A stretch of DNA of 64,000 bases from Psammoneis japonica (taxonomy: Eukaryota). The notes beneath the pieces were generated by a model. The model saw nothing but the letters and a program-made list of their open reading frames with translations, had not been told where the DNA came from and ran no database searches. The position numbers and the translations under genes are program-made. The stretch lies in assembly GCA_008632985.1 (NCBI GenBank), contig QPGO01000008.1:228979-292978 (forward strand). The letters run 5' to 3'. Positions 1 through 64,000 of this stretch are shown here, one piece after another (within the stretch, counting starts at the first letter, position 1; each line of letters starts with the position of its first letter).

Positions 1-9
1 TAAGAGCAT

Positions 10-2054
10 CTACAGGCGTCCCTCCAAACTGTGCGTAGTTTTCAATACCGTAACCCTGATAATCTTTATCTCGGCAATATGATAAGAGATAGTTGGGTTC
101 AATATCAAAGACATCACAGTACGGAGGAAACTGAGTTTGGTCGACAGCATTGAAATCATAAGCGTGAGAGATGTAGTGAAATCGCCACAGCTTTTAAAAA
201 CACGTTTGGTACAATTCACTTACAGTCCCCGTCAGAACTTTGTATGTACAGCATGTGAATCTTTCGTTGACAGCTCCAACTGGATTTGCCAGGGTGTGCA
301 TAAACGATCGTTCACTAATAAATCCCTCATCCATCCGACAACCAACCATGCATCCGGCTTGGTTGTATCCTGGTGGGGTAGCTTCAATCAAGTCAGCCCA
401 CTTTGAGCACGGGTACTTGTCACAGTTGGGATGATTTGAAGTCCGACCACCATGGAAGTACTCGTCTGCAAGAGCAAATAACGAGTGACCCAGCTCATGA
501 ACTGCAACCAAAGCGCCGTCGGGATGAAGGGTAGTGGAAGCAACATTATCTCGGGCATATCCGGCGCCGCCGTATCTGTCTTCATTGTGCACCACAATGG
601 TCTGTAGGGATGAAGATGCCGGCATGCATTTGTCCGCAAGCAGTCTGGTCACCTTTAGATCACAACCTGTGAACGCAACAAACAGCAAAAGTAACATTAC
701 ATGAATGAGATGGCGCTTATGGAAAAGAATTCAGGTGATTCTCTCCACTTCAAGGCACTTACACAACCTGCGATGTTAACAAACAGCAACAAAGAAGTCA
801 CGAGTTAGAAATTTGCAGAAGGACTACTACTTTTCCGTCCCTCCATGTGTTGGGCTACTTACAGTCGAGCTATGCCTAGGCAGTTGAAAACGCAAAACTT
901 GGGATCAAAACTGCTAGGATCAATGAAGAACATGTTCACGTTCGAGTGGTTGTACATGTTGTATCCTTTGAAAACATTTGCTGTCTTATTCACTTCGTGT
1001 CTCCATTTCTCAGAGTCAGAAGTGTCAAAAGCTGAAGGGACAAACACAAGATTTACCTTTCCCACATCGAGCCGAGTCCCGAAATCGTGTTTGATGGGAA
1101 AGCATTCCGGCGATGCCATACAAACACCGCTGCGACACGTTTTTGACATACACCTTTCGTCCGAAGTACATGGTAAGCCGGTACCTAACAAGGACATTTC
1201 ATCAAGAGGTGCCGTTGGCTTCAGTGTTGGAGCAGCTGGTGGTGCAGTGGTCGTTTCATTGTCGGGGCTTCTGTAGTAGGAATCGGTGTTGGGCTTTGCG
1301 TCGGGCTCGGTGTTGGGCTTCGCGTCGGAGTCGCTGAGGGACTTCGTGAGGGGGATAAAGTTGGAGCCTTTGTTGGCATGAGCGTAGGTTTTCCTGTTGG
1401 TGTCGAGTTTGGTGGTACCGCTGGAATGATCTGTGTAGGTTCCGGGGACATGCTAGGCCCATTACTAGGGTGTTCAGTACGGGGCTGTCGCGAAGGTACT
1501 GTTGTTGGCGCAGCCGTAGGATTGAAGTTTGGGGAAAAAGTTGGGCTTTCTGTGGAATCATGTTGTGGTGATGATTTCGTAGAATAGGTTTCCGTAGAGC
1601 AATAACCTGGGCGATTTGCCTCGCTCGCCCGACACCACTTTTCACACCTGACTTTGAGCTCGATGCTAATATCTTTGTCAAAACAACCTTTTCGTTCGCA
1701 CTTGTTGCATTGCTCTACCTTGCAACTAGCTACTGCTTTGCATCCCCATTTTAAACATTTCAGGTTTTCTTCTTTTTTCGAGCTGAAGCAGCCTAAGTTC
1801 AAGCACGTGCGACATCGAACCCGTTGACATCGTAGAGAAGAATAGCAATTCCACTCCCCTCTGCATTTTCTGGCGTCAACGATGTAAGCTCTGTTGTAGC
1901 ATCCCTTGCTCAAGCATTTTGTGCACTTGTGCACCGAATCATTATCTCCGCTGGAAGATTCACTGATCTCTGGATCATGGGGCTTTGAGTTTGTGAATCC
2001 ATAGTGGCTCCCGAAAAAAATAAGAACAACAAGCTCAAGAACAAAAAGTTTCAT
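10..2054 (-). CDS. Secreted zinc metallopeptidase, peptidase M64-like, with Cys-rich N-terminus and Pro/Thr/Ser linker; multi-exon, 3' end uncertain
   Basis: Signal peptide MKLFVLELVVLIFF, PT repeats and the HELGHSLFALADEY zinc-binding motif. GT-AG introns at 768-862 and 667-762, plus another donor near 222. Apparent frameshift near 1260. Confidence 0.7.
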
Positions 2055-2738
2055 ATTGCTGGTTTCGTATTGGCTTCAAAGCTAAGACACCATACATCAG
2101 CATGCTAGCAACAACGACGTCTTCTTGGAGATGGCTTTTGCTCTTCCCACTCTTCGACCGGGTGAGGCAAACCCAAAGCGAAGAAAAATGGCTGAGTGCG
2201 ACCGTCGAGAGCTAGCGATCGATTATTTAACAGCTGTTTCTTCACTGTGCTTTCTATCATTTAACAACCAATGACCAATCGAAAAAGCAAAGTGTTTATA
2301 TTTTTAGTATAATTAGGAAAGACGACATTTGTAGGTTCTAACCCTTACATGCCTTTTTACGATTGCGTGAATAGATTTAGTGTCATGGGTCATTGTCGGG
2401 AGACAAAAGCCGTACCGGTACATACATACAACTTTAAACTGCATCGGTACAATATCCTCATACATCTGCCGCAGGCTACATCGAGGTGGCGAAACATTAC
2501 GCATGTGGGCGTAAAAAAAAAAAAGCATTGCATTGGGCGCCGGTGCATCTACTTTCTACCATTACTCTACTCTAGCTAGATCCTACGTTTCGACTTGTGA
2601 CCAATGACGTACTGTTCAAAATTCTGTAGGAGGACCAATTTTCCATTTTTTTGGGATAGCAGTTATAGAACTAAAACCTTGTAGATAGCCTTTTCAAATC
2701 GCCATCACTCCAACGTAACGAGAGAGCAATAAAAGACC

Positions 2739-4217
2739 CTACTCTATTAGTTCTACTTGAGTAAAGTCGTGGTCAGACATGACACCCCCACGTTGTGCGT
2801 ATGCCTTGAAATCAGCCATGCGCTTTTGTACAAAGGGAGAGGCTCGACCACCAATTTGATCAACCATTTCAATCCCTCGATAAGGAATCAGTGGCGTCAT
2901 GGGCCACTGCTTTCTCATTGCAATGTGAAGTTCCATGGCGGTCAGTAACTGTGGACTTGGCAGATCGAATTCAACAGCTCTTGTATCGTTGTCAACCGCA
3001 TCATACTTTCTGTTTGCTCCACCCAGTCGTCCCTTTTTACCCAGCCGTCGATAATTCTTGTTTGGTAAATGTAAAACGGTAAGTGATCCAAACTTGTCAA
3101 GCGGCAGTACTTGTTGGACATTGCAATGGCGTTTTCCATACAACATGTTGGATGACATCCACACCCGCTGTGTCCCCTCGGATGGTTGAGATGGCTTGTT
3201 CTTCAATCCGGGTCGATCCCTGACTACATCAAACTGGCATCCTTCTCGTTCTTTCCATTGTTCCAATAGAAAGCGTGTTGCCAAGAACATTCCCTGGTGA
3301 TGATTTGTCATGGTCACGTGCGTATGCCCCAACCCTGGTGCCAATGGTTCAACGCCGTCAATAGATTTAGGTATGGGCGGTTTCCAAGAGTGCTCCCAAT
3401 AGACTCTCGTCACATTTTGCGTAGCATGCCTGGTCTTGTCATTAATGACAATGTCGGGCGGAAAATTGTATTCGTACCGAACAATACCGACATTGTAGTC
3501 TGCACTCCTTTTCAAATCACCGCCCAGCATTTCTTGGATACGACATGTTTCAATGAGGTACGATGCGACTGTGGTGGGCGTGACTCGGATGTCATCTTCG
3601 GTGTATATAAACAAATCGAAATGTTGTAGCTCTGAATAGAATAGCGGCCGATGAAAGTCCACCAAATGCAATCGAACACTTGGCGATTTCAACACGATTT
3701 GCAAATCAAAGCCCGATTTAGGCTGTGACGGATTGGTGCAAGTCAAGCGTGAATTGAGCAAATCAATAAGTGGTACCGGAAAAGGTACAGTTGTGTGAAT
3801 CACCACCTTGACGTAAGCGCCGGCAAAACACAAGTCAAAGTATCCGTCAAGGACTTCCTCCAGATGTGGTAATTGAGAAAAATCATAAGCCGCAATTGCC
3901 ACCAATATCCGGACTCCATCCAATACAGATTTATTCTCTGCGACTTGCTGCTCTTGTTGCTTCTCAACCGCCACCCGTGTAATATCTATAGAGCTACCTG
4001 GCGCCATTCCTACAGCATTACTTGTACTTCTATGCAGTCCAGGATGTTGCTGAGCGAGCGAACTGGAATGATCGAGCGTCAGAATCTTGGCATTCAGTAT
4101 CAGCATGGAACTAACCGCACAACCGAGCAAGAAGCTTAGCAACAACCCAACTCTTCCCGTCTGTGGGATTTTCTTGGACGCATTCTTGGATCCAGATGAT
4201 CTTGATGAAACAGCCAT
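2739..4217 (-). CDS. Type II membrane protein, glycosyltransferase-like
   Basis: 492-aa ORF with an N-terminal TM anchor, a stem region and an FIYTEDDI DxD-like motif. Confidence 0.6.
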   Translation of the reverse strand: MAVSSRSSGSKNASKKIPQTGRVGLLLSFLLGCAVSSMLILNAKILTLDHSSSLAQQHPGLHRSTSNAVGMAPGSSIDITRVAVEKQQEQQVAENKSVLDGVRILVAIAAYDFSQLPHLEEVLDGYFDLCFAGAYVKVVIHTTVPFPVPLIDLLNSRLTCTNPSQPKSGFDLQIVLKSPSVRLHLVDFHRPLFYSELQHFDLFIYTEDDIRVTPTTVASYLIETCRIQEMLGGDLKRSADYNVGIVRYEYNFPPDIVINDKTRHATQNVTRVYWEHSWKPPIPKSIDGVEPLAPGLGHTHVTMTNHHQGMFLATRFLLEQWKEREGCQFDVVRDRPGLKNKPSQPSEGTQRVWMSSNMLYGKRHCNVQQVLPLDKFGSLTVLHLPNKNYRRLGKKGRLGGANRKYDAVDNDTRAVEFDLPSPQLLTAMELHIAMRKQWPMTPLIPYRGIEMVDQIGGRASPFVQKRMADFKAYAQRGGVMSDHDFTQVELIE

Positions 4218-4903
4218 GGCACGTAATACTTCAGACTTCAGCGGGTGATGGCTGCTGCCGGTGTCATTGTGTTACGCTCGCATACTGTAGCTTTTCTCAT
4301 TCTGCCGGAGGGGCGTCTGTCGTCGCGCGTTCTCGAGCTAGACTAGAAATACCGGTACTCTAGAGTGAAGGCCCTAGTAGTAGATAGCTGCTACTCTATA
4401 CCTTACAGTGTATTGAAATGACCAGAATATACTCTCTAGCTAGAGAAGAGAAGAGACAATAATGCCAAACGGAAACTTTGCTCTATTGGCGGTCAATCGT
4501 AGTGTAGCGGGACGCAGGTTATATGTGCTCACAAAGCACCAGCATGATAAGTCGACATTGGTTAATCAAGCAGTCGCAGATAGATATAGAGATTCTCTCG
4601 AGCCCTGCACTGTCTGAGAATGGTAGTTTGTCAATACTTATAACACCATCCATCACCCATCGTGCTTGCGCTTTTGTTTTCAACGTCTACGTCTTGATGA
4701 TTCTGTTTGACTGATCCACTGAAACAGACGAAAGGAAGAGCAAAAGAACATTTTCAGCTCAACCGAGTCCCTATTGTCAATCTTCACCATCGTAGCTTTC
4801 CGATTCCTTCATTACGACAGGAACGGGATGATTCATGGTGGAATACATAATGTCACTGAATGCTGAAGGCAACAAGCTCATGGCAGGGATGCTGAATTTT
4901 GAA

Positions 4904-6134
4904 TCAAGACCAATGATATAGTCTGCCGGAATGGTTCGACTCATTAATGCATCCATCATCTTTTGGACTACAACCTCCGTTTTCCAGGTTGTCGCCTCGG
5001 TAAAATCTGCCATGGCGTCGATGGCCTTGCGATAATCTATAAATGGAAAATAATAAAAGAGCGAGTAGTAAGAAACAGCATAGAAAGCATGAGCAATCCT
5101 TCATAGTAGGACTAGGCATTCTCTTACCTTCACCATCCTCTTGCCGTGTGTTCTCTGGCAATGAATCCCACTCTGATTCTAAAGTGTCACGAACAGCGGT
5201 ACAGCCATGGCGGTGCCATGAAACGACGGGCAGATTGCGGAAACTTGAATCGAAAACGGACGAAGTTCGGAACGTAATCCATTAGAGAATACAACTGCAG
5301 CATGTTTGGAGGCACCATAAGATACCATTGTGGGAAGGGGATCACCTTTCCCCGCAATATTAGCAGTATTCAGGATGCGGGCGCCAAGGTGCTTTTTGCG
5401 AATCGCTTGTGTTTTCAGTATAGGCAAAAAGGGCTTGCAACATCGAATGATACCGAGATAGTTGACTGAGAAAGCATAACAAGAGACATATCAAATATTA
5501 GTAATATGATATCTTTCGCATTTCCTCTTAAGGCCACAGTAGTTGATATCCTTACCATTCATTGTCTGTTCAAAAACTGAAACGTTCGTCCAGTCCAATT
5601 TCGAAGGCAAACCAATACCAGCATTATTGCAGCGCGCTTGAAGAACTCGCTTGTTTGTTGCATTCGAATCTTCAATCCACGCCGTTACAACATCAACTAC
5701 TTTTTTGATTTCCTCGTCACTCGTGACATTCATTTTCAACGGGGTAATGCGAGGTGACAGTCCAAAGTGAGCAAAGGACTCTTGTTTCAAACAACCTGCA
5801 AAAACAATGAAACCAGCATCTGCTGCCCAGAACGCCAGCTCTTTTCCAAAACCAGAGTCGCAACCACTAATGACCACCGCAAATTCAGTCTCTTTGTTGT
5901 TCTTGGGGTCGTAAAAGCTTCGACCGCTCATGCCAATCGCTCACAAAAGTACATTCCCTCATGCCAATCGCTCACAAAAGTACATTCCAGATCGCCCGCA
6001 ATTGCAGAAACATTGCGGCAATGGGAGTGGATAGCATCAGAAAGATACTCCAGAAAAGCCCATGCGCAAGACTTTCAAAGGGCTCTTTGTGCACAAGAGC
6101 ATTGATTCGATGAAGGAACGGCCCCCCCTGTCAT
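4904..6134 (-). pseudogene. Short-chain dehydrogenase/reductase (17-beta-HSD/retinol dehydrogenase-like), disrupted
   Basis: ISGCDSGFG, NNAG and YGASK motifs. Intron near 5470-5555. A 31-bp tandem duplication at 5927-5988 shifts the frame, and the 3' part is fragmented. Ends are approximate. Confidence 0.6.
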
Positions 6135-6540
6135 GGTGCAATTGAGTTTTTGTGTTGATGATGATGTTGATGATTTCTTTTGCGCGATCTTTCGCGTTTT
6201 GAAGTTATTCATTCACGAAGCTTATGAATGATACAAAGATACGACGCCAGCGTCCGTCCGTCTGTCACAACCAGGATCAACGAGTTATCTACACTCTAAT
6301 AAAGTGAAGGACTCCATTCTGCTTTCTTTGAAGGAGTCTATTATTTAGTCATCCGTGTTTGATTTCACCAAAAAATGTGAAGTAGCAGTGAAGAACCAAA
6401 ACACATAGTACCAGTAGCAAAAGCCTGCTTTGATCAAGACATTAGGCCGGTTCTGGCAATCGCGGGCACAGCAATCCTGAGTGGCGTCCGAGGATAAGAT
6501 ATCGTTTGCCCAACACCAACCCGGCACGTACGCGATTGCT

Positions 6541-7306
6541 TCACAAGGCTCCGCACGCCGCAATGGTAGGCGGGCCCATTCGTTGTCGAGCCATGGCGTG
6601 CAGCGTGGGAAGAGAACCTTCTTCCAACCTTCCAATCACGGCACTATTTAACAAGAGGCGTTCTCTCCACTCTTGGGGCGATTCACCGACTCGGACAATA
6701 GAAAAACGGCTGCTCCCCCCCGCCCGGTCCTAAGATGGGTATTGTTAAACAAACGCCTGGGTACTCGTTTGGATCATACACATCTCCATAGTACTGGCCA
6801 CCAAAGCATGAATGAGTACAGGCACGTTGCTCTTCTGGTTCCGAAATTGCTTCCATCGGACGACCCACGGCATTTCGACCCTTCCCCTTGAGCACGTGTC
6901 CCCATCGATACCGTCCCATCCCGTCCTCGATATAGTCTGGTGTATAGTCAAAGGCACAACCGATATAGGTCGCTAATGGATCAATGCCCTTGTTGTCACC
7001 ACGACACAACCTTACAAAATTCTCAGTGTGCAAAGGCAGTGGCGACGGAATTGTCAAGTCAAAGACTAGCCGACCCAAGGGAGTACCTTGCACTTCAATG
7101 TCAAGGTAAACTTTTGAAGGTAGCGTTGGTGGCGAATCCTTACCCCGAGCAGTACTGAATAAAGGCAGAGACCGATCCACGACATTTTGCACCGCAAATC
7201 CCGAAGTCTGCATCAAGAATCCGTCACTGAACCACAGCGTTAATAAAACAGGCAGAAACGAAAGGAGATTAATTCTCAACGCGCCGGCTTGTCTCGTGGG
7301 CATCAT
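6541..7306 (-). CDS. Cyclophilin-like protein, probably plastid-targeted
   Basis: KVYLDIEVQGTPLGRLVFDL and ENFVRLC match the cyclophilin N-terminus, preceded by a signal peptide. A frameshift in the C-run near 6720 extends the ORF to a stop at about 6541. Confidence 0.7.
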
Positions 7307-7583
7307 GGTTATAGACTACAGAAGGTATGCAGGGCTAAACGCTACTGCAGAACCAAAGTCGACGTTGATGTGTTGATGTGCGTGTTTGCGATGCTGATGT
7401 TTTTTGAGCTGTGTGACAGACAGACAGACAGACAGACTGCGACAGCAAACGAATATCTTTTTTGACGCGACACGCGACACTCTGTTTGAGAAGCCTCTCT
7501 GCTTTGACCTTTGACCTTTGATACAGTTGACGACAAACCTCATGCTTCTGTTCTCTGAGCTTGCAACAGCAAAAGAAAAAAGA

Positions 7584-8233
7584 ATGAGTGGTGATGATGA
7601 AGGCACTCCGTTACTCGTTGGCGCAGAAGCAGTGGTCTTTGTAGAGACCGTTGACGACATCAAGCGCAACTATTGCTTGATTGGTACAGTGGGAGTATGG
7701 AATGTTCTCTTTGGTGTGGCTTGCCTAATGTATCCCGTCCTTGCTAGTCATGCCGTAGAATTTGCGCTTTCCATCACCGTCTTTGTGTCTGGTATCTTTC
7801 ATTTGGTGTCAGTTCTATGCGGGGACCGAGGCCCACGCCGTCACTTTTTCGTGCTTGGAATTGTTCAAGTGATTCTGGGCTGCGTCATGTACGCTCATCC
7901 ATTTGAAACGCTCTACTTTTGACGATCTTTATTGCCTTCATGTACATGTCATTCGGATCCTATGAGATTGGCATGGCTCAGGCAAACACCAACACTGCAG
8001 CACGGGGCTTGACCATCCTTTCTGGTTTCATGTCTATCTTTATCAGTGTATTTATTCTCGTCTGGCTGCCCATTTCTTCGCTGCTCGCTGTCGGGGTCTT
8101 GCTGGGCGTCAATCATTTGAACGTTGGAATCTCTCGTATTGTCGTGTCATGCTACGGGCGAAGCCTCTCGCGAAACGCAGAGCTAGCAGCAACGGAAGAG
8201 AACGTCACCTTTATGCCAGCGTGGATGGTCTAA
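7584..8233 (+). CDS. HdeD/DUF308-like multi-pass membrane protein
   Basis: Two overlapping hydrophobic ORFs joined by a frameshift in a T-run near 7920, about six TM segments. Confidence 0.6.
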
Positions 8234-8505
8234 CGTGGGGACACTTCGTGGAAACGATGCGATTAGAGAATCAAACCACATGGACGTATGTTTCTGTGTA
8301 TAGGTAGTAGTACATACATTTTAAAAAAAGGTAGTCAATGCATATCTTAATGGATTATGTTGTAATGACTTGTTGCAGCTTTTAGTGCGTCGACAGCTAC
8401 ACATGTGGGATTTTTGTAGGCGGCTAAGGTACGGACGACAGCTGAAACAGAACCTAACGCGACACCATTCTAATGGATTCTATGTTATAGCTTTTCGGGG
8501 CTTGA

Positions 8506-9566
8506 TTAGTTCCAACTCAAGGCCGAACGCTCCTGCCAATAAGCTTCACTGTTGACGACACAACTCGTCATTATCTCCTCCAGCAACGCTGTATCTTGCT
8601 TCAATTTCTCCGACAAGCTCAATGCTTCAAAATTGGACTCTAACTGCTCGGTTGTTACTGCACCAGACAAAACTCGTGGCTCAAAAGATTGAGCCAAGAC
8701 AGTCGCTAGGGCCAGCTGGTCGGGTTTGCAATTCAATTGCGTCGCGTGTCTGATGAGACTTTTTTGCCGTAATGCCCTTCCATTTGCCAGCCCTTCCTTG
8801 ATAATGATATCCATACCCGCATCATGGGCCTCTTGAAGTGCCTCCTTTGGACGTTGTTCGAGTACATTGAATGTGCACTGAACACTATCAAAGAGTGGCT
8901 CATCGTTGTCATCACGGAGAGTGCGTGCTTGTCGCAGCACCTCATTCTGATTTGGTCCCGACACGGATAGTCCAAGCTTCCACCCACGTTCTTTTCGATA
9001 GCTGCTCAAAGCATTATGTACATTAGCATCGGACAATATTCCTGATTCAAAGGTCGCGGAATGAACTTGATAGAGATTGACATACTCACCCATCAAGTCA
9101 TCCGTTTCCTACAAAAATGTCAGTCAGATATCCCTTCATACAACTTTTGTAAAGGCTGGACAAACTTGATATTCACCTCTACGGAATGATCCTTGACTTC
9201 ATGAGGCTCCCCCTCACCCAGTTCCACATTCCAATCTGCAACGTACGTGTAACCCCATTTCGACGACACGTAAACCGAGTCGGGCGCAACTTTGTTGGAC
9301 CGAAGATATTCACCGACAAATTTCTCACTGAGTCCATATGATCTCGCACAGTCCAGCCAGGGGATAATGTTGTGCTCGCTACTAAGTACAAACAGTTGCT
9401 TCATCACCTCGTTCGATTGCTGCTGCATTGCGTCTATAGATCGATCTTCGCTGCTACCGAGAATGGAACTTCTGCCTAGATTTATGTATCCAGGACGACC
9501 AAGGGCCGCCATACCCAAACCAAGGCGTGGCAAGGCGGTAGTCGATGCAGTGCTAGCGGCAACCAT
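8506..9566 (-). CDS. Aldo-keto reductase
   Basis: LGLGMAALGRPGYINLG, DCARSYG, SSKWGY, YQVHSAT and LSGA motifs. One intron at about 9110-9176. Confidence 0.85.
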
Positions 9567-9824
9567 GGTGGTAATGGTTGCAATGAGCCGATTCCATGGA
9601 TTTTTTTTGGTGGCGCAAAAACGTCAGACCTCGTGTCTCGTGTGCGGGTGCCGCGGACCTCGTGTTCGAATCCTCCTCTTTTCTCTGCACACTCATTATC
9701 AATACCTCTCTACTCTAGAGTAGAACTAGATTAGAGAGAGTAGGCCTACTAGACTAGATCTTACAAAAAGTCAACAAACGTAGGAAAAGTTATTAAGTTA
9801 ACCACTTGAGTACAATCCAGCACT

Positions 9825-11534
9825 CTACCACGACCTCCACTCACAGAATGGACGTTTCGAGTGAGAATTCTCGTTTTCGTCCGTCACATCCTTGGCGGCA
9901 GCGGAGATGGAATCTTTGGACGCTCGAAAGACCAACGCGGCAGTGGTGCCGACGACGCCAATCGATGCAATGGCTTCCGCTCCGGTAAGGCCGGCAGCCA
10001 CCATGCCACCAAGAACTCCAACCTCTGTCCCCATTAAACCAACCACACCCGCAATGGCAAAGGGCATTGCAACCGTTGTGGCGACCGCTACACTTGTGCC
10101 GATAGCAAAGGTCTTGATCTTGCCCGAGCTGACGGCTCGAGGCATGCACGGGTCAAGACGCCAAAGCTCTCTTCCATTGGTGTTTTCATTATCGTCTTCC
10201 AAAAGAACTGTACATAGCTTTCCCCTGTCATCATGGTGATCATGAAATGACAAGATGCGATTGTGCTGTACAGACGTAAAGACATAACTTGATCCGTCAT
10301 TCTTCAACTCCATGTACCACAATTCAGGTTGGTCCTCATCTTTGTCGTTGTCAACATCGGCACCGATATAATACACATTGCCACTGCTGGAGGAACAAAG
10401 GTACTTTTGCTCATTGGAAGAGAACAACGTTACAACAGGAACGTCAGAGTCACTATCCATATCTACAGCGGCTAGCTGTTGTTCCACAAGCCAGTCATCC
10501 GTCTGTCGCTTGTTTTCGGTAACATAGGGAAAGGGCCCAAGCGTTTTGTCTACGCTCCCGCATGATAAATAGTATTTTTGGGAGTGTGCGGCCTCAAGTT
10601 GCCATATGGCACATGCTGGATGGTGGACTGCGCCGTCTTGCTCCGTCTCTTCCACTGTTGATAGAATCAACGATTCAATGTTGGTCCTGGCGTTGAGAGT
10701 TGTGGTGAAGCACAGCAATCGATTGGTCGAAGCTGATTTGATCACAACACCAGTCATGTCACAATCTCCAGTCTTTGATTTGGAAACTGCCCACTTGGTC
10801 CCTTCCTCTTGCAGCGGCTTGGTCGTTGTGTACACCTTGCCTTGATCATCGCAACAGAGATATTGGTTCTTGTGCATCCACGCCGAGATTCGCACATATC
10901 CGTCGCTTCCAGTTTCAATAAGTCGCCACACTTCCCATCCCTTCCAGTTCGGTGTCAATGAAAGCATTCCAAGCATGTCACACCTTAGTCGCTTGTCCAT
11001 TGCCGGTGAAGATATAAAGCACAATTCTCCCGAAACAAATTCAATCGTCCACAGAACTGATTGATTCTGCGTCTCCTCGGTATTCTCCTGATTCATGGGA
11101 ACAAGAGTTGTTTCTCCCCGATCATTATAAGATAGAACCATCTCCTCGTCGTCCTTGTTGTCGGTGGTTGCAATATAAAACGTATTCTCGTGATCGTCTT
11201 TCTGAGACTCTGACGGAATCAAACACCACCATGTACTGCTATCATCCTGTTCGGGTTGAATCGACTGTACGCTAAATGTTTCAGTCTCGTTATTGTAGAC
11301 TCGACTAAGTAGGGTATCAAACTTGGAGTTTCGGAGCTGAACTCGGTTCTCGTTAGGATGAGACAAGACAATAAATTCTTCTCGTTCTCCACGTTGCCTC
11401 GACACAACGACTCGGCCATTGCGATAAACGCACAGCCGACGATTCTTTGCCGCGGCGTCGTCAGTAGTTTTGCAATGAATAAAACACCGCGGAGGCTGCT
11501 CCAAGCACGGAAAACGTTTCTGTGTGTTTCTCAT
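9825..11534 (-). CDS. Beta-trefoil (fascin/ricin-B-like) repeat protein with a hydrophobic Gly/Ala-rich C-terminal segment
   Basis: Repeated YL..D..G.V / E.W patterns. The likely start is MRNTQ at 11534; the ORF is open to 11840. Confidence 0.55.
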   Translation of the reverse strand: MRNTQKRFPCLEQPPRCFIHCKTTDDAAAKNRRLCVYRNGRVVVSRQRGEREEFIVLSHPNENRVQLRNSKFDTLLSRVYNNETETFSVQSIQPEQDDSSTWWCLIPSESQKDDHENTFYIATTDNKDDEEMVLSYNDRGETTLVPMNQENTEETQNQSVLWTIEFVSGELCFISSPAMDKRLRCDMLGMLSLTPNWKGWEVWRLIETGSDGYVRISAWMHKNQYLCCDDQGKVYTTTKPLQEEGTKWAVSKSKTGDCDMTGVVIKSASTNRLLCFTTTLNARTNIESLILSTVEETEQDGAVHHPACAIWQLEAAHSQKYYLSCGSVDKTLGPFPYVTENKRQTDDWLVEQQLAAVDMDSDSDVPVVTLFSSNEQKYLCSSSSGNVYYIGADVDNDKDEDQPELWYMELKNDGSSYVFTSVQHNRILSFHDHHDDRGKLCTVLLEDDNENTNGRELWRLDPCMPRAVSSGKIKTFAIGTSVAVATTVAMPFAIAGVVGLMGTEVGVLGGMVAAGLTGAEAIASIGVVGTTAALVFRASKDSISAAAKDVTDENENSHSKRPFCEWRSW

Positions 11535-11879
11535 GGCGTCGATAGAGGAAGAGAAAACGACGAGACGACAAGTTCTGCAGCCGTCATTTTGTGCATCCCA
11601 TGATGCTAGCTCTTTTTCTTTTTTTTTTTTTTTTCGTTCATTCACAGCAAGAAGTGATGACGTGAGCGAGGACGCCACGCAAGTTTGATGCAAGTGTGAC
11701 GTCATGAAACAATCGATTGAATCATACTTGAGTCGTGACATGCCTGTTTGAGTCGTGACTACCACTTGATTGAGAAGCGAGATGCGATGGGATGCGAGGC
11801 TTCTCAATCGTTCGGCGTCCGCTGATGATGCCTCTCTCATGTTACAAACAACAACACACCTGCAGCAACAGCATTGAAC

Positions 11880-13471
11880 ATGGGTGACTGTCTTTATTAT
11901 ACAATTTACGCTCCATTTATCCTTGCGCCATTAGGTCTCATCAAGGGTATAGTTTTTGGTCTTCCAGCATGTCTGATAGCAACCGTCACGACGGCTTGCG
12001 TTGTGCTGTTCTTTTTGCCATACCATGTGATTCTTGCGGCTAAAGTCACGTGGACGACAGCATACGTTGGACCCAATGTACGCTTTCTGCTCTTGCTCTT
12101 TTTCCCATTGACCATGATTGTGTACCCCGTCGTTTTGGTTCTTGTTTCTTTTTGATTTGCTTTGGATTCAATGTGTTTGGTATTGGGGCATCCGTCTTTC
12201 GAGACGAATGCGGTGATGACGGAGAGCCCGGCATCTTGGAGCACTACAAGGAAACCTACGACTGGACCAAACAGGTTTACAAGTTTGCAAGAAACGAATT
12301 CCCTAGAGTAGCTCCTGACTTGTGCCACGTACCTCAAAACTGGGATGGCTCAAGATATGAGATTTCCTTTGCCAAGCTTGTCGTTGGTGCCATTCTACTC
12401 GTTTATGGCACCGTGGTGGGATTGGTCGTCATTTCAGTCATTGGAATACTAAAGTTCCCGTTTGCTGTCTTTCGTCTCAACAAGGAATACCTTCGACTGT
12501 GCTTCACGGAATGGGCCTTTTACTGGTTCTTCTTTGAATTGTTTGGGTTTGTCCTGCTCAATTGTCTGGTGGTCCCATTGGCCCTATGCGTGGCTCTGCC
12601 GATCTATGGCATAATGACGGGTATTCAGTGCGTTGGGGAAGCACTAAGAACGGATTCAATGAAAGAAGGCTTTCGGGAATGTCTTCGAATCTTTCGGGAA
12701 TTTGATCTGTATACGACCTGCCATTTCATTCTAGACGGAAGCAGGGATGAAGAAGACTGTTATTCTTGTATACCTGCTGTTTCAGATCGACGACCAACGG
12801 AAATCTATAGCGTAGAAAATACCAAGAACGATATGGACGTGATCTTTCAAAAGTTCGAGAAATTAGGTCTTGCCGTCACGAGAGAAGCTCTGAAAAAGGA
12901 ATGGATCCGAGAAGCGGACATATCTGATCTGGAACCGTTCCTCATGATTGGAATTCCAGGACTCACAGCCTTTAACATCATCCTACGGTCTGTTGAAGAG
13001 AGTAGAGGCAAAGCTGAAATCGTCTGTCAGTTAGATTCGCAAGAACAAGCTTTATACCACGGTTCGTCCAGCCAGGAAACCCAGAGAACAATCACGGCCG
13101 AAACAAAGCCCAATAATGGAATTGCATTTGTGTTTTGGCCAAAGATAATGAAAGCAAAGAGAGCACTAGAAAGCACAGGTGACAGCCTTTCAGAGAAAGA
13201 GATTGAATGGATGCGGTGTAAAATTCTGACTAACAGTGCGGACCATATTACGAAACCATCGGAAGAAATACTTGAAGGCATGAACGACGAAAAGAGACGG
13301 GGAGAACTCACGAGAAAAGTCATTAGTGAGTTTCAGTCACTAGCAATCGACACGTCAAGACTTGAGCGAGTTGGAAGGATGATCACGCATATTTCGGAAA
13401 GCATTAGTGGCACTGTTGAGAGTGACTCATTAGATGAAGAAGAGACTACCGGTACCGATGTAGAAGAGTAG
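11880..13471 (+). CDS. Uncharacterised multi-pass membrane protein
   Basis: Hydrophobic N-terminal ORF (GPNVRFLLLL) continues into a 473-aa ORF via a T-run frameshift near 12150. Confidence 0.65.
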
Positions 13472-13693
13472 GTTGTATTTCAAAATGATTTCTCCGACCT
13501 ATCTTCTATTCCAAACGTATAAAGCTTTCAACTGTTAGGGGAACTACCAGTATACTTTCCGTTGAGTTGTCGCAAAGCCAAAATGATAGGGCTACGTCAA
13601 CTACATCCAATCTGGCACAAGGCCACCTGCTCAACAGCGCTGTTGATTGCAACAAAGGAGATAGCACACAATCTCCAACGTAGGTATTCCATT

Positions 13694-14656
13694 TTAGATT
13701 ATCTCCAACACCGCATCCTTATACCCATACTTTTCTTTTTCAGAATCAAACAGATCTTGGAGGGTTTGCATGTAAGTCGCATGAAGGTTGTCGATTTGCT
13801 GTTGAGTGGGCTGCTCCACCTTTTGTACATGAATGGGAGGCCCACTTACTCCAGTTATCGGTACCCGGTACGGAAGCAGACCAAAGGATCCAGATAAAAT
13901 CATGATAGCGACACCGAATCGATCTGCAATCCATTGTCGTGTCGCCAATCCAATACTCCAATGATGGTACAAGTCTGTTTCTCCAAAGACATAAATTGGA
14001 ACAAGCGAACATCCGTGTTGGAGAGCAAGTTTGACAAAGCCCTTGCGAGATTGCAGAAAAACACGATGTTTGCCCCGCTCCGTTATAATTTGCTCCTTGA
14101 CTCCACCAGGACACAAAACTAAGGAAATGCCGTTTTGCAAAGCTCGGACAGCACATGGCTTTGACGCGTCAATGCAATACGACCACAGCCACATTTCTCG
14201 TATTACAGGTATTTTCAGAGCGGACGTCGCTGTAAGCACTCGAAATTCAATGCCTGGGAAAGCGGGTTCCCAGAAGTGTCGAGTACAATATCCAAACATG
14301 GCTCGGCTAAATGCCAGCCCGCCGTGCGGATGAAACGCGAAAATGTACTGTTGCTCGGTTGGAAGAGCCTTGGTTGGTTTGACTAGTCTTATTGGAAACC
14401 ATTGAAAGAGACGACGCCAGAGCCACAAATTCTCAAACTCTACCCAAGGCATTCCTTTTCCATCGACTTCACAGTGATATGAAATACCGAGCCACGCCAA
14501 GTAGATTGCCACCATGGTGCTTGCCGCCGCCCATTGCTCCTTCAGAAAAAGATAAATGGGAAGGCAGATACATGATGCAGGTAAGACCAGGTATGCGAGG
14601 TGAAAGATGAAAACAGTTACTGTCGTCGGCAAAGGGGGTGGTTCCGACGACTCCAT
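13694..14656 (-). CDS. DGAT2: Diacylglycerol/monoacylglycerol acyltransferase, DGAT2 family
   Basis: FAFHPHG, PGG..E, RKGFVKLAL and VPIYVFGE motifs. Confidence 0.9.
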   Translation of the reverse strand: MESSEPPPLPTTVTVFIFHLAYLVLPASCICLPIYLFLKEQWAAASTMVAIYLAWLGISYHCEVDGKGMPWVEFENLWLWRRLFQWFPIRLVKPTKALPTEQQYIFAFHPHGGLAFSRAMFGYCTRHFWEPAFPGIEFRVLTATSALKIPVIREMWLWSYCIDASKPCAVRALQNGISLVLCPGGVKEQIITERGKHRVFLQSRKGFVKLALQHGCSLVPIYVFGETDLYHHWSIGLATRQWIADRFGVAIMILSGSFGLLPYRVPITGVSGPPIHVQKVEQPTQQQIDNLHATYMQTLQDLFDSEKEKYGYKDAVLEII

Positions 14657-15136
14657 TGCCAACTGCACTTTTGGTGCTATGATTCTGATGACCCGTACAG
14701 CAGAGAGTGTGAGATCAAGAGATCAGATGATGATTGCTCATGGCTCATCAAGATGAGTGCGTGAAAGCGTGACGACTTCGTGTCAGCAAAATTTCAAATT
14801 GAAATTTGCCACAGAACAAAAAGAAAAAAGGAAAACGGCAGAAAAGAAAAGAAAAACGTCAAAATGTTTTTCCTCTGCGAATACTTCGAGACAAAGAAAG
14901 TGAAAAAAATAGCAAGGCATCAGCATCTATCGCACCGCCCAACCAAAAAGCAGGGGCGACCAGGCGACGTCGTTGTTGTGGAACTTTGTACTCTGAACTC
15001 TCTACTAGGGCCCTTATTTTCATCGCTGCGGTACCGTGTTGTCGTCAGCTTCCGTAACCTCCTTGTCGATACGCTGTATGTTGATGTCTCTCTGTTGTAG
15101 TGTAGGTCTGATTTGCTCTAAAAAAAAGCAAGTAAA

Positions 15137-17795
15137 ATGAGGGGCGGTGGCATGCAAATCATCACCTCGTTAGAGAGGGACGAGAAAAAGCTCCGAGGCG
15201 AGTTAAATCAAGCCATGTTTCCGAAGGAACGTACTCTCAAGTTAAAGAGTCATTGGAAAGAGATGTTGCAGGCTGACAAATACAAATGGGAGGCGATCTG
15301 CCGCCTTGGGATCTCCTATCTGGCTGCATTCATCATGTCAATCGCGACAATCCCCAGTGTTGTGCCTCCATCCTATCAGTACCTCGTGGCCATTCTTGTT
15401 TTGTGCTTTTGCTCGCTTCCTAGGGTGTTGTTCACGATTATCGGAGCCTTTCCTACCGTTTTCGTTGCAACCATCCTTATCCTCGGGTTTGCTACCATGG
15501 TGCTGGCGGCTGCCTCGGTCTCTGATGGAGTCTTGATGCTTGTCTTTTCCCTCTATGCCTATTGGACGGTCTCTGTCTACTTTGGTGAAAAATATAACAA
15601 AACGTGGTCAATGGGGCAGAACTTATTGGGTGTTGTGGCCTTACTCGCGTTGGGAGTGCGACCCTTACTAGCCCAGGTGCCTCAGGATCAAAGACTTCAG
15701 CTGGTCAATGAGCTGTGGAAGCAGCAAGGAACTGAGAATCCTCTTGCCGTTATGCGCAACATTCTGATCACGGTGTGTTGGGCGGTTCTTATTGTCATGG
15801 TATCCATTCTCTTGCCACCGTACCGCACTGCACGTTCTAGTATTGCCATGGAGCTACTTCCCGTCTTGTTGAAGCAGACCGTGGCTGTCATCAATGGAAA
15901 ACTAGATAAGGATTCATTGGTGGTGTCTTCAGATGTATTGAAACAGGGACAGATTGCAGGAATGGCTCTATTTGAACCGCCGCCACTCGGATCCCAACAT
16001 GGCTTTTTGGTCGCTGAGCTTGGGGCGTTGGTTGCCGGTACGGATAAGGTGATCCTTTCGCCATTGCTGTTAAGACTGCTATTCAAGAGAACTATTTTCC
16101 AACGGAGTACATGCGAACTGACGAAGGCGATGATGATGGTGCATGTGAGCTAGCAACGTCCGCTCTCCTTATGGATATCGCAACCGCTTTGGGGTCAAAA
16201 GCGACATCCAGTATGGTGTCGTTGAAGACGCAGATGAACGGTTTGGTGACAATCCTTTTTTCCCGCTTTATGAAGAAGCTGTGGCTTTGCGACGAGTTGC
16301 TCTGACGTGGTTACACGCATTCCATCCCCTTTACAATGACAACGTCGCTACGCAACCGCCTTTCAAGGATCGACTTTCTACCTTTGTCAAGACCAAACTC
16401 AAGATCTGGATTGCAGCCCCGTTTGTTGGCGTTCCATTGACCATGGCCGTGGCACTCTTGGAGCCTCTCCGTCCAAAGACATGGAATCTCAGGCATTTTC
16501 TTTGGAAGTTCAAGCGCACTGCTGGTGCAGTTGCCTTGTTCGCTATGTCTATCTACTGGGAGGAGTACGCTAACTTTGCCATCAATCGAGATGATTGGCG
16601 ACTGGGAGCGGTCTACTACGGATGGGATATGCTTGGCTACTGTAACTCTTGGCGCCCGTCAATGGAAGGTACCTTTAAGAAGGGTTTACAGAGGCTTCTT
16701 GGCGCTGCATTTGGTGGATTCCTTGCGTGGCTTGGTTGCATCATCTGCAGCGCTTCCTATTCCGATGATGCGTCCATCAACCCATACGGCCTGACAGCCT
16801 ACTTGACTATCATTTCAACAGCAGTGACCTTTCTGATGTTCAAGAAAGGTCTGAGCGCTCGATTTGGTGTTGTTTTTGATACGTTCTATTTTTGGATGTA
16901 CGTGATTGTGAACACCGCTCTGTTATCAATTGAAGTCTTCCTTGGTCTAGGATCAAGAGATGGTCTCGTCGTCAATCGAATTGTTGCAACAGCCACTGGA
17001 GTGGCCGTGGCGTGGCTCATTGCGGCAGTTCCGCCCTTCGAAAGAGGTGGTAGCACAAAACATTCCTTCGAATGTCTGTTGGTCTTGAAGGACTCATTTG
17101 TGTCTCTCCTAAGAACCTTTGAATGCGAGGACGACTGGAATGCACTGGATCCCGTTGTCGCAACGACCATGTTTGTACATGATGCACAGGAAAAGCGTGA
17201 CTATGCCGAGTTCCTCCGAGATGATGCAAGTTTGTATGATACGATTCTTGGCCTGTACGCCCCGAACCTGACGGTTCACGCCGGGTTGAAACCACTTCTA
17301 GCGGATGTTCAAGTGACGATTACCCTTCTCGGCATGCTTATTGAGATTCTCGCAATTTCTAAAGATGTCGAGAAAGAAAAAGTCCGGCGGGTGGTTTCAG
17401 AAATGCTGGAGGTTGGACTTGACAAGGCCTTTGACGAGGAGTCGGAGACAACACCTAGCATCACTGATATTTCGGGTAGAGCTCTTCTTCTAGTTCGCGT
17501 AATCAGCGATCGCTTAGAAAAACACAAACGTGCATTGGATGCAATCGATAGCTCAACGAACAATGTCTTACTGGCAGAAAGGGTCAGTGCTCTGGAGCGA
17601 GAAAGGATCGAGATATCTAGAGAGTTAGCAAAGCTCAGAGCAGAGGCAGAAGAAAGACACAAGCGTCATCACCAGCCACACCACAGTCTCAGTCATGCCA
17701 AAGATCGACCAGAAAATGAAAGTAACACCATCCATGATGACGAGGATCGATGCAGACAGGCGGGGAGGACAAGTGCAGACACGAGTTCCACGTGA
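15137..17795 (+). CDS. Large membrane transporter, FUSC/ALMT (aromatic acid exporter)-like; frameshifted
   Basis: Two hydrophobic halves with GTFKKGLQRLLGAAFGG and NRIVATATGVAVA patterns. Frameshifts lie between about 15980 and 16290. Confidence 0.55.
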
Positions 17796-18230
17796 AAAAA
17801 GTAGCAATGGTTTGCTTTTAGTCAGTCACCGATCCGTGAACCTGTTCGAAGCATACAATATGTTATGCGGCTTCTACAGCCAGGGAAATACTGCCCCATT
17901 GTATATTCTTGTTCCTATGTATGGTTCCGCCATATGCAGTTTGCTGCTTTCCTTCTTGTGTGTGTATTGAATAACATTCTCACCAAAGTTCGCAAAATGT
18001 GAGCACCACAACGCACATTTTTATGTTGAAGTAAGTTCCGTATAAAATACATAATATATATTTATAACCATACTTTTAAGTATCTATTAATTTATCCGTT
18101 CCAATCGCTAAACAAGATGGCGAGTCGGCCGTGACGCCGCACCTCACAAATCGCTCATCACTTTCTCACACAAGTGCAAAACAAAACAAAAACACTGAGA
18201 CGTTGACCTTTTATTGAAGAGTATTCCGCC

Positions 18231-18944
18231 ATGGCAGCAGTAGCAGCTTCTTCGAAACGAGATGAAGTCATATCCCAGATGCAAGGGTCGTTGAGTCGGT
18301 ATTCCCGCGCTAACGACAGGAAAATGGTATTGAGATCTCTCAACGAAGTGAAGTATCTCATGAACGTTCCCCTCGAGCCAATTCAACCTTCCAATGGACC
18401 AGACGTCGCCGCTTTGGAGGAAGAGATTTCGACTGAGCTCGTCAATCTTAATGGCGTCTCGTTTCGTGCTCTTTCTGCAAGTGACTTTCTTAGGACCAAC
18501 AGACTCAGTGACAGTCTCGTGACGTTGAAGAGCTTGTGCGAGAAACTTTGCAGCATCGACGGCGTCACTGTCATGCCTGATGATTTGTATTATTGCCTCC
18601 TTCAACGCATGTCTCGATCCACCGCCTCTGCTGATGGCTACTTCAAGCTGAATCCGTTGTTGGGGTCGAGTGACTTGTTGGTCATGCCGACGGACGAAAA
18701 CGACTCTTCTCCCATCTACGTAACTCTGTACGTCTCTGCGGGTGTGGTTCATGCCACTGTGGAAACAACGAATGCCTACGGCCTCTTTCGCAAAGCTGAT
18801 GTAAAGCCCAAGGACATGCACAACGGTTCCATTGGAGGTCGCCCTTGGATCAAGGTTCAAGGAGTAGTCCATGAACGTATCAACTGCACCAGCGGCCAAT
18901 CTGTCCGCGCGCTCAAGGTCAAGGTGCCCAAAAACTTGTATTAA
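18231..18944 (+). CDS. Hypothetical protein
   Basis: 237-aa ORF with coding-like composition, a good ATG context and an AT-rich downstream region. Confidence 0.65.
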   Translation: MAAVAASSKRDEVISQMQGSLSRYSRANDRKMVLRSLNEVKYLMNVPLEPIQPSNGPDVAALEEEISTELVNLNGVSFRALSASDFLRTNRLSDSLVTLKSLCEKLCSIDGVTVMPDDLYYCLLQRMSRSTASADGYFKLNPLLGSSDLLVMPTDENDSSPIYVTLYVSAGVVHATVETTNAYGLFRKADVKPKDMHNGSIGGRPWIKVQGVVHERINCTSGQSVRALKVKVPKNLY

Positions 18945-19141
18945 AAAGAGACTTGCGTGCAATGAATCAACACATGAATTGCTATACCGTGGCATCATAA
19001 AATTTTGTTCCCGCAAACAGAATGACAACTTGAAATGCATAAAATAGTTTAATAACTGAAGGAAAGTAATTATATGCCTATTGAAGCACAAGTTGATCCT
19101 GAAAAGAGTATGGATACTGGTATTCTATTCCATCCTGCCGC

Positions 19142-20446
19142 TTACCTAGTGCGTTCTCTCTTCGTCTTCTTTTCATTGTATTCCTGCTCCAACTCCGCGA
19201 ATCGCTGTCGTACAACATAGTGAAAGAGATGTTTGTCTCGATCGTATTGGTGCACCACAGGACTCAACGTGCCATCCCAATTGAACACTTGGTGAGTCGT
19301 TTCATTGTAAATGCCTCCCTCCCATTCCGATAATGGCTTTGTCCTCATGGCACCAACATTGTTGATTGCGCCCTTGCCCTGTTCCCAAAGCTCCATCCTC
19401 TCAATGGTTTTCGCGTTTTGTAATTTGCCAGTCCAGTACAAGTAGTTGTGATAACCTTGGTCGGCCCCCGTCATTCTGAGCCCCGTTTCATCAAACTCAT
19501 TCACCATGGCGCGCAAATAACTTTCGAGTGCCACTTTTTCTCCCATTGTGGATCCGGAACATATTGTTGGTTTGTCTGCCAATGCCTGCAAAACAGATCC
19601 TCCATAGGCGTGCAAGAGCCAATTTCGGTTCTTGCGCGACTGCCCCAAGCGTGTCGCTTCTGCATTCTCTCCAAAAAACCAAAGTCTTCCGCTCGTTGCA
19701 GAAGATGCTTGCCGTGGTACCGTGGCAAAGGGATTTGTTTGAAAGAAAGAATCGCGAGCGTCCAGCAACATGATCCACGAGTTGGGATTGTAATGTTGAC
19801 TCCAAATCCAATACAATTCATATCGCAGGGTTGCAACCGTACGTCCGATACGAGCATCTAAAACCGGCGTAAGATCTCCCTTTTGATCAGCAACAGCATA
19901 AGCGTAATCCAACTTGCACATTTGAAAGATATCCAGACTGCCTCGTGTCATGAGACGGGGGGAAGGCGTGATTTGATCCGGCTCGTAGCAAGAGAGGTCT
20001 GCCAAGTAAACAACCACATTGGGCTGACTGGATAAGTATTCTTCTACTTGAGGCTTCAGTAACGACCGCGAGGCAATACAAAAGACGATATCACCGTCAA
20101 ACCCAGTGTCGCGCAGTGTCTCAACAAACATCAAATAATAATTCAACGTGTATCCCTCAGCATACGCAAATACAGCGTCAGTTTCTTTACGGTGAGAACC
20201 AAATTCAGGCTTCAGATTCACCACAGCATTCGGCCCATTGAAATGGCTTGGCTTGGGAAATACTGTAGGGCCCAGAACGGCGATTTCATCCACGAGAGTC
20301 CATAAAGACGGCTGCTGCTCTTGACGTTGTTCTTCTCCGTAAACCGACAGAGACAACGCAAACAGCAATAGAAAGCATAAATATAACTTAATACTCCGTC
20401 TGCGATACAAGTATGGGCTTCTGGCGCCGTTCCTGTGCTTCGTCAT
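19142..20446 (-). CDS. Type II membrane glycosyltransferase-like protein
   Basis: N-terminal TM anchor, LLDARDSFFQ, ICSGST, DQGYHNYL and VVHQYDR motifs. Confidence 0.7.
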   Translation of the reverse strand: MTKHRNGARSPYLYRRRSIKLYLCFLLLFALSLSVYGEEQRQEQQPSLWTLVDEIAVLGPTVFPKPSHFNGPNAVVNLKPEFGSHRKETDAVFAYAEGYTLNYYLMFVETLRDTGFDGDIVFCIASRSLLKPQVEEYLSSQPNVVVYLADLSCYEPDQITPSPRLMTRGSLDIFQMCKLDYAYAVADQKGDLTPVLDARIGRTVATLRYELYWIWSQHYNPNSWIMLLDARDSFFQTNPFATVPRQASSATSGRLWFFGENAEATRLGQSRKNRNWLLHAYGGSVLQALADKPTICSGSTMGEKVALESYLRAMVNEFDETGLRMTGADQGYHNYLYWTGKLQNAKTIERMELWEQGKGAINNVGAMRTKPLSEWEGGIYNETTHQVFNWDGTLSPVVHQYDRDKHLFHYVVRQRFAELEQEYNEKKTKRERTR

Positions 20447-20556
20447 GGTGAGTGGACCGGATGAAAAGTGAAAAAAATAATGGTGCGATCCGCGGCGGTC
20501 ACTCTGTGACCATCGTCCGTCAGTCGTGCTTAAATCCGTGTGTCATAAACGCTCCA

Positions 20557-20855
20557 TGGCGACTGTGGCAACGTTGGCAACTCTGGGCAGTTTTAGCAAC
20601 TTTGATGACACACTTTGGCAAGCAACTTCGGCAGTTCTGGCAGCTTGGGCAGCTTGGGCAACTTTGACAACTTTTGCAGATTTGGCAAGGACTTTTTTGA
20701 AACTTTCACAGCTTTGGCGCATTTGGTGGCTTTGACAGCTGCTGCTTTCACAGCAGCTTTGGCAACTTTGAGGCAATTTTCTTGGCAACTTTGAAAGCTT
20801 TGGTGGTTTTGGCAGCTTTGGTGATTTTGGCAACTTTGGAAACTTGGGTGACTTT
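20557..20855. repeat. Degenerate 9-bp tandem array (consensus about TGGCAACTT)
   Basis: Repeated ggcaacttt/ggcagcttt units that read as PKL/QSC repeats in the ORF track. Confidence 0.85.
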
Positions 20856-21983
20856 GAAGAGAAGAAGGCTTGACAACTGCAGAGTGGCATTCTTGGCATG
20901 GTGTGCTCTGGCTGCTGGTCACTCTTTGTTTGTTGTTGCTCCTCTCGCTTTTGGAAATGGTGCGCCATGCACAGCATGACAAAAAGGATGATGTCATGAC
21001 TCAAACAGACAAGGGCCCAAAGCTCAAAGCTTCACAAGGATGATCAAGAAAAAAATGCCAAGACAGAAAAGTTGGGCATGTTGCACGTCTGCAATGTTCT
21101 TGCTCTCAACAAGAAGATGCGTGATTCACAAGAATCAAAATTTTCACAGACCTGTGACTGCACTCTAAGCAGGTGTCACATTTTTTTTTCAAAAACCAAC
21201 CTGGGTTGTCACTTCCACCATTTTGAACAATGTTCTGATGCTGGCTCATTTGCAGTCACAAATCTGGCTGCATTGCCAAGTTCTTGTGCTTGCCTCAACC
21301 TTGTCACACCACACATGACAATTTGACAATTCCAACTTCAACCTGGATCGCAGCATGGGGGTCAATTCAGCTGTGCACTTCATTCAACACCACTTTGAAG
21401 CTGTCAATTGACAATGAACATGCTGCAAACAGTTGTTGGGGTGCCAAGTCTCATCTGGGCTGAGGTCAACATGGTGGCAGTTTGATTTTCTGTTTTTGTT
21501 TTGGTCCACGATGCTTGTGCACTGCACTCTGTTTTGGCTGTGGAAGTGGATTTCTGCCAGTGAGCACCAAATCTTGTCTGCTGTCTGTTGCAGAAGATTG
21601 CAGAGAGTTGCTTTTGGATGCCATGCTTGTCCAAGTGCTGGTGCCAATGTGCTTGCTGAACAGAAGGATGAGAAGTGTTCTCCATGCACCCAACTCCAGG
21701 ACCCAGACTGTGTGGGCGGCAGTTGCAACCAAGAGAAAACATTTTTGCCACAAAGGATCACTCTCAGTGCACAACTCATGCAGCAGCAGGACAGCTTGAC
21801 AAGGCTGCAAGCCTTCAAAAATTGTGTGGCATGCAATTGAAGAAGCTCAAACTTGATTTCTGAATCACATCCCAGCCAGCTCTTCCATGAGATCCATTCT
21901 TGCTTGCTGAACTTTAGTTCAGAATGAAATGGAGGGTGGCTTGAACATTCATTGCTCAGCAACCAAACCTTTGAATGAGCAAC

Positions 21984-24390
21984 TCTGGAGTTTGGAAATT
22001 GAAATCTGCTGCTGTTGGGAATGGGCCACAATGCCACAAGACCAACCTTGCAATGCTCAGCCATGGCTCTCAATGCATCATCTGGGGTCCACCAGATGCT
22101 CTGCCAATGTCCTCAGCTTGCTTTTGTCTGATTCAGTTGGCTGGTGCTGTTGTGGGGTCACTTCATTCTGGAATTTGGAAGTTCAAGTCTGTTGCTGTTG
22201 GAAACAATGTGACATGGGGACACAGCACTTCAACATCCTCAACCTTGCAATGCTCAACAACAGCTCACAAAGTCTTGCCTGAAAGATGCCAAAGACCGCC
22301 AATGCCCTCTGCCAGCAGTCATCTGGTTGGTTGGTCCATCATGGGATCTCTGGAGTCAGGAAAGTCAAGGCTGCTGCTGTGGGGGACAAGGTGACATCAT
22401 GGGGCCACAACATCACAAGATCAACCATGCAATGCTCAGCCTCAGCAGCTCTTAAAGTGTCGCCAGGGGACCACTGGAGACCAGCAGTGTGCTCTGCTGG
22501 CAGCAGTTGGGTTGGTTGGCACTGTCGTGGGAATCTTGCACTCTGGAGTTGGGAAGTCACGTCTCTGCTGCTGTTGGGGACAAGGTGACAGGTGCCCACA
22601 ATGCCACAAGATGCCCCTTGCAGTGCCCCGACACAGTTCTTTGAGTGTCCCCTGTGGGGTCCACCCAAGATCAGCAGTGAGCTCTGCTGGCAGCCCAGTT
22701 CTTGGGTTGGTTGGCACTGTCATGGGATCCTCTTTGTTGCACTCTGGAGCTGGAAAAGTCAAGTCTGCTGCTGCTGTTGGGGACAAGGTGACATGAAGAA
22801 ACAGTGCCACAAGATCAACCTTTTGGTGCTCAACCACAGTTCTTAAAGTCACACATGGGGCCTGCCAGACACCGCCAGTGCCCTCAACCTGCAGCAGTTG
22901 TCAGGTCAGTTGGCATCATCATGACAGAATCCTTTCACTCTGGGGTTTGGAAATTCAAGTGTGCTGACCACAAGATTGGCTTGCAATGCTCAACCCCAGC
23001 TCTCCAAGTGTCCTCTGAGGTCCACCACACACAGCCAGTGTCCTTTGCTTGCTGTTGTCTGGTTGGTTGGCACTGTCATGGGGTTCTTTCAATCTAGAGT
23101 TTTGAAGCTCATGTCTGTTGCTGTTGGGGACAAGGTGACATGGGGGCACAACACCACAGGATCAACCCTTTTTTGCCTGGCCACAACAGCTCTTGTTGGA
23201 GAGTCCCCTGAAGTCAACCAGAGACCACCAATGTGCTCTGTTGGCAGTTGTCAGGTTGGCTGGGGCACTGTCATGGGATCCTTTCAATTTTCTGGAGTTT
23301 GGAAGCTCATGTCTGCTGCTGCTGCTGGGGACAAGGTGACATGGGGGGCCAACACCACAAGATCAACAACTTTGCAATGCCCAGAGCCACAGCTCTTGTG
23401 GCATCCCTTGGAGTCAACCAAAGACCACCAGTGTGCTCTGTTGGCAGCTGTTGGGTTGGCTGGTGCTCTCATGGGATCCTTTCAATCTGGAGTTTGGAAG
23501 TTCATGTGTCTGCTGCTGATGGAGACAAGGTGACATGGGGCCACAACACCACAAGATCAACCTTGCAATGCCCAGCTGCAGTTCTTGGAGTGTCCCCAGC
23601 AGCCCACCAGAGATCACCAGTGTGCTCTGCAGACAGTTGTTGGGGGGTGTTTGGTGCTGTCATGGGGTCCTTTCCATCTGGAGATTGGAAGTTCATGTCT
23701 GCTGCCATTGGGGATGAGGTGACATGGGGGCACAACACCACAAGATCAACTTTTTCCAAAGACCACTGGTGGGCTCTGTTGGCAGTTGTTGGGGGGTGTT
23801 TGGTGCTGTCATGGGATCCTGCACTTTGAAGTTGGGAAAGTCAAGTCTGCTGCTGTTGGGGACAAGGTGACATGGGGCCACAATGTTGCAAGATCAACCT
23901 TGCAATGCCCAACGCTCAACCACACTTCTCAAAGTGTTGCCTGGGGTCTGCCAGACACCGCCAGTGCCCTCAGCTTGCTGTTGTCTGGTGGGTTGGCGCA
24001 CTGTCATGGGGTCCCCATTCAATCTGGAGTTTGGAAGCTCATGTCTGCTGCTGTTGGGGACAATGTGACATGGGGCCACAACACCACAAGATCAACCTTG
24101 CAATGCCCAGCTGCACTTTTTGGAGTGTCCCCAGCAGTCTGCCAGAGATCACCAGTGTGCTCTGTTGGCATTTGTTGGGTTGGCTGGCACTGTCATGGGT
24201 TCCTTTCAACATGGAATTTGGAAGTTCATGTTTGCTGCTGTTGGGAACAAGGTGACATGGGGGCACAACACCACAGTGTCCTGTCACTCTGGAGTTTTTT
24301 GGAGAAGCTCATGACATTTGCTGCTGCTGAGGACAAGATGACATGGGGCCACAACATCAACCCAAGATCAATCTTGCAACTCCCAACAAA
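21984..24390. repeat. Diverged tandem repeat, ~190-200 bp unit, ~13 copies
   Basis: The core ctggagtttggaag-tcatgtctgctgctgttggggacaaggtgacatggggccacaacaccacaagatcaaccttgcaatgc recurs. Anchors lie near 22381, 22577, 22780, 23126, 23327, 23521, 23711, 23858, 24056 and 24244. Confidence 0.9.
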
Positions 24391-26909
24391 ACAGCTCTGA
24401 AATTTTTGCCTGCATGGCCTGCCAGGCACTGCCAGTCATGTTCTCAGCTTGTGCAACTGTTGGGTTGTTTGGCACCACTGTGCTTGTGTGGGTTGGCTGC
24501 AAAGATCAGCTGCAAAAGCAGAAGCTGCACCTGATGCAACAAACAAACAAACTTTGTGGACCAGCACAAACATGAAAGTTTCATTCTTGGCATGAGCCAA
24601 AAAAGATCATGAAAACTGAGACACAAATGTTGTTCAAAAACAGATGCGCTGCATCTGACTGGAGCAATGTTCAACATCCAGCTGCTGAACAAACAAGAGC
24701 TCACAACTGAAATGCATCAGGAATGAACAAATGCCAACAAAAGGATGCATCTTCAAGCCAATTCAAACAACCTGAAAATCACATGCAAATGAGTGCAACA
24801 AAATGTTTTTCAAATGATGGCATCTCTTCCAGAATGACACACAGGCAATGATCACCTGGCCAGCTGACTCAGCTCCATGGCAAAAGGCACATGAGCCATT
24901 GCCACCATGCAAACAATGCAAAAATGCAGGATTGATCCAAGCAGCATGCAAACAATGACAACATTGCAGGAAGGCACCCACAACGCCAAGGAATCTGCAC
25001 ACACCAACAAAGAAACACTTCAGGACATGGGAGCAGGCAGCTTGCCACAAACAACAACAAAGTGTCACTTTTCTTTTGAATTTTTTTGTTTTTTGAAACT
25101 CAGACACAAGTTGGCAAAAATGGCCAAAGATGAGAAAGAAAGTGCTGCTGCATTGAACACAGCAGGTGAGCAAAAACAGCAGCATTGTGCCACACTTGCC
25201 AAAAAACATGCCAAAATGACAATTTCTCTGCTGTCTTCCACCAGGGATTTTGCTTTCACATCTTGCAATGAAAAGCTGTCACAAAAGTCAACTCTCTTTG
25301 AAACATGAAAGACTGGAGCATGGTGCCATGCCAGCACAGCCAAGAACACCACCAAGGTGCAAGACAGACTGCAAGAGACAATGGGGCAGACATTGCAATG
25401 GAGTGACAGCACCAAAGAACAAGAGCAACAGAGGAGCATGCACCAAACATCGGACATTGCCAGGGCAGAAAGCAACATTGTCAGAAACCAAGAGTTGCAA
25501 AATGCAAGCCAGCTGACAAATGAACAACTCAAATTGTTGGAATGCTCCAGCCAAGGAATGACAACAACAACAACAAATTGGATTGACTTGGGCATGTGCG
25601 CACAGAAATGAACCATGTTTCATTTGTTGCAGTCTCTTGCTTTGCTGTCTTGTTGGTTGAGACAGCTGATGCTCTGACATTTGCAGCTGTTTTGTGCTGC
25701 AAACAAGTTCAAAACAAATCTTGTCAAAAGCCCACACACTTGCTGTGAGACCAAATTTCCTTGAGTCTGGTGGTTTCCTGTTTTGCCAACTCAGTTGATT
25801 GTTCAAATTGATTTGTTCACTCTGAACAAGCATTTGACAAAAACACAGGCTTCTCATTGAGCAAACTTCAACTCTGAGCAAGAGCAGCAGCTGCACTTTC
25901 CAGATGCAGAGGAGTCACATGTTGTTTTCCACTGACCAGGTGCACACAAGTGTCTCAACAACTCTGGCTTTGCAGTGAGCCTGGGCCACCCAAATCTGCC
26001 CAAGCTGCTGTGCCATGTCTGTTGTCAATGACATCAGAGCACTTGCAAGTTGAGTGTCAGAAAACCAAAGAGAAAGAAGAAACTCTTGAAATGACCTGAT
26101 GGATGGCTGCACCAAGCAATTTTAATTGTTGTGCCCAGATTCATTGGAAGGGCTTTGGTGCCAATTGGTTGTTGTCAGCCCTCAGGGGTGCAATGTGAAG
26201 TTGAGCACTGTGTCTGTTTGTTTTGTTGCATCAAAGGGCTCTTGTTGTTGCCCTGTCAAATCACATTTGGACATGTTGGGAGTGTCTCCCACAGCCACTG
26301 GTGTCCAAATCAAACAAGCTTGCTGGAACTTTGTGCACATGTGATTTGGAATGCAACAGCTCTGCACAAGGCAATCTAGTCATCCTTTGTGTTGATTTCA
26401 TCCTTGTGGCAAACCTGCTTCCTCTGCTTTCATGGATCTGCATTCCATGTTTGTTGATGGATTTTTCTGACCTTGCAATGTCATGATTGGCATGGTCATG
26501 CCAGCATGCTGCAATTTTTTGGTGCCACAAGAAACCCTTTTGTAGATGACTCCAAAAGACAAGCACTTGGTGGAAGCATGGAAAAATCCAGAAACTGGTT
26601 CATGGGAACAGCCGGCTCATTGGGATGTCACTTGCCAAACAACAAAGACAAAGCTTTTCATGACACCCAGAGAGCAAGTTTGACCGTGTAATTACAACTT
26701 GCACGTCATTCGCACTGTTACGCAACAAAGTTAGTGAAGCTTATTGAGGGTGCCAGTTCCAGTGCGCGTTGTAGTTGGAGTGTGAAAGTGCTGCGTCCGT
26801 AGGAGAGAGCCATCCGGATTTCAACTCCGGCAGCAATGGTAAAGAACATGGACACTAGTCTAATGGTGAAACATTCTATAAAAAGGATTGCTACGCAAGA
26901 TTTCCACAA

Positions 26910-27785
26910 TCATGGAACCTCATTCGACGAATCTATTGATGCTGTGGGGTCAAGTTCACTGTTGCTGTCAACGTTGCTTTGCACTTGTAGACAAGCACTA
27001 AATGGTCGATGATCGCTTGCAATTACACCATCCACATGTGCAGTAGTGCTGATACAAGCAAGGTTAGACCTGCTGTAGAGTATGTAATCCAACTTCATTC
27101 CGCCCTTGAAAATACCAGTGGAAGGAAAGGTGCCGGCGTTGCTTGTGTGAGCATCTGCCAGTGCCTTTTTCAGCTCCTTGACAGCACGAAACCAAGGCGG
27201 ACAATTGAAATCACCAGCCAAAACAAGCGGCTGGCTTGTTTTTGACTGTAAATGTTGGACAAACTCTATCAGCTCCAAAGCCTGTTGTAACTGTTCGCCT
27301 CCGCGATAGTGGCACCCCAGGTGCGTGCATACAACCCATATACTACCACAACTCGGTGTATTGATGCTGCAGGCTAGAGCGTTTCTAGGCGTCTTTGAAA
27401 AATAGGGAGAGTATTCCAGAGTCTCGACGTCTTGAATAGGCCATTTGGAAAGAAGGGCAATCCCAAACTGTCCCTCGCCGCTCTCTGTAAAGAACTCAGA
27501 ATTTGCCGACTTGTCTGCTTTGCAATAAATGGCTCGAGCAAACTTTACATGAGGATAGCCCGCTATGCCAGCAATAAGTGCAGGCTGGTCATCGCCATGT
27601 ATCTCGGACCAAACTCTTGTCACTTGTTGCGTTGCGTTGACCTCGACTTCTTGCAAACACACCACGTCTGCATCTACGCCTTTCACAACCTCAGCGATTC
27701 TTTCGACTGAATACTTTCCGTCAGACCCAACACAGCTATGAATGTTGTATGTCAATACGGTAAGCTTGCGGTCTCCTTGTGTCAT
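26910..27785 (-). CDS. Endonuclease/exonuclease/phosphatase (EEP) family protein
   Basis: LTYNIH, VCLQEV, CTHL, AGDFN, LDYI and SDHRP motifs. Confidence 0.9.
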   Translation of the reverse strand: MTQGDRKLTVLTYNIHSCVGSDGKYSVERIAEVVKGVDADVVCLQEVEVNATQQVTRVWSEIHGDDQPALIAGIAGYPHVKFARAIYCKADKSANSEFFTESGEGQFGIALLSKWPIQDVETLEYSPYFSKTPRNALACSINTPSCGSIWVVCTHLGCHYRGGEQLQQALELIEFVQHLQSKTSQPLVLAGDFNCPPWFRAVKELKKALADAHTSNAGTFPSTGIFKGGMKLDYILYSRSNLACISTTAHVDGVIASDHRPFSACLQVQSNVDSNSELDPTASIDSSNEVP

Positions 27786-28007
27786 GATCGCCGTAATGGG
27801 TGTACAATGGTTTTTGTTGGCCCTTCAAGCTTGAAGGCTTCGCCTCGGCCATTGTGAATTGTCGAACTTCACTTTCTGCGATTTTCCAGCTCATCCGCGC
27901 GAAAGAAGGTGCGCGAGACAAGAAAGAACTGTTGGAGATTTGTGGATCAAACATGATGGCCGCCATCTCATCAAAGATCATGGATAAACCACAGTGACAC
28001 TCATACA

Positions 28008-29858
28008 ATGTCGACAAACAGTACAGAAAGCAGCTGCGACAGTTGCAAAGACTCAACCACGGACATTGAAGATTTGGTGACTTCAAAGATCCTCCTCCTC
28101 CACTCCGATCTCGATCATGGTTTGGCGGTGCAAACAAGGATGCCTTTTATCATCGTAGTTGGATGCAAAACCAAGGCCATCCTCCAGAAATGTTGGACGG
28201 GCGACCCGTAATATGTATAGTGAATACGTGGTCTGGCTTTACTCCTTGCAATGGGCATTTTCGAGAGCTGGCTCAGTCAGTGGCCAACGGTGTACGCCAA
28301 GCTGGAGGATTTCCTCTGGAGGCACCCGTGTTTAGTACAGGAGAGAGTTGCTTGAGACCAACAGCCATGATGTTTAGAAATCTCGCAGCCATGGATGTAG
28401 AAGAGCTGCGGGCGAATCCGGTCGACGGGTTCGTGCTATTGGTGGGCTGTGACAAGACAACTCCTGCTTGTATGATGGGAGCTGCTAGTACAGATTTGCC
28501 GACAATTGTGGTCTCTGGTGGGCCCATGCTTAATGGTCGGCACAAGGGCAAGGTTGTTGGGTCGGGTACTACTCTATGGCAGATGAATGCCGACTTGAAA
28601 GCTGGACGTTTATCAAAAGAAGAATTCTTTGCCGCTGAGGCTGGCATGTCTCGTAGTTCTGGAACGTGTAATACCATGGGAACTCTAGCCTTATTACTCA
28701 CACCTTGTCTTATTTCATTCCTTCTTTCCAGGCACTGCGTCCACCATGGCTTGCATGGCTGAAGCTCTAGGAATGACGTTATCAGGGAATGCTGCAATCC
28801 CCGCTGTCGATGCTCGGAGAAAAGCACTTGCTCATCATTCCGGCATTCGTATTGTGGATCTCGTGAAAGAGAATGTCAAACCATCAGATATCATGACGAG
28901 ACAAGCCTTTGAGAATGCGATTCGTGTCAACGCTGCAATTGGCGGTTCCACCAATGCAGTCATTCATCTGCTAGCAATTGCCGGACGTGTCGGAGTGCCC
29001 CTCAAACTCAGTCATTTCGATACGGTTGGCAGAAATGTTCCTACCATTGTCAATCTAATGCCGGCTGGCGAATATTTGATGGAGGAATTCTACTATGCAG
29101 GAGGTCTTCCCGTTGTGCTGAAACAACTCATTGATGCCGGTCATGTTGCAGGTGACGCCATGACTGTCACGGGATATTCCGTTGCCGAGAATGTCATGAA
29201 TGCCGAAAACTACGATCCCAAAGTGATTCATCCTGTGGATTCTCCATTAAAGGAGTCGCATATTGCGGTTCTGACAGGGAATTTGGTCCCCAATGGAGCC
29301 GTCATCAAGGTATCGGCGGCATCAGCGCACCTTTTGAATCACTCGGGACGTGCCGTAGTCTTTGAAAACATTGATGACTACAAAGCTCGAATTGATGATG
29401 AAAATCTTCATGTCGACTCGGACAGCATTCTTGTCTTGAAGCACTGTGGGTTACGAGGTTATCCAGGTATGGCAGAGGTTGGAAACATGGCGCTCCCGGC
29501 AAAACTCTTGAAAGAAGGGGTTACTGATATGGTTCGGATATCCGATGCCAGAATGTCGGGGACTGCCTTTGGCACAATCGTTCTTCACGCCGCTCCAGAG
29601 GCTGCCGTCGGAGGACCAATCGCATTTGTGCAAGATGGTGACATGATCACGCTCAATGTGGAGCGCCGCCAGTTGAGTCTAGACATTCCAGAGAAAGAGC
29701 TTTCACGACGAATGAGTAACTGGACCCCGCCAGAACCCCCTGTCGGCGGGGGATACGCACAACTTTTCCATAACCACGTGGAAGGACCAGAACTTGGAGC
29801 CGATTTCGATTTTTTAAAGGGGCGTCGTGGAGCCGACATTCCGAAAGATAGCCACTAG
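28008..29858 (+). CDS. IlvD/Edd-family sugar-acid dehydratase (L-arabinonate dehydratase-like)
   Basis: PCNGH, GCDKTTP, TCNTMGTASTM, GGSTNA and SDARMSGT motifs with a C-terminal DSH. Probable intron at about 28680-28731 (donor lacks its T) and a frameshift near 28090. Confidence 0.9.
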
Positions 29859-30263
29859 CTTCTCGAGAAATTTGTCCTCGGTGATGCACAGTGAAACAAC
29901 GATGTTCATTCAACAGACGGGTTGCAGATTTTCAAGATGGCAGAGATAATTAAAGCCGGTGCCGAAATCAAAGTACAATGCAAGATGCAATCAGTTACTT
30001 CTTGGGAAGTGGTCTTTACACGTAGTAGATTTGTGATAGTGGTGGTCGTAGGAGGGCATATTCGAGGTTGGATTCGAAACGCTAGGATAGGTACCATACC
30101 TAAGTTGTTGAACCTTGACTCAAAAAACTACCAAAGTGGAGGAGGAGAGTACAAGGGCGCACTCTAGCTAGACTTTAGGGCACGATACAGGAGAAGAGGC
30201 GCAACATACATTCTACTCAATCCATCAGAGTTGTCTATAAATCGTTTTCAACACAGGAATTGT

Positions 30264-32531
30264 TTAGTTCACACCAAGCTTGCGACTACGGCTTAGCTTG
30301 GACTTGATACCAGTCTCTTCGCCACCATATTTGTGTCCCTCGTTGGTTCTCACTTCACGCACAGTGCCCTTTCGACGAATGAGAGCCTTGCGGTATTGCT
30401 CTCGTTTCTTCACACGAGGATTGCGATTGAGTTTGGACTTGTGGGCCACCAAGCCCCTATTCTTGAGAATTGTCCGCCCAATGGCACGTTCTCCTTCCAC
30501 TTCCTCGTCCATTCCAGGATATTTCGGTGCAACCCGGTACAGGTCCTTCTTGTAGTCCTTCTTGGCTTTGACGTGCTTCTTTACTTGGCTGTAAAAATCG
30601 TCACCGTCGTCGCTCATTTCGTCCTCGTCATTGTCTTCACCCCCGTCCTTTTCTTCTCCATCGCTATCAAATAAGCCTTCTGCATCCATCATGGCCAAGC
30701 CTCGGCCAAGATTATCGTCTTGGATATCTTCTTCTTCTTCCTGAGCAGCTGGTGCCACACGGCGCTTTCGAGTTTGAGAACGCTGTTCGATAGCATTCAT
30801 GGTGGATGCTAGTGTTTTCGAAGCACGTTTAGCATTCTCATCTTCATTCCCGTCACTGCTTGGTCCGAAATGAGACCAGGAGATTCGCTTTCGCTTGGTC
30901 TTCTGCTTTTTATCGTCACCTGTTGCTGTTAATTCTTGCGGCCTCAAACCAAACCGCGCATCGTTCAAGACCCCTTGTGCAATTGCATCTCGGTCCTCCT
31001 CCTCATCCTGTTCCATATCATCGTCAGCGCCCGCGAGTTGTTCCTCTTCACTGTCGCTTGCTTCGGAAGATGTAAGTGTAGGCTGGTCCACCAAGTCGTT
31101 GTTCACCTCTTTTGAATCCTCTCCGTCTTTGCTCTCTTCCTCAACGTCTTCGGCCTGCATAAGCTCTGTAGCTTCCAACAGTTTCTCTAGTTGCTCCTTC
31201 AGACCTCCCGTTTCTTGAGTTTCTTCCACTTTGCTGTTGCATTTCTCCAAGAGAGCATTGTATTGTTGCAGTCGCGTCAAGATTGGATGAGAAAATGTGG
31301 CAGACGCCGTGTCGTCGTTTTCATTTTCGCTTGTTCTGCCTTCAACAATAGATACGTGGCGACGTTGAGTGCCGTGGATGCTTGGCAAGCTGATTTAGAC
31401 ACAAGATACTGCAATCCCATGGACGTTGTACCAATTTCCTTTTTACGCGAATACAAAATAAAAAAAAGCGTGTGAGAAGTTGCAAGGGCAGACGATGGTT
31501 GTATGTAAACGCCATTCAAGCGGAACGCTTTCATTAAAGGGTAGAAAGATCCGTAGGATATAGTTGGCGCCGTTGCTATTGCACTGCTTTTCTGCCGACC
31601 TGTCAAAACTTCCAACGCTAAAGGCGTTTCAAGTCGATGCGAGCAAAACGAGACTTTCAAGCATTAAATCATGCAAGATGGCGCTTCGTTTCGCATCATC
31701 TTTCCAAGCCAGCCTATCATGGGTGCTTTTGTTTACAAAGATTGTGCAAAAGATTCCTGCTCACCTCGATTGTTTCCTTGTCAGCCTTTAGTAGGGTTGA
31801 TGTCACAACTCTGGTCTATCGTCATAATCTTGTACAACCTTTTTAAAATGCTGCACCAAGGGCAGAACTTCAACGTGATGCGACTCTAGGAATTTTCGTT
31901 GCTCTCGTTTCGTCATTTTGTCCTTGCGTTTTTGAAGAGTGCTAGCTAGCTGTATCTCTTCCTTTTCCTTCTTTTCCTCCTCACCTTTGCTGTCTTCCAT
32001 TAGAAAATCGCCCTCGTCCATGTCTTCGTATCTCTTCTGAAGCACTTCTTGGGCCGCTTCTTCTTCCACAAACGCGTCATCCTCATCTTGTCCAAGTTCC
32101 AAATCAGCCGTATCGCCATGGTAGTATTGAGACTTGGAAGTTCCCCATCCAGCACATCCTCCTGTTCCTCCATATCCTCGTCATCATCATCAGAACTGCT
32201 CGACTCGATTGCAGCTTCTTGTTCGTTGCTCTCGTCTTCGCTAGTAGAACTACTACTGCTACTGCTATCGTCATCATCGTCTTGCACATCCAAGCCCAAA
32301 TCCAAAACTGCCTCGTCTTGCAAACTCTCATCATCATTGTCATCTTTGTCTTGTTGAAATTTAAGAAACTCTTCTTGTTCGCGTCGATTATGGTACTGAT
32401 CTACCTCATTGTACATAAAGTCGTCGTCGTCGTGCTGCTGCTTTTCACTTCCACCAGAACTACTACTACCAGACTCTTGTAGAGAGCCACATCACCCGTC
32501 TTGGCAGTATGACGACCGCCCTTTCTCCCAT
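30264..32531 (-). CDS. UTP3: Sas10/Utp3 small-subunit processome component; frameshifted in this assembly
   Basis: C-terminal RAIGRTILKNRGLVAHKSKLNRNPRVKKREQYRKA and YGGEETGIK, with an acidic N-terminus. Confidence 0.85.
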
Positions 32532-33028
32532 GCTGCTGAAATATAACAACAACGACAACAGTCAACGATGGGCACGATGGGAAGAAAATAAGATGGAATG
32601 ATGCGCGGAGGGTCAGAAAAATATGTGTGGTGGGGAGCAGGTACCTTAGCGGGCGGCAAACAGACAAAACCACCCGGATAATCGATTCGATCGTGATGGT
32701 CTGATGGGATAGGTCCCTATGATAGAGTTTGGCGGATGAGAAAGAAAACTTTAAAGACCTACAAGATATCATTACCAAAAAGGAAGAGAATGTCACTGTA
32801 TAGTGCGGTACTCGCATCTGACGAGTTTGAGCGCAGCTGTGTCTCATTCAAGAAGCATAGCGCTTGGAGCGAAACATCTCATGTGTTATGATGTTTAGCA
32901 AATTAAGTTAAGTTAGCCTGCAGTTTTCCAAAATTGTCACTGTTAGATAGCATAGCTCAAAGCTCGGTAATCAAAGCTTCGTTTCTCTCGTTTACAAAAC
33001 AACGAGTTCATGCTCTTGTATGGCATTT

Positions 33029-34505
33029 TCAGACCGATGAGAGCAATCGATCGAGTTCGCCAGACTCTTGCAGTGCTGCGAGCCCCGGTCCTCCGTCTTG
33101 AGTACCCGAAAACAAACCTCCCACGTGTTTGCCACCAATAAACACATGAGGTAAACTGCTTTGGCTTGTCATTTGCAACAGCTCGGCTCGTATGGCACTC
33201 TCCTCCTTTCCAAGTAAAAACCATTCCAATCCCAATTCAATCTGTTTGTAGTTGCTGCATCCCGCATCTTGCAAAAGTGCAATGGCTTGGGAAGAAAACG
33301 GAGACAACCCATACGTGTAGATGACGACGTGATTAGATCCAATAGTTTCTTCGATCGTCTTTCGCGCTCGACGAAAGTCGTCACTATCCGCACCAAGCAA
33401 CTGTGCCTGTAGTTTGTTCTCTAATGCAAACAATGGCTTCAAGAGATTCATGAATTTTCCAGCCGGTTTCAGTATTCCTCGGCCTCGCTTGTTCTTGTTT
33501 GCGTCTTGGTCATCAAAAAACCCAAGTGGGTTCAGAGCTGCTTCTTCACCAATAAAGGGTGCAAGAAACGTTAGTGGTCGAGACATTGTTTCGGAATAGG
33601 TCAGCACACCTCGATGACGGTACTCATAAAGGGCTTCACCGGATTCATCAAAGAGAAAGGTTGCACCCCGTTGATCAATGACGGCTGGGTTGCTTACATA
33701 GGTATCCCACTTGGTCAGCACCTCAACCATGTTTTTCAGTCGAACAGTAGCAAGCTCGACTGGCCTCTGGTATCCTCGTTCATCCGCCCACCACTGCGAA
33801 TAGCTCAAGGGTCCAATCTTTACTGGCCCAACGCCGGGCCAATTTTGATGAAACCGGCAGTCACAACGTCATTCTCGGCAAAGCGTTCCGGTGCGCTCTT
33901 GTCTCCAAAATACCCCGTAGAATTTCGGGAAGCGTCCCAGGAGCACCAATCCCTGCGCACATGGCAAGATAATTCAGCCACGCTTTTGCAGTGGGGCGAA
34001 TAAGATTTTTGTCATTTGGAACACCACCGGGCAGAGTCGACAAAACAAAGGAAAGGAGATCATCCGATATTCCTTTAGGGACATCCCATCCTGGTCCGGC
34101 GTGAAGACCTAGCTCCTTGTGAAGCTTCGCGTCGGGATCAACCCGTAGCATGCTGAGCGGCAATGTTGTATACTCTGAGAATGCCTTGCAGCACTTGCCC
34201 GTGTCACCAATCCCAATCACCCTTAGTTCAATCCTGGCATTCTCAAGCTGAGGTTGAATAGCAACCAGTTGCTCACATAACTCGGCCGAATCGAATTCCC
34301 CCAATTGCGGCAAAAGAACAACAAGTGCTTTCTTGTCGCCAACACCATCAAGTGGATCGCATGCTTGACCGGTTTGAGGGTCCAAAACTCCCTTGGCTGC
34401 TCGAATTGACTTGTACACTGGGGATGCAAACGCAGAAGCAAGAGCTGCTGTCTCCAAAAGTACCGGTAGCACGGTAACGAAAACCCACAACGAAAGAAAT
34501 CTCAT
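33029..34505 (-). CDS. Plastid-targeted AhpC/TSA-like (peroxiredoxin-like 2) protein fused to a glutaredoxin-like domain
   Basis: Signal peptide followed by [25 protein letters not shown] and QRGATF motifs, then a C-terminal [14 protein letters not shown]. Frameshift near 33900. Confidence 0.75.
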
Positions 34506-35512
34506 TGCTATTTTCGAAAGTCCTTTTCTGGAGAGCGACCGTAGCGTACTGTATGCCGTATGGTACTTCTATGACAGCAATTGCGTCATGGTCGGACGAT
34601 ATAGCGACTGCCGCCGCGTCGTGATGCGGATGATGATGGGCTGATGGTGAGGTGAGAGCGAGAGGCAAGAAATCGTGGAGCTTGGAGCTCGTAATGACGT
34701 CACAGGTTCGCAGATAGCACACAAAATGTGACAGTGGAAATGCCGTTGGTTTTCCCGCCACATTTTCAAAAAAATTTGAAACGGCGAACCCGGGAAAAGT
34801 GAATTCAGAATCACTTTGCTAATTGTTGCACGAAGCACACAAAAATCGTCATTTGACTTTTTGAAACACGTCGTCGTCGCGATTGCCATGGTTGCTTCAA
34901 TTCTGTGCTCAAGGTGAGTCGATCGTCTCGTTTTCGTTGCGCATTGGATCTGCTGGAGTTGAGTCATTGAATGTCATCCGCACACGACTGCCATGCAGAC
35001 CTGAAGGCTTGGGTCCTTGATGGTTTTCCTCTGTGCTGTGTTTGATTGCGCACATCTTTGGAAGTCGGTTCGAGGTGAAATGACGATTGCCTGTCAAAGC
35101 AGTCCGTGGTGTTCCGACGGAGATGCACCACGATTGCCAGCAAACTCGCTTCTTGCGTGTGCGCTGAATGCTTGTAAACATCCAATGTGGCAGTGACCTG
35201 GTGCCAACCAATGCACTTTTTAGTGCAACAGTTGTTCAAGCAGGAGCCATGTGAGGGCCAGCCTCTGCTTTCTTTCTTTTGAATGCACGCTGAACGCCTG
35301 CAGACGTCGTGGACTGGGACGGTGTGTTTGACAACCCCGAAGGGCAGCCTTTTTCGTGAAGGTTGTAAGGTGGTTCAGACCGCTTGAGTTGCTTGTTGAG
35401 CATCTCACATCTGATCCTCCGCAGGTTTGACACTCCTGTGGGTCGCCGGGCCGTTGTGTCAGCCATGTTCTCCATGTCCCACAGCGTTTGAAGATCTGCT
35501 TTGTTGCGTTTG

Positions 35513-35559
35513 TCTCAGTGGATCGTGTCATTCCCACTTAGATGCAGGGATCTCTGTCA
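35513..35559 (+). repeat. 5' LTR (47 bp)
   Basis: 45/47 identical to 41353-41399 and followed directly by the PBS. Confidence 0.85.
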
Positions 35560-35880
35560 GGTTGTGAGCAACGCTTGCACAGACGTGCAAGCAAGGCTCC
35601 TCCACCACTGCCGACAACACATTTTCCTCTCGTTTCGTTGTCGACGACACCGGCAGAGAGCGCTCACATCGTAAACTTTGCCACTCCATCGATGACAATG
35701 ACGTCTGCGTCTCTGATGCTGATTCACGCCATTGCTGTTTGTTTTTGCAGCTGCTTGCATGGGCATCAGTGCACCTTCTACGTGCACTGCGATCTCCTTG
35801 GGTGCACGCCACAGAGATCCGACACATGCTGCCGCTGCGTGGTGGAACGACATTGATTTTTATTTTCATTGTCGCTCACC

Positions 35881-38800
35881 ATGGCCCCTGCTAACAGCAC
35901 CCGTTCGAAAACGGCATCCTCTTGGCGGGACACTCTGTCGTCACTCCAGGCCGCTGTGTCACCCATGTCGGCTGACGACTCCCCTGTCTCTCCTCCTCCG
36001 GCTGAGACTGACCCTGCTTCTGCTGGTGATGCAACGGCAGAGGATGCTTCGGTGCCTCACGATGCGCCCACGGCAGAGGACGCAATCGAGGCGGAAGCCA
36101 CCATTGCGGTGAATGTCACTGCTCCGGAAGCTGATGCGAGCCCTGAACAGACGGAAACCCCTGCCTCTCTCTCAGAACAGCCGCCGCTGCCAGTGCTCCC
36201 AACCCTGCCTCCACGCTTGCCGCCTGCCCCACCTCCTGAATGGCCTCACACGCCTCCTGGCAATCCCCTGCAGCCTGAGGAACCTCCCAACCCTCCACAC
36301 TCTCCTCCGACATCGCCTCAGGCTCTTCTCAAAATGCACGAGAGTCATCTTAACTTGGCTGTTGCCCGCATCCACGAATGTAAACGGGCACTGGATGTCT
36401 CTGCGGAAGAAGTTTCCAGGCTCAAGCGGGAGCTGCACGAAATCCGTTTGGTCACGAACAATCACGCCTCGGCCATCACGGACCTCAAACATGCTCGTGA
36501 TTTCAACCTCCTCCGCACCAAGGTTCAGACCCAAATGAAAGCAACTGCAGATGAAGCCATCGCTTTGGCTGGCAACGCGGCCAACGAAGCTTTGGCAACA
36601 CGTGACACCCAATTCCTGGAAGCTCTCGACAAGATGATTGTTCCGGTTTACGAAGCTGCGGAAGCAACGACACTTGAACGCATCCGCACCACATCGACGA
36701 ATGCACAAAACAACATGGCGTCTTTTGTGGCGGACCAAACCAGCCGGCTGGAATCGGCTGCCTCGGAAGCTGTCCATGCTGTGGGTGACCACGTCGGTGC
36801 CACCCGTAAAAAGTTCCAGGCTCGGCTTAAGCACAATGTTAAACTGCAAACGGATGACCTGGATGTCACCCTTGCCAGATTGGACTCCACCAAGAACGCC
36901 ACACAGCAGATTGTTCAGAATGGCTTTGCTGTGGCCAACACAATGGCGGCCCTCTTGGAAGACTGTGAAAACGCTGCTGCACCCTCTTCTCCGGACACCT
37001 CGTCTTCTCCGGCTGCAGGCCTCCAACATGTCACGAAGGACCACCTGGAGGACATGCTGAGAGATGACTTGGACGGCCTCCAGGCTCAACTGACCCTCCA
37101 ACAGGACACCGCTCAAGTGCACGCCGGTGAGATCAAACACGCCAATGATGCATCTGAAGCTGCTCGGCGTGCGGCAGCTGGGGTTCAGAAGGAACTGGGC
37201 AAATGTCGATCGGAGTTGTCGAATCTGACAGCGAACTTATCACCCGCCACCCCAGATCCTGGCCCAATGGTCACGGAACGCATTGCTTCGTCATTGGACA
37301 ACATCGCTGATCATCTCGTGACTTCGCCTGATCCCATGATCTCTCTGGCACCCCCGGTCGTTGGCACCAATCATGCTGCTACGAGCAAACCGGCCTCCTC
37401 TTCGGAACAATGCTGCAACTCCAAAACCTTCCGTGAGACCCCCGGCCCCTTTCTCCATTCCATGGAACCAAACGACATCGCTCTGTTTCTCAAAGGTGTG
37501 TGTGCACGGTGCACCCTGGCCCATGTTCCCATCCGGGATCCGGACACTCTCACTCGCGCACAGTCCGACTTCTGTAACCCGATGTTAGTGAGTGCGTCCC
37601 ATCGTCAATGGCATGCGATTGAGATGTGTTCCAAATTGGTGCAGGATGATGCACTTCCGGATCACCAACTGTGTGACGGTTGGAAAAAGACATGCGCCGC
37701 ATCGATGGACAGTTTTGCGATCCTCAATCACCTCGCGGCTCTTGGACTTCCACCCCTGACGGGCAAAATGGTTGATGCCCCATCCTGGAAAGGTGACCTT
37801 TGTGAGCTTGTGGTGGAATTCACCATTTGCTTCACTGCCGTGGAAGCCTCACACGCCAAGACGGATCCCACTGCACCCCCGGCATGCTCGGAATGCCAGA
37901 AGTCTCTCAAATTGCTGGAGGCAACACCGGCTGGCACGCATGAACCGGTGCTCCTTCTCAAACACCGTCTGAATGAGATTGGGGACCCCGCTCCCCTGCC
38001 CCATGATCTCCACCTGGTCTCTCTCATCACACAGATTGACCCCAGGCTTGCTGCGAATGCCGACCCGACGGGATCTTTGAGTGCATTCTGCAGCCGACCG
38101 TCTCGCGGCCGCCAGCCCATTTCGCTGGATCGACAGCACACCCCATTCCAGCCCCGGAAGGGTCTCATTTGTGATGCATGCGGAGCGCACGGCCACAGTC
38201 ACACAACTGCACCAACCTGGCCCGCACTGCTTTGCTGTTGGATTTCATCAAGGCAAACACGGAGAAAGTTAAGTCCATTGTTTCTAAATGGCATTCTCAC
38301 AACCAACGCCGCAAGGACTCACCACGCCCGACTGCCCATCCATTTGTGGCGGATGTCTCTCATGACATTGCCAACCATGTGATGGATGAAACGGCCTCGG
38401 ACCTCCCATTTGCATCGGATGCACCTCCGGATTTTCTGCAAGCCGGCCGCATGCTCCATCATTGTGCGGTGAACGGCTTGCCAATGGCTGCGGGGCAGAT
38501 GATCGGGACGATTTGTCGTCTCTGCCTTCCGCTGACTCTCCGATCCCTCCTTCAATCTGTCGCTCATTCGCCTCCAGCATCCCCTGCTTTGACCAGCTAC
38601 CGGACTGGAGCCATTCAGGCCGCCCTCCCGATCTCGCCAGCACAGATTCGGATTCTACGATGTCGCGCTCGATGCCGGACGATGACTCGCTCTCCCTGTT
38701 GGACGAGTCATGGGCTGCGGCGGTCGAGGATTTTGCCGAAGATCCTCAGGCTGCTCTGCACTGCTTTGCCACAAAATTTGAGTCAATGGAGTCCGTCACT

Positions 38801-39595
38801 CCTCCCACCATTGCGCTTTCCACAGCTCTGGCACTGGAACATGAAACCGCGTTGCTGCCCACCTTTCACTGTGCCAGTGTTGGGAACCTTGCTCCGGACT
38901 CTCCAGTGGAAGCATCAGGGCAGACGGACACTGGTGCCAATTGCAGTGCCACATCTCAACGACACCTGCTTGCCAACTGCCGCCGCTTTGCGAATCCCAA
39001 ACCTGTGAGCACAGCTTCTGCACCCGACACCACCCTCATGGCACTGGGAGCAGGCATGTGCACCATCCGTGACATGGACAATCGCGAGCATGACATTCCG
39101 ATGTTCTGCTGCCCTGGGCTGGGTGAAACCCTGATTTCGCCTGATCATCTGTGCAGAGCATCCAAAGAACAACACAGCCAATGCCGTGCTTTGCACTTTC
39201 AGGATTCTGGTCACGGCACACTCACGGTGACTGATCGGGGCCGTTCCATCATCCGGTCTTTTCCGATGGTGCACACTGACGGCTTGTGGTTCATGCCACG
39301 GCTCTGCCCCGATGCACCACTGGCTGACGGACACACAGAACTGGAGGGTGCAATGCGCACGTTGCGGATGCATTCACCGACTTTGAGAGACCTCGGATGT
39401 GAGTTCGATGTGCCCGATCCTCCTGGCAAATACGAACAGCTTGATTTGGATGCCCCATCATCCCCTGTGCCCATGGACCCTGTCCCTGAGCATCCCAGCA
39501 TCAGCGAGGACCCATCCGATGTTCCCACACCCCACTTGTCCTCCCTTCAACGCACTCTCCAGGGTCACCCTGAATCTCCCCATTTGTGGAGCATG
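35881..39595 (+). pseudogene. Copia gag (zinc knuckle), aspartic protease and start of the RT remnant
   Basis: CDACGAHGH..C near 38170, DTGAN near 38930 and LQGHPESPHLW near 39560. Frameshifted, with one Tyr in the 837-aa ORF. Confidence 0.8.
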
Positions 39596-40042
39596 TGCAG
39601 CATGCATGCAGACAAAAGGTTGTTTTTGTCACGCCCTTTGTGACATTTAAAGGCTGTGACACGTCGCCGTGATGCATTGGCTCTTGTCAGCAGCTGTGTG
39701 TTGCACTCCTCCCCATGCATCACGCGTCCGTGCGGCTCTTTACTAACGTGCACTGACACTGCACGGTTTTGGCGGAACAGTGTGGGTGCGTGCGAAGGAA
39801 CACACAGAACTGCACAGAGTTTTGCGCGTTCGACAGTGATCAACATTGCTGCAGACAACTCCCACTCAGGGTTTCGAACCCCTGGCCTCCTGCCCAATGG
39901 TTGCGATGAACCACTCCGCTAAGAATTCATAATGCAGCATGCATGCAGACAAAAGGTTGTTTTTGTCACGCCCTTTGTGACATTTAAAGGCTGCAACACG
40001 TCGCCGTGATGCACCAACTCTTGTTGGCAGCTGTGTGTTGCA
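39596..40042 (-). mobile_element. TRIM-like miniature LTR element nested in the Copia RT
   Basis: 110-bp TG...CA direct repeats at 39596-39705 and 39933-40042, TSD CATG and a minus-strand PPT ggggaggag at 39706-39714. Removing it restores the RT frame LWSMHVDKII. Confidence 0.85.
39858..39925 (-). ncRNA. tRNA-derived module (Pol III A box and B box) inside the TRIM; not an intact tRNA
   Basis: The minus strand reads TAGCGGAGTGGTTCATCGC (D-arm/A box) and CAGGGGTTCGAAACCCTG (T-arm/B box). The anticodon arm is short and the acceptor stem does not pair. Confidence 0.65.
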
Positions 40043-40046
40043 CATG

Positions 40047-41340
40047 CATGTGGACAAGATCATCCATGAACACCTCCATCTTGCCCCGACCACCCACGAA
40101 CCATGCATCTGCAGCGGTGCAGTGAACGGTGAAGAGGTGCCATTTCTGCGTCAAGTCGATGATTTCGCCATCCATTGCAATGGACTCGGACGCCACATGT
40201 CAACACATGTGCGACATTGTGGATGACCATGTCACCGGTGGCAAGATCAAACGTCAGGGCTTGCTCACCCTGTTTCTTGGTCATGATGTGGAACAGACAA
40301 AAGACTGCATCCGCTGCACAGCACCTCCTGCGTGAAGCGGATCTTGGCCAACCATGCTTTCCTGACTGACGACAACCTCGGCCCGCCTCCCGCCATCCCA
40401 ATGCCCGGCGATGCCTCCTGCTCCAAATCCCTCGATGAGGCTCCCACTCCGACTGACTCCAAGGCACCCAAGACCCTTCAACAACAACAGGGTTTCTCTT
40501 GCCGGAAGGCAGTCGGTGAATTGATGTGGGCCATGGTCACCACCCTCGTGGATCTCAGCTGCTCGATCACCAAGCTGAGTCAGCTCAGCTCTAATCCTGG
40601 ACAACTGCACTGTGAAGGCGTGGAGCATTCTCTCCGGCACCTCAAGCATCACCCCGATTTCGGACTTACATGCTGGCATCAACAACCTGACACGACACTC
40701 CCCCATGCTCCTCCTCCACCTCCGATGACTGCACCCCACGACCGAGTGCTGCTGCCCCCTCAGGCTTCATCTCCTGCCAAGCTCACAGGCTACAAGGACT
40801 CTGATTGGGCTGCCGACATCCGACACCGCCACTCGATTGCCGGCATTGCATTTCTCCTCGCGGGAGCTGCAACTGCATGGAAGACCAGAGTGCAACCGAC
40901 TGTGTCAACCTCTTCATTGGAAGCAGAGTTTGTTGCTGCATCAGACGCCGGCAAAATGGCACTTTGTCTCCGGTCTGTCATGGATGAACTGTCGGTCCCC
41001 CAGATGCAAGCCATGTCAGCATGCGAAGACAATGATGCATCCCGCAAGATGGCCACCGCAAGCCAACCCACACGCCGCACCCACCACATTGACATCCACC
41101 ATTTTGCTCTTCAAGACTGGGTCAAATGCGACTTAGTTCGACTGGATCGCATTGACACATCAGCCAATTGCAGCGACATGCTCACCAAGAATGTGGCGTG
41201 CATCTTGTTTTTCCACCATTTGGATGCATTGAGTGGACGTCACCATCCCCTCCATGTGCTGGATGGCAGTGACAACACACCACTGCACTGTTCACCAGAA
41301 GAACAGTGCACCCAGACTCACAGGGGTCATGATTCTCCCA
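40047..41340 (+). pseudogene. Copia reverse transcriptase C-terminal half plus RNase H
   Basis: PTTHEPC, FLRQVDDFAI, GELMWAMVT, DSDWA, SSLEAEFVA, EDN, HIDI and SDMLTK motifs. Confidence 0.9.
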
Positions 41341-41352
41341 GTGTGGGGGGGG

Positions 41353-41399
41353 TCTCAGTGGATCGTGTCATTCCTGCTTAGATGCAGGGATCTCTGTCA
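41353..41399 (+). repeat. 3' LTR (47 bp)
   Basis: Follows the PPT and is followed by the TSD GTTTG. Confidence 0.85.
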
Positions 41400-42541
41400 G
41401 TTTGTGATTGTGACCGTCTTGCTGAGCCACACTTCACAACTCACACTTTTTTTCAGATTTTGATTTCTGTTTTGACAGATGATTGTGCATTGCAAGCTGT
41501 GAGAAAGAAGAGCTGCATGTTTGCAAGGGCATTCCACTGATGGTTCGGTTGCAACTTTGGCAGGATGCCTGGTGTGATGCTCTCGTCCCTTTTCGAACAC
41601 ATCACATCTGCATGCAGTCTCAACATTGTCATTCATCCAAGCCATCTGAATCTCCAAATGACATTCATCCTCCCTGTCAAAATCTTGTTTGCCCACAAGC
41701 ACAAGAATCAGGACACAAGGTTTTGTTGTGCATCGAGTTTCCGTGCATTGTTGTCCTGGCAGTGACAACCAAGACACAAGTCAGTCTGCCGGAACTCTCG
41801 TTGTGGCACTCAAGCTGTTTTGAGCAGAAAGAGTTGAAGAATGATGCAATGCTTTGACATTTCAACAGTCTTTGTTGTTGCGGTGGAATGGCACCTGTGG
41901 CCTCCAACATGCCGGGTGCGGGTCTGCATTGCCAGTCATTCTGGTCATGGCTTGTGTCATGCAACCGCAGCGCTTTGTCAATTTCACCAAGGCACAGCTG
42001 AACAAGCACTCTGAGATTCCGTCATCCATGTTGTTGAAAGATTGTTTGTTGAGACAAAGAGACTCATCTGCATGCAAGTCCAGCAAGTGCAAACATCTTC
42101 AGAACAAGAAAGCTGTCACGGCTTTGATTCTCTGTTGCGATGACAATCAAGACATGGCGGGGCTACGTCTCTATCTTCAGGCCATCGAATGGGTGGGACT
42201 CAAGTGGATGGTTGGTCGAACCAATGGCAAGATGTGCCAAGGTCCGAGCACATCATTGAGTGTTGTTTGGAAAGCGTTGCTGGGGAAAGAACCCACCATC
42301 TGAAAAGCATCCAATGCTCCAATGTCAGATGCTCTTAAATGGCACCGCTGCTCTGGTTTCTCACACTCTGGGATCTTGAGTTGAGCAAAACTTCCTCCAA
42401 GCTTGAAGTCGACGATGGCAAGAGAAGGAATCTTTGACCTCTGCGCACCAGCCAACAGAAAGGTCTGCCAAGCATCATTCACTCAAGTCATTTGGGTTTC
42501 TCGAGAGCATGAATTGCGTCAACATGAATCTCCCACAAGTT

Positions 42542-42825
42542 CATGATGCCGAAAGCACGTCTGCTTTCAATCTTCTTTTGATGCAGGCATCTCTGACCCT
42601 TGGCGGTTGTTGCGCTTGATGTGTTCCCCGAGAAACGTCTCTCTCACAACACTCCAACAAACGAGGCAATGGAACATGATGCTGAAAGCACGTCTAACTT
42701 CAATCTTCATCAAATCCAAGAAGGAGACAACCTTCTTATGATGCAGGTGTCTCTGATGCTTGGCGGTTGTTGTGCTTGACATTTTCCCGAGAAACATGTC
42801 TCTCACGACACACCTGCAAACGAGA
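42542..42825. repeat. Two-copy tandem duplication (~125-150 bp)
   Basis: catgatgc.gaaagcacgtct...atgcagg..tctctga..cttggcggttgttg.gcttga...gagaaac occurs twice. Confidence 0.75.
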
Positions 42826-44227
42826 GCCTTGGCAGCTGTTCCAGTTGAAACAGCCCCTCGAGCGTCACATGTGAACGCCACCCATTCGCTCAATCACGAT
42901 TCATGTGCAGTGGTTCTGCAGTGCACACAGTTGAACCGAGTGCACTCTCCAAGACACAGCATTTGCTTCAATCAGTTTTCAGCACTCGCATTCTGACCTT
43001 GTGTGCCCTTCAAGTGATGGAGCAACAAGATTGCTTTCCTTGTCCGCAGCGGGATCGGTTTGCGTTCACATCAATCCTCAAGTTTGCCATGAGAACCTGC
43101 ATCAGTCCTGGTCTGCCAGAGTCTGTCTGATGCTCCAGGTTCCAAGACACTGTGAAGGCGTGACTGTCATTGCCTCTCCACGTGCAATGCCTGCCCAAGA
43201 TCATGTGTTTTTCTTTGGCCGTCAATCTTTGACCTTCAATCATGCACTCCAAGCAAGTGCATCAGCGATGACATCAGCTTGCAAGCCTGTCAGAAACCAG
43301 GCACTGACAACCGCAGATGTGATGCTGCAGTCTTGTCCCGCCCTCAAGCATGCGAGCAAAGCCGCACTCTTGCAGCAACAGCAATGACAATGCGAGCCAT
43401 TCAGAAACTCGAAGACTGGGCCACAGTTGAAGCTCGCCCATCCTTGCAATGGCATTGCTCAAAATTCAGAGACAATCATTTCAAGCCAAGCACAACAGCT
43501 GTGTGTCATTTCAAGCCAGTGCACAAGTCACGTTGGCCGCGCTTCACAGGAAGTTTCCTGAATGGGACGCGCCAAGCTTCCGCCAGCAGCGTGCCAAGTT
43601 GAGTTGGACTGGGAAAAGCATCCTGTCTTGCGACCAATTGTGTTGCCATGAATCTTGCATCGACCTTGCTCCCATGTGATTGACAGATTCTAAAATGGCC
43701 AAGCTCTGTCGTCAGCAACGCATCGTTGGCAACAGACTGAGTCGCTGCGCAGGTGTCAATGACAACTCTTTTTCAAGCGCTTCTTTGCAGTCACTTCTCA
43801 AGGGTTGAATGGCACCAACCGAATGTTCTTTTAGAGGATTGCCGAGTGACTGCTCAGCCCAAACCACAGCACAGATTTGCGCTCCTCGCTCCGTCTCGGC
43901 TTCCGGTGCACAGCCCTACACGCTTACTTACCGGCACCGGTTTAAGGATGGAAGACTTTATTCCCGCCCACTTTTTCAAAATTTGATTTCTCTTCATTCT
44001 CCTTGCACTTGTATACAAAAATAAGTAATGAACATTGTTCGGATTTGTATGTTTCCTTTCGATCTCAACGGATCCGTTGCGCAATTATCGTCCTTCGTAA
44101 ATGCAAGAGAAATATACAGGAAATGGCGATGATGTTTTCACACACTTTTTGTTCACAATTCATTCTCATTCTCATCTATTGAAGAAGGAGCTAGGCCACT
44201 GAAGATGCCATCAGCATTTACAGCAAC

Positions 44228-45622
44228 ATGAATGAATCCTTTCAACTCCCTGTCGATCTGCCTATAGAGCTCGACTGGAAGTATCGTGATGATATGAAGG
44301 AAGATCCAGAGGGAAGGCGAGCGGAAATTAGAGCCAGACTTCATCAACGCTATCCGTACCTGAACGAGCAACAAATTGACCTAGTCGGTGTACTCGACGA
44401 TGCAATTGATCACTCGGTACCTCAAGTGCATCTTCCTCGACTAAGAATCTTAAAATTTGAGGAGCCGCTGACATGCAAAGGATTTTTTGTTGCAATCAGA
44501 ATGCCACTTCTGGCTTATCTAGTCACAGTGTCTGTGGCTGTTGCTGCCGCCCTCTGGAACAATTCAGAGATACTGAAGATTTACCCGTACGCAATAACTC
44601 TTGTGACTTTTCTTGCAAGTGTCCCTTCCATCTTTCACCGATTCAGTCGCTATTATAAAATGGCGTTCTCTCTTTTGGGCAAGGCAAGGAAACGTGTGGA
44701 GCCCGCGATTGATGGCCTGGAACAACGAGCCTCCAACATGGTGTCTCTCGCTAGATCAAAATTAGATCAGTTCCTTGCTTCCATAAAGACTGAACTACGT
44801 CATGCTAGAATGGCAAAAGCGATTCTCAGGGAGGCAAATTATAATGCAGACATGATCCCAGATTGCTCAGACTTGGAAGGCTATCTTGACAATTCGGAAG
44901 CGCAGGTCCGCACCTCCATAGACAAGGCCAAGTCGACACTCAACGTTGATCAGTACATACCTTGGACGCTTCGAAGTCAGAGGCGATTTTCGCTGTGTGT
45001 GGTGTTTCCGATTCTAATTGTATTGTTAGGAATCCAAATGTGTTGCACGTGGTGGACAGGCGAGGCTTTGGAGCCAACAGAAAACAAGTGGGATCCAGTC
45101 ATTATCGCAAGCCAAACGTTTTTGATCGCACTCATCGAGACGGCTCTATCCTTTTTTGTAACACGGGCTAAGCGTGTCGTGGACTTTGTAAACCGAAAGA
45201 TTGGCACCATGAATAGGAGTGCCAATAGAATGTTGCGTAACAAGGTCGGCGATACGTTTCACTCCGTATTGGACCTTGCCATGATTCACGTCCGTCAGCG
45301 AGTGCTCAAGATTGTGGAGGCCTTGAATCAGGTACGAGGTGTAGGGATTGAGGCTCAGAGTGCTGCACATGGAGTTGAAGACAGCGCTGTGAAAGCCTCA
45401 GGCGCGATTCTTTCCATTGAGAACGCAATCGGGGGTGTTACGCAGAATGAGTCGCATGCTGTCTCAAATATGATGCAGCACGTCACTGATGCTTTGCATA
45501 CCGTAGTTGAGGGCATTGACAATTGTACTGGAGGTTTGATCAACTGTACAGACTATTTCACTCCATCGGGCGAAGCGTATGTGGAAACTGCATCTTCGGG
45601 TGCACGGCAGGTCGTGCTTTGA
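44228..45622 (+). CDS. Hypothetical membrane protein
   Basis: 464-aa ORF with two pairs of TM helices and helical soluble regions. Confidence 0.7.
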   Translation: MNESFQLPVDLPIELDWKYRDDMKEDPEGRRAEIRARLHQRYPYLNEQQIDLVGVLDDAIDHSVPQVHLPRLRILKFEEPLTCKGFFVAIRMPLLAYLVTVSVAVAAALWNNSEILKIYPYAITLVTFLASVPSIFHRFSRYYKMAFSLLGKARKRVEPAIDGLEQRASNMVSLARSKLDQFLASIKTELRHARMAKAILREANYNADMIPDCSDLEGYLDNSEAQVRTSIDKAKSTLNVDQYIPWTLRSQRRFSLCVVFPILIVLLGIQMCCTWWTGEALEPTENKWDPVIIASQTFLIALIETALSFFVTRAKRVVDFVNRKIGTMNRSANRMLRNKVGDTFHSVLDLAMIHVRQRVLKIVEALNQVRGVGIEAQSAAHGVEDSAVKASGAILSIENAIGGVTQNESHAVSNMMQHVTDALHTVVEGIDNCTGGLINCTDYFTPSGEAYVETASSGARQVVL

Positions 45623-46224
45623 CGTCTTTTCTTGTTGGGTTCTTCTAGCTACAAAGTATCCATGCTGTCAATTGGAATGGCCGTACTGCGATACGATCAA
45701 AATTTTGCAAGTGAATGCTTCCCATCAGAACTATCATACACATTGGCTATAATAACTATGACCTAGTAAAAGAATTAACTAGTGAAATGCGTCGTCGCAG
45801 TAGAGCCGAGCTTAGGTCCGGCAGCGCATGATGCATAGGAGGAGTGGATAAACAAAGAGAATGGAAATAGCTATTCAATAGTACTAGACTTCGTGGCTCT
45901 AACCAGTATTACCTGGTGCTTCTAGACCTATTCAAGAACATCGCAAGCATGCAATATTGCATTCGATTTTGGCTGTTGGTCTGAGTGTGTCAGTCTTTGT
46001 GGATAGCACAAGCGACATCCAATAGATCCTCCCTGTAGTCAACTGACACAAGTTCTAAGACCACTAGAAGTGACTAGTTCAACAACATCATCCTGAATCG
46101 TCTCGTCTATCAACAAGGGTATCTTGTTAGTTATCATATCTTCTTTCTACAGATTTACCCAATAAATTTCATTCACTATCTCAAGTAAAAGTGATGTTTG
46201 TAGGGACTACAAGTCGCATCTGTT

Positions 46225-46791
46225 TCATTTCTTTTTCTCAGTGTTTGAATCTACTGGATTGCCAGCCACACTCACCAAGTTGATGCAGTATCTGTTTCCG
46301 CTTCTATCCGGAAGATTGTGTCCCAAGTGCGTTCCATCCAAACTCACAGTTTCCCCATTTGGCAGAATACGAACAGAATCCCAAATAACTTCATCGTCTC
46401 TAAAAGATGGCCACCCGTGCTGCTTCGATTCCTTGACAAAGTCTTGAAACGAGCGACCCTTGGGCGCCACAAAGAGCGGTTTGCCCGTGTTGGAATCGTA
46501 AAAGGTAATCTCAAACTTGTGCTCAAATTCCTCAGCGGCGTCTTTGAGAAAGGATGTCTCTTGAAAGTACCCAGCGTATTCGGCATAATGTCGATTAAAG
46601 TTACAAATGCGATCCGCCGTACTCCAGTCGCAACCCCAACGCAGATTCTTCTGGACTCCGTCTGGATTGGGTGACGTGCCGTGCTCCTTCTGCCTCATGA
46701 TGGATTCGTCCCCCATTACACATGGCGGTGGGTAAACCTTACCACTTGCTGACCCAAACAGCGCTCCTAGAAATGATAAGAAACGTGTCAT
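46225..46791 (-). CDS. Peptide methionine sulfoxide reductase MsrB/SelR-like protein
   Basis: HGWPSF, GTHLGH and RYCIN motifs. Confidence 0.8.
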   Translation of the reverse strand: MTRFLSFLGALFGSASGKVYPPPCVMGDESIMRQKEHGTSPNPDGVQKNLRWGCDWSTADRICNFNRHYAEYAGYFQETSFLKDAAEEFEHKFEITFYDSNTGKPLFVAPKGRSFQDFVKESKQHGWPSFRDDEVIWDSVRILPNGETVSLDGTHLGHNLPDRSGNRYCINLVSVAGNPVDSNTEKKK

Positions 46792-47115
46792 TGCTACTGT
46801 GAGATGTTTCCTTTTCTTCAACTCTGTTTTCAGTTTCACTACTATGCGCTGTGTGTTGAGGTGTGTTGCTGTGTTGGGTGTGTCAGTGCTCCCGCGCGAT
46901 TTCAGATTTTCTGCGCTCAGTCAATTCTGCAAAAGGAATAAGGAATCATGGTCTTCAAAAATGTTCAAAATGTGAAATGAAGCACAAGCGCCCAGTCTCT
47001 AATCATCCGAAAAACTGCACAGCAGAAGCCAATCCCCGCAATGGCACATGGCAGATTGGCAGCGCATCGTTCATCGTTCTCCCATAAGTTCTCAGCAGCA
47101 CAGTTCATCCACATC

Positions 47116-48459
47116 ATGTCACGACGAGGAGGAATCTTTACGTTTCGAGATATCGATGAAAATGGCGGTGCCTTTTCTGCGTCATCATCAGATTCAGGAG
47201 CCAACACCAACACACCGGCAGCTTCTCTGGAAAACATCACTTCTCAGAACGGATACAAGGACTGTCCTCCCATGACGATTCGCCATATTCCTCACTTACC
47301 TCAAGCAAACGAGGCACTGTCAATGTTACGTCGAATCCACTCCGAGTTTTATCCCATTATTCAACGCCGTGGATACCGTGTTCTTCTTCTCGCAGAGATG
47401 TGCTGCTGCGGAGATGGAAATGATTACGAGCCCAATGGCAATCGCTCCAACAAGAGAAAAAAACGATCCTTTCACAACAACGTGTTGGGGTACAATGCTT
47501 CTCGTGGTGGCGTCTCGGAAATTCGTATCCGGTTGAGACATGGAGACAATCACAATCGCTTCTTTTCGTACGAAGAAATTGCCGGCACCATGTCACATGA
47601 GCTAGCTCACTGCCGACATGGCGCTCACAGTGCACAGTTTTACAAATTAATGGATGAAATACAAGAACAGCATGCCGTGTTTCAAGTCAAGGGTATTGTA
47701 GCGGATAACGGGGGGTTCCCGCTCAATTCAAGACAAGCGCATGTCTTGGGTTCGTCCAACGCCTCAAACAAGAAGAAAAACGGTCCACTCGAGGCGGCGC
47801 TGGCGAGACAACGTCAGGCCAAGAGTATTCCACCGCCACAGCGGTTGGGTGGGAAAAAGACTAGAATGCCACCTCGACGAGCGGCAGCCATGGCGGCGGA
47901 AGCGAGGCGTCTACGAGATGAACAATGGTGTCAGCCGTGCCAAGATTATAGTGATGATGATGATGATGATGATGATGTAGAAGTACTAGCAGGTGACGAC
48001 AAAAAGAGGAAGCAACCATCCAATAAACAGAACTCAAAGCGTCAGACAGAAGTGATATTGCTTGATGATGATAACGACGACGAAGAGACGCCAGAGCGAG
48101 AAACAAAGCCATCTGCGGTAGAGTGCATTGATTTGACAGAGAGCGAGAATGCATCCCCATCGTCGAAGCCCTTTGCATCGAAAGCTACCAGTACCGCATC
48201 GTCTGCTGCACCCGACTCGGTATCGAATGATGACATGACATGGTCTTGTCCTACATGCACTCTTGTCAATAATTTCCCAGTGTTGGTATGTTGTGCGTGT
48301 CAGTCGACGCTTCAAAATAATGACAATGCAACACACGACCTTGTTCAAGAGATGCATCTCAAGGAAAACGAGGTACAGCAGTCTCGGGAGGACTTTGGTG
48401 GATTCAACATCTACAAATCATCGAAACGAACGTCCTCAACGATGGATCACTTGACGTGA
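47116..48459 (+). CDS. WSS1: WLM-domain metalloprotease (Wss1-like) with a RanBP2-type zinc finger and SIM-like motifs
   Basis: LGYN, IRIRLR, HELAHCRHGAHSAQFY and WSCPTCTLVN...C.AC motifs; VILLDD and CIDLTE are SIM-like. Confidence 0.85.
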   Translation: MSRRGGIFTFRDIDENGGAFSASSSDSGANTNTPAASLENITSQNGYKDCPPMTIRHIPHLPQANEALSMLRRIHSEFYPIIQRRGYRVLLLAEMCCCGDGNDYEPNGNRSNKRKKRSFHNNVLGYNASRGGVSEIRIRLRHGDNHNRFFSYEEIAGTMSHELAHCRHGAHSAQFYKLMDEIQEQHAVFQVKGIVADNGGFPLNSRQAHVLGSSNASNKKKNGPLEAALARQRQAKSIPPPQRLGGKKTRMPPRRAAAMAAEARRLRDEQWCQPCQDYSDDDDDDDDVEVLAGDDKKRKQPSNKQNSKRQTEVILLDDDNDDEETPERETKPSAVECIDLTESENASPSSKPFASKATSTASSAAPDSVSNDDMTWSCPTCTLVNNFPVLVCCACQSTLQNNDNATHDLVQEMHLKENEVQQSREDFGGFNIYKSSKRTSSTMDHLT

Positions 48460-48624
48460 GAGTCTTACAGTAGTCTGAACTAACTGGTTACGTCAGCAAT
48501 GTTCATGATTGATATGTTTTGCCTTGGTTTTCCAACCACTCGAAACAAGGATAATTCTATCTAGAAATACAATCGTAACGTGATCATATAATATGCAGTC
48601 TATTGCTACTTGCACTGGTCTACA

Positions 48625-49687
48625 CTACAGTAATGTAAATAGAATCGAAATCCCAGCTACCAGCATCGCCGTGACCGTTGAACTCAGCATGGGACGTGTT
48701 GTGTACCCCGAGGACTCGTTGTTATTGAAGAAATCCGCTGTCTTCGATGGTGCCAATGTCGGTACCGGTGTTTGCGTTGGACTGTCCGTTGGTTCCACAG
48801 AAGGGGACGAAGACGGTTGAATTGAAGGGGACTTTGTGGGCTCTATCGTCGGTGAATCTGACGGTGAAAGGGTAGGTTCCTGTGACGGTGAAGCTGTAGG
48901 GCTATCTGTCGGAGAAGCAGAAGGTGAAAGAGAAGGTTCGTGGGAAGGTGACATTGTAGGGCTATCTGTCGGAGAAAAGGATGGCGCGGCTGTAATCGTA
49001 GGAGCGTTTGTCGGTGAAGGACAGTCCACGCGTGACTCCGCAATGAAATCCTGACTTTGTGGAATACAGTTTGGATCGAAGTCACCACCTCCTCCACAAA
49101 ACATTTCCAATACATCCAAGCTACGGTCATTTCGAAGGGGAGACCAGCATAGAGTTTGGTCGAATGCTGCGGCATTGTAAAACATTCGACCAAAGTCCAT
49201 AGCCCGTTCAAGATTCCAATTCGAAGGTCGTGGTTAAAAGAGACAGCCGTATCAAACATTTGTACTGTCGACAAGGCGCGAGAAGTATTCCATCCCGAAA
49301 TGTCGCTGTTGAAGCTCACTGCCCCTTGAAACATTCCATCAAACCTTTCAACCTTTGAAACATTCCAGCGACCTAAATCTTGATTAAATGACGTGCGTAC
49401 CGAAACATGTTTTGCATGTCCATGACGTTGTGAACACGCCACCCTGAAATATCATCATTGAAGCTCTGAGCCTGTGGGAAGACATCTAAAGCATCGAACA
49501 AGCCATTCATGGAAGTAATATTGGACGTGTCCCAGTTGCTAATGTCGCCATACCTGGCCAACGCTGTGGCCCGATCGATAACCCACAGACGAGCGGCATT
49601 GTGGATGTTTCCTTGCCGGAGTGGCATAAACTGCGCAGAACTCAAACTGATGCCAGCAATCAAGAGAATCTGACTTAAGAAGAACAT
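48625..49687 (-). CDS. DUF285/BspA-like surface protein with Pro/Thr/Ser stalk and hydrophobic C-terminus; frameshifted
   Basis: YGDISNWDTSNITSMNGLF and FN.DISGW repeats, a signal peptide and SPTDSPT repeats. Confidence 0.8.
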
Positions 49688-51219
49688 TCTTTCTTATTGT
49701 AAAAGAGCTCTTTGTATTGTTGCGTTTTTGTGGTCGTCTTTTGGATAGCAGTTTGGATGCAGCATGATTGATTTGCATCCGCGGTTTTGGTCACGGCGGG
49801 AATCACATCCGTGACTGGCTTGGTACTTTCGTGACATATCATTCAACGTAGAAAACGCGACTACTTCATGCATCCAAACGCTGCACAGGCACTACCACAC
49901 CTGCTCTACTAACTCTCTGAGAGAGTAGATAGTAGCTATCTAGTAGTAGAGCTAGGAGTATTTCTCTAGAGAGTAGAGCATGGTTAATGTACACCAAGTT
50001 ACACACCCACTGTGTGTTTTCGTCCTGTTAGTAGTAGTCTTCCTCGTGTCTGGCAAGTTGAGCACATCCAGCGGTCGGTAATGTACAAGTAAATGAATTG
50101 CTCCCTTGTTTGTTGAACCAAGAGTTACTCATTGAATTCAAACAAGCAAGAGTCACCGCAGAGTGTCCTGCGTATGTATTCGTTTTATCATCATGATTTA
50201 CGACTAGGTAGCACAGTCAAGCCGCCTTAATCTTTCACAAAATAAACCTGTTGCAGACTGCGGCGGGTCCATCAAAGAAAGGAATGCCGTGGGTGCCGCA
50301 GGCGCTGCTGTCTACGTGCGCTCCGAGCTTCTTACATGCACTCGAACAACGGGATTGGAATAACCCTCTTCACCGACTAGTACTTCTACTTCACCACACC
50401 AGTGTCACCAGTTGGGCTAACGTCGGTCATTTCTTGGAGGTGTCAACCACAAGGATTCGCTCTAGAGAATGTTCGTAGACTGCCTCCGGCTACGGCTTGT
50501 GGTAGACGGACCCGTAAGGTACAAACAACATCCTGCCGATGAAACTCAAACGAGATGAGAACTACTTGCCCAGCCGATTCTCATCATTGGCGCCCCTGGG
50601 ACGCCCGCTGCGGCGGAAACCTAGCATTTTTTACTCTCGATCTCCTTCAATCAAGAACCAGTTACTGCAGTGGCTTTATACCACGCTTGCAGATGCTAGT
50701 GCTTGCATCTATTACGTGTAGCATACCAAGATACACTTTCCTAGATGCATCCAACTCTCTACGAGTACGCAGGATTCTGGAGAAGAACAACTGTTACTGT
50801 AGACGAGCGCAGCATACCGTAGCTTACGAGCTTTGTATTTTCTTGACACCTCTGTTGTGTTCTATCAGCAAAAGCGCTTTCGGCAGAGGGTAGTCTTCTC
50901 TGGAGTGGAGATGTAAATGGGGGTCGCGAGCAACAGGGCATCGGTACGGTAGTTCTGGTCGAAGGAGGTGTAGCGTCCTGTTCTAGTTGTAGGAGGTCCA
51001 ATTCTCTTTTGGGGAATACCACCCACTTGTCAGCTGCCGTGCCCTGGGCAAAAATTGCCCCACTTTGGGCCGCTCCAGTTCGCACCAGGCGTTACTTCAG
51101 AGATATAAATTCTGCGGCCGAGAAGTGGAGGAGGAAGGCATAAAGGCTTAACGGAGCACAGAGACAAGAAGGCGACTCGCGTGTCACAGCACTCTGACAA
51201 ATCAGCCGCGCGCCTTTGA

Positions 51220-52033
51220 TTTATATGAAAGCGTCCTTATCGAACGTACGGGCAGGTGTTGCGAAGTGTCTCGTCGTCGAGAGCATCCAGCGTGAACTCC
51301 GCCAAATCCGCAAAAGTGATGGAGTGTAGGTACGGGAGGGGCGGCCAATAAAGAGACCATACAACCTTCTTGGTATGAGGACCATCCACAAGCACTCCAG
51401 CACGTGTCACAATAAAGTCATAACAGGCAGACTCATCATGTTGCTCTTGAATGTATCGAATCGCAGAGTTGTTATCCGCAATCTTTGACAGAATTGAGAG
51501 CTTTCTCCCAACGGTATGTTTCGCCAGAAACGACAAGGGGTGCATGTGTCCACGGCCATCCGCAGACATGGCACCAGCCTATTATCAAAAACGATAAGAA
51601 GAGGTGGGATCAGAGACCATAGGCAATTGGTTGCGAATAGTAGCACAGTACAGGTACCTCGAGAGCGTACCTGATAGAGCAAAAGCTTCGGCTTGGTTTC
51701 TCTCAGAATTGAGTGGAGCGACTTGATAAAATTTCCATAAAGCCATGCTGGTAAGATGAATCATTTCCAGGGATAGCCACCATACAACGACATGGGTTGC
51801 CCCCGACACGACCTCTCGAAGCTTGTCAGTCTCCTCCAAGGAACCTTGCACGACAAATAATTCTGCAACTTCGGCTGGATTTTCCCAATCACATCCTCTA
51901 GTTTCTTGATGTCTCGAACCAACACCCGGACAGAATAGCCTTTTCCAAGTGATAACTTGAGGAATTCCCGCCCTGTTTTACCAGTAGCGCCAAATAAAGC
52001 AATCGTTCGGGTCTTTTCCTTGCCGTCGCTCAT
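51220..52033 (-). CDS. NAD(P)-binding Rossmann protein (flavin reductase/BVR-B-like); frameshifted
   Basis: IALFGATGKTG, VRVLVRD, FIVTRAG and ITFADLA motifs spread over several frames. Confidence 0.7.
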
Positions 52034-52348
52034 GGTTGCTCAAAGATGCCACGTCCAACTAACATGATGGCTCATGGCTCATCGGTCTTCGGCCCAACCA
52101 AATCAGTATAATTTCCTTCAATGCCATATACATTTTTAATTAGCTGTATTTTTATGATCAGAGTTGAAGAAATAAAAAACAAAAATTTGAATTTTTTCTC
52201 CTGCAAAATAACCGTCACTTTGCTGAAGCTGTCATCACACTCCAACTCGCTCATCGCAATCATCACACACCATGCTCAAAGGAGAAGAACCTGCATCCGT
52301 TCAACGCAAGGAGTAATCAAAAATTATTGTCTCTGTCGATTCTGCAAC

Positions 52349-55300
52349 ATGGCGAAGAAGACGAAAGGCTCGCAGTCCTCTCTGACAGACGTTGTCACGA
52401 ATCAATTCAACAAGCATCAGCAGGGTGAAAAGACAGGTCGACGTGGCGGCAATGCTGTTAGTTTCAAACTCGAGTTACCCAGCTACGCGAACAGCTATCC
52501 AACGTCATGCTAGAAAAGGACTTGTCGGAGCTCTCGTTAGACGAAGCTCAGGGAACAAGCCAATACGAGGAGGCTCGTGACGAAGTGGTATCCGCCGTTT
52601 TAACATGCATCGACGCGTGCATGGTAGCTGCACATGAAGGAGCGTCAACAGAAGCTCTGGACTCTATTCAACGTGTCTTTGACTTGGCTGCTTGCTTGGC
52701 TTGTGAAACTGGAGACGGGAGTTTGGCACTTGCCGTTTGCAATCGCGTTATTGAATTCTCAAGCGTAGTGTCGGAGCGAGTACGAAGCCAAGCTTGCAAG
52801 CTTCTCGGGGCATGCATCCCCTTCTTGGTAGCGTCGAACGAGATTCTCCTTACAACTAAGATTCCCAGCAAGTCCTTCTTATCTAATACCGAGGATGATA
52901 CCTGGAGAAACGAGTGCCTCGAAGCTGTGGAAAAGACGCTCGTTGCAAGATTGGCAGATAAGAGCCAAGCTGTGCGGCAAGCCGCCATTGAAAGCTGTGC
53001 TTCGTTTGCCGGATGCAGCGTGTCTGTCAGGGATGGCTTGATCTGGAACATGTCTCATGATCCGTCTGTTGCCAATCGAATTGCTGCGCTAGCTTCTATT
53101 ACTATCTCGGAAGACACCTTGGATAGTGTAATTGATCGCGTTCGCGACGTCAAGGTCAAAGTGCGCGTCCAAGCTCTCGAAGTACTTGCTTCCAACAAAA
53201 CGTCAAGGAGATGACTCCAGAGCAATGTGCTGAACTCGTTCGCTTTGGACTTACAGATAGGTATGTGTACTGAAACTTGTGGCGCGCATTTCTACTTCTA
53301 TCTAAATTGGTATCTAACGCTTATGATCATTATTCAATCGAGTAGGTGTGAGGCGACGTGGGAAGCCGCAACCAGAATGATCAGTTCTTCCTGGATGAAG
53401 GCCTTCAAGTTTGACCCTGTCGGACTTATTGATTTTGTCAGACCCACCATTCACGAAACAGAGTGCGAAAAGATTGCTCGCGCCATTATTGATGCGGCGT
53501 CTGACGCTAGCTCTGCCTCCGTCTTGAGCGAATTGAGTAATCCGGAGATTCGCGCCTTTTGCGATGGAGTCACGCGGGCTGGAGCTGTATCCGTTACAAG
53601 CGATTCCAGTGACTTGTTGAGTGCAGGCCAACTCCTGTTTGCACGCGTCAAGTGCGTTCGGGCCGGGAGTCTGTCGGTGAAAGAACAAGCAGAAGTAGCT
53701 GGAAAGGTGGTGCCTGACCTTCCTGCTCTTTGCGACGTTTTCAACAAATACCTAGTACTTTTAGTGGAGTCCCTTAATCGTGAAGAAGCAAGTGAAATTG
53801 GCGAAGAGATTGAGGCTATGGAAGACGACCTATGCTTCATCTGCATGCAACTTCTTCAGCTTGCGAGGCTTTCCGATAATCTCAAGGAAGAAGGTAGCCG
53901 TCGCTATTTCATCAATGCGATGAACGATGCGCTTTCGTCGATGGATACACCAGACGATTTATTGGAAGGCGTTATTCTTGCCATGGCGTGTGCAACTGAA
54001 AGCGAATCCTACTTCCTTCAAAAAATGTCAGAAATTCTGGCCGATCTATCGGAGTCGTCGGAATCCGAAGAAGAAGACCAAGAGATTCTCCCCTCTCGCC
54101 ATCTTCGCATCGTTTCAATTCTTGCAATCGTGCTTGAACGTACTTCATCCAAGATGGCTTCAAACCCAATTCTCACCTCTTTCGCTGGGTACATTCTTTC
54201 GGCCGTCACCAGCAGAGATGCAATGGTGCGGGAAGCTGGTGTAAGCTGCATGGGAAAGTATGCTTTACTATCCGAGGAGGAGGTTGTCAAGGCGGAGATC
54301 AAACCGCTGTTGCTTGAGGTGGCAGCTAATGAGAGTGAGAAAATTGAAATACGTGGACAGGCAACCCTGGCCTTTTGCGACTTGTCTCTTCTGTTCAGTG
54401 GCATGTTAGTGGAGGCCAACGACGACGACTCATCGACCTCATTTGCAGGCATCATTGGCGACATGATGCACCACGACAAACCTGCTGTTGTTGCTGTTGC
54501 AGCAGAAGTTGCCTCGAAACTCCTTTTTGCTGGAAAGCTTAACGATCCTAGTCTTGTCGCTGGGCTTCTCTTGATCTTTTTCCATCCGGACTTGTGCGCG
54601 CTTGCATCTACTTGTGACGAGGAAATGGATGAAGTCGCAGAAGTGGGAAGTCTCGTCCGACTCCAGCAGTTATTGACTCTGTTCTTTCCATCGTACAGTA
54701 TGAAGAGTCGACAAGGACGTGAAACGCTTGTGAACTCTGTGGAGACACTTCTTGAGCTTGTGAATAAATATCAATCACGAAAGGTCAAGAAACGTAAGAG
54801 TCTAACTTGGCCGATTGCCAAAATGATCGAATACATCGGATCTACTGTTGAGATGGGCCGTCAACACGCCCAGTCGGAAGAACAGAGCGCCTCCGTATCA
54901 TCACCCAACGACGATGATTCAAACCTAAACGAATTCAGTGGCGTTCGCGTTGCCAAGTATTTTGACGGGGATTTGTGCTTTGGGACTGTTCTTGAAGTGA
55001 AGCCCGGAGCGGATAGGGCTAAGGTCTGGCAAGTCAAGTTCGATGATGGAAGAGAGGCAGACATTGGTGAAGGCGAGCTGAACCTCCTTATGGAATTGCA
55101 TGCAGACGAGAAACAACATGATCGGGATGGTCTTGATGACGAAGTTAGCCAGGAAGGGACTCTCGACAGCCAAGATGATGAAACTGTGATAAGTATTGTC
55201 ACGGAAAGTAGTTACGCCGCATCCATTTTGTGCGCCGTGGCAAATTTTCTCTCTTCAGAGAGCAACAATTTGTCTTTGACGTATCTCCGTGCGCTTTGCA

Positions 55301-55659
55301 AGGTGCTTGGCAGTACCCATGTCGACTTTGATACAGCTGAACCATCATATCTTTCACTGCTTAAACGCGGTGTTGATGAACTAAGCATGCTTCTCTCAGA
55401 TGCAACAGCCTTGAGAGCTATTGGCAAACTCCAAGACACCTTGGACGAAGTCGAAAGTGCAGATGAAGAGGAACTCAGCGAGGACGAAGACGAATCGCTG
55501 GCGGAGGCTCTTGAAGCTGTTGATCTAAACGAATCTGAAGGGCTTGAACATGACGACAAGGAAAACAAAGTCGATGAGTCGAGGTCTGTCGATAAGAGTG
55601 CTCATTATCCCACTCCATCTTTGGCGGCGGGTCCCTTGGATCCTGTCGATGATGAATAA
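52349..55659 (+). CDS. NCAPG: Condensin I HEAT subunit CAP-G/Ycg1
   Basis: RLADKSQAVRQAA, MSHDPSVANR, RVRDVKVKVR, EEGSRR and RLQQLLTLFFPSY motifs. Intron at 53261-53345; frameshifts near 52430-52510 and 53205. Confidence 0.85.
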
Positions 55660-56667
55660 TTGATATGAAGAAAGGGGCATCTTCAATATTTTGTCTTCCT
55701 AGAAGTACTAGTTATACATACTGTAGCATTTGTAGTAACGAGTCTCATAGAGAGCCCTCAACAGGGCTTCTCTACCTGTATCAGCTGGCCTACCAATCAT
55801 AATGTAGCCCTCCAAACAGAATTGTATTGCAGCACGCGCTACTCTGACAAGTACTCAACTTCGAATTCTGTGTTTCAGTAGCTAAAGGTAGTCGTAAATC
55901 ATACATACTCTTATGTATAAAGCAGAACAGCCAAGCCCTACACGGGTTGCACTGCGAATTGCAATAGTCGACTTCTTAAATCTCTGGCTCTTTTACTAGT
56001 CGTACCCAACAAAACTTTTGGCGGGTTTCTACTAACTCCTCTAAAGATTCTCTCTACAGTAGCTAGAAGTAGAGAGAATGATCTTGTCCTCCGGTTCTCT
56101 CGCTCTCTCTCTAGTAGCAAGCTATCATAATATCTAGGGCCCTAGTAGCCCGACCCTCTCTGCTCGAGAAAGATCGCAACCACAGCACAGCAGCTACTTA
56201 TTCTACTCGGGCCCTACCAGTAGCTCGGGCTACTTCGTTGCTAGCTAGAGTAGCCCCCAGCTACTAGACTAGAGAGTACTGTAGAGAGATAGAGAGTGTG
56301 TTTTCGGTAAAATTGAGAACTCAACGTCTCGTCCATTCATGCGAGCACGAATGCAGTGAATCTATTCATTTAGTAGTTTTTTTGGAATAGTACCAGGTAG
56401 TAGAAGTACATTCCGCCGATACTGCAGAAAACATCCAAAGATAGATATTCGTTCGAATGATACTGTACAGTAGAACCGATAGCTATGTTTACTTTTATAT
56501 TTCAATGAAATAAATTAAAATTCAAATAATTTTTTGAAAAGTACTTTTGACCCGATATAAAGGGAGTTACGCGTTGCAGCGCTGCATTGGGCTAAACGCC
56601 CGTCACAAATTTGCTTTCGTTTTTCTCACAATCCGTGAAAAACCAAAACTGGACTGACAAGACGAGC

Positions 56668-57189
56668 ATGACCATGACAGAAGAACCGTGTCAAGCAATC
56701 GAGAGGCCATACCATGATTTGACAGAAGAAACGAGGGAGGAAGAATCGATGTCGATTTCAGGCATGACGCTGTCGGACACTGGGACTCGAAATGTATCTT
56801 GTGATGAGTTTTTCGACGAAGCAACCAGTAGCTTAATTGAATCCGAGCAGTGTCTTCTAACTACAAATGTAGGTACATATTCCTTTGATGAGAATGAGGA
56901 ACAAAATACTGAATTGGATGGGGCATTAAGAGAAGCACCGCCGAGAAGTCAGCATGACCAAAATCAAAACCTTTCATTGGGCAACATCTTGGAGCTTGAC
57001 AGCCGCAACAGGATCATCTCATGCGATGGATCCGATTTAAGTGGGAGCCTTGCTGGAGAACTGAAGCCAATGCAAGAAATTTATGTGATTGTGGGCAAGA
57101 GCACGCATTCCTTTGCTGTGAAAGATAGTGCCAGGGAGGTCCGCAACCAGAAAGGGAACAAGAGGGTAAAAGTATCTTTTGAAGATTGA
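56668..57189 (+). CDS. Hypothetical acidic protein
   Basis: Open frame of about 170 aa from the first ATG; no recognisable domain. Confidence 0.4.
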   Translation: MTMTEEPCQAIERPYHDLTEETREEESMSISGMTLSDTGTRNVSCDEFFDEATSSLIESEQCLLTTNVGTYSFDENEEQNTELDGALREAPPRSQHDQNQNLSLGNILELDSRNRIISCDGSDLSGSLAGELKPMQEIYVIVGKSTHSFAVKDSAREVRNQKGNKRVKVSFED

Positions 57190-57869
57190 TTCCAAAATAG
57201 TTATGGAAGTGTGATCAGCAAGTACAAGAACTAAATTCGAAAACAATGGATCTATATCAAGTGCTATTGGTTTGCAAGTATCTTAGATTTGCCGCCACGG
57301 ACATGTCGCGTGTCAAAATCATGATGTTGGGTAATGCGTCCGGAACATCAGGGTTTGCTTCTACAAAATAGCCGGAACCTCCCTCTCTCCCTGTTGAAAT
57401 TTCTATCATAATCTGTCTCTCTTGAATGAATGAATGACTTAAAGATACTCTCTCTCTCTCTTTCTCTCTCTCAGGATCTCTCCTCGCCGCGCCGCTCCGT
57501 GTCACTGTTACTCCGTATAACCTGGCAAGCGTTCAGATTCGTATGTGACTTTTGATTTTTTGGAGCGGACGCGGGAAAGCAATCTTTTTATCATACCTAC
57601 ATCATGAAGATCGAATACTGTAGTCGGATCTAACACCCGAATGCATGCTAGTACTACTGTACACACAGTAGTAGTCTACATACACAACATTGTATCTAAA
57701 TGTCTAAGACGAAAACAGAAAATACATAAAACTCCGAACATTAATACACATAATGATTGTGCATAACGGATGGACTCAACGCGCTCAACGCTCACATTTC
57801 TCTCAGCCAACGCATGCATGCGCTCTCTGTCACATTATTTTCTCTCATGCATACTTTTTGCAGGTGTAA

Positions 57870-59159
57870 ATGAGACAACTTTCAAGAGCGGCAAGACAGA
57901 GGCTTAGGGCTTCGCTACCACCACCAGAAGAACTGGTTTATACGGACAGCAGCCTGTCGTATGACGACAGCGACAGCGACAGCACCTTCTCCGCTGAACC
58001 CGATGATGAAAATTATCTGGATGAACATGGGGATAACGTTGTCGAGTTGCCCTTCTCAACCGGTAATAAGGGAATCAGGATATTCATGATAGGCAGCGAT
58101 ATATCTTCCACCGAATCGGGTAGTATAGTATCCTTGTCCAAAACAGCATGTACGTCAAAAAGCGTGTGCTTCGACGATAGAGTTCACCTCATCGACGACA
58201 ACAAAGTAGTTTCATTACATGACAAAATGTTGACATTTCCTGGTAGCTACACAGATGAGAACAATGGTCGACCTTCGATTGAGATATCAGCAGACGGTAA
58301 GAATCACCTTGTTGTGTCATCAAAAGAGACAGACGAGGCTTCTTCCCGGTCAATCACACGTAACGTTGAAAGTGTTGACGTAGTTTCATGCAGCTCTCCC
58401 TTGTCGAGTTTCCAAGACAAAAACGGAAAAGAGTCGTCTATATTCGATGATAGTTGGACTGATAAAAATGATGGTCCTTCAATTGAAGTCTCCAACGAAA
58501 CTGGAAAACATCGTATTGTTTCTTCTCACTACGAACCGACACTCTATGATGTAAACAAACGTACCATTGAAAGCGATGATGTCATCAAAAACAAAAAGAA
58601 GTTCCGTAGCTTTTCTAAGAAGAAGAAAAATGGACTCATCAAAGAAAGCTGGAAAGATGAACACGAAGTCGGGCCAGCTATCGAAGTTTCCCCAAAAGGA
58701 AAGAGCGATGTCATCGAGTCATCCCATCCCGACAAACCGACATACTTCGACATGAACAAACGGCATGTTGACAGCACTCATCTAGTGACAAGGAAAAAAA
58801 CTCTCTCTCTCCACCGAAATAGAAAAGCCAGGACTCGCCGAGAAAGCTGGATTGATGAGAATGAGCTGGTGCCATGTATCGAGGTTTGTAAAAAGGGAAG
58901 AAAAAGCATTATTGTCGCCTCTCACGCTGCGTCGCCGACATATTTTGAAATGAACAAAAGAGAAATAGAAAGTATCCACGTTGTCAAGATGAGGAATCGC
59001 TTATTAGCCTTTCGGCGCAAGAGGAAAAAACAGAATCGGCCCGACGAGGAAGATCGTGAAGCTGATGCAAGGATCATACGTGCTTCGGATGAAGCTCGAG
59101 ATTGTCATGATGATGCATATTGTGGCATGCATGATCTGGCTCTATGTGGAGCTTTCTAA
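57870..59159 (+). CDS. Hypothetical protein with four ~60-aa internal repeats
   Basis: The pattern (W/Y).DE..GP.IEVS..GK..IV.SH..PTYFDMNKR.IES..V occurs four times. A possible splice acceptor at 57863 suggests an upstream exon. Confidence 0.7.
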   Translation: MRQLSRAARQRLRASLPPPEELVYTDSSLSYDDSDSDSTFSAEPDDENYLDEHGDNVVELPFSTGNKGIRIFMIGSDISSTESGSIVSLSKTACTSKSVCFDDRVHLIDDNKVVSLHDKMLTFPGSYTDENNGRPSIEISADGKNHLVVSSKETDEASSRSITRNVESVDVVSCSSPLSSFQDKNGKESSIFDDSWTDKNDGPSIEVSNETGKHRIVSSHYEPTLYDVNKRTIESDDVIKNKKKFRSFSKKKKNGLIKESWKDEHEVGPAIEVSPKGKSDVIESSHPDKPTYFDMNKRHVDSTHLVTRKKTLSLHRNRKARTRRESWIDENELVPCIEVCKKGRKSIIVASHAASPTYFEMNKREIESIHVVKMRNRLLAFRRKRKKQNRPDEEDREADARIIRASDEARDCHDDAYCGMHDLALCGAF

Positions 59160-59440
59160 CTACCCGAACATCCAAGGAAGACAATGAAATCGTCTTGTGA
59201 TCCATGATTTTGTACTACACATGGTAATTTTAGCGAAGGAGGATTATTACTTTTTGAACGGCATCGTTTTCATTGTGCCTCGAAGGTTCGCGCATTGCAA
59301 ATATTGGGAAGACTTAGCTGTTATTGCACACCTCAAATTAATACAGTTCAATACTGGCTGCTAGTATAGCCGGGGTTAGGCTTAACTCAAACTCCAATCA
59401 TTGTTTGGCTTTCAGAAAGCAAAGATACATTTCTGCGGCG

Positions 59441-61075
59441 TTACAACGACGGAGGCGGTCGTGCCTGCAGTGGAGTCGGATCTGTCAGTCGGACACGTCC
59501 CAATTCTGGTGCCTCATCCTTTAGCGGCGGCCATTTACCTCCAGCCATGACATGCTCGACCTCTGAGATAGTTCTGGGACAAATGGTGTAGTTCACGAAT
59601 CCATCTTTGGTAATCGCAACGACATCCTCAAGACGGACGCCTCCAAAATTGCGGAATTCAGAGAGAACGCCTTTGTCTAAATGTTCGCCCAGCATGGGTG
59701 ATGCCAAAGCTTGGTCCAACAGGTGATCAATAAAGTAACAACCTGGTTCAACTGTCAAAACCATGTCGACATTGAGAGAACGCGCCGTGCGAAGAGATCG
59801 TAGCCCAGGCAATTCGCTACGCGCTGGATGTCCGGGCAAATACCCACCCACATCATGCGTGTCTATACCGACGAAATGACCAAGACCATGCGGCATAAAG
59901 ACTGCTCCCAGCCTCATTTCCACCAATTCATCAACGGAATTGGTCCCTGCAATGACGATGCCCTCCTCAATCAAAACCTCTAAAATTGCACCTTCCGCCG
60001 CCTTGTGACAATCTACCCATGAGACTCCTGGTTTCAGCATGGAATACACCGCACGCTGTGCGTTTAGGACGGCAGTATAAATACGGGCCTGCCTATCTGT
60101 GAAAGTACCATTGGCAGGAAAGGAACACGTCACATCACTGCCATATCCAAAGTACTCTGCGCCCAAATCAAAGAGACAGACATCTCCATCGTGGATTTCA
60201 CGTAAATTTGGCTCTCCAGCATGACCATAATGGAGAACTGCAGCGTTTGGACCGCAACCACAAATCGGAGTGTATCCTACCAAGCGACATCCATGAGTAT
60301 AGTAGCAATAATGCCGAAACAAGGATTCGCACTGGTACTCCATCATTTTCGGAGTGGTATGTCGCATCGTGTAAACGTGACCCAACGACGTGAGTTCCGT
60401 CACGTGTTGCATCAATTGTAATTCTTCAGTGCTCTTGTGTACCCGGCATTCGGCCAAGATTGGGAAAAGAGTGGAAGTGTCTGCCAGAGATGCGAGTTTG
60501 GTGCTTTTCAAAGTGGGTGCCTGATAGAGATTACCCGAATCCGAGTTGCGCCCCTGCATTAGCAAAAGCTTTGGCGAACAATGGCGGCTACCGTTGAGCA
60601 TCCCAACCGAGCCATTGCCATTTGCTGTAGCAAGTTTGCTTTTTCCGAGTAATAAATCTTCTAGATAAGCCTCTGCTTCGTCCACGTAGAGAACTTGATC
60701 GACTTGGTAGAGCTCTTTCCACTCTTCGGGTGTCATGATTTTGCCCATAAATGTCGCATACTCCTGAGGCAATCGCGGAACAAAGAGTGCGGTTCCTCCT
60801 GTATCCACCTCAAGACATGCTGAGCAATCTGGCTCCTTCACTCCCCAAAGATACAAAAAGTACGATTCCTGACGAAAAACTGGCTCATGGTCCGTGTCGT
60901 TGCGGTTCTCGGAAGCACCGCCTTTGAGGAAGACAACACTTCGCTGCGGTACAGCGTCGCTTTCTCTTAAAGTGCGGACCAGCTTTGATCGATTTCCACC
61001 GTATAAGTCCTTGAGAGATATCTTGTATGTGTTCAACCCCATCGACATAAAGGGAGAGGTGGGAGGAGTCGTCAT
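59441..61075 (-). CDS. PEPD: Xaa-Pro dipeptidase (prolidase, M24B)
   Basis: FRQESYFLYLWGVKEP, LFDLGAEY, MPHGLGH..G.DTHDVGG, TVEPGCYF and GGVRLED motifs. The likely start is MTTPP at 61075. Confidence 0.93.
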   Translation of the reverse strand: MTTPPTSPFMSMGLNTYKISLKDLYGGNRSKLVRTLRESDAVPQRSVVFLKGGASENRNDTDHEPVFRQESYFLYLWGVKEPDCSACLEVDTGGTALFVPRLPQEYATFMGKIMTPEEWKELYQVDQVLYVDEAEAYLEDLLLGKSKLATANGNGSVGMLNGSRHCSPKLLLMQGRNSDSGNLYQAPTLKSTKLASLADTSTLFPILAECRVHKSTEELQLMQHVTELTSLGHVYTMRHTTPKMMEYQCESLFRHYCYYTHGCRLVGYTPICGCGPNAAVLHYGHAGEPNLREIHDGDVCLFDLGAEYFGYGSDVTCSFPANGTFTDRQARIYTAVLNAQRAVYSMLKPGVSWVDCHKAAEGAILEVLIEEGIVIAGTNSVDELVEMRLGAVFMPHGLGHFVGIDTHDVGGYLPGHPARSELPGLRSLRTARSLNVDMVLTVEPGCYFIDHLLDQALASPMLGEHLDKGVLSEFRNFGGVRLEDVVAITKDGFVNYTICPRTISEVEHVMAGGKWPPLKDEAPELGRVRLTDPTPLQARPPPSL

Positions 61076-61209
61076 GGTGCTTTCGGTGTTTGTTTGCCTT
61101 TGTGTTCTTTGTTCTCTTGTATGGTACAAGTATTGCTGAGGTAACCTGTAACCTACGCACAGGGTAGGTGGGAAGGGCAGACGCATTGCTGACGACAAAC
61201 GTACGTACG

Positions 61210-64000
61210 TGCCGGTGCGCAACAATGCAACAATGGTGCGGCAATGATGATGTGGTAGACCAGAAGGTCGTCGTGAAAAGGAACCATGCAATGTTGAGCT
61301 CAGTTCTGACAAAGAAGCACTGGCGGCAGTGGATCTGTTTGTACCCCGAACAACTGCAGTTGGAACTGGGGTCGACACTTCTGTCGGACTTGAAACTGGT
61401 TTTTTTTTTTTGCTGTCCACCTCCTCTGATCTGTGCTCCAGCACTTCTTCAAAATGGCATGCTGGGTGCCACACTGCTGGTGAGGAACATGGCAGAAAGC
61501 TGCATTGCCAAGCAGCACTGCAGCCACAATGTCATTGAAATTCCAACAGCTTCAACTGCACAGTGTGATCTCTGCCAAGTGGCTGAGAGTTCATTTCAGC
61601 AAAAGCCATTGCTTGCTTCGGCTTGCATGATGTGTGTTGCTGCTTGTGTTTGATTTTTGCAGCCAGCTGTTTTTCACAATGTGCTGCACAGAAGCATTGT
61701 CATCTCCTCTGCTTCTTTGTCAAGAGCATCTTGGGGGGCTGAGGTGAGCCTCTTGTGCATTGCAAGCAATGGTTTGAGTTCAGACATCATGCACACAAAA
61801 GAGCAGAGAAAAGGAGGTTTTTAGCTGAAAAAATTCAGAGTTGCAGGAGGAGGCACAAAGAAGCCAGCTGCGTCATCCAAATTGGGGCAACACACTGAGT
61901 TGAGTGTTGCACGTTGTGGCAGGGCACTGATGACAAATGCAGGCCAGCTTCAGAGTGTGCAATGATCATTGTGGTGGTTTCAGCACCAGCGCGAGTGTGC
62001 CAGCAGGAGGAAGCAGGCAGTGAGAGACTTGGCCAGCCTCTGTGCTTCTCAGAGAGGACCTTGCTCATCTCAGAATCACACCACAGTGCTGTCTTCCAAC
62101 CTTGGGTGTTGGCGCTTTTTGCACCCAAGCCTCTCCACAATTTTGGCATTTGCTGACATTTCACAGCCAACACATCATCCTTTGCTGTTCTTGCCTCAAA
62201 CCTGGAGCCTGAAGAAGCAGTGAGAGGCGCAAGCCAGCCCAAAACAAAGAGATCCAGTGCTGAGGATCTGCACAATCTTGTCATTGGCCCGCACTTGTTC
62301 TTTGATGAGCAAGAGCTGCCCTCTTTATGACTCAAATGATCAAGCCAACTTGAAAAGATTGTTGCGAATTTCAGCCCTGAGCCCATTTTTTGAGACCTCA
62401 GCACTGACCAGTTCAGGACATCTTGCAAAGTTGCCCTTGCCAAGCAAAGTGTCAATGTCACAAGTGTGCTGATGTTGTGTGCAAGACCATGTGATGACAC
62501 CTTGCAGGCCCATGGCAGTTGGCCTGAGCACCTTTTCTGCCATTGTGTGGTCTTGAAACAACAAAAGAAGAAGATTTTGCCCTGGCAAACTCAGCTCACT
62601 TTCCATGTGTGTCAGTGCCATGCTGCTCATGTGGAAATGTGTGTGGAAGCATCTCTCCAAAAATGTTGTCATGCAGGTGTCCAAGAATGGTGCACAGAAA
62701 GAATGCAGAGAGGAAATGAGCACATTTGGGGGCCCTGCTCCTCTTCCAGCACAAAACTCACATTTTGTGTGCAGAAATGCTGGCCTCTTGTGTGGTGCTG
62801 CAATGACTTGATGTGACAACACACAAAGCAGCTTGCCTTTTGAGTGATGGCAAGGCAGGATGACAATGCAGCAATGACACAAGAAACAGAGCAGCAGCAG
62901 TGGCAACTGGGTGAGTTGTGGCACTCAAAAGTAACCTCATGTTTGGGACAAATTTGTCCTCAAGAGCTATCTTCTTGTGTGCAAAGGCAGGTGCTGCAAC
63001 AGATTTGTGAACTCAAGAGAATTTGTTCACGCAAACCCAAATGCATTGTTTGAGCAACAGTTGTCAACTGTGGTCTCATCCAGATTTGTGCACATGCTCA
63101 TTGTTTTAACAAAACACTCTGTGGCTCTCTCGCACAAATGGTTTGGTGTGGCAGGAACAACATCTGCAGTTTTTTGACAAAAAGTGCTGGTGGCAACAGC
63201 TCCAACATCTGTTTGTGCTCCAAGCATCAGCTTTGGAGCTGGGGTTGGCACTTCTGTGGAACTGGGGTTGGCGCTTTTTTGTCTGACATGAAATGGTTTT
63301 TTTGCTGTCCATCTCTGCTCTCTGCTCCCCACTTTTTCAAAGAGGCGCCACCCATGGGTGAGCAGGAACAAAGCAGAAAGCTGCACTTTCTAAGCAGCAT
63401 TGGAGCCATGTTGCCAAAGAAGTGTCCAAGCCAACAGTTTCAACTGCACTGTCATCTCTGCCAAGCAAGCTCATTTGCTTGAGCAAAAGCCAATGTTTTG
63501 AGTTTGCATGAGTGCTGCTTTTCACAACATGAGCTCTGTGCACTGCATGCCAGCATCATCTCCTCTGCTTCTTTGTCAAGAGCATGTTGGAAATGGAGAT
63601 CAGTCTTGTGCATTGTGGATGTGATGGCTCAAGTGCAGACATTGTGCACTTAAGAGCAGAAAAAAGTTTTGAAGTTCAACAGATTCAGGGTTGCAAATGG
63701 CAACAACAAAGATGAAGAAACAGCTCACTGAAACACAAAGAAGTCAACCACACCAGAGTTGGAACAACACCCAGAATTGAGTGCTGCACACTCTGACAGC
63801 GCACTGATGACAAATGCAAACCAACTTCAGAGTGTGCAATGATTGTCATGGCTTCAGTGAATGCCAGCAGTGAGAGACTTTGCCAGTCTCTGGAATGTGC
63901 TCCAAGGGAACAACTCGCAGTGGTGGCTGCAGACACGGCAAGAGAAAAATGCCACACCTGGCTCACTGCTGAGCCTTGGTGACCTTTTTCCCGCAGCTTT
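61210..64000. repeat. TpA/CpG-depleted repeat block 3 with a diverged ~1.9-kb direct duplication; continues beyond the window
   Basis: About 61380-62050 is similar to about 63280-63890, for example catctcctctgcttctttgtcaagagcat in both. Only about 7 TA after 61350. Confidence 0.75.

Follow-up and report, generated by a model that had tools for sequence, protein, structure and literature searches.

Three TpA-poor islands among ordinary genes

The 64,000-bp window that we analysed, from the genome of the diatom Psammoneis japonica (contig QPGO01000008.1), contains three blocks that have nearly lost the TpA dinucleotide, at about 20595-26690, 34720-43917 and 61210-64000 (blocks 1, 2 and 3). In 1-kb windows, the observed-to-expected ratio (O/E) of TpA was 0.00-0.04 at 21-26 kb, 0.03-0.16 at 35-44 kb and 0.04-0.05 at 62-64 kb, as compared with 0.39-0.88 outside the blocks (172 flank windows; minimum 0.39, mean 0.61). 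The same range of 0.39-0.88 was found in the genes flanking the blocks (DAGAT, dihydroxy-acid dehydratase, Sas10, WLM, condensin Cnd3 and aminopeptidase P), so that the phenomenon is confined, as an earlier sequence-only reading had claimed, to transposon and satellite islands lying among ordinary genes.

Block 1 (20595-26690), an island between two genes, is almost free of both TpA (9 occurrences versus 250 expected at the flank rate) and CpG (24 occurrences). It carries a satellite array (21982-24400), delineated by TRF, self-BLAST and monomer mapping, which comprises about 12 monomers of a unit of ~189 bp that are 65-85% alike.

Block 2 (34720-43917) has lost its TpA (42 occurrences in 34820-43915; O/E 0.04-0.11), has kept part of its CpG and has a GC content raised to 0.55-0.57. 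It harbours, on the forward strand, an internally deleted Copia-type LTR retrotransposon (35499-41431, approximate limits taken from contig joints), which is nested in an older repeat, since contigs of other copies of this repeat connect 35498 to 41432-41448, bypassing the element. Using its relatives P0074-P0095 as tblastn queries, to which the element is 41-43% identical, we obtained matches only in 38906-39295 (polyprotein amino acids 10-145) and 40041-41270 (amino acids 876-1282), showing that the integrase and most of the reverse transcriptase are missing. The second segment, a forward-strand coding remnant of the reverse transcriptase C-terminus and RNase H, is the basis of the direction test presented below. 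The deletion contains a small insert (39596-40043) bounded by 111-bp direct repeats, which holds 6 of the 42 TpA of block 2; the summed contig depth of the corresponding bin (39341-40007) is 61612, versus about 57 for single-copy DNA.

Block 3 (61210-64000), which continues past the end of the window, is also a TpA- and CpG-free island (7 TpA versus 109 expected; 17 CpG in 61390-64000). Self-BLAST revealed in it an LTR-like element (61361-63857), in which direct repeats of ~600 bp (61361-61983 and 63257-63857) enclose ~1.3 kb of DNA with no coding match, a Pfam search of the element being negative. The 'TRIM' of the sequence-only reading stands as this LTR-like (TRIM/LARD-like) repeat pair. 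The Copia element, identified by comparison with its relatives, and the satellite, found as the array of block 1, were likewise recovered, and the view that unrelated sequence classes are affected holds for these three. A fourth class, decayed coding DNA, was not supported, as the open reading frames of the blocks had no significant Pfam match.

In-place conversion of TpA: direction, context and domain limits

Altogether, the three blocks retain 58 TpA versus about 655 expected at the flank rate, the corresponding values in block 2 being 35 versus 198 for the Copia part and 7 versus 98 for the remainder. The 1-kb windows, the block edges, which are sharp to ~100 bp, and our recounts, which agree with the earlier ones (9 TpA in 20600-26690, with a TpA-free interval between 23095 and 26123, and 7 in 61390-64000), confirm that the TpA deficit is a genuine observation. 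The reported excess of TpG and CpA is equally real (O/E 1.57-1.89 in the blocks versus 1.19 in the flank, with 1.89 in block 1 and 1.87 in block 3). This gain equals the loss of TpA (and CpG), and TpG and CpA are about equally frequent in every block part (718:714 in block 1, 627:633 in the Copia element and 309:298 in block 3). As the summed frequency of TA, CG, TG and CA is constant everywhere (flank, 0.242; four block parts, 0.241, 0.252, 0.245 and 0.242), TpA, together with CpG in blocks 1 and 3, must have been converted in place by transitions.

We simulated this change forward by applying TpA and/or CpG conversion to flank DNA. Full conversion of both dinucleotides produced a TpG/CpA O/E of 1.95 (1.88 in blocks 1 and 3), conversion of TpA only produced 1.53 with a CpG O/E of 0.78 (1.57 and 0.73 in the Copia element), and conversion of TpA plus 35% of CpG produced 1.67 and 0.54 (1.67 and 0.56 in the rest of block 2). 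The simple TpA plus CpG model does not arrive at the low ApT (O/E 0.73) and high GpC (1.33) of blocks 1 and 3, giving 0.94 and 1.10 instead, which counts against it.

The post-insertional conversion of TpA to TpG or CpA on both strands, proposed in the sequence-only reading, is borne out by this simulation and by the following lines of evidence. First, of the 11 conserved tyrosine columns of the Copia element (two of them in the protease remnant at 38906-39295), seven are now cysteine (TGY), two histidine (CAY), one tyrosine and one phenylalanine, while 149 of the 200 columns with other conserved residues retain them (Fisher p = 2e-5). The 11 conserved arginine columns are now arginine (5), histidine (4), cysteine (1) and leucine (1). 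Since the relatives have 3-4% tyrosine, and normal TpA is the rule in all 79 of the related loci of metagenomic Copia elements (O/E 0.47-0.99; loci picked via intact peptide motifs and hence biased against decayed copies), the Copia family is not intrinsically TpA-poor. Second, we compared the window with its paralogues in contigs of the organism's own sequencing runs, which come from a single sample, probably the assembled one, and are thus not fully independent. Among the 40 of 476 variant rows that were listed, 22 lie in the blocks, and 15 of these have TG or CA in the window where other copies have TA (8) or CG (7); the others comprise one site (2 rows) with TG versus CA, one row in the reverse direction and four unrelated ones. 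For the 18 listed rows from the flank the same comparison gave 5 against 3, and this block-versus-flank contrast (Fisher p = 0.09, again for 40 of 476 rows) is weak alone. Third, TG and CA alternate at shared positions. In the satellite monomers, CA/TG is the commonest adjacent double difference (9 column pairs versus at most 2 for any other), one column having for example TA 2, TG 4 and CA 3, and another CG 3, CA 7 and TG 1. The short terminal matches of the Copia element (35512-35568 and 41352-41408) differ by one CA/TG double mismatch, which is also the commonest adjacent double mismatch (10/59) between the direct repeats of the LTR-like element. Together, these data show the direction of the conversion, its strand symmetry, its outcome and its sharp domain limits.

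The sensitivity of TpA depends on its neighbours. Relative to the flank density, survival is 0.4% for RTAY, 6% for RTAR/YTAY and 24% for YTAR, which shows the order RTAY > RTAR/YTAY > YTAR; 47 of the 58 surviving TpA have a 5' pyrimidine and 42 a 3' purine. In the Copia element the gains of RTGR and YTGY are roughly equal and, with the palindromic RTAY preference, they do not single out a 3'-side or a 5'-side rule. Both features would be as compatible with an enzyme that reads double-stranded DNA as with a deaminase acting on single strands.

Concerning targeting, the conversion had been regarded as repeat-restricted. This is not borne out. Most other copies of the repeat at 34.9-35.5 kb keep TA or CG: at the sites listed in 35051-35395 (from the 40 of 476 rows), the TG or CA of the window stands against TA or CG in most of the contig depth (for instance 941/1153 and 1845/1965). 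Furthermore, the block parts at 41.4-43.9 kb and 26.0-26.7 kb have near single-copy depth. That other copies are spared and that near-single-copy parts are hit suggests that targeting is positional (chromatin), not by homology.

CpG is almost gone from block 1 (O/E 0.07) and block 3 (0.11) and moderately low in block 2 (0.56-0.73). This depletion, which accompanies that of TpA in blocks 1 and 3, had been overlooked in the sequence-only reading, where decay of 5-methylcytosine was set aside. Several metagenomic Copia loci combine a CpG O/E of 0.11-0.26 with normal TpA, indicating that the two processes are separable. We propose that, in the same domains, CpG is turned into TpG or CpA by a second, slower process, most simply deamination of 5-methylcytosine in methylated transposons, which would have run to completion in blocks 1 and 3, the older ones, and part of the way in block 2. 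In Phaeodactylum, as reported in PMC9998398, CpG methylation of transposons depends on DNMT5a.

Proposed mechanism and rival explanations

From these findings we propose that the three gene-free islands underwent a locally targeted, DNA-level hypermutation that turned A:T into G:C at the A of TpA, whichever strand it lay on, and that is now nearly saturated. We regard it as very probable that a real, domain-targeted TpA process is at work. Its agent would be an enzyme, the foremost candidate being a zinc-dependent adenine deaminase of DNA with the TadA/ADAT2 fold, which would generate hypoxanthine, a base that pairs with C; this is a tentative assignment, as easily wrong as right and perhaps slightly more so. 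The enzyme would be recruited by a silencing mark that also directs CpG methylation, and would act by numerous small hits across generations, not in a single burst, presumably by a process of the kind measured as TpA hypermutation in Bigelowiella natans mutation-accumulation lines. Coding capacity would be destroyed through tyrosine to cysteine or histidine changes, and A/T-rich signals would be removed; as TAA and TAG vanish, the outcome is long spurious open reading frames, not stop codons. Taken as a whole, with the targeted hypermutation, the CpG process and the enzyme agent, this explanation appears reasonably likely to us. No effector gene was found within the window, in agreement with the sequence-only reading, nor was any deaminase domain, and the TpA process, which is read here from end states, could be extinct.

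As the outcome is symmetric (TpA to CpA or TpG), sequence cannot say which of the two bases, A or T, is the one attacked. In silent chromatin, the T of TpA might be marked by a TET/JBP-type dioxygenase or some other enzyme that modifies thymine, the oxidised base (5-hydroxymethyl- or 5-formyl-uracil) then mispairing with G to produce T to C changes. The palindromic RTAY preference agrees with an enzyme reading duplex DNA, 5-formyluracil causes mutations by pairing with G, and the 5-hydroxymethyluracil of dinoflagellates has been reported to favour TpA. The sole experimental system with this signature has, however, so far been read as adenine deamination, with an ADAT2-like candidate put forward but itself unproven, and we consider a modified thymine unlikely.

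It is somewhat less likely still that no dedicated system exists, TpA being merely the most mutable step in the unrepaired late-replicating heterochromatin of this species, where very old repeats would drift to TG and CA. Blocks 1 and 3 are indeed old, as judged from the divergence of the satellite monomers and of the LTR-like repeat pair (410 identities, 88 transitions and 64 transversions). The Copia element argues otherwise: still alignable at 41-43% identity and with 149 of 200 other conserved residues intact, it has nevertheless lost 10 of its 11 conserved tyrosines (9 of them to cysteine or histidine), and about 82-93% of the expected TpA is gone from block 2, so that the rate at TpA must lie far above the background rate. 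Drift also fits poorly with the sharpness of the block edges and with the TpA retained in other copies of the same repeat. In B. natans, according to the preprint text, such regions mutate ~1000 times faster than the background, at a rate that differs between lines (10.64898/2026.01.13.699255).

Error-prone repair by a Y-family polymerase recruited to methylated repeats, which the sequence-only reading had listed as a candidate, would account for A to G changes at TA, one of the two WA motifs of Pol-eta (WA to WG). The other motif, AA, is not depleted (AA/TT O/E 1.06-1.27 in the blocks versus 1.11 in the flank), and the constant pyrimidine-purine sum leaves little scope for changes beyond TpA and CpG; this mechanism is contradicted by the AA/TT retention and is very improbable.

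Hardly any likelihood attaches to A-to-I hyperediting of retroelement transcripts by an ADAR-like enzyme, fixed by reverse transcription and re-insertion, even though block 2 contains a retrotransposon. ADARs are known as metazoan enzymes, and their preference for a 3' G is the opposite of what is seen here, where the survivors are rich in 3' purines. Moreover, the satellite and the non-coding flanking repeats are affected equally, TpG and CpA are balanced in the Copia element, and there are no strand-coordinated runs, the fraction of TG/CA steps with a same-type neighbour being 0.46-0.51 in the blocks (0.471 in the Copia element) versus 0.51-0.53 in the flanks. The preference of ADARs for a 5' U, cited in the B. 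natans preprint (10.64898/2026.01.13.699255), is in keeping with hyperediting.

A sequencing or assembly artefact, in which modified bases in repeats are miscalled and TA and CG are read as TG or CA, deserves mention in that no platform is recorded for either the assembly or the runs, and the runs containing the stretch all come from one sample. Yet the run contigs, built at ~57-fold word depth, repeat the TpA-free sequence with 0-3 differences over pieces of 0.5-1.6 kb (0 base differences and 3 gaps over 26001-26501, 0 differences over 41439-43010 and 3 over 42988-44337), and, for other copies of this repeat, the same data do yield TA and CG, so that TA can be read in such a context. Furthermore, TG in one copy faces CA in another at the same column of the satellite monomers and Copia terminal repeats, and the large deletion and frame breaks of the Copia element are typical of genuine decay, making an artefact most improbable. 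Least credible of all is an intrinsic composition, i.e., foreign or specialised DNA that never had TpA or lost it by selection, for which nothing speaks except the composition itself, and against which stand three unrelated sequence classes, relatives with normal tyrosine and TpA, other copies in the same genome with TpA at these very sites, and tyrosine changes at conserved catalytic-domain positions.

Relation to known systems

The RIP of ascomycetes, the RID/DIM-2 machinery of which is known from fungi, resembles the present case in that transitions at a single dinucleotide permanently disable transposons in unwanted DNA and leave a strong dinucleotide skew. RIP makes TpA from CpA, lowers GC and creates stops, whereas here TpA is destroyed, GC is up and TAA and TAG vanish. 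RIP was rejected since, in place of C to T changes at CpA with TpA excess and GC loss, we found TpA erased and a GC content of 0.55 in block 2. Its homology dependence was rejected as well: RIP mutates all copies of a duplicated sequence, whereas the depth at 35051-35395, at the sites among the 40 of 476 rows listed, is mostly TA or CG. Decay of 5-methylcytosine accounts for the CpG to TpG or CpA change of blocks 1 and 3, for the incomplete CpG loss of block 2 and for arginine having become histidine or cysteine. The removal of TpA is beyond its reach and, as a sole cause that leaves other dinucleotides untouched, it was rejected. Deaminases of the TadA/ADAT2 type act on an A that follows T (U33-A34 in tRNA) and produce A to G changes, but their natural substrate is a tRNA loop and they are not known for a palindromic preference such as RTAY. 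A DNA-editing ADAT2 has been reported from amphioxus (PMC10354150, as cited in the B. natans preprint).

The closest counterpart is found in B. natans, where TpA hypermutation affects integrated DNA of viral and other foreign origin; in the hypermutable regions, as given in the preprint text, 230 of 231 mutations were A to G or T to C, and all AT to GC changes fell on TpA (Mettrop et al., bioRxiv 10.64898/2026.01.13.699255). [quoted passage not shown] Applied to our window, the numerical cluster rule of the preprint text singles out 21001-26001 (6 windows), 39001-43001 (5) and 61001-63001 (3); in block 2, window 35001 qualifies alone, and 36001-38001 fall below the second threshold (1.45-1.47). 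As in B. natans, the changes deduced here from the end states are almost exclusively TpA to TpG or CpA, with a CpG component also present, and ordinary genes are unaffected. The signature is not categorically new, contrary to the earlier proposal of a candidate new genome-defence system; of that interpretation, a targeted TpA conversion in transposon and satellite islands stands, and its novelty in kind, the restriction to repeats, the setting aside of 5-methylcytosine and the Pol-eta candidate are not supported in the form put forward.

The two cases also differ. B. natans is a rhizarian chlorarachniophyte and P. japonica a stramenopile; the targets are giant-virus and virophage inserts there, and an LTR retrotransposon, an LTR-like element and a satellite here; Rho is 0.45 in the virus region reported in the preprint text, versus near-saturation here (TpA O/E 0.02-0.11); and the rate was measured there in mutation-accumulation lines, versus end states only here. 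CpG, the decay of which is present here, has 0 mentions in the preprint text, and the words 'flanking' and 'trinucleotide', to which our RTAY/YTAR rule would relate, are absent from that text, the supplements of which may hold context data. Our literature search found no report of TpA hypermutation in diatoms, of this context rule or of a coupling with CpG decay.

Thus, TpA hypermutation is not confined to one lineage and may be widespread, and ordinary transposons and satellites are targets, beyond giant-virus inserts. The RTAY > YTAR rule and the co-extension with CpG decay provide two handles for an enzyme search, for which diatoms offer transformable, CRISPR-amenable models, provided that the signature occurs in these; a natural DNA editor with context specificity, be it A-to-G or T-to-C, would be of interest to base-editing work. 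The blocks also carry a warning for annotation: being devoid of TAA and TAG they give long spurious open reading frames, and, as the Pfam result indicates, they defeat homology-based transposon annotation.

More speculatively, and with the balance of likelihood against it, diatoms and chlorarachniophytes, perhaps the whole SAR supergroup, might share an old chromatin-guided base-editing defence that removes TpA from silenced insertions, running counter to the direction of RIP and independently of homology. The RTAY preference would then point to an editor of double-stranded DNA, methyltransferase- or glycosylase-like, and not to a moonlighting tRNA deaminase, and the co-extension with CpG decay to the same heterochromatin mark as DNMT5 methylation. 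Be that as it may, a TpA-targeted A:T to G:C hypermutation that had been described once before, in a 2026 preprint on one rhizarian alga, is now met in a diatom, in its saturated end state.

Extent and mode of the TpA and CpG losses

Using a scan of 1-kb windows, we found a TpA observed/expected ratio (O/E) of 0.00-0.16 at 21-26 kb, 35-44 kb and 62-64 kb (blocks 1, 2 and 3), and of 0.39-0.88 in all windows outside these three blocks (the flanks; minimum 0.39 and mean 0.61 in 172 overlapping windows). The block edges, at about 20595/26690, 34720/43917 and 61210, are sharp (about 100 bp), and block 3 continues past the end of the window. With the flank rate as expectation, TA occurs 9 times versus 250 expected in block 1, 35 versus 198 in the Copia part of block 2, 7 versus 98 in the rest of block 2, and 7 versus 109 in block 3. 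The TpA-poor blocks noticed in an earlier, sequence-only reading are thereby confirmed and its TA counts agree with our recount; what it had overlooked is the near-absence of CpG from blocks 1 and 3 (O/E 0.07 and 0.11), CpG being moderately reduced in block 2 (0.56-0.73).

These losses are a conversion in place. First, TA, CG, TG and CA together have a frequency of 0.241 in block 1, 0.252 in the Copia part of block 2, 0.245 in the rest of block 2 and 0.242 in block 3, the flanks having 0.242. Second, TG and CA are about equally frequent in each of these four parts (718:714, 627:633, 246:276 and 309:298, in the same order). Third, a forward simulation, in which TA and/or CG were converted in flank DNA and the resulting O/E compared with the blocks, reproduced the observed values. 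Conversion of all TA and all CG gave 1.95 for TG/CA and 0.00 for CG (observed in blocks 1 and 3: 1.88 and 0.08); conversion of TA only gave 1.53 and 0.78 (observed in the Copia part of block 2: 1.57 and 0.73); and conversion of TA with 35% of CG gave 1.67 and 0.54 (observed in the rest of block 2: 1.67 and 0.56). It follows from these fits that the TpA loss is near complete in all blocks and that the CpG loss is graded by apparent age; TpA conversion is quicker than CpG conversion.

The low ApT and high GpC of blocks 1 and 3 were expected as a by-product of TA conversion, but the simulation did not produce them: ApT O/E is 0.73 versus 0.95, with 0.94 after simulated conversion of all TA and CG, and GpC O/E is 1.33 versus 1.05, with 1.10 after the same conversion. 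This skew may go back to the ancestral composition of the satellite, or to a weaker process in addition to the two conversions.

Contents of the blocks and of the DNA between them

Block 1 contains a satellite array (21982-24400) of about 12 monomers of about 189 bp. Block 3 carries an LTR-like (TRIM/LARD-like) element, in which direct repeats of about 600 bp (61361-61983 and 63257-63857) enclose 1.3 kb that have no coding match. These two repeats differ by 88 transitions and 64 transversions, and are too diverged for a clean spectrum; their commonest double mismatch is CA/TG.

Block 2 holds a Copia-type retrotransposon, whose relatives have polyproteins 44-48% identical to the ORF at its RNase H end. 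These polyproteins match two segments only, 38906-39295 (amino acids 10-145) and 40041-41270 (amino acids 876-1282), indicating that the integrase and most of the reverse transcriptase (RT) have been deleted. At the site of the missing integrase/RT lies a small insert (39596-40043) between 111-bp direct repeats that are 93% alike, with no tRNA or Rfam match. We assembled contigs, at about 57-fold word depth, from a sequencing run of the organism itself (one sample) that contains 78% of the sampled words of the window. Part of the insert is an extremely abundant short repeat, since the contig depth summed to 61612 in the bin 39341-40007, versus about 57 for single-copy DNA. The insert has 6 of the 42 TA of block 2, and so may be younger than its host element.

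In run contigs that stem from further copies of the surrounding repeat, 35498 is followed directly by 41432-41448, with about 5.9 kb skipped. The Copia is thus nested in an older repeat, and its insertion is absent from other copies of this repeat, or from the other haplotype. One such contig without the Copia, matching 34939-35498, differs from the window at 45 bases and by 9 gaps in about 555 bp; most of the differences listed are TA or CG in the contig and TG or CA in the window.

As TAA and TAG have been erased from the blocks, TGA is the sole remaining stop, which fills both strands with long ORFs. Among these ORFs (35857-38382 and others) is one of 841 amino acids without a Pfam match. 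Pfam searches of 17 and then 37 ORFs, mostly block ORFs, returned no significant match (best, Pol_BBD, E = 0.064). These long ORFs are no evidence of genes, and would mislead gene finders.

Between the blocks lie ordinary genes, namely DAGAT, dihydroxy-acid dehydratase, Sas10, a glutaredoxin-domain protein, a WLM protease, condensin Cnd3 and aminopeptidase P. All ten matches of the aminopeptidase P ORF that bear a full organism name are diatom proteins (55-63% identity), its best matches being metagenome proteins (67%), and the condensin has a match from Thalassiosira. No protein in the collection exceeded 67% identity; the window thus comes from a diatom whose own proteins the collection lacks, and not from the chlorarachniophyte Bigelowiella natans. 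Within the ordinary sequence, 31471-31747 shows six single-base differences between window and run contig in about 280 bp, which may be allelic or strain variation. We found no deaminase, tRNA gene or Rfam family within the 64-kb window, in agreement with the earlier statement that it carries no effector gene.

Direction, sequence context and probable agent of the change

To assess the direction of the change, we compared the window Copia with its relatives at 222 columns that are conserved among the latter. The 11 conserved tyrosines have become cysteine (TGY; Y, pyrimidine) in seven cases, histidine (CAY) in two and phenylalanine in one, and only one is retained; the 11 conserved arginines are now arginine (5), histidine (4), cysteine (1) and leucine (1). 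The other conserved residues are retained in 149 of 200 columns (tyrosine versus the rest, Fisher p = 2e-5). That the islands simply have an intrinsic TA-poor composition is contradicted by these relatives, in which tyrosine makes up 3-4% of residues. In addition, all 79 related metagenomic Copia loci, which were picked through intact peptide motifs, have a TA O/E of 0.47-0.99, so that the Copia family, as judged from these sequences, is not intrinsically TA-poor. Five of these loci (L079, L065, L071, L067 and L059) combine a low CpG O/E (0.11-0.26) with a normal TpA O/E (0.59-0.74), indicating that in other hosts CpG decays without TpA loss.

Intrinsic composition is equally contradicted by the paralogues. 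A contig depth of 200-1800 shows that the Copia, like its host repeat, is present in multiple copies. Among the 40 rows listed of 476 variant rows, 22 fall in block 2: in 15 of them the window has TG or CA where other copies have TA (8) or CG (7), two form a single TG-versus-CA site, one runs in the reverse direction and four are unrelated. The same classes are balanced in the flanks (5 versus 3 among the 18 rows listed); taken alone, this block-versus-flank contrast among listed rows has p = 0.09. At several of the listed block-2 sites most of the contig depth is TA or CG, meaning that the majority of the family is unmutated and the window copy mutated. In the satellite monomers CA/TG is the commonest adjacent double difference (nine column pairs, versus at most two for any other), one column showing TA 2, TG 4 and CA 3, and another CG 3, CA 7 and TG 1. 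Between the Copia's short terminal repeats there is one CA/TG double mismatch.

The 58 surviving TA are preceded by T (27), C (20), G (9) or A (2) and followed by A (31), G (11), C (10) or T (6). Compared with their density in the flanks, 0.4% of RTAY (R, purine), 6% of RTAR/YTAY and 24% of YTAR survive; by symmetry, the survivors alone do not separate a purine 5' of T from a pyrimidine 3' of A. The Copia gained RTGR and YTGY to a similar extent (10.4 and 8.7 per kb), suggesting that both flanking sides may matter. The TG gain in blocks 1 and 3 is skewed (YTGY +36 versus RTGR +6 per kb), and there CpG survival relative to flank density ranges from 5% for YCGR to 19% for RCGY, which makes C after a pyrimidine the more mutable.

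From these lines of evidence, we commit to a domain-targeted, DNA-level process in which TpA is hit many times independently, on one strand or the other, the same domains undergoing a slower CpG decay that would be of the 5mC type. The agent would most likely be an adenine deaminase that acts on DNA and has the TadA/ADAT2 fold, presumably brought in by the silencing mark of the islands. It is worth noting that the natural target A of TadA/ADAT2 is also preceded by U. The main rival is a thymine-modifying route, in which T would be oxidised at TpA and then mispair with G; it fits the sequence data as well as the deaminase does. A sequencing or assembly artefact is unlikely: the run contigs, all from one sample, reproduce the blocks, with 0-3 differences over the unique parts 26001-26501, 41439-43010 and 42988-44337, and the same sample reads TA in the paralogues. 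ADAR-like transcript editing conflicts with the strand symmetry, with the 3' purine of surviving TA, with the satellite being a target too, and with the lack of coordination between neighbouring TG/CA steps (strand-coordinated TG or CA runs were tested for and none appeared, the same-neighbour fraction being 0.46-0.51 in the blocks and 0.51-0.53 in the flanks). Pol-eta mutagenesis (WA>WG) is contradicted by the intact AA/TT (O/E 1.06-1.27).

Relation to known systems

Fungal RIP is a functional analogue with a chemistry opposite to that of the window. RIP is by definition homology-dependent, a feature not found here among the variant rows listed, where there is evidence that the targeting is positional. 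CpG methylation of diatom transposons via DNMT5a is known, as reported in PMC9998398, and methylation of this type accounts for only the CpG part of the block signature.

The closest counterpart comes from mutation-accumulation lines of B. natans. According to the text of the preprint (Mettrop et al., bioRxiv 10.64898/2026.01.13.699255), the mutation rate of two integrated viral regions is about 1000-fold that of the remaining genome, 230 of their 231 mutations are A>G or T>C, all AT>GC mutations fall on TpA, and an ADAT2-like protein is put forward, as a proposal only, as the candidate agent. The preprint's cluster rule, as worded there, picks out runs of 6, 5 and 3 consecutive windows in our sequence. 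The words "diatom", "CpG", "flanking" and "trinucleotide" have 0 occurrences each in the main text of the preprint. In the openly accessible literature we found no report of TpA depletion in diatoms, the B. natans preprint being the only relevant source; PMC9258296 has no bearing on the question. The mutational part of the sequence-only reading, hypermutation of TpA to TpG/CpA, holds in substance, but its proposal of a new system does not, as this kind of system has very recently been described in B. natans. Going by that description, the window brings in a second, distant lineage for TpA hypermutation. New with respect to the described kind are the context rule, the link with decay of CpG, and the fact that ordinary transposons and a satellite have been saturated.

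Follow-up and report, generated by a model that had tools for sequence, protein, structure and literature searches.

A repeat island in the 64,000-nt stretch of Psammoneis japonica DNA analysed here (the window) has, with a probability that we put at about 85%, been hit as a whole, in place and on both strands equally, by a transition hypermutation that converts TpA to TpG or CpA and that acted after a Copia-type retrotransposon had inserted there. Our data show the direction, the dinucleotide context, the strand symmetry and the post-insertion timing of the changes. A reading of the sequence alone had proposed that Tyr codons of this element had turned into Cys and His codons, and the comparison with related elements, which carry Tyr where this one has Cys or His, bears out that direction.

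TpA is depleted in three sharply bounded repeat islands

The element contains 31 TpA dinucleotides compared with 284 expected from its base composition, corresponding to odds of 0.10 versus 0.49–0.52 in the flanks. The sequence-only reading had drawn the TA-poor tract too narrowly; it runs from about 34610 to 43910 and reaches 0.9 kb and 2.5 kb past the target duplications of the element. In total, three such blocks with sharp boundaries were found in the window, their edges lying no more than ∼100–300 nt from the ORFs of flanking genes. Block B (34610–43910), which fills the space between two host genes and holds the Copia element, has 4.7 TpA per kb versus a background of 38–45, and has retained its CpG (50 per kb). 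The summed depth of contigs resembling it exceeds that of the single-copy flanks, a sum that is not to be equated with copy number. Block A (20600–26680) is made up of diverged tandem units of about 189 nt and has 8 TpA and 23 CpG left; block C (61350–64000), which runs off the window, has 7 and 19. In these two repeat blocks, in which no recognisable domains were found, TpA is down to 1.3–2.6 per kb and CpG to 3.8–7.2 per kb. Overall, TpA stands at 0.03–0.14 of expectation, and G+C is 0.55–0.57 in the element versus 0.47 in the flanks.

Summed, the four YpR dinucleotides stay constant (238–244 per kb in the background, 240–252 in the blocks), and TG and CA, which rose equally, offset the lost TA (and CG). 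We counted 541 TG and 582 CA within the element, and 716 and 714 in block A; since TG and CA gained equally, both strands must have been hit, in DNA and in place, in line with the two-strand damage proposed earlier. TAA and TAG together fell from 36–40 to 2.4–7.7 per kb, with TGA unchanged at 39–50, and this erasure of TAA and TAG triplets keeps long, meaningless ORFs open in all frames. The surviving TpA (n = 53) are strongly biased in their flanking bases, with 29 YTAR, 23 mixed and 1 RTAY compared with 325, 987 and 570 in the background, and the bias persists when the relatives' DNA is taken as the baseline.

The pol DNA of related elements at 22 loci has TA odds of 0.58–0.92, which confirms that the TA deficit is mutational rather than native composition. 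Among 79 related loci the minimum was 0.47 and no 1-kb window fell below 0.25, although these loci were picked by conserved peptides, so that hypermutated relatives would be under-sampled.

The central island holds a dead Copia element

The element (35513–41399, plus strand, as are all features below) is a Ty1/Copia-type LTR retrotransposon of a diatom that is dead and has lost internal sequence; its insertion into the repeat island between two genes produced a 5-bp duplication. Its clade has very short LTRs and a primer binding site (PBS) that would pair with tRNA-Met over the anticodon-loop half. Identical GTTTG target duplications, read directly at 35508–35512 and 41400–41404, enclose two LTRs of 47 nt in direct orientation (35513–35559 and 41353–41399; 45 of 47 positions identical). 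The PBS GGTTGTGAGCAACG (35560–35573) follows the 5′ LTR, and a polypurine tract with a run of 8 G (41345–41352) lies directly 5′ of the 3′ LTR, as it does in the relatives L003, L015, L030 and L033.

The gag-like ORF extends over 833 aa from its first ATG to a TGA stop (35881–38382), or 841 aa from stop to stop (35857–38382). It has a Cys/His knuckle-like motif close to its C-terminus, and we found no Pfam family in it and no similarity to the relatives' loci. An aspartic protease region in frame 2 (38852–39310), with DTGA within it, aligned by tblastn with residues of about 10–263 of the relatives and gave a weak Pfam match to Pol_BBD. The deletion junction lies at 39311–39520, where tblastn found nothing matching the relatives' residues of about 145–866 (integrase and N-terminal RT), leaving ∼700 residues without a counterpart. 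Downstream are a 111-nt direct duplication (39596–39706 and 39933–40043), the second copy of which runs on into the RT frame, and the C-terminal RT and RNase H in frame 3 (40041–41270), where the Tyr to Cys or His changes are located and TGA interrupts the frame at 40224 and 40284.

The RT/RNase H region is homologous to 22 polyproteins carrying PF07727 and PF13976 (E 5e-84 to 1e-44, 38–48% identity), and a representative protein library yielded 27165 matches. A Pfam search of the window's own 364-aa ORF, most of which falls outside the RVT_2 model, returned no family. The order protease, integrase, RT, RNase H is not found in the element, which we read as a deleted derivative and not as another superfamily. 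As far as the available text on CoDi-type Ty1/Copia elements of diatoms goes (PMC2806351), common features are a pol of the Copia type with kinship to polyproteins that carry RVT_2, a 5-bp target duplication, a half-tRNA-Met PBS and the diatom host, whereas the copy in the window differs in its missing integrase and N-terminal RT, its 47-nt LTRs and its hypermutation.

Tyr codons and the PBS record the direction of change

All eight peptide motifs on which the sequence-only reading was based are present in the +3 frame of 40041–41378, with the codons it gave (TGC at 40500 and 41022). In an alignment to the 22 related polyproteins, Tyr was the ancestral residue at six of these sites, being found in 22 relatives at EPCIC, 20 each at GFSCR, LHCE and GLTCW, 18 at ALCLR and 17 at LRHL; DLSCS (F in 15, Y in 4) and ACEDN (F in 10, Y in 9) are ambiguous. 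Relatives that themselves have Cys or His would have spoken against this direction, yet Cys occurs at any of the eight sites in only one of the 22. Of the 12 columns of RT/RNase H in which half or more of the 22 relatives have Tyr, one is kept (6 are now Cys and 2 His), as opposed to 159 of 236 for the other columns (Fisher p = 6e-5), and the earlier suggestion to count substitutions at Tyr against other codons has thus shown Tyr to be lost far more often. Of the 19 Cys of this frame, 6 occupy columns where most relatives have Tyr, and 1 occupies a column where most have Cys. Tyr to Cys (A to G on the sense strand) occurred 8 times and Tyr to His 2 times.

Per opportunity, TA-type changes numbered 14.5/126, CpG-type changes 10/138, other transitions 10.5/366 and transversions 39/1547; A to G or T to C outside TpA was seen at 8/214. 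CpG-type changes (Arg to His, 7 sites) have to be added to those described in the earlier reading. The gag-like ORF indeed has a single Tyr and a C-terminal half rich in Cys (18 of 20) and His (21 of 36), as had been described, but its length is not the 837 aa given then. The three large ORFs combined have 3 Tyr in 1622 aa, compared with 2.8–4.4% Tyr in the relatives.

The non-coding PBS was altered in the same way. Its letters at 35560–35569 are GGTTGTGAGC, and its fifth base is G where the relatives have A (L015 GGTTATGAGCAACG, L030 GGTTATGAGCAAT, L033 GGTTATAGAGCC, L003 GGTTTTGAGCGC). The sole difference between GGTTGTGAGCAACG and the L015 sequence is an A to G change at TpA, so the relatives, L015 and L030 in particular, support the claim that TA loss reached the PBS. 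The reverse complement of the relatives' GGTTATGAG includes CTCATAA, which, from textbook tRNA numbering and our own reading, we take to be the shape of the Met anticodon loop; a search for tRNA genes within the window found none. The changes of TAY to TGY or CAY are derived, as had been claimed, but the term 'inactivating' goes beyond the evidence for the PBS, where a G-U wobble with the primer would remain. The element was already crippled by deletion of its integrase and most of its RT. The polarity of the changes was read from proteins 38–48% identical, the PBSs of four relatives and the 40 variant places listed out of 1678.

Changes accumulated after insertion

The two LTRs of one element are identical at insertion. 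Those of the Copia element differ by CA (35535–35536, 5′ LTR) versus TG (41375–41376, 3′ LTR) at one site only, and the target duplications are identical. In the 111-nt internal duplication, all 8 of 8 mismatches are transitions, paired as TG versus CA, and 101 of 174 adjacent double transitions between the repeat units of block A are of the CA–TG kind. Other genomic copies, represented in the contigs of run X1, have TA (7 sites) or CG (11 sites) opposite TG or CA of the window, accounting for 18 of the 23 listed places inside blocks. These come from the 40 variant places listed, out of 1678, between the window and the run X1 contigs, and run X1 may be the window's own source sample and does not count as an independent individual. 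Part of the TpA loss may predate the insertion of the window copy, and CG rather than TA could have been the original dinucleotide in blocks A and C, as well as at the variable site of the LTRs.

A second conversion, of CpG to TpG or CpA, is mild in the Copia element and complete in the two other islands. Despite its loss of ∼90% of TpA, the element has CpG at background density (55.7 versus 51 per kb). Such CpG decay is expected in methylated diatom repeats, where CpG methylation depends on DNMT5, according to the available text of PMC9998398. The decay of methylated diatom transposons described there resembles the CpG to TpG or CpA changes of blocks A and C and, mildly, of the element, but it cannot remove TpA, and the element lost TpA and kept CpG. 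A footprint that would fit 5-methylcytosine decay is seen in blocks A and C and in the 11 CG versus TG/CA differences to other copies.

Alternative explanations

It is scarcely credible that the family natively avoids TpA, for nuclease escape or through its codons, and that its Cys and His residues are functional. The host background is moderately TpA-poor (odds 0.5–0.7), but Tyr contents are normal in each of the 22 close relatives, whose TA odds are those given above, Tyr was lost from invariant positions, and the element lacks an integrase and carries in-frame stops. Non-coding LTR, PBS and flanks are equally affected, and other copies still have TA there; we rejected native composition as already contradicted by relatives and other copies. 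Just as little weight attaches to an artefact in which modified heterochromatin bases were miscalled and TA and CG read as TG or CA. Near-complete conversion within sharp bounds does look like a modification domain, and no sequencing platform is recorded for the source reads; however, independently built run X1 contigs (31-mer depth 57–81) repeat the TA-free sequence with 0–3 letters differing over 0.8–1.7 kb, their depth and accuracy fit accurate reads, and such reads are not known to miscall modified bases. Moreover, miscalls on two strands would not yield clean TG or CA, and the copies disagree among themselves at these sites.

ADARs, an animal enzyme family, prefer U 5′ of the edited A, with TAG as the preferred triplet. 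ADAR-like A-to-I hyperediting of the element's dsRNA, fixed by reverse transcription before insertion, would suit a retroelement target and the excess of Tyr to Cys (8 times, A to G in the sense strand) over Tyr to His (2 times), and the favoured context (bioRxiv 10.64898/2026.01.13.699255, Discussion, as far as available) also agrees. We nevertheless regard it as very improbable: TG and CA are balanced on the element's sense strand and in the non-retroelement repeats of block A, the TA-poor tract continues beyond both target duplications, the LTRs and the duplication copies diverged as TG versus CA after being made, and TAG is not the most depleted context. A single YpR-directed system behind both TpA and CpG losses is unlikely, but less so. 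It might be a DNA deaminase that accepts the adenine of TpA as well as the cytosine of CpG. Alternatively, thymine and 5-methylcytosine, both of them 5-methylpyrimidines and the 5′ bases of TpA and CpG, might be oxidised to bases that mispair (T read as C, 5mC as T). Blocks A and C did lose TpA and CpG together, with equal TG and CA gains and constant YpR, other copies of the island differ at CG (11) about as often as at TA (7), and ADAT2 enzymes that edit A and C in DNA are cited in the available text of the same preprint. Against this, the losses are separable, as the Copia element shows, and CpG decay would be expected anyway in methylated diatom repeats (PMC9998398, available text).

TpA-directed hypermutation acting in place on DNA is the reading that we prefer. 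In silenced or repeated DNA, a host enzyme would deaminate the adenine of TpA to inosine, which is read as G. The changes of A:T to G:C are confined to TpA, with TTAA, CTAA/TTAG and GTAA/TTAC relatively spared; through them, TAY codons became TGY (Cys) or CAY (His), the PBS was stripped of its TpA, and G+C was raised to 56%. We give adenine deamination about even odds as the chemistry; for the enzyme, by analogy with the proposal for Bigelowiella natans, a DNA adenine deaminase is the likeliest candidate, and the process may serve as a defence against mobile DNA.

Relation to known hypermutation systems

Fungal RIP (Neurospora) is likewise an in-place transition hypermutation of repeated or mobile DNA, acting on both strands in a dinucleotide context and leaving behind dead transposons and blocks of unusual composition with sharp edges. 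RIP changes C to T, mostly at CpA, which generates TpA and stop codons and reduces G+C. Here the polarity is opposite, as TpA is destroyed, G+C raised and TAA/TAG erased, and we rejected RIP on the TpA level (0.03–0.14 of expectation) and G+C (0.55–0.57 versus 0.47). Animal ADAR hyperediting of repeat-derived dsRNA shares A read as G and a favoured 5′ U, but the change here is in DNA, strand-symmetric, continued after insertion and also covers non-transcribed-looking flanks; ADAR-type RNA editing was rejected for its conflict with strand symmetry, changes after insertion and duplication, and affected flanks past the target duplications.

Our literature search found no report of TpA-specific hypermutation in diatoms, and such hypermutation has so far been reported only in an unrelated alga, B. 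natans. In the available text of that work, the TpA to TpG/CpA spectrum was seen as new mutations in growing lines, at a rate about 1000-fold above background, and its targets are integrated DNA of giant viruses and virophages (Mettrop et al., bioRxiv 10.64898/2026.01.13.699255). Both cases consist of nearly only A:T to G:C changes, at TpA alone and on both strands, giving TpG or CpA by strand, within stretches of foreign or mobile DNA that have sharp limits and in which TpA loss accompanies CpA and TpG gain; the enrichment of reverse transcriptase and DDE domains in TpA-poor coding sequences of B. natans is a further likeness. B. natans is a chlorarachniophyte (rhizarian), whereas the host here is a diatom (stramenopile), and its mutations were observed in real time, whereas ours are a footprint alone (LTR, duplication and copy divergence). 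New relative to that text, which in its available part does not mention CpG, LTR or Copia, are the near-saturation of the depletion (odds 0.03–0.10, versus 0.45 in the B. natans virus region), the targets, which are islands between genes with an LTR retrotransposon or tandem repeats, the visible flanking-base preference, and two adjacent islands in which all CpG was lost as well.

Three TpA-poor blocks lie among host genes

The window is gene-dense (47% G+C) and carries uninterrupted long ORFs, with recognisable host genes that include DGAT2, an EEP nuclease, dihydroxy-acid dehydratase, Sas10, a WLM protease, condensin Cnd3 and a prolidase. The named matches among the 120 listed for the prolidase ORF were all diatoms, including Seminavis, Fragilaria, Odontella, Mayamaea, Fistulifera, Epithemia and Nitzschia, at 55–63% identity and none closer. 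By counting dinucleotides in 500-nt bins, we found three sharply bounded blocks nearly without TpA: blocks A (20600–26680) and B (34610–43910), each between flanking gene ORFs, and block C (61350 to the window end), which adjoins a gene ORF. Both TpA and CpG were lost from blocks A and C (1.3 and 2.6 TpA and 3.8 and 7.2 CpG left per kb, respectively); block B, which contains a Copia element, lost TpA and not CpG. Block A consists of diverged tandem units of ∼189 nt each, and the CpGs surviving in 20600–26400 and 61500–63990 are skewed to GCGC (11 of 38). No Pfam family scored above cut-off for 36 ORFs from the other TA-poor tracts, Rfam and tRNA scans of the whole window returned no matches and no tRNA genes, and no deaminase gene is encoded within the window.

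The element in block B could largely be read directly: a GTTTG target duplication (35508–35512 and 41400–41404) encloses two 47-nt LTRs (35513–35559 and 41353–41399), the first followed by the primer binding site (PBS) GGTTGTGAGCAACG from 35560 and the second preceded by a run of 8 G (41345–41352). Between them lie a gag-like ORF (35881–38382; 841 aa from stop to stop, of which 833 follow from its first ATG), a protease region (38852–39310) and the C-terminal RT with RNase H (40041–41270, interrupted by TGA at 40224 and 40284). The latter two match residues of about 10–263 and 866–1390, respectively, of the nearest proteins, which are 22 metagenome polyproteins of 650–1660 aa with 38–48% identity, carrying RVT_2 and pre-integrase zinc domains. 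Since only a single 34-residue piece of these relatives aligns between the protease and RT matches, the integrase and N-terminal RT have been deleted; the junction carries a 111-nt direct duplication (39596–39706 and 39933–40043). For gag, we found neither a Pfam family nor a tblastn match in 79 related DNA loci.

Four of these loci (L003, L015, L030 and L033) share the element's architecture, with LTRs of 85–86 nt and 7–9 G before the 3′ LTR, and in L033, where both flanks are readable, a 5-bp duplication is present. LTRs are unusually short in this Copia clade. In a subgroup of the related polyproteins (P0010, P0011, P0013–P0015, P0017 and P0018), the integrase zinc domain is preceded by a dUTPase domain (PF00692). 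A second PBS-like sequence, GTTTGTGA, past the 3′ LTR was traced to the target duplication plus chance, and a tandem element was ruled out.

Tyrosine codons of the element were lost through TA to TG/CA changes

A sequence-only reading had proposed that Tyr became Cys or His in eight RT/RNase H motifs through mutation of TA to TG or CA. All eight peptides and both TGC codons named were present. At six of the sites, 17–22 of the 22 relatives have Tyr, in line with an ancestral Tyr; the other two, DLSCS and ACEDN, are ambiguous, as Phe outnumbers Tyr there. More generally, half or more of the relatives have Tyr at 12 columns of the RT/RNase H alignment. The element keeps just one of these, whereas of the other majority columns it keeps 159 of 236 (Fisher p = 6e-5). 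The 11 lost positions hold six Cys, two His and one each of Trp, Leu and Val. Conversely, six of the 19 Cys in this frame fall on Tyr-majority columns and only one on a Cys-majority column; among its 37 His, six are on Arg-majority and two on Tyr-majority columns. The protease piece keeps none of its four Tyr columns. In gag, where the loss is read from composition, there is a single Tyr, as had been claimed; we counted 36 His and 20 Cys, 18 of the Cys lying in the C-terminal half. Overall, the three large ORFs contain 3 Tyr in 1622 aa, compared with 2.8–4.4% Tyr in the relatives.

At the DNA level, 31 TpA were observed in the element where base composition predicts 284. In pol DNA of the relatives (22 loci), TpA odds range from 0.58 to 0.92, which bears out the view that the deficit is mutational. 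Across the 79 fetched loci the lowest TpA odds were 0.47, and no 1-kb window fell below 0.25, although this set was chosen via conserved peptides and would miss hypermutated copies. Codon-level parsimony over 313 majority columns, a crude measure since the relatives are distant, gave 10.5 changes in 65 opportunities for TA to TG, 4 in 61 for TA to CA, 8 in 82 for CG to CA and 2 in 56 for CG to TG, against 10.5 in 366 for other transitions and 39 in 1547 for transversions; another 52 columns require more than one step.

The PBS was hit as well, as had been suspected: relative to that of L015 (GGTTATGAGCAACG), the element's differs by a single A to G, located at a TpA. The PBS of L030 reads GGTTATGAGCAAT, and those of L033 and L003 diverge more. 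Copia is primed by a half-molecule of tRNA-Met, and CTCATAA, which has the shape of the Met anticodon loop, lies within the reverse complement of GGTTATGAG. This fits tRNA-Met half priming, and by predicted primer pairing the A to G change would leave a G–U wobble with the primer, so that priming need not have been lost. Taken together, the observation behind the sequence-only reading was confirmed, and its interpretation is supported with small corrections.

Paired sequences and other copies place the changes in DNA, on both strands

The changes arose in DNA, in place and on both strands. The LTRs of an element are identical when it inserts; here, the pair differs at one dinucleotide (CA at 35535–35536, TG at 41375–41376), and the target duplications are identical. 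Similarly, the copies of the 111-nt duplication differ by 8 mismatches, all of them transitions and all TG versus CA. Among the 174 adjacent double transitions in pairwise comparisons of the ∼189-nt units of block A, which are non-independent counts, 101 were CA–TG, with AA–GG next (31). TG and CA rose equally in each block (716/714 in A, 893/921 in B and 313/301 in C), and the four YpR dinucleotides together stayed at 240–252 per kb, compared with 238–244 in the background. Moreover, the TA-poor tract reaches past the target duplications, by 0.9 kb on the left and 2.5 kb on the right.

We also compared the window with public sequencing runs. One run (X1) contains 0.71 of the sampled words and may stem from the window's source sample; in two others (X2 and X3), next to none of the stretch is present. 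The word depth of X1 contigs was ∼57 over the flanking genes, whereas across the element's left flank and the greater part of the element the summed depth, which is not a copy number, was 300–2000, indicating that look-alike copies exist. Contigs at depth 65–81 reproduced TA-free stretches with 0–3 letters different. The window and the X1 contigs differed by transitions at 1201 places and by transversions at 454. Of the 1678 variant places, 40 were listed individually, 23 of them within the blocks; here, opposite TG or CA in the window, the other copies had TA at 7 places and CG at 11, one place showed the opposite direction and four were of other kinds. This speaks against an error of assembly or base calling and shows that the copies diverged through TA/CG versus TG/CA changes after multiplying. 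A separate observation concerns the bin 39341–40007, where summed X1 depth reached 63357, against ∼57 for genes in single copy: the deletion junction, in some portion of its 226-nt insert or 111-nt duplication, is similar to sequence of extreme abundance in X1.

Flanking bases and candidate chemistry

The 53 TpA surviving in the three blocks comprise 29 in YTAR, 23 in mixed and one in RTAY contexts, compared with 325, 987 and 570 in the background (chi-square p = 1.5e-12), corresponding to survival of 0.23, 0.06 and 0.005 relative to background density. By tetranucleotide, survival was highest for TTAA (0.48), followed by CTAA/TTAG (∼0.26), GTAA (0.17) and TTAC (0.08), and was zero for ATAT, GTAC, GTAT, GTAG and ATAG. 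The preference persisted with the relatives' DNA as baseline (p = 4e-7 for the element). By symmetry, the spared contexts mean that the target A is protected either by a T at the second position on its 5′ side or by an A immediately following it. For 21 sites where TpA was inferred to be ancestral, the base after the A on the mutated strand was C in 11 and T in 5 cases, and a strand-orientation test gave 10 versus 4 informative sites; Tyr codons changed to Cys 8 times and to His twice. T-A-Y as the preferred target is only suggestive at these small numbers. An analysis of product-side contexts (TGN/NTG gains versus background) was set aside, as it is confounded by ancestral composition.

We attribute these patterns to a host process that edits TpA within silenced or repeated DNA. 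Deamination of adenine to inosine is the likeliest chemistry, to which we give a probability of roughly one half, because A to G occurs with a 5′ T on either strand and because tRNA adenosine deaminases act on A34, just 3′ of the invariant U33. The main alternative is a single YpR-directed system, which might have caused the TpA loss and also the CpG loss that accompanies it in blocks A and C; we consider this unlikely, as about 90% of TpA is gone from the element while CpG there is at background density. Somewhat differently, a diatom defence resembling repeat-induced point mutation (RIP), of opposite polarity, might recognise silenced or repeated DNA and convert TpA and CpG, the two self-complementary YpR steps, to TpG/CpA. 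This, too, seems doubtful; the editor would then be a dual adenine/cytosine DNA deaminase or a 5-methylpyrimidine oxidase, and islands with TpA loss only and with TpA plus CpG loss would represent two different stages or modes within a single SAR-wide programme. Fungal RIP itself is the nearest classical analogue, yet its polarity is opposite to that of the element's changes. Editing of RNA by ADAR-type enzymes shares the preference for a 5′ U but does not match in strand symmetry, timing and affected flanks.

Comparison with TpA hypermutation in Bigelowiella natans

In full-text literature outside subscription journals, the only report of TpA to TpG/CpA hypermutation that we found was a 2026 preprint on B. 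natans, a chlorarachniophyte (bioRxiv 10.64898/2026.01.13.699255). According to its main text, 231 of 302 new substitutions in mutation-accumulation lines fell in two integrated viral regions; nearly all of these changed A to G or T to C, every one at TpA. Reverse transcriptase and DDE domains were enriched in TpA-poor coding sequences, and the authors suggest that an ADAT2-like enzyme deaminates adenine in DNA. CpG, LTR, Copia and diatoms go unmentioned in the main text, which gives no sequence context past TpA. Likewise, 'TpA' is absent from the accessible text of a diatom methyltransferase paper (PMC9998398) and of a 2025 diatom transposon preprint, the latter also lacking 'hypermutat', 'dinucleotide' and 'RIP'.

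The host here is a diatom rather than Bigelowiella, and new relative to B. natans are the tractable lineage, the saturation, the targeting of a retrotransposon and of tandem repeats, the rule on flanking bases and the neighbouring co-loss of CpG. A saturated footprint in a diatom suggests a process that is common across the SAR supergroup, that may be ancient and that targets ordinary mobile DNA besides integrated viruses. Diatoms would then own a defence similar to RIP, but one under which G+C goes up and stop codons are removed rather than added. As diatoms are genetically tractable, the mechanism is testable, and a natural enzyme that edits adenine at TpA in double-stranded genomic DNA would be relevant to base editing.

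Stop codon erasure and annotation

Changes of A to G and T to C destroy TAA and TAG and create no stop, which explains the open 841-aa frame and the long ORFs elsewhere. Indeed, TAA plus TAG (both strands) fell from 36–40 per kb to 2.4–7.7 in the blocks, with TGA steady at 39–50. Long ORFs in the hypermutated tract are therefore a by-product of TAA/TAG erasure. The same changes account for part of the rise in G+C, which is 0.55–0.57 in the element. For annotation, this means false long ORFs in six frames that mislead gene callers; in addition, domain searches miss hypermutated elements and dating by LTR divergence is distorted. Several frames are open across 35000–43500, and a 354-aa ORF runs antisense to gag (36172–37236, minus strand). 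As a separate observation, 15 stretches of one relative, P0053 (2851 aa), align with the RNase H part of the query; this protein is probably a read-through gene call over a tandem array of element fragments.

Follow-up and report, generated by a model that had tools for sequence, protein, structure and literature searches.

Loss of TA dinucleotides from transposons of Psammoneis japonica points to mutation of chromosomal DNA after insertion

Retroelements of Psammoneis japonica integrate with ordinary TA steps and later lose nearly all of them. In copies of a TRIM family and in the Copia element that hosts one of them, each TA is changed once, becoming TG where A>G falls on the top strand and CA where it falls on the bottom strand, and the changes are near saturation. 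The process is restricted to repeat-rich domains, with genes spared, and it acted in successive time layers, on the host domain, then on the Copia element, and then on the TRIM. We are highly confident that this process is real and that it is neither CpG decay nor editing before integration. So far, TA-erasing mutation had been reported only in an unrelated alga, Bigelowiella natans, in a 2026 preprint (Mettrop et al., bioRxiv 10.64898/2026.01.13.699255).

The analysis started from a stretch of 64,000 nucleotides (the window; G000:C7:228979-292978) within the 91-Mb assembly. The top named relatives of a peptidase in the window are from diatoms (Seminavis, Fragilaria, Mayamaea, and Fistulifera), with 59-62% identity. 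No RNA data set is listed as containing this stretch.

Elements and the ancestral state of LTR differences

The TRIM is nested inside the Copia element. It has the characters of a TRIM: 447 bp of noncoding DNA with 110-bp direct terminal repeats (39596..39705 and 39933..40042), a target site duplication (TSD), and a purine tract. From this tract, a putative polypurine tract adjoining the LTR at 39706..39716, the element appears to lie on the minus strand, which would make 39596..39705 its 3' LTR and 39933..40042 its 5' LTR. The TSD is an exact 4-bp CATG (left, 39592..39595; right, 40043-40046). On the minus strand, at 39870..39921, the interior holds motif matches resembling the A box (39911-39921) and the B box (39870-39880) of tRNA-type Pol III promoters, and their spacing is tRNA-like. 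A search of the interior with Rfam and ARAGORN for a tRNA or Rfam identity gave no match. By eye, the putative primer-binding site of the TRIM resembles that of the Copia element.

A short invariant TRIM motif matches 240 places in the genome (100 of them listed). We aligned 110 loci, made up of the 30 nearest to the window copy and a further 80 drawn from the motif matches by contig order, and excluded 15 (coverage <0.95, identity <0.875, or tandem/nested), which left 95 copies. No allelic or duplicated insertions were found among these, as none share an insertion site. An exact 4-bp TSD is present in 84 of the 95, and the TSDs of the family show a C-N-N-G bias.

The original prediction held that the paired LTRs of each element differ by TA or TTAA steps resolved separately in the two copies, and conceded that a CG or CCGG ancestor might underlie these sites. 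Its reading of the sequence was accurate. The TRIM repeats differ at exactly 8 positions and keep four CpGs (LTR positions 37, 67, 70, and 73) intact in both, and the sole difference between the Copia LTRs is CA at 35535-6 versus TG at 41375-6. We ran the check that it had proposed, namely, to collect other family copies and determine the ancestral base pair. Over 190 TRIM LTRs, the first discordant site (39657..39658, TG, versus 39994-5, CA) reads CA in 135, TG in 33, TA in 19, and CG in 0, and the third (39688..39689, CA, versus 40025-6, TG) reads CA in 97, TG in 88, TA in 5, and CG in 0. The second (39677..39680, TTGG, versus 40014-17, CCAA) reads TTGA in 92, TTGG in 54, TCAA in 15, CCAA in 10, TTAA in 4, and CCGG in 0. 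A CG/CCGG consensus, which would have refuted the prediction, is absent (0/190 LTRs). The ancestral states, TA, TTAA, and TA, respectively, are seen directly in the young copies L264, L262, L266, and L269, and column tallies of the 95 copies agree with them.

Copy L264 (G000:C9:31254-31704) was found by a search with a young copy in which 15 loci were examined. It has an exact TSD, 34 of 35 TA columns, and all 23 CG columns intact, and both of its LTRs read TA, TTAA, and TA at the three discordant sites. The two LTRs differ at one base only (TA versus CA). Its flanks are already erased, with 3 and 1 TA per kb. L264 can be regarded as a natural time-zero marker, a near-pristine insertion within a fully TA-erased domain. 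Four other copies (L262, L263, L266, and L269) retain 24-30 of the 35 TA columns. Compared with L264, the window TRIM shows 36 differences, comprising 28 changes of TA to TG or CA, 4 other A>G/T>C changes, 1 CpG decay, and 3 others.

The alignment columns of the 95 copies fall into three clean classes. Genuine TG/CA columns are near-invariant (typically 93-95/95). The 23 CG columns read CG in 1923 of 2176 cells (88%), and in individual columns 64-93 of the 95 copies are still CG. The 35 TG/CA-variable columns (3300 cells) hold TA in 392 cells, TG in 1607, CA in 1242, CG in 31, and something else in 28, so that 2880 of the 2908 changed cells (99%) are TG, CA, or CG. LTR site 6 and position 39751 were considered as source-lineage variants, with no TA in the first 95 copies, but were rejected as such since younger copies have TA there. 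At 39920-39922, the window copy keeps a TA that is lost in 90/95 copies; a neighboring T>A change gave it a resistant pyrimidine-TA-purine context.

The Copia element lies on the plus strand, with 47-bp LTRs at 35513..35559 (5') and 41353..41399 (3') and the TSD GTTTG at 35508-35512 and 41400-41404. A G-rich tract (plus strand, ~41340-41352) adjoins the 3' LTR. The internal region upstream of the TRIM (plus strand, 35857..39595) was identified by alignment to L070 and other family copies, and its open reading frames have no Pfam match; by the same alignment, the window Copia is without ~2.1 kb of family internal sequence near 39556. A plus-strand reverse transcriptase/RNase H remnant at 40350..41240 has 61 homologues, some with RVT_2. 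At the discordant LTR site (35535-6/41375-6), TA is retained in the 3' LTR of the family copy L070/L061, and the L070 LTR near genic DNA retains more TA than its partner. At 11 Tyr-rich columns (56 homologues), the window Copia reads Cys in 6, His in 2, and Tyr, Glu, and Thr in 1 each, with both Tyr>Cys and Tyr>His within one frame.

Timing, rates, and sequence context of the changes

In the 84 TRIM copies with an exact TSD, the median number of differences between the two LTRs is 11 (range, 1-18). These differences are concentrated beyond chance, since 593 of 852 are transitions in TA columns, which hold 20% of the cells. At the 752 sites resolved in both LTRs of these copies, 254 are discordant versus 282 expected, as the proposed independent resolution of each LTR on either strand predicts. 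TG and CA are mixed in every copy, and the per-copy TG share (0.40-0.80) has an SD of 0.079 versus 0.080 in a simulation with independent sites. Editing of a transcript or of a single cDNA strand would yield one polarity and matching LTRs. The mixed polarity within each copy and the near-independence of LTR pairs thus agree with the earlier argument against RNA editing before reverse transcription, and they place the mutation on chromosomal DNA, on both strands, after insertion. Matching LTR sites agree slightly more often than they would if resolved independently (r = 0.09), and a minority of copies may stem from already mutated templates or from gene conversion. As this excess is small, most copies would come from TA-intact templates, which would fit a defensive effect.

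Rates estimated from the 84 LTR pairs were 1.0 hits per base for TA (1.6 without one resistant TTTAAA site), 0.068 for CpG, 0.0026 for non-CpG G/C transitions, 0.0015 for transversions, and 0.020 for non-TA A/T transitions. The suggestion of a fast, targeted process is well supported, as TA changes ~15-23 times faster than CpG decays and 700-1100 times faster than transversions accumulate; these are relative rates only, and owing to saturation the ratios are lower bounds. Two statements made of the window pair do not extend to the family. The pair does lack background substitutions, but only 7 of the 84 pairs differ solely at TA columns or adjacent A/T. Likewise, its CpGs are intact, but family-wide the CpG columns decay (12%, with 88% kept). 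All four CpGs are intact in both LTRs of 35 of the 84 pairs, so their state in the window pair is unremarkable.

Outside TA, A>G changes occur at 0.017-0.020 per base, mostly adjoining TA or before T, and AA steps not adjoining TA hardly change (AAA, 0.004; AAG, 0.001). The base after the A also has an influence, TAY being hit ~3 times faster than TAR in two independent estimates. From strand choice, the relative values by base after A are 1.54 for C, 1 for T, 0.40 for A, and 0.36 for G. From flank survival, apparent TA survival in 215 flanks is 0.196, 0.033, and 0.0064 for steps with two, one, and no purine-followed strands, respectively, which is additive on a log scale. TATA is resolved on one strand in 144 of 181 cases versus 45% expected. 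At 39678, a hit on TA is accompanied by a change of the following A in 38 of 76 LTRs, versus 1 of 19 LTRs without a hit; a second count of co-mutated adjacent A at this TTAA site gave 20/84 versus 0/11. Co-mutation of the following A is rare at most other TAA sites. The reading of TTGG and CCAA as resolved forms of TTAA is therefore correct as to the ancestor and needs revision as to the step, because the second base lies outside the TA and is an adjacent A co-mutated on the same strand. Such same-strand co-mutation explains TTGG versus CCAA.

At distances of 4 bp and more, we found no strand coordination, with residual correlations within 0.04 of zero (except 0.09 at matching LTR sites), and neighboring hits in young copies are on the same strand in 35 cases and on opposite strands in 41. 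Sites 3 bp apart are anticorrelated (-0.19). Copies that lost more TA showed a weak tendency to have lost more CG as well (Spearman 0.34). To the eye, hits in 11 young copies were strikingly patchy along the sequence, which was rejected as not significant, the observed value being attained in 116 of 1899 margin-preserving shuffles. Four young copies (L141, L094, L102, and L098) have a fully mutated right LTR end and a largely intact left one, and L269 shows the opposite; overall, this pattern is nonsignificant.

Domains and target sites

Genic DNA has a TpA observed/expected ratio (o/e) of ~0.6. Three blocks of the window (~20.6-26.7, 34.8-43.8, and 61.4-64 kb) have values of 0.00-0.15 with raised TG/CA, and CG is mostly gone too in the first and last of these and far less so in the middle one. 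The middle block (34821..43830; TpA o/e, 0.03-0.15) contains a flanking repeat, the Copia element, the TRIM, and an old low-copy repeat. The stretches 21000-26000 and 62000-64000 look like older domains, where CG and TA are both lost (o/e <0.15 each), and 22000-24400 is a degenerate tandem array with units of ~190 bp.

The flanks of TRIM copies have a mean of 2.95 TA per kb versus ~43 in genic DNA. Of the 80 loci picked by motif, 76 carry no more than 6 TA per 450 bp on each side (one flank is empty). None of the 84 exact TSDs contains TA, versus 12 expected from positional frequencies (~7 after genic depletion). Among the 11 nonidentical TSD pairs, at most 1 resembles a TG/CA discordance. TA-free, concordant TSDs indicate that the target DNA was erased before these insertions.

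The right flank belongs to the old low-copy repeat, relatives of which keep TA when they lie in TA-normal DNA. Of the TA steps in two such relatives, 38 of 53 (L293) and 33 of 44 (L294) read TG/CA in the window; 2 of those in L293 are kept. No long open reading frame was seen in the right flank, and the surrounding erased DNA shows no sign of coding or LTR structure. On these sequence comparisons, location seems to matter more than being repeated. The relatives are only 74-78% identical to the window, a distance at which a homology trigger is compatible. Extra copies of C5 DNA methyltransferases (L171-L173, L177, and L180; contigs C301, C297, and C28) lie inside TA-erased domains, several with stops, while at least 6 intact ones lie elsewhere in the genome.

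Mechanism, alternatives, and relation to known systems

Ordinary 5-methylcytosine decay from an ancestral CG or CCGG would leave identical end products, and CpGs do decay in this genome, in 12% of CG cells in the family and almost totally in the older zones. We regard it as practically eliminated for the discordant sites, given that CG (sites 1 and 3) and CCGG (site 2) occur in 0/190 LTRs, young copies read TA/TTAA, true CG columns remain CG in 64-93 of 95 copies, and conserved Tyr codons are changed. Strand-specific miscalling of modified TpA bases in the assembly would likewise produce reciprocal transitions. Read run X1 contains 0.77 of the words sampled from 35000-43800, and run X2 contains little. 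X1 contigs at a depth of 45-65 match erased stretches with 0 mismatches over 1573 and 255 bp, 1 over 199 bp, and 3 over 1350 bp; they show both states (~55%) at 39751-2, as among assembly copies; and their A>G/T>C places (215) and C>T/G>A places (245) are about balanced. The X1 library is off record and possibly the assembly's source sample, and the listed pieces do not span the TRIM discordant sites. Because TA-erased DNA adjoining the element recurs in the read contigs, TSD pairs agree and are free of TA, and L264 retains TA within an erased domain, a base-calling artifact is very improbable. We give equally little credence to GC-biased gene conversion among repeats. Its AT-to-GC direction is right, and non-TA A/T transitions are ~8 times as frequent as G/C transitions; such conversion has no dinucleotide specificity, however, whereas AA and AT are undepleted here, and it needs donors with G/C alleles, yet TG and CA arise independently in each copy. 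RNA or cDNA editing of the ADAR or APOBEC type before integration, fixed by reverse transcription, is scarcely more credible. In its favor, both elements are of the retroelement type, two ADAR/ADAT1-family genes and one APOBEC-fold gene are present, and LTR concordance is slightly in excess, but in addition to the mixed polarity and near-independence of LTR pairs, the near-intact L264 and the erasure of nearby DNA without coding or LTR signs speak against it.

Two further alternatives concern the chemistry of the change. A lesion on thymine, or on a premarked base, might be responsible, either because T in TpA carries a modification that makes it pair with G or because adenine is first methylated and then deaminated. 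TA is self-complementary, so that T>C and A>G on opposite strands leave identical traces. No positive evidence for such a lesion was found, and a search of the genome for Tet/JBP gave no match, a result that leaves their absence unproven; a search for MT-A70 gave no match either and is noninformative, as the controls behaved likewise. We consider this route unlikely. Similarly unlikely, and perhaps slightly more so, is error-prone synthesis of the polymerase eta type, which would place A>G at WA motifs in recurrent rounds of repair of silent, methylated DNA. Polymerase eta prefers TA over AA and makes tandem substitutions, as well as many transversions. The preference and the same-strand tandem hits are similar here, TA and CG losses per copy are weakly correlated, and the APOBEC-fold gene could initiate such repair. 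On the other hand, 99% of changes in TA columns are TG, CA, or CG, AA remote from TA hardly changes, non-CpG C>T does not exceed background, and strand coordination is absent beyond 2-3 bp, whereas repair patches should leave long tracts.

The best explanation, which we think probable, includes a DNA adenine deaminase acting in silent chromatin. A host enzyme would deaminate adenine in DNA to hypoxanthine, which would be read as G at replication. It would act within very short opened patches and would be targeted by silent, probably CG-methylated, chromatin and not by repeat pairing, and the outcome would be the disabling of mobile elements.

Three kinds of protein in this genome are candidates for this enzyme: ADAT2, a second ADAR/ADAT1 paralogue, and an APOBEC-fold protein. 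The ADAT2 orthologue (L036) carries the asparagine used as a criterion by Mettrop et al., which is also present in mouse, yeast, and human ADAT2. Amphioxus ADAT2, in the account available (PMC10354150), prefers GAA and TCG, not TA. The two ADAR/ADAT1-family genes are an ADAT1-like gene on contig C40 and L288 (G000:C79, ~344200-345900), the second deaminase of this family, which has intact motifs and relatives in many diatoms. ADARs can edit dA within DNA/RNA hybrids, according to the accessible part of PMC5389660.

The AID/APOBEC family is known for cytosine deamination. The gene of this fold (L290; G000:C2, ~247000-248000, minus strand) has intact catalytic motifs, and its predicted structure (pLDDT 73) matches APOBEC3 and AID. 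It belongs to a small, unnamed family (19 representatives at E values up to 0.001, ~10 of them close), for which our literature search found no diatom description. A further gene (L164; G000:C79:87318-88790, minus strand) encodes a deaminase fused to a 2OG-Fe(II) oxygenase, probably of nucleobase metabolism. The genome also has at least 6 intact C5 methyltransferase frames, one of which (L174) is linked to a chromodomain, and in the part of PMC9998398 available, some RID-related diatom DNMT4s are reported with such a link. Iyer et al. (2011) describe stramenopile deaminases fused to Tudor, and the accessible part of their article mentions no diatom DNA mutator (PMC3239186).

A natural, self-targeting DNA adenine deaminase, if true, would matter for genome evolution and for base-editing tools. 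The 240-copy TRIM family provides a dated series, from fresh to fully erased, and a fingerprint (TAY preference and same-strand tandem hits) to which every candidate enzyme must conform. Genomes of this kind badly distort LTR-pair dating and the annotation of repeats. The trait is perhaps patchy among organisms, as 0 of 80 metagenomic Copia relatives have a TpA o/e of <0.25 and full erasure occurs in none, in a sample that favors unmutated elements (one of the two search patterns required tyrosine, and the best-scoring loci were kept). One distant Copia on a metagenome contig (L223) has a TpA o/e of 0.28, almost no TAT, retained CG, and an open frame with tyrosines, perhaps as a result of limited exposure to a similar mutator in another organism, or of adaptation to one. 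Our literature search found no description of TA erasure in a diatom, with most subscription papers beyond its reach.

In fungi, repeat-induced point mutation (RIP) is C>T mainly at CpA, occurs in strand-coordinated runs, is triggered by duplication, and needs a RID/DNMT4-type methyltransferase; the process here differs from it in chemistry and strand pattern. As in RIP of ascomycetes, there is transition-only hypermutation of chromosomal transposon DNA that spares unique genes. RIP makes TA from CA/TG; the chemistry and direction here are the opposite, genuine CA/TG columns are near-invariant, and long same-strand runs are absent. Diatoms do have RID-related DNMT4 enzymes (PMC9998398, in part). 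APOBEC and ADAR editing share with our process a deaminase-type, context-dependent hypermutation of retroelements (PMC4866542 and PMC5389660, in the parts available); unlike APOBEC editing, which targets C while the element is being reverse-transcribed and leaves a single polarity in each copy, A:T pairs are changed here after integration in both polarities. CpG decay of methylated transposons, as reported in part for diatom DNMT5a (PMC9998398), leaves the same TG/CA products in the same domains and is a slower second process here, one that starts from CG and runs 15-23 times slower in these LTRs.

The closest parallel is the TpA hypermutation of integrated NCLDV and virophage DNA in B. natans (10.64898/2026.01.13.699255, from the part of the preprint available). 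There, 230 of 231 mutations in two viral inserts were A>G/T>C, all at TpA, ~1000-fold above background; TE-type domains were enriched among TpA-poor coding sequences; activity was limited to some lines; and an adenosine deaminase (ADAT2) was proposed as a candidate. As in that alga, TpA is changed to TpG/CpA here, on either strand, in chromosomal DNA, locally, and in foreign or silent DNA. The changes are almost exclusively A>G/T>C (32 of the 36 differences from L264) and are confined largely to TpA (1.0-1.6 versus 0.020 hits per base at other A/T), and the local excess, which spares genes, is of similar size (700-1100 times transversions, as a relative measure only). B. natans is a rhizarian with two viral regions and partial depletion (Rho TpA, 0.45), whereas the transposon domains here are near saturation (0.03-0.15). 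The preprint reports de novo rates and ours are accumulated changes only; its main text names no diatom, stramenopile, LTR, or sequence context and thus gives no flanking-base rule, tandem hits, or LTR-pair dating. We tentatively suggest, with rather less than even confidence, that one dedicated defense is common to diatoms and chlorarachniophytes, in which a DNA adenine deaminase guided by chromatin, a natural adenine base editor, wipes TA from silenced mobile DNA, that it is saturating here and halts the spread of mutated copies, and that its enzyme is maybe the second ADAR-family paralogue or the APOBEC-fold protein. Relative to B. natans, what is new here is a second major lineage, in which the changes are aimed at transposons, approach saturation, prefer TAY, and include same-strand tandem hits.
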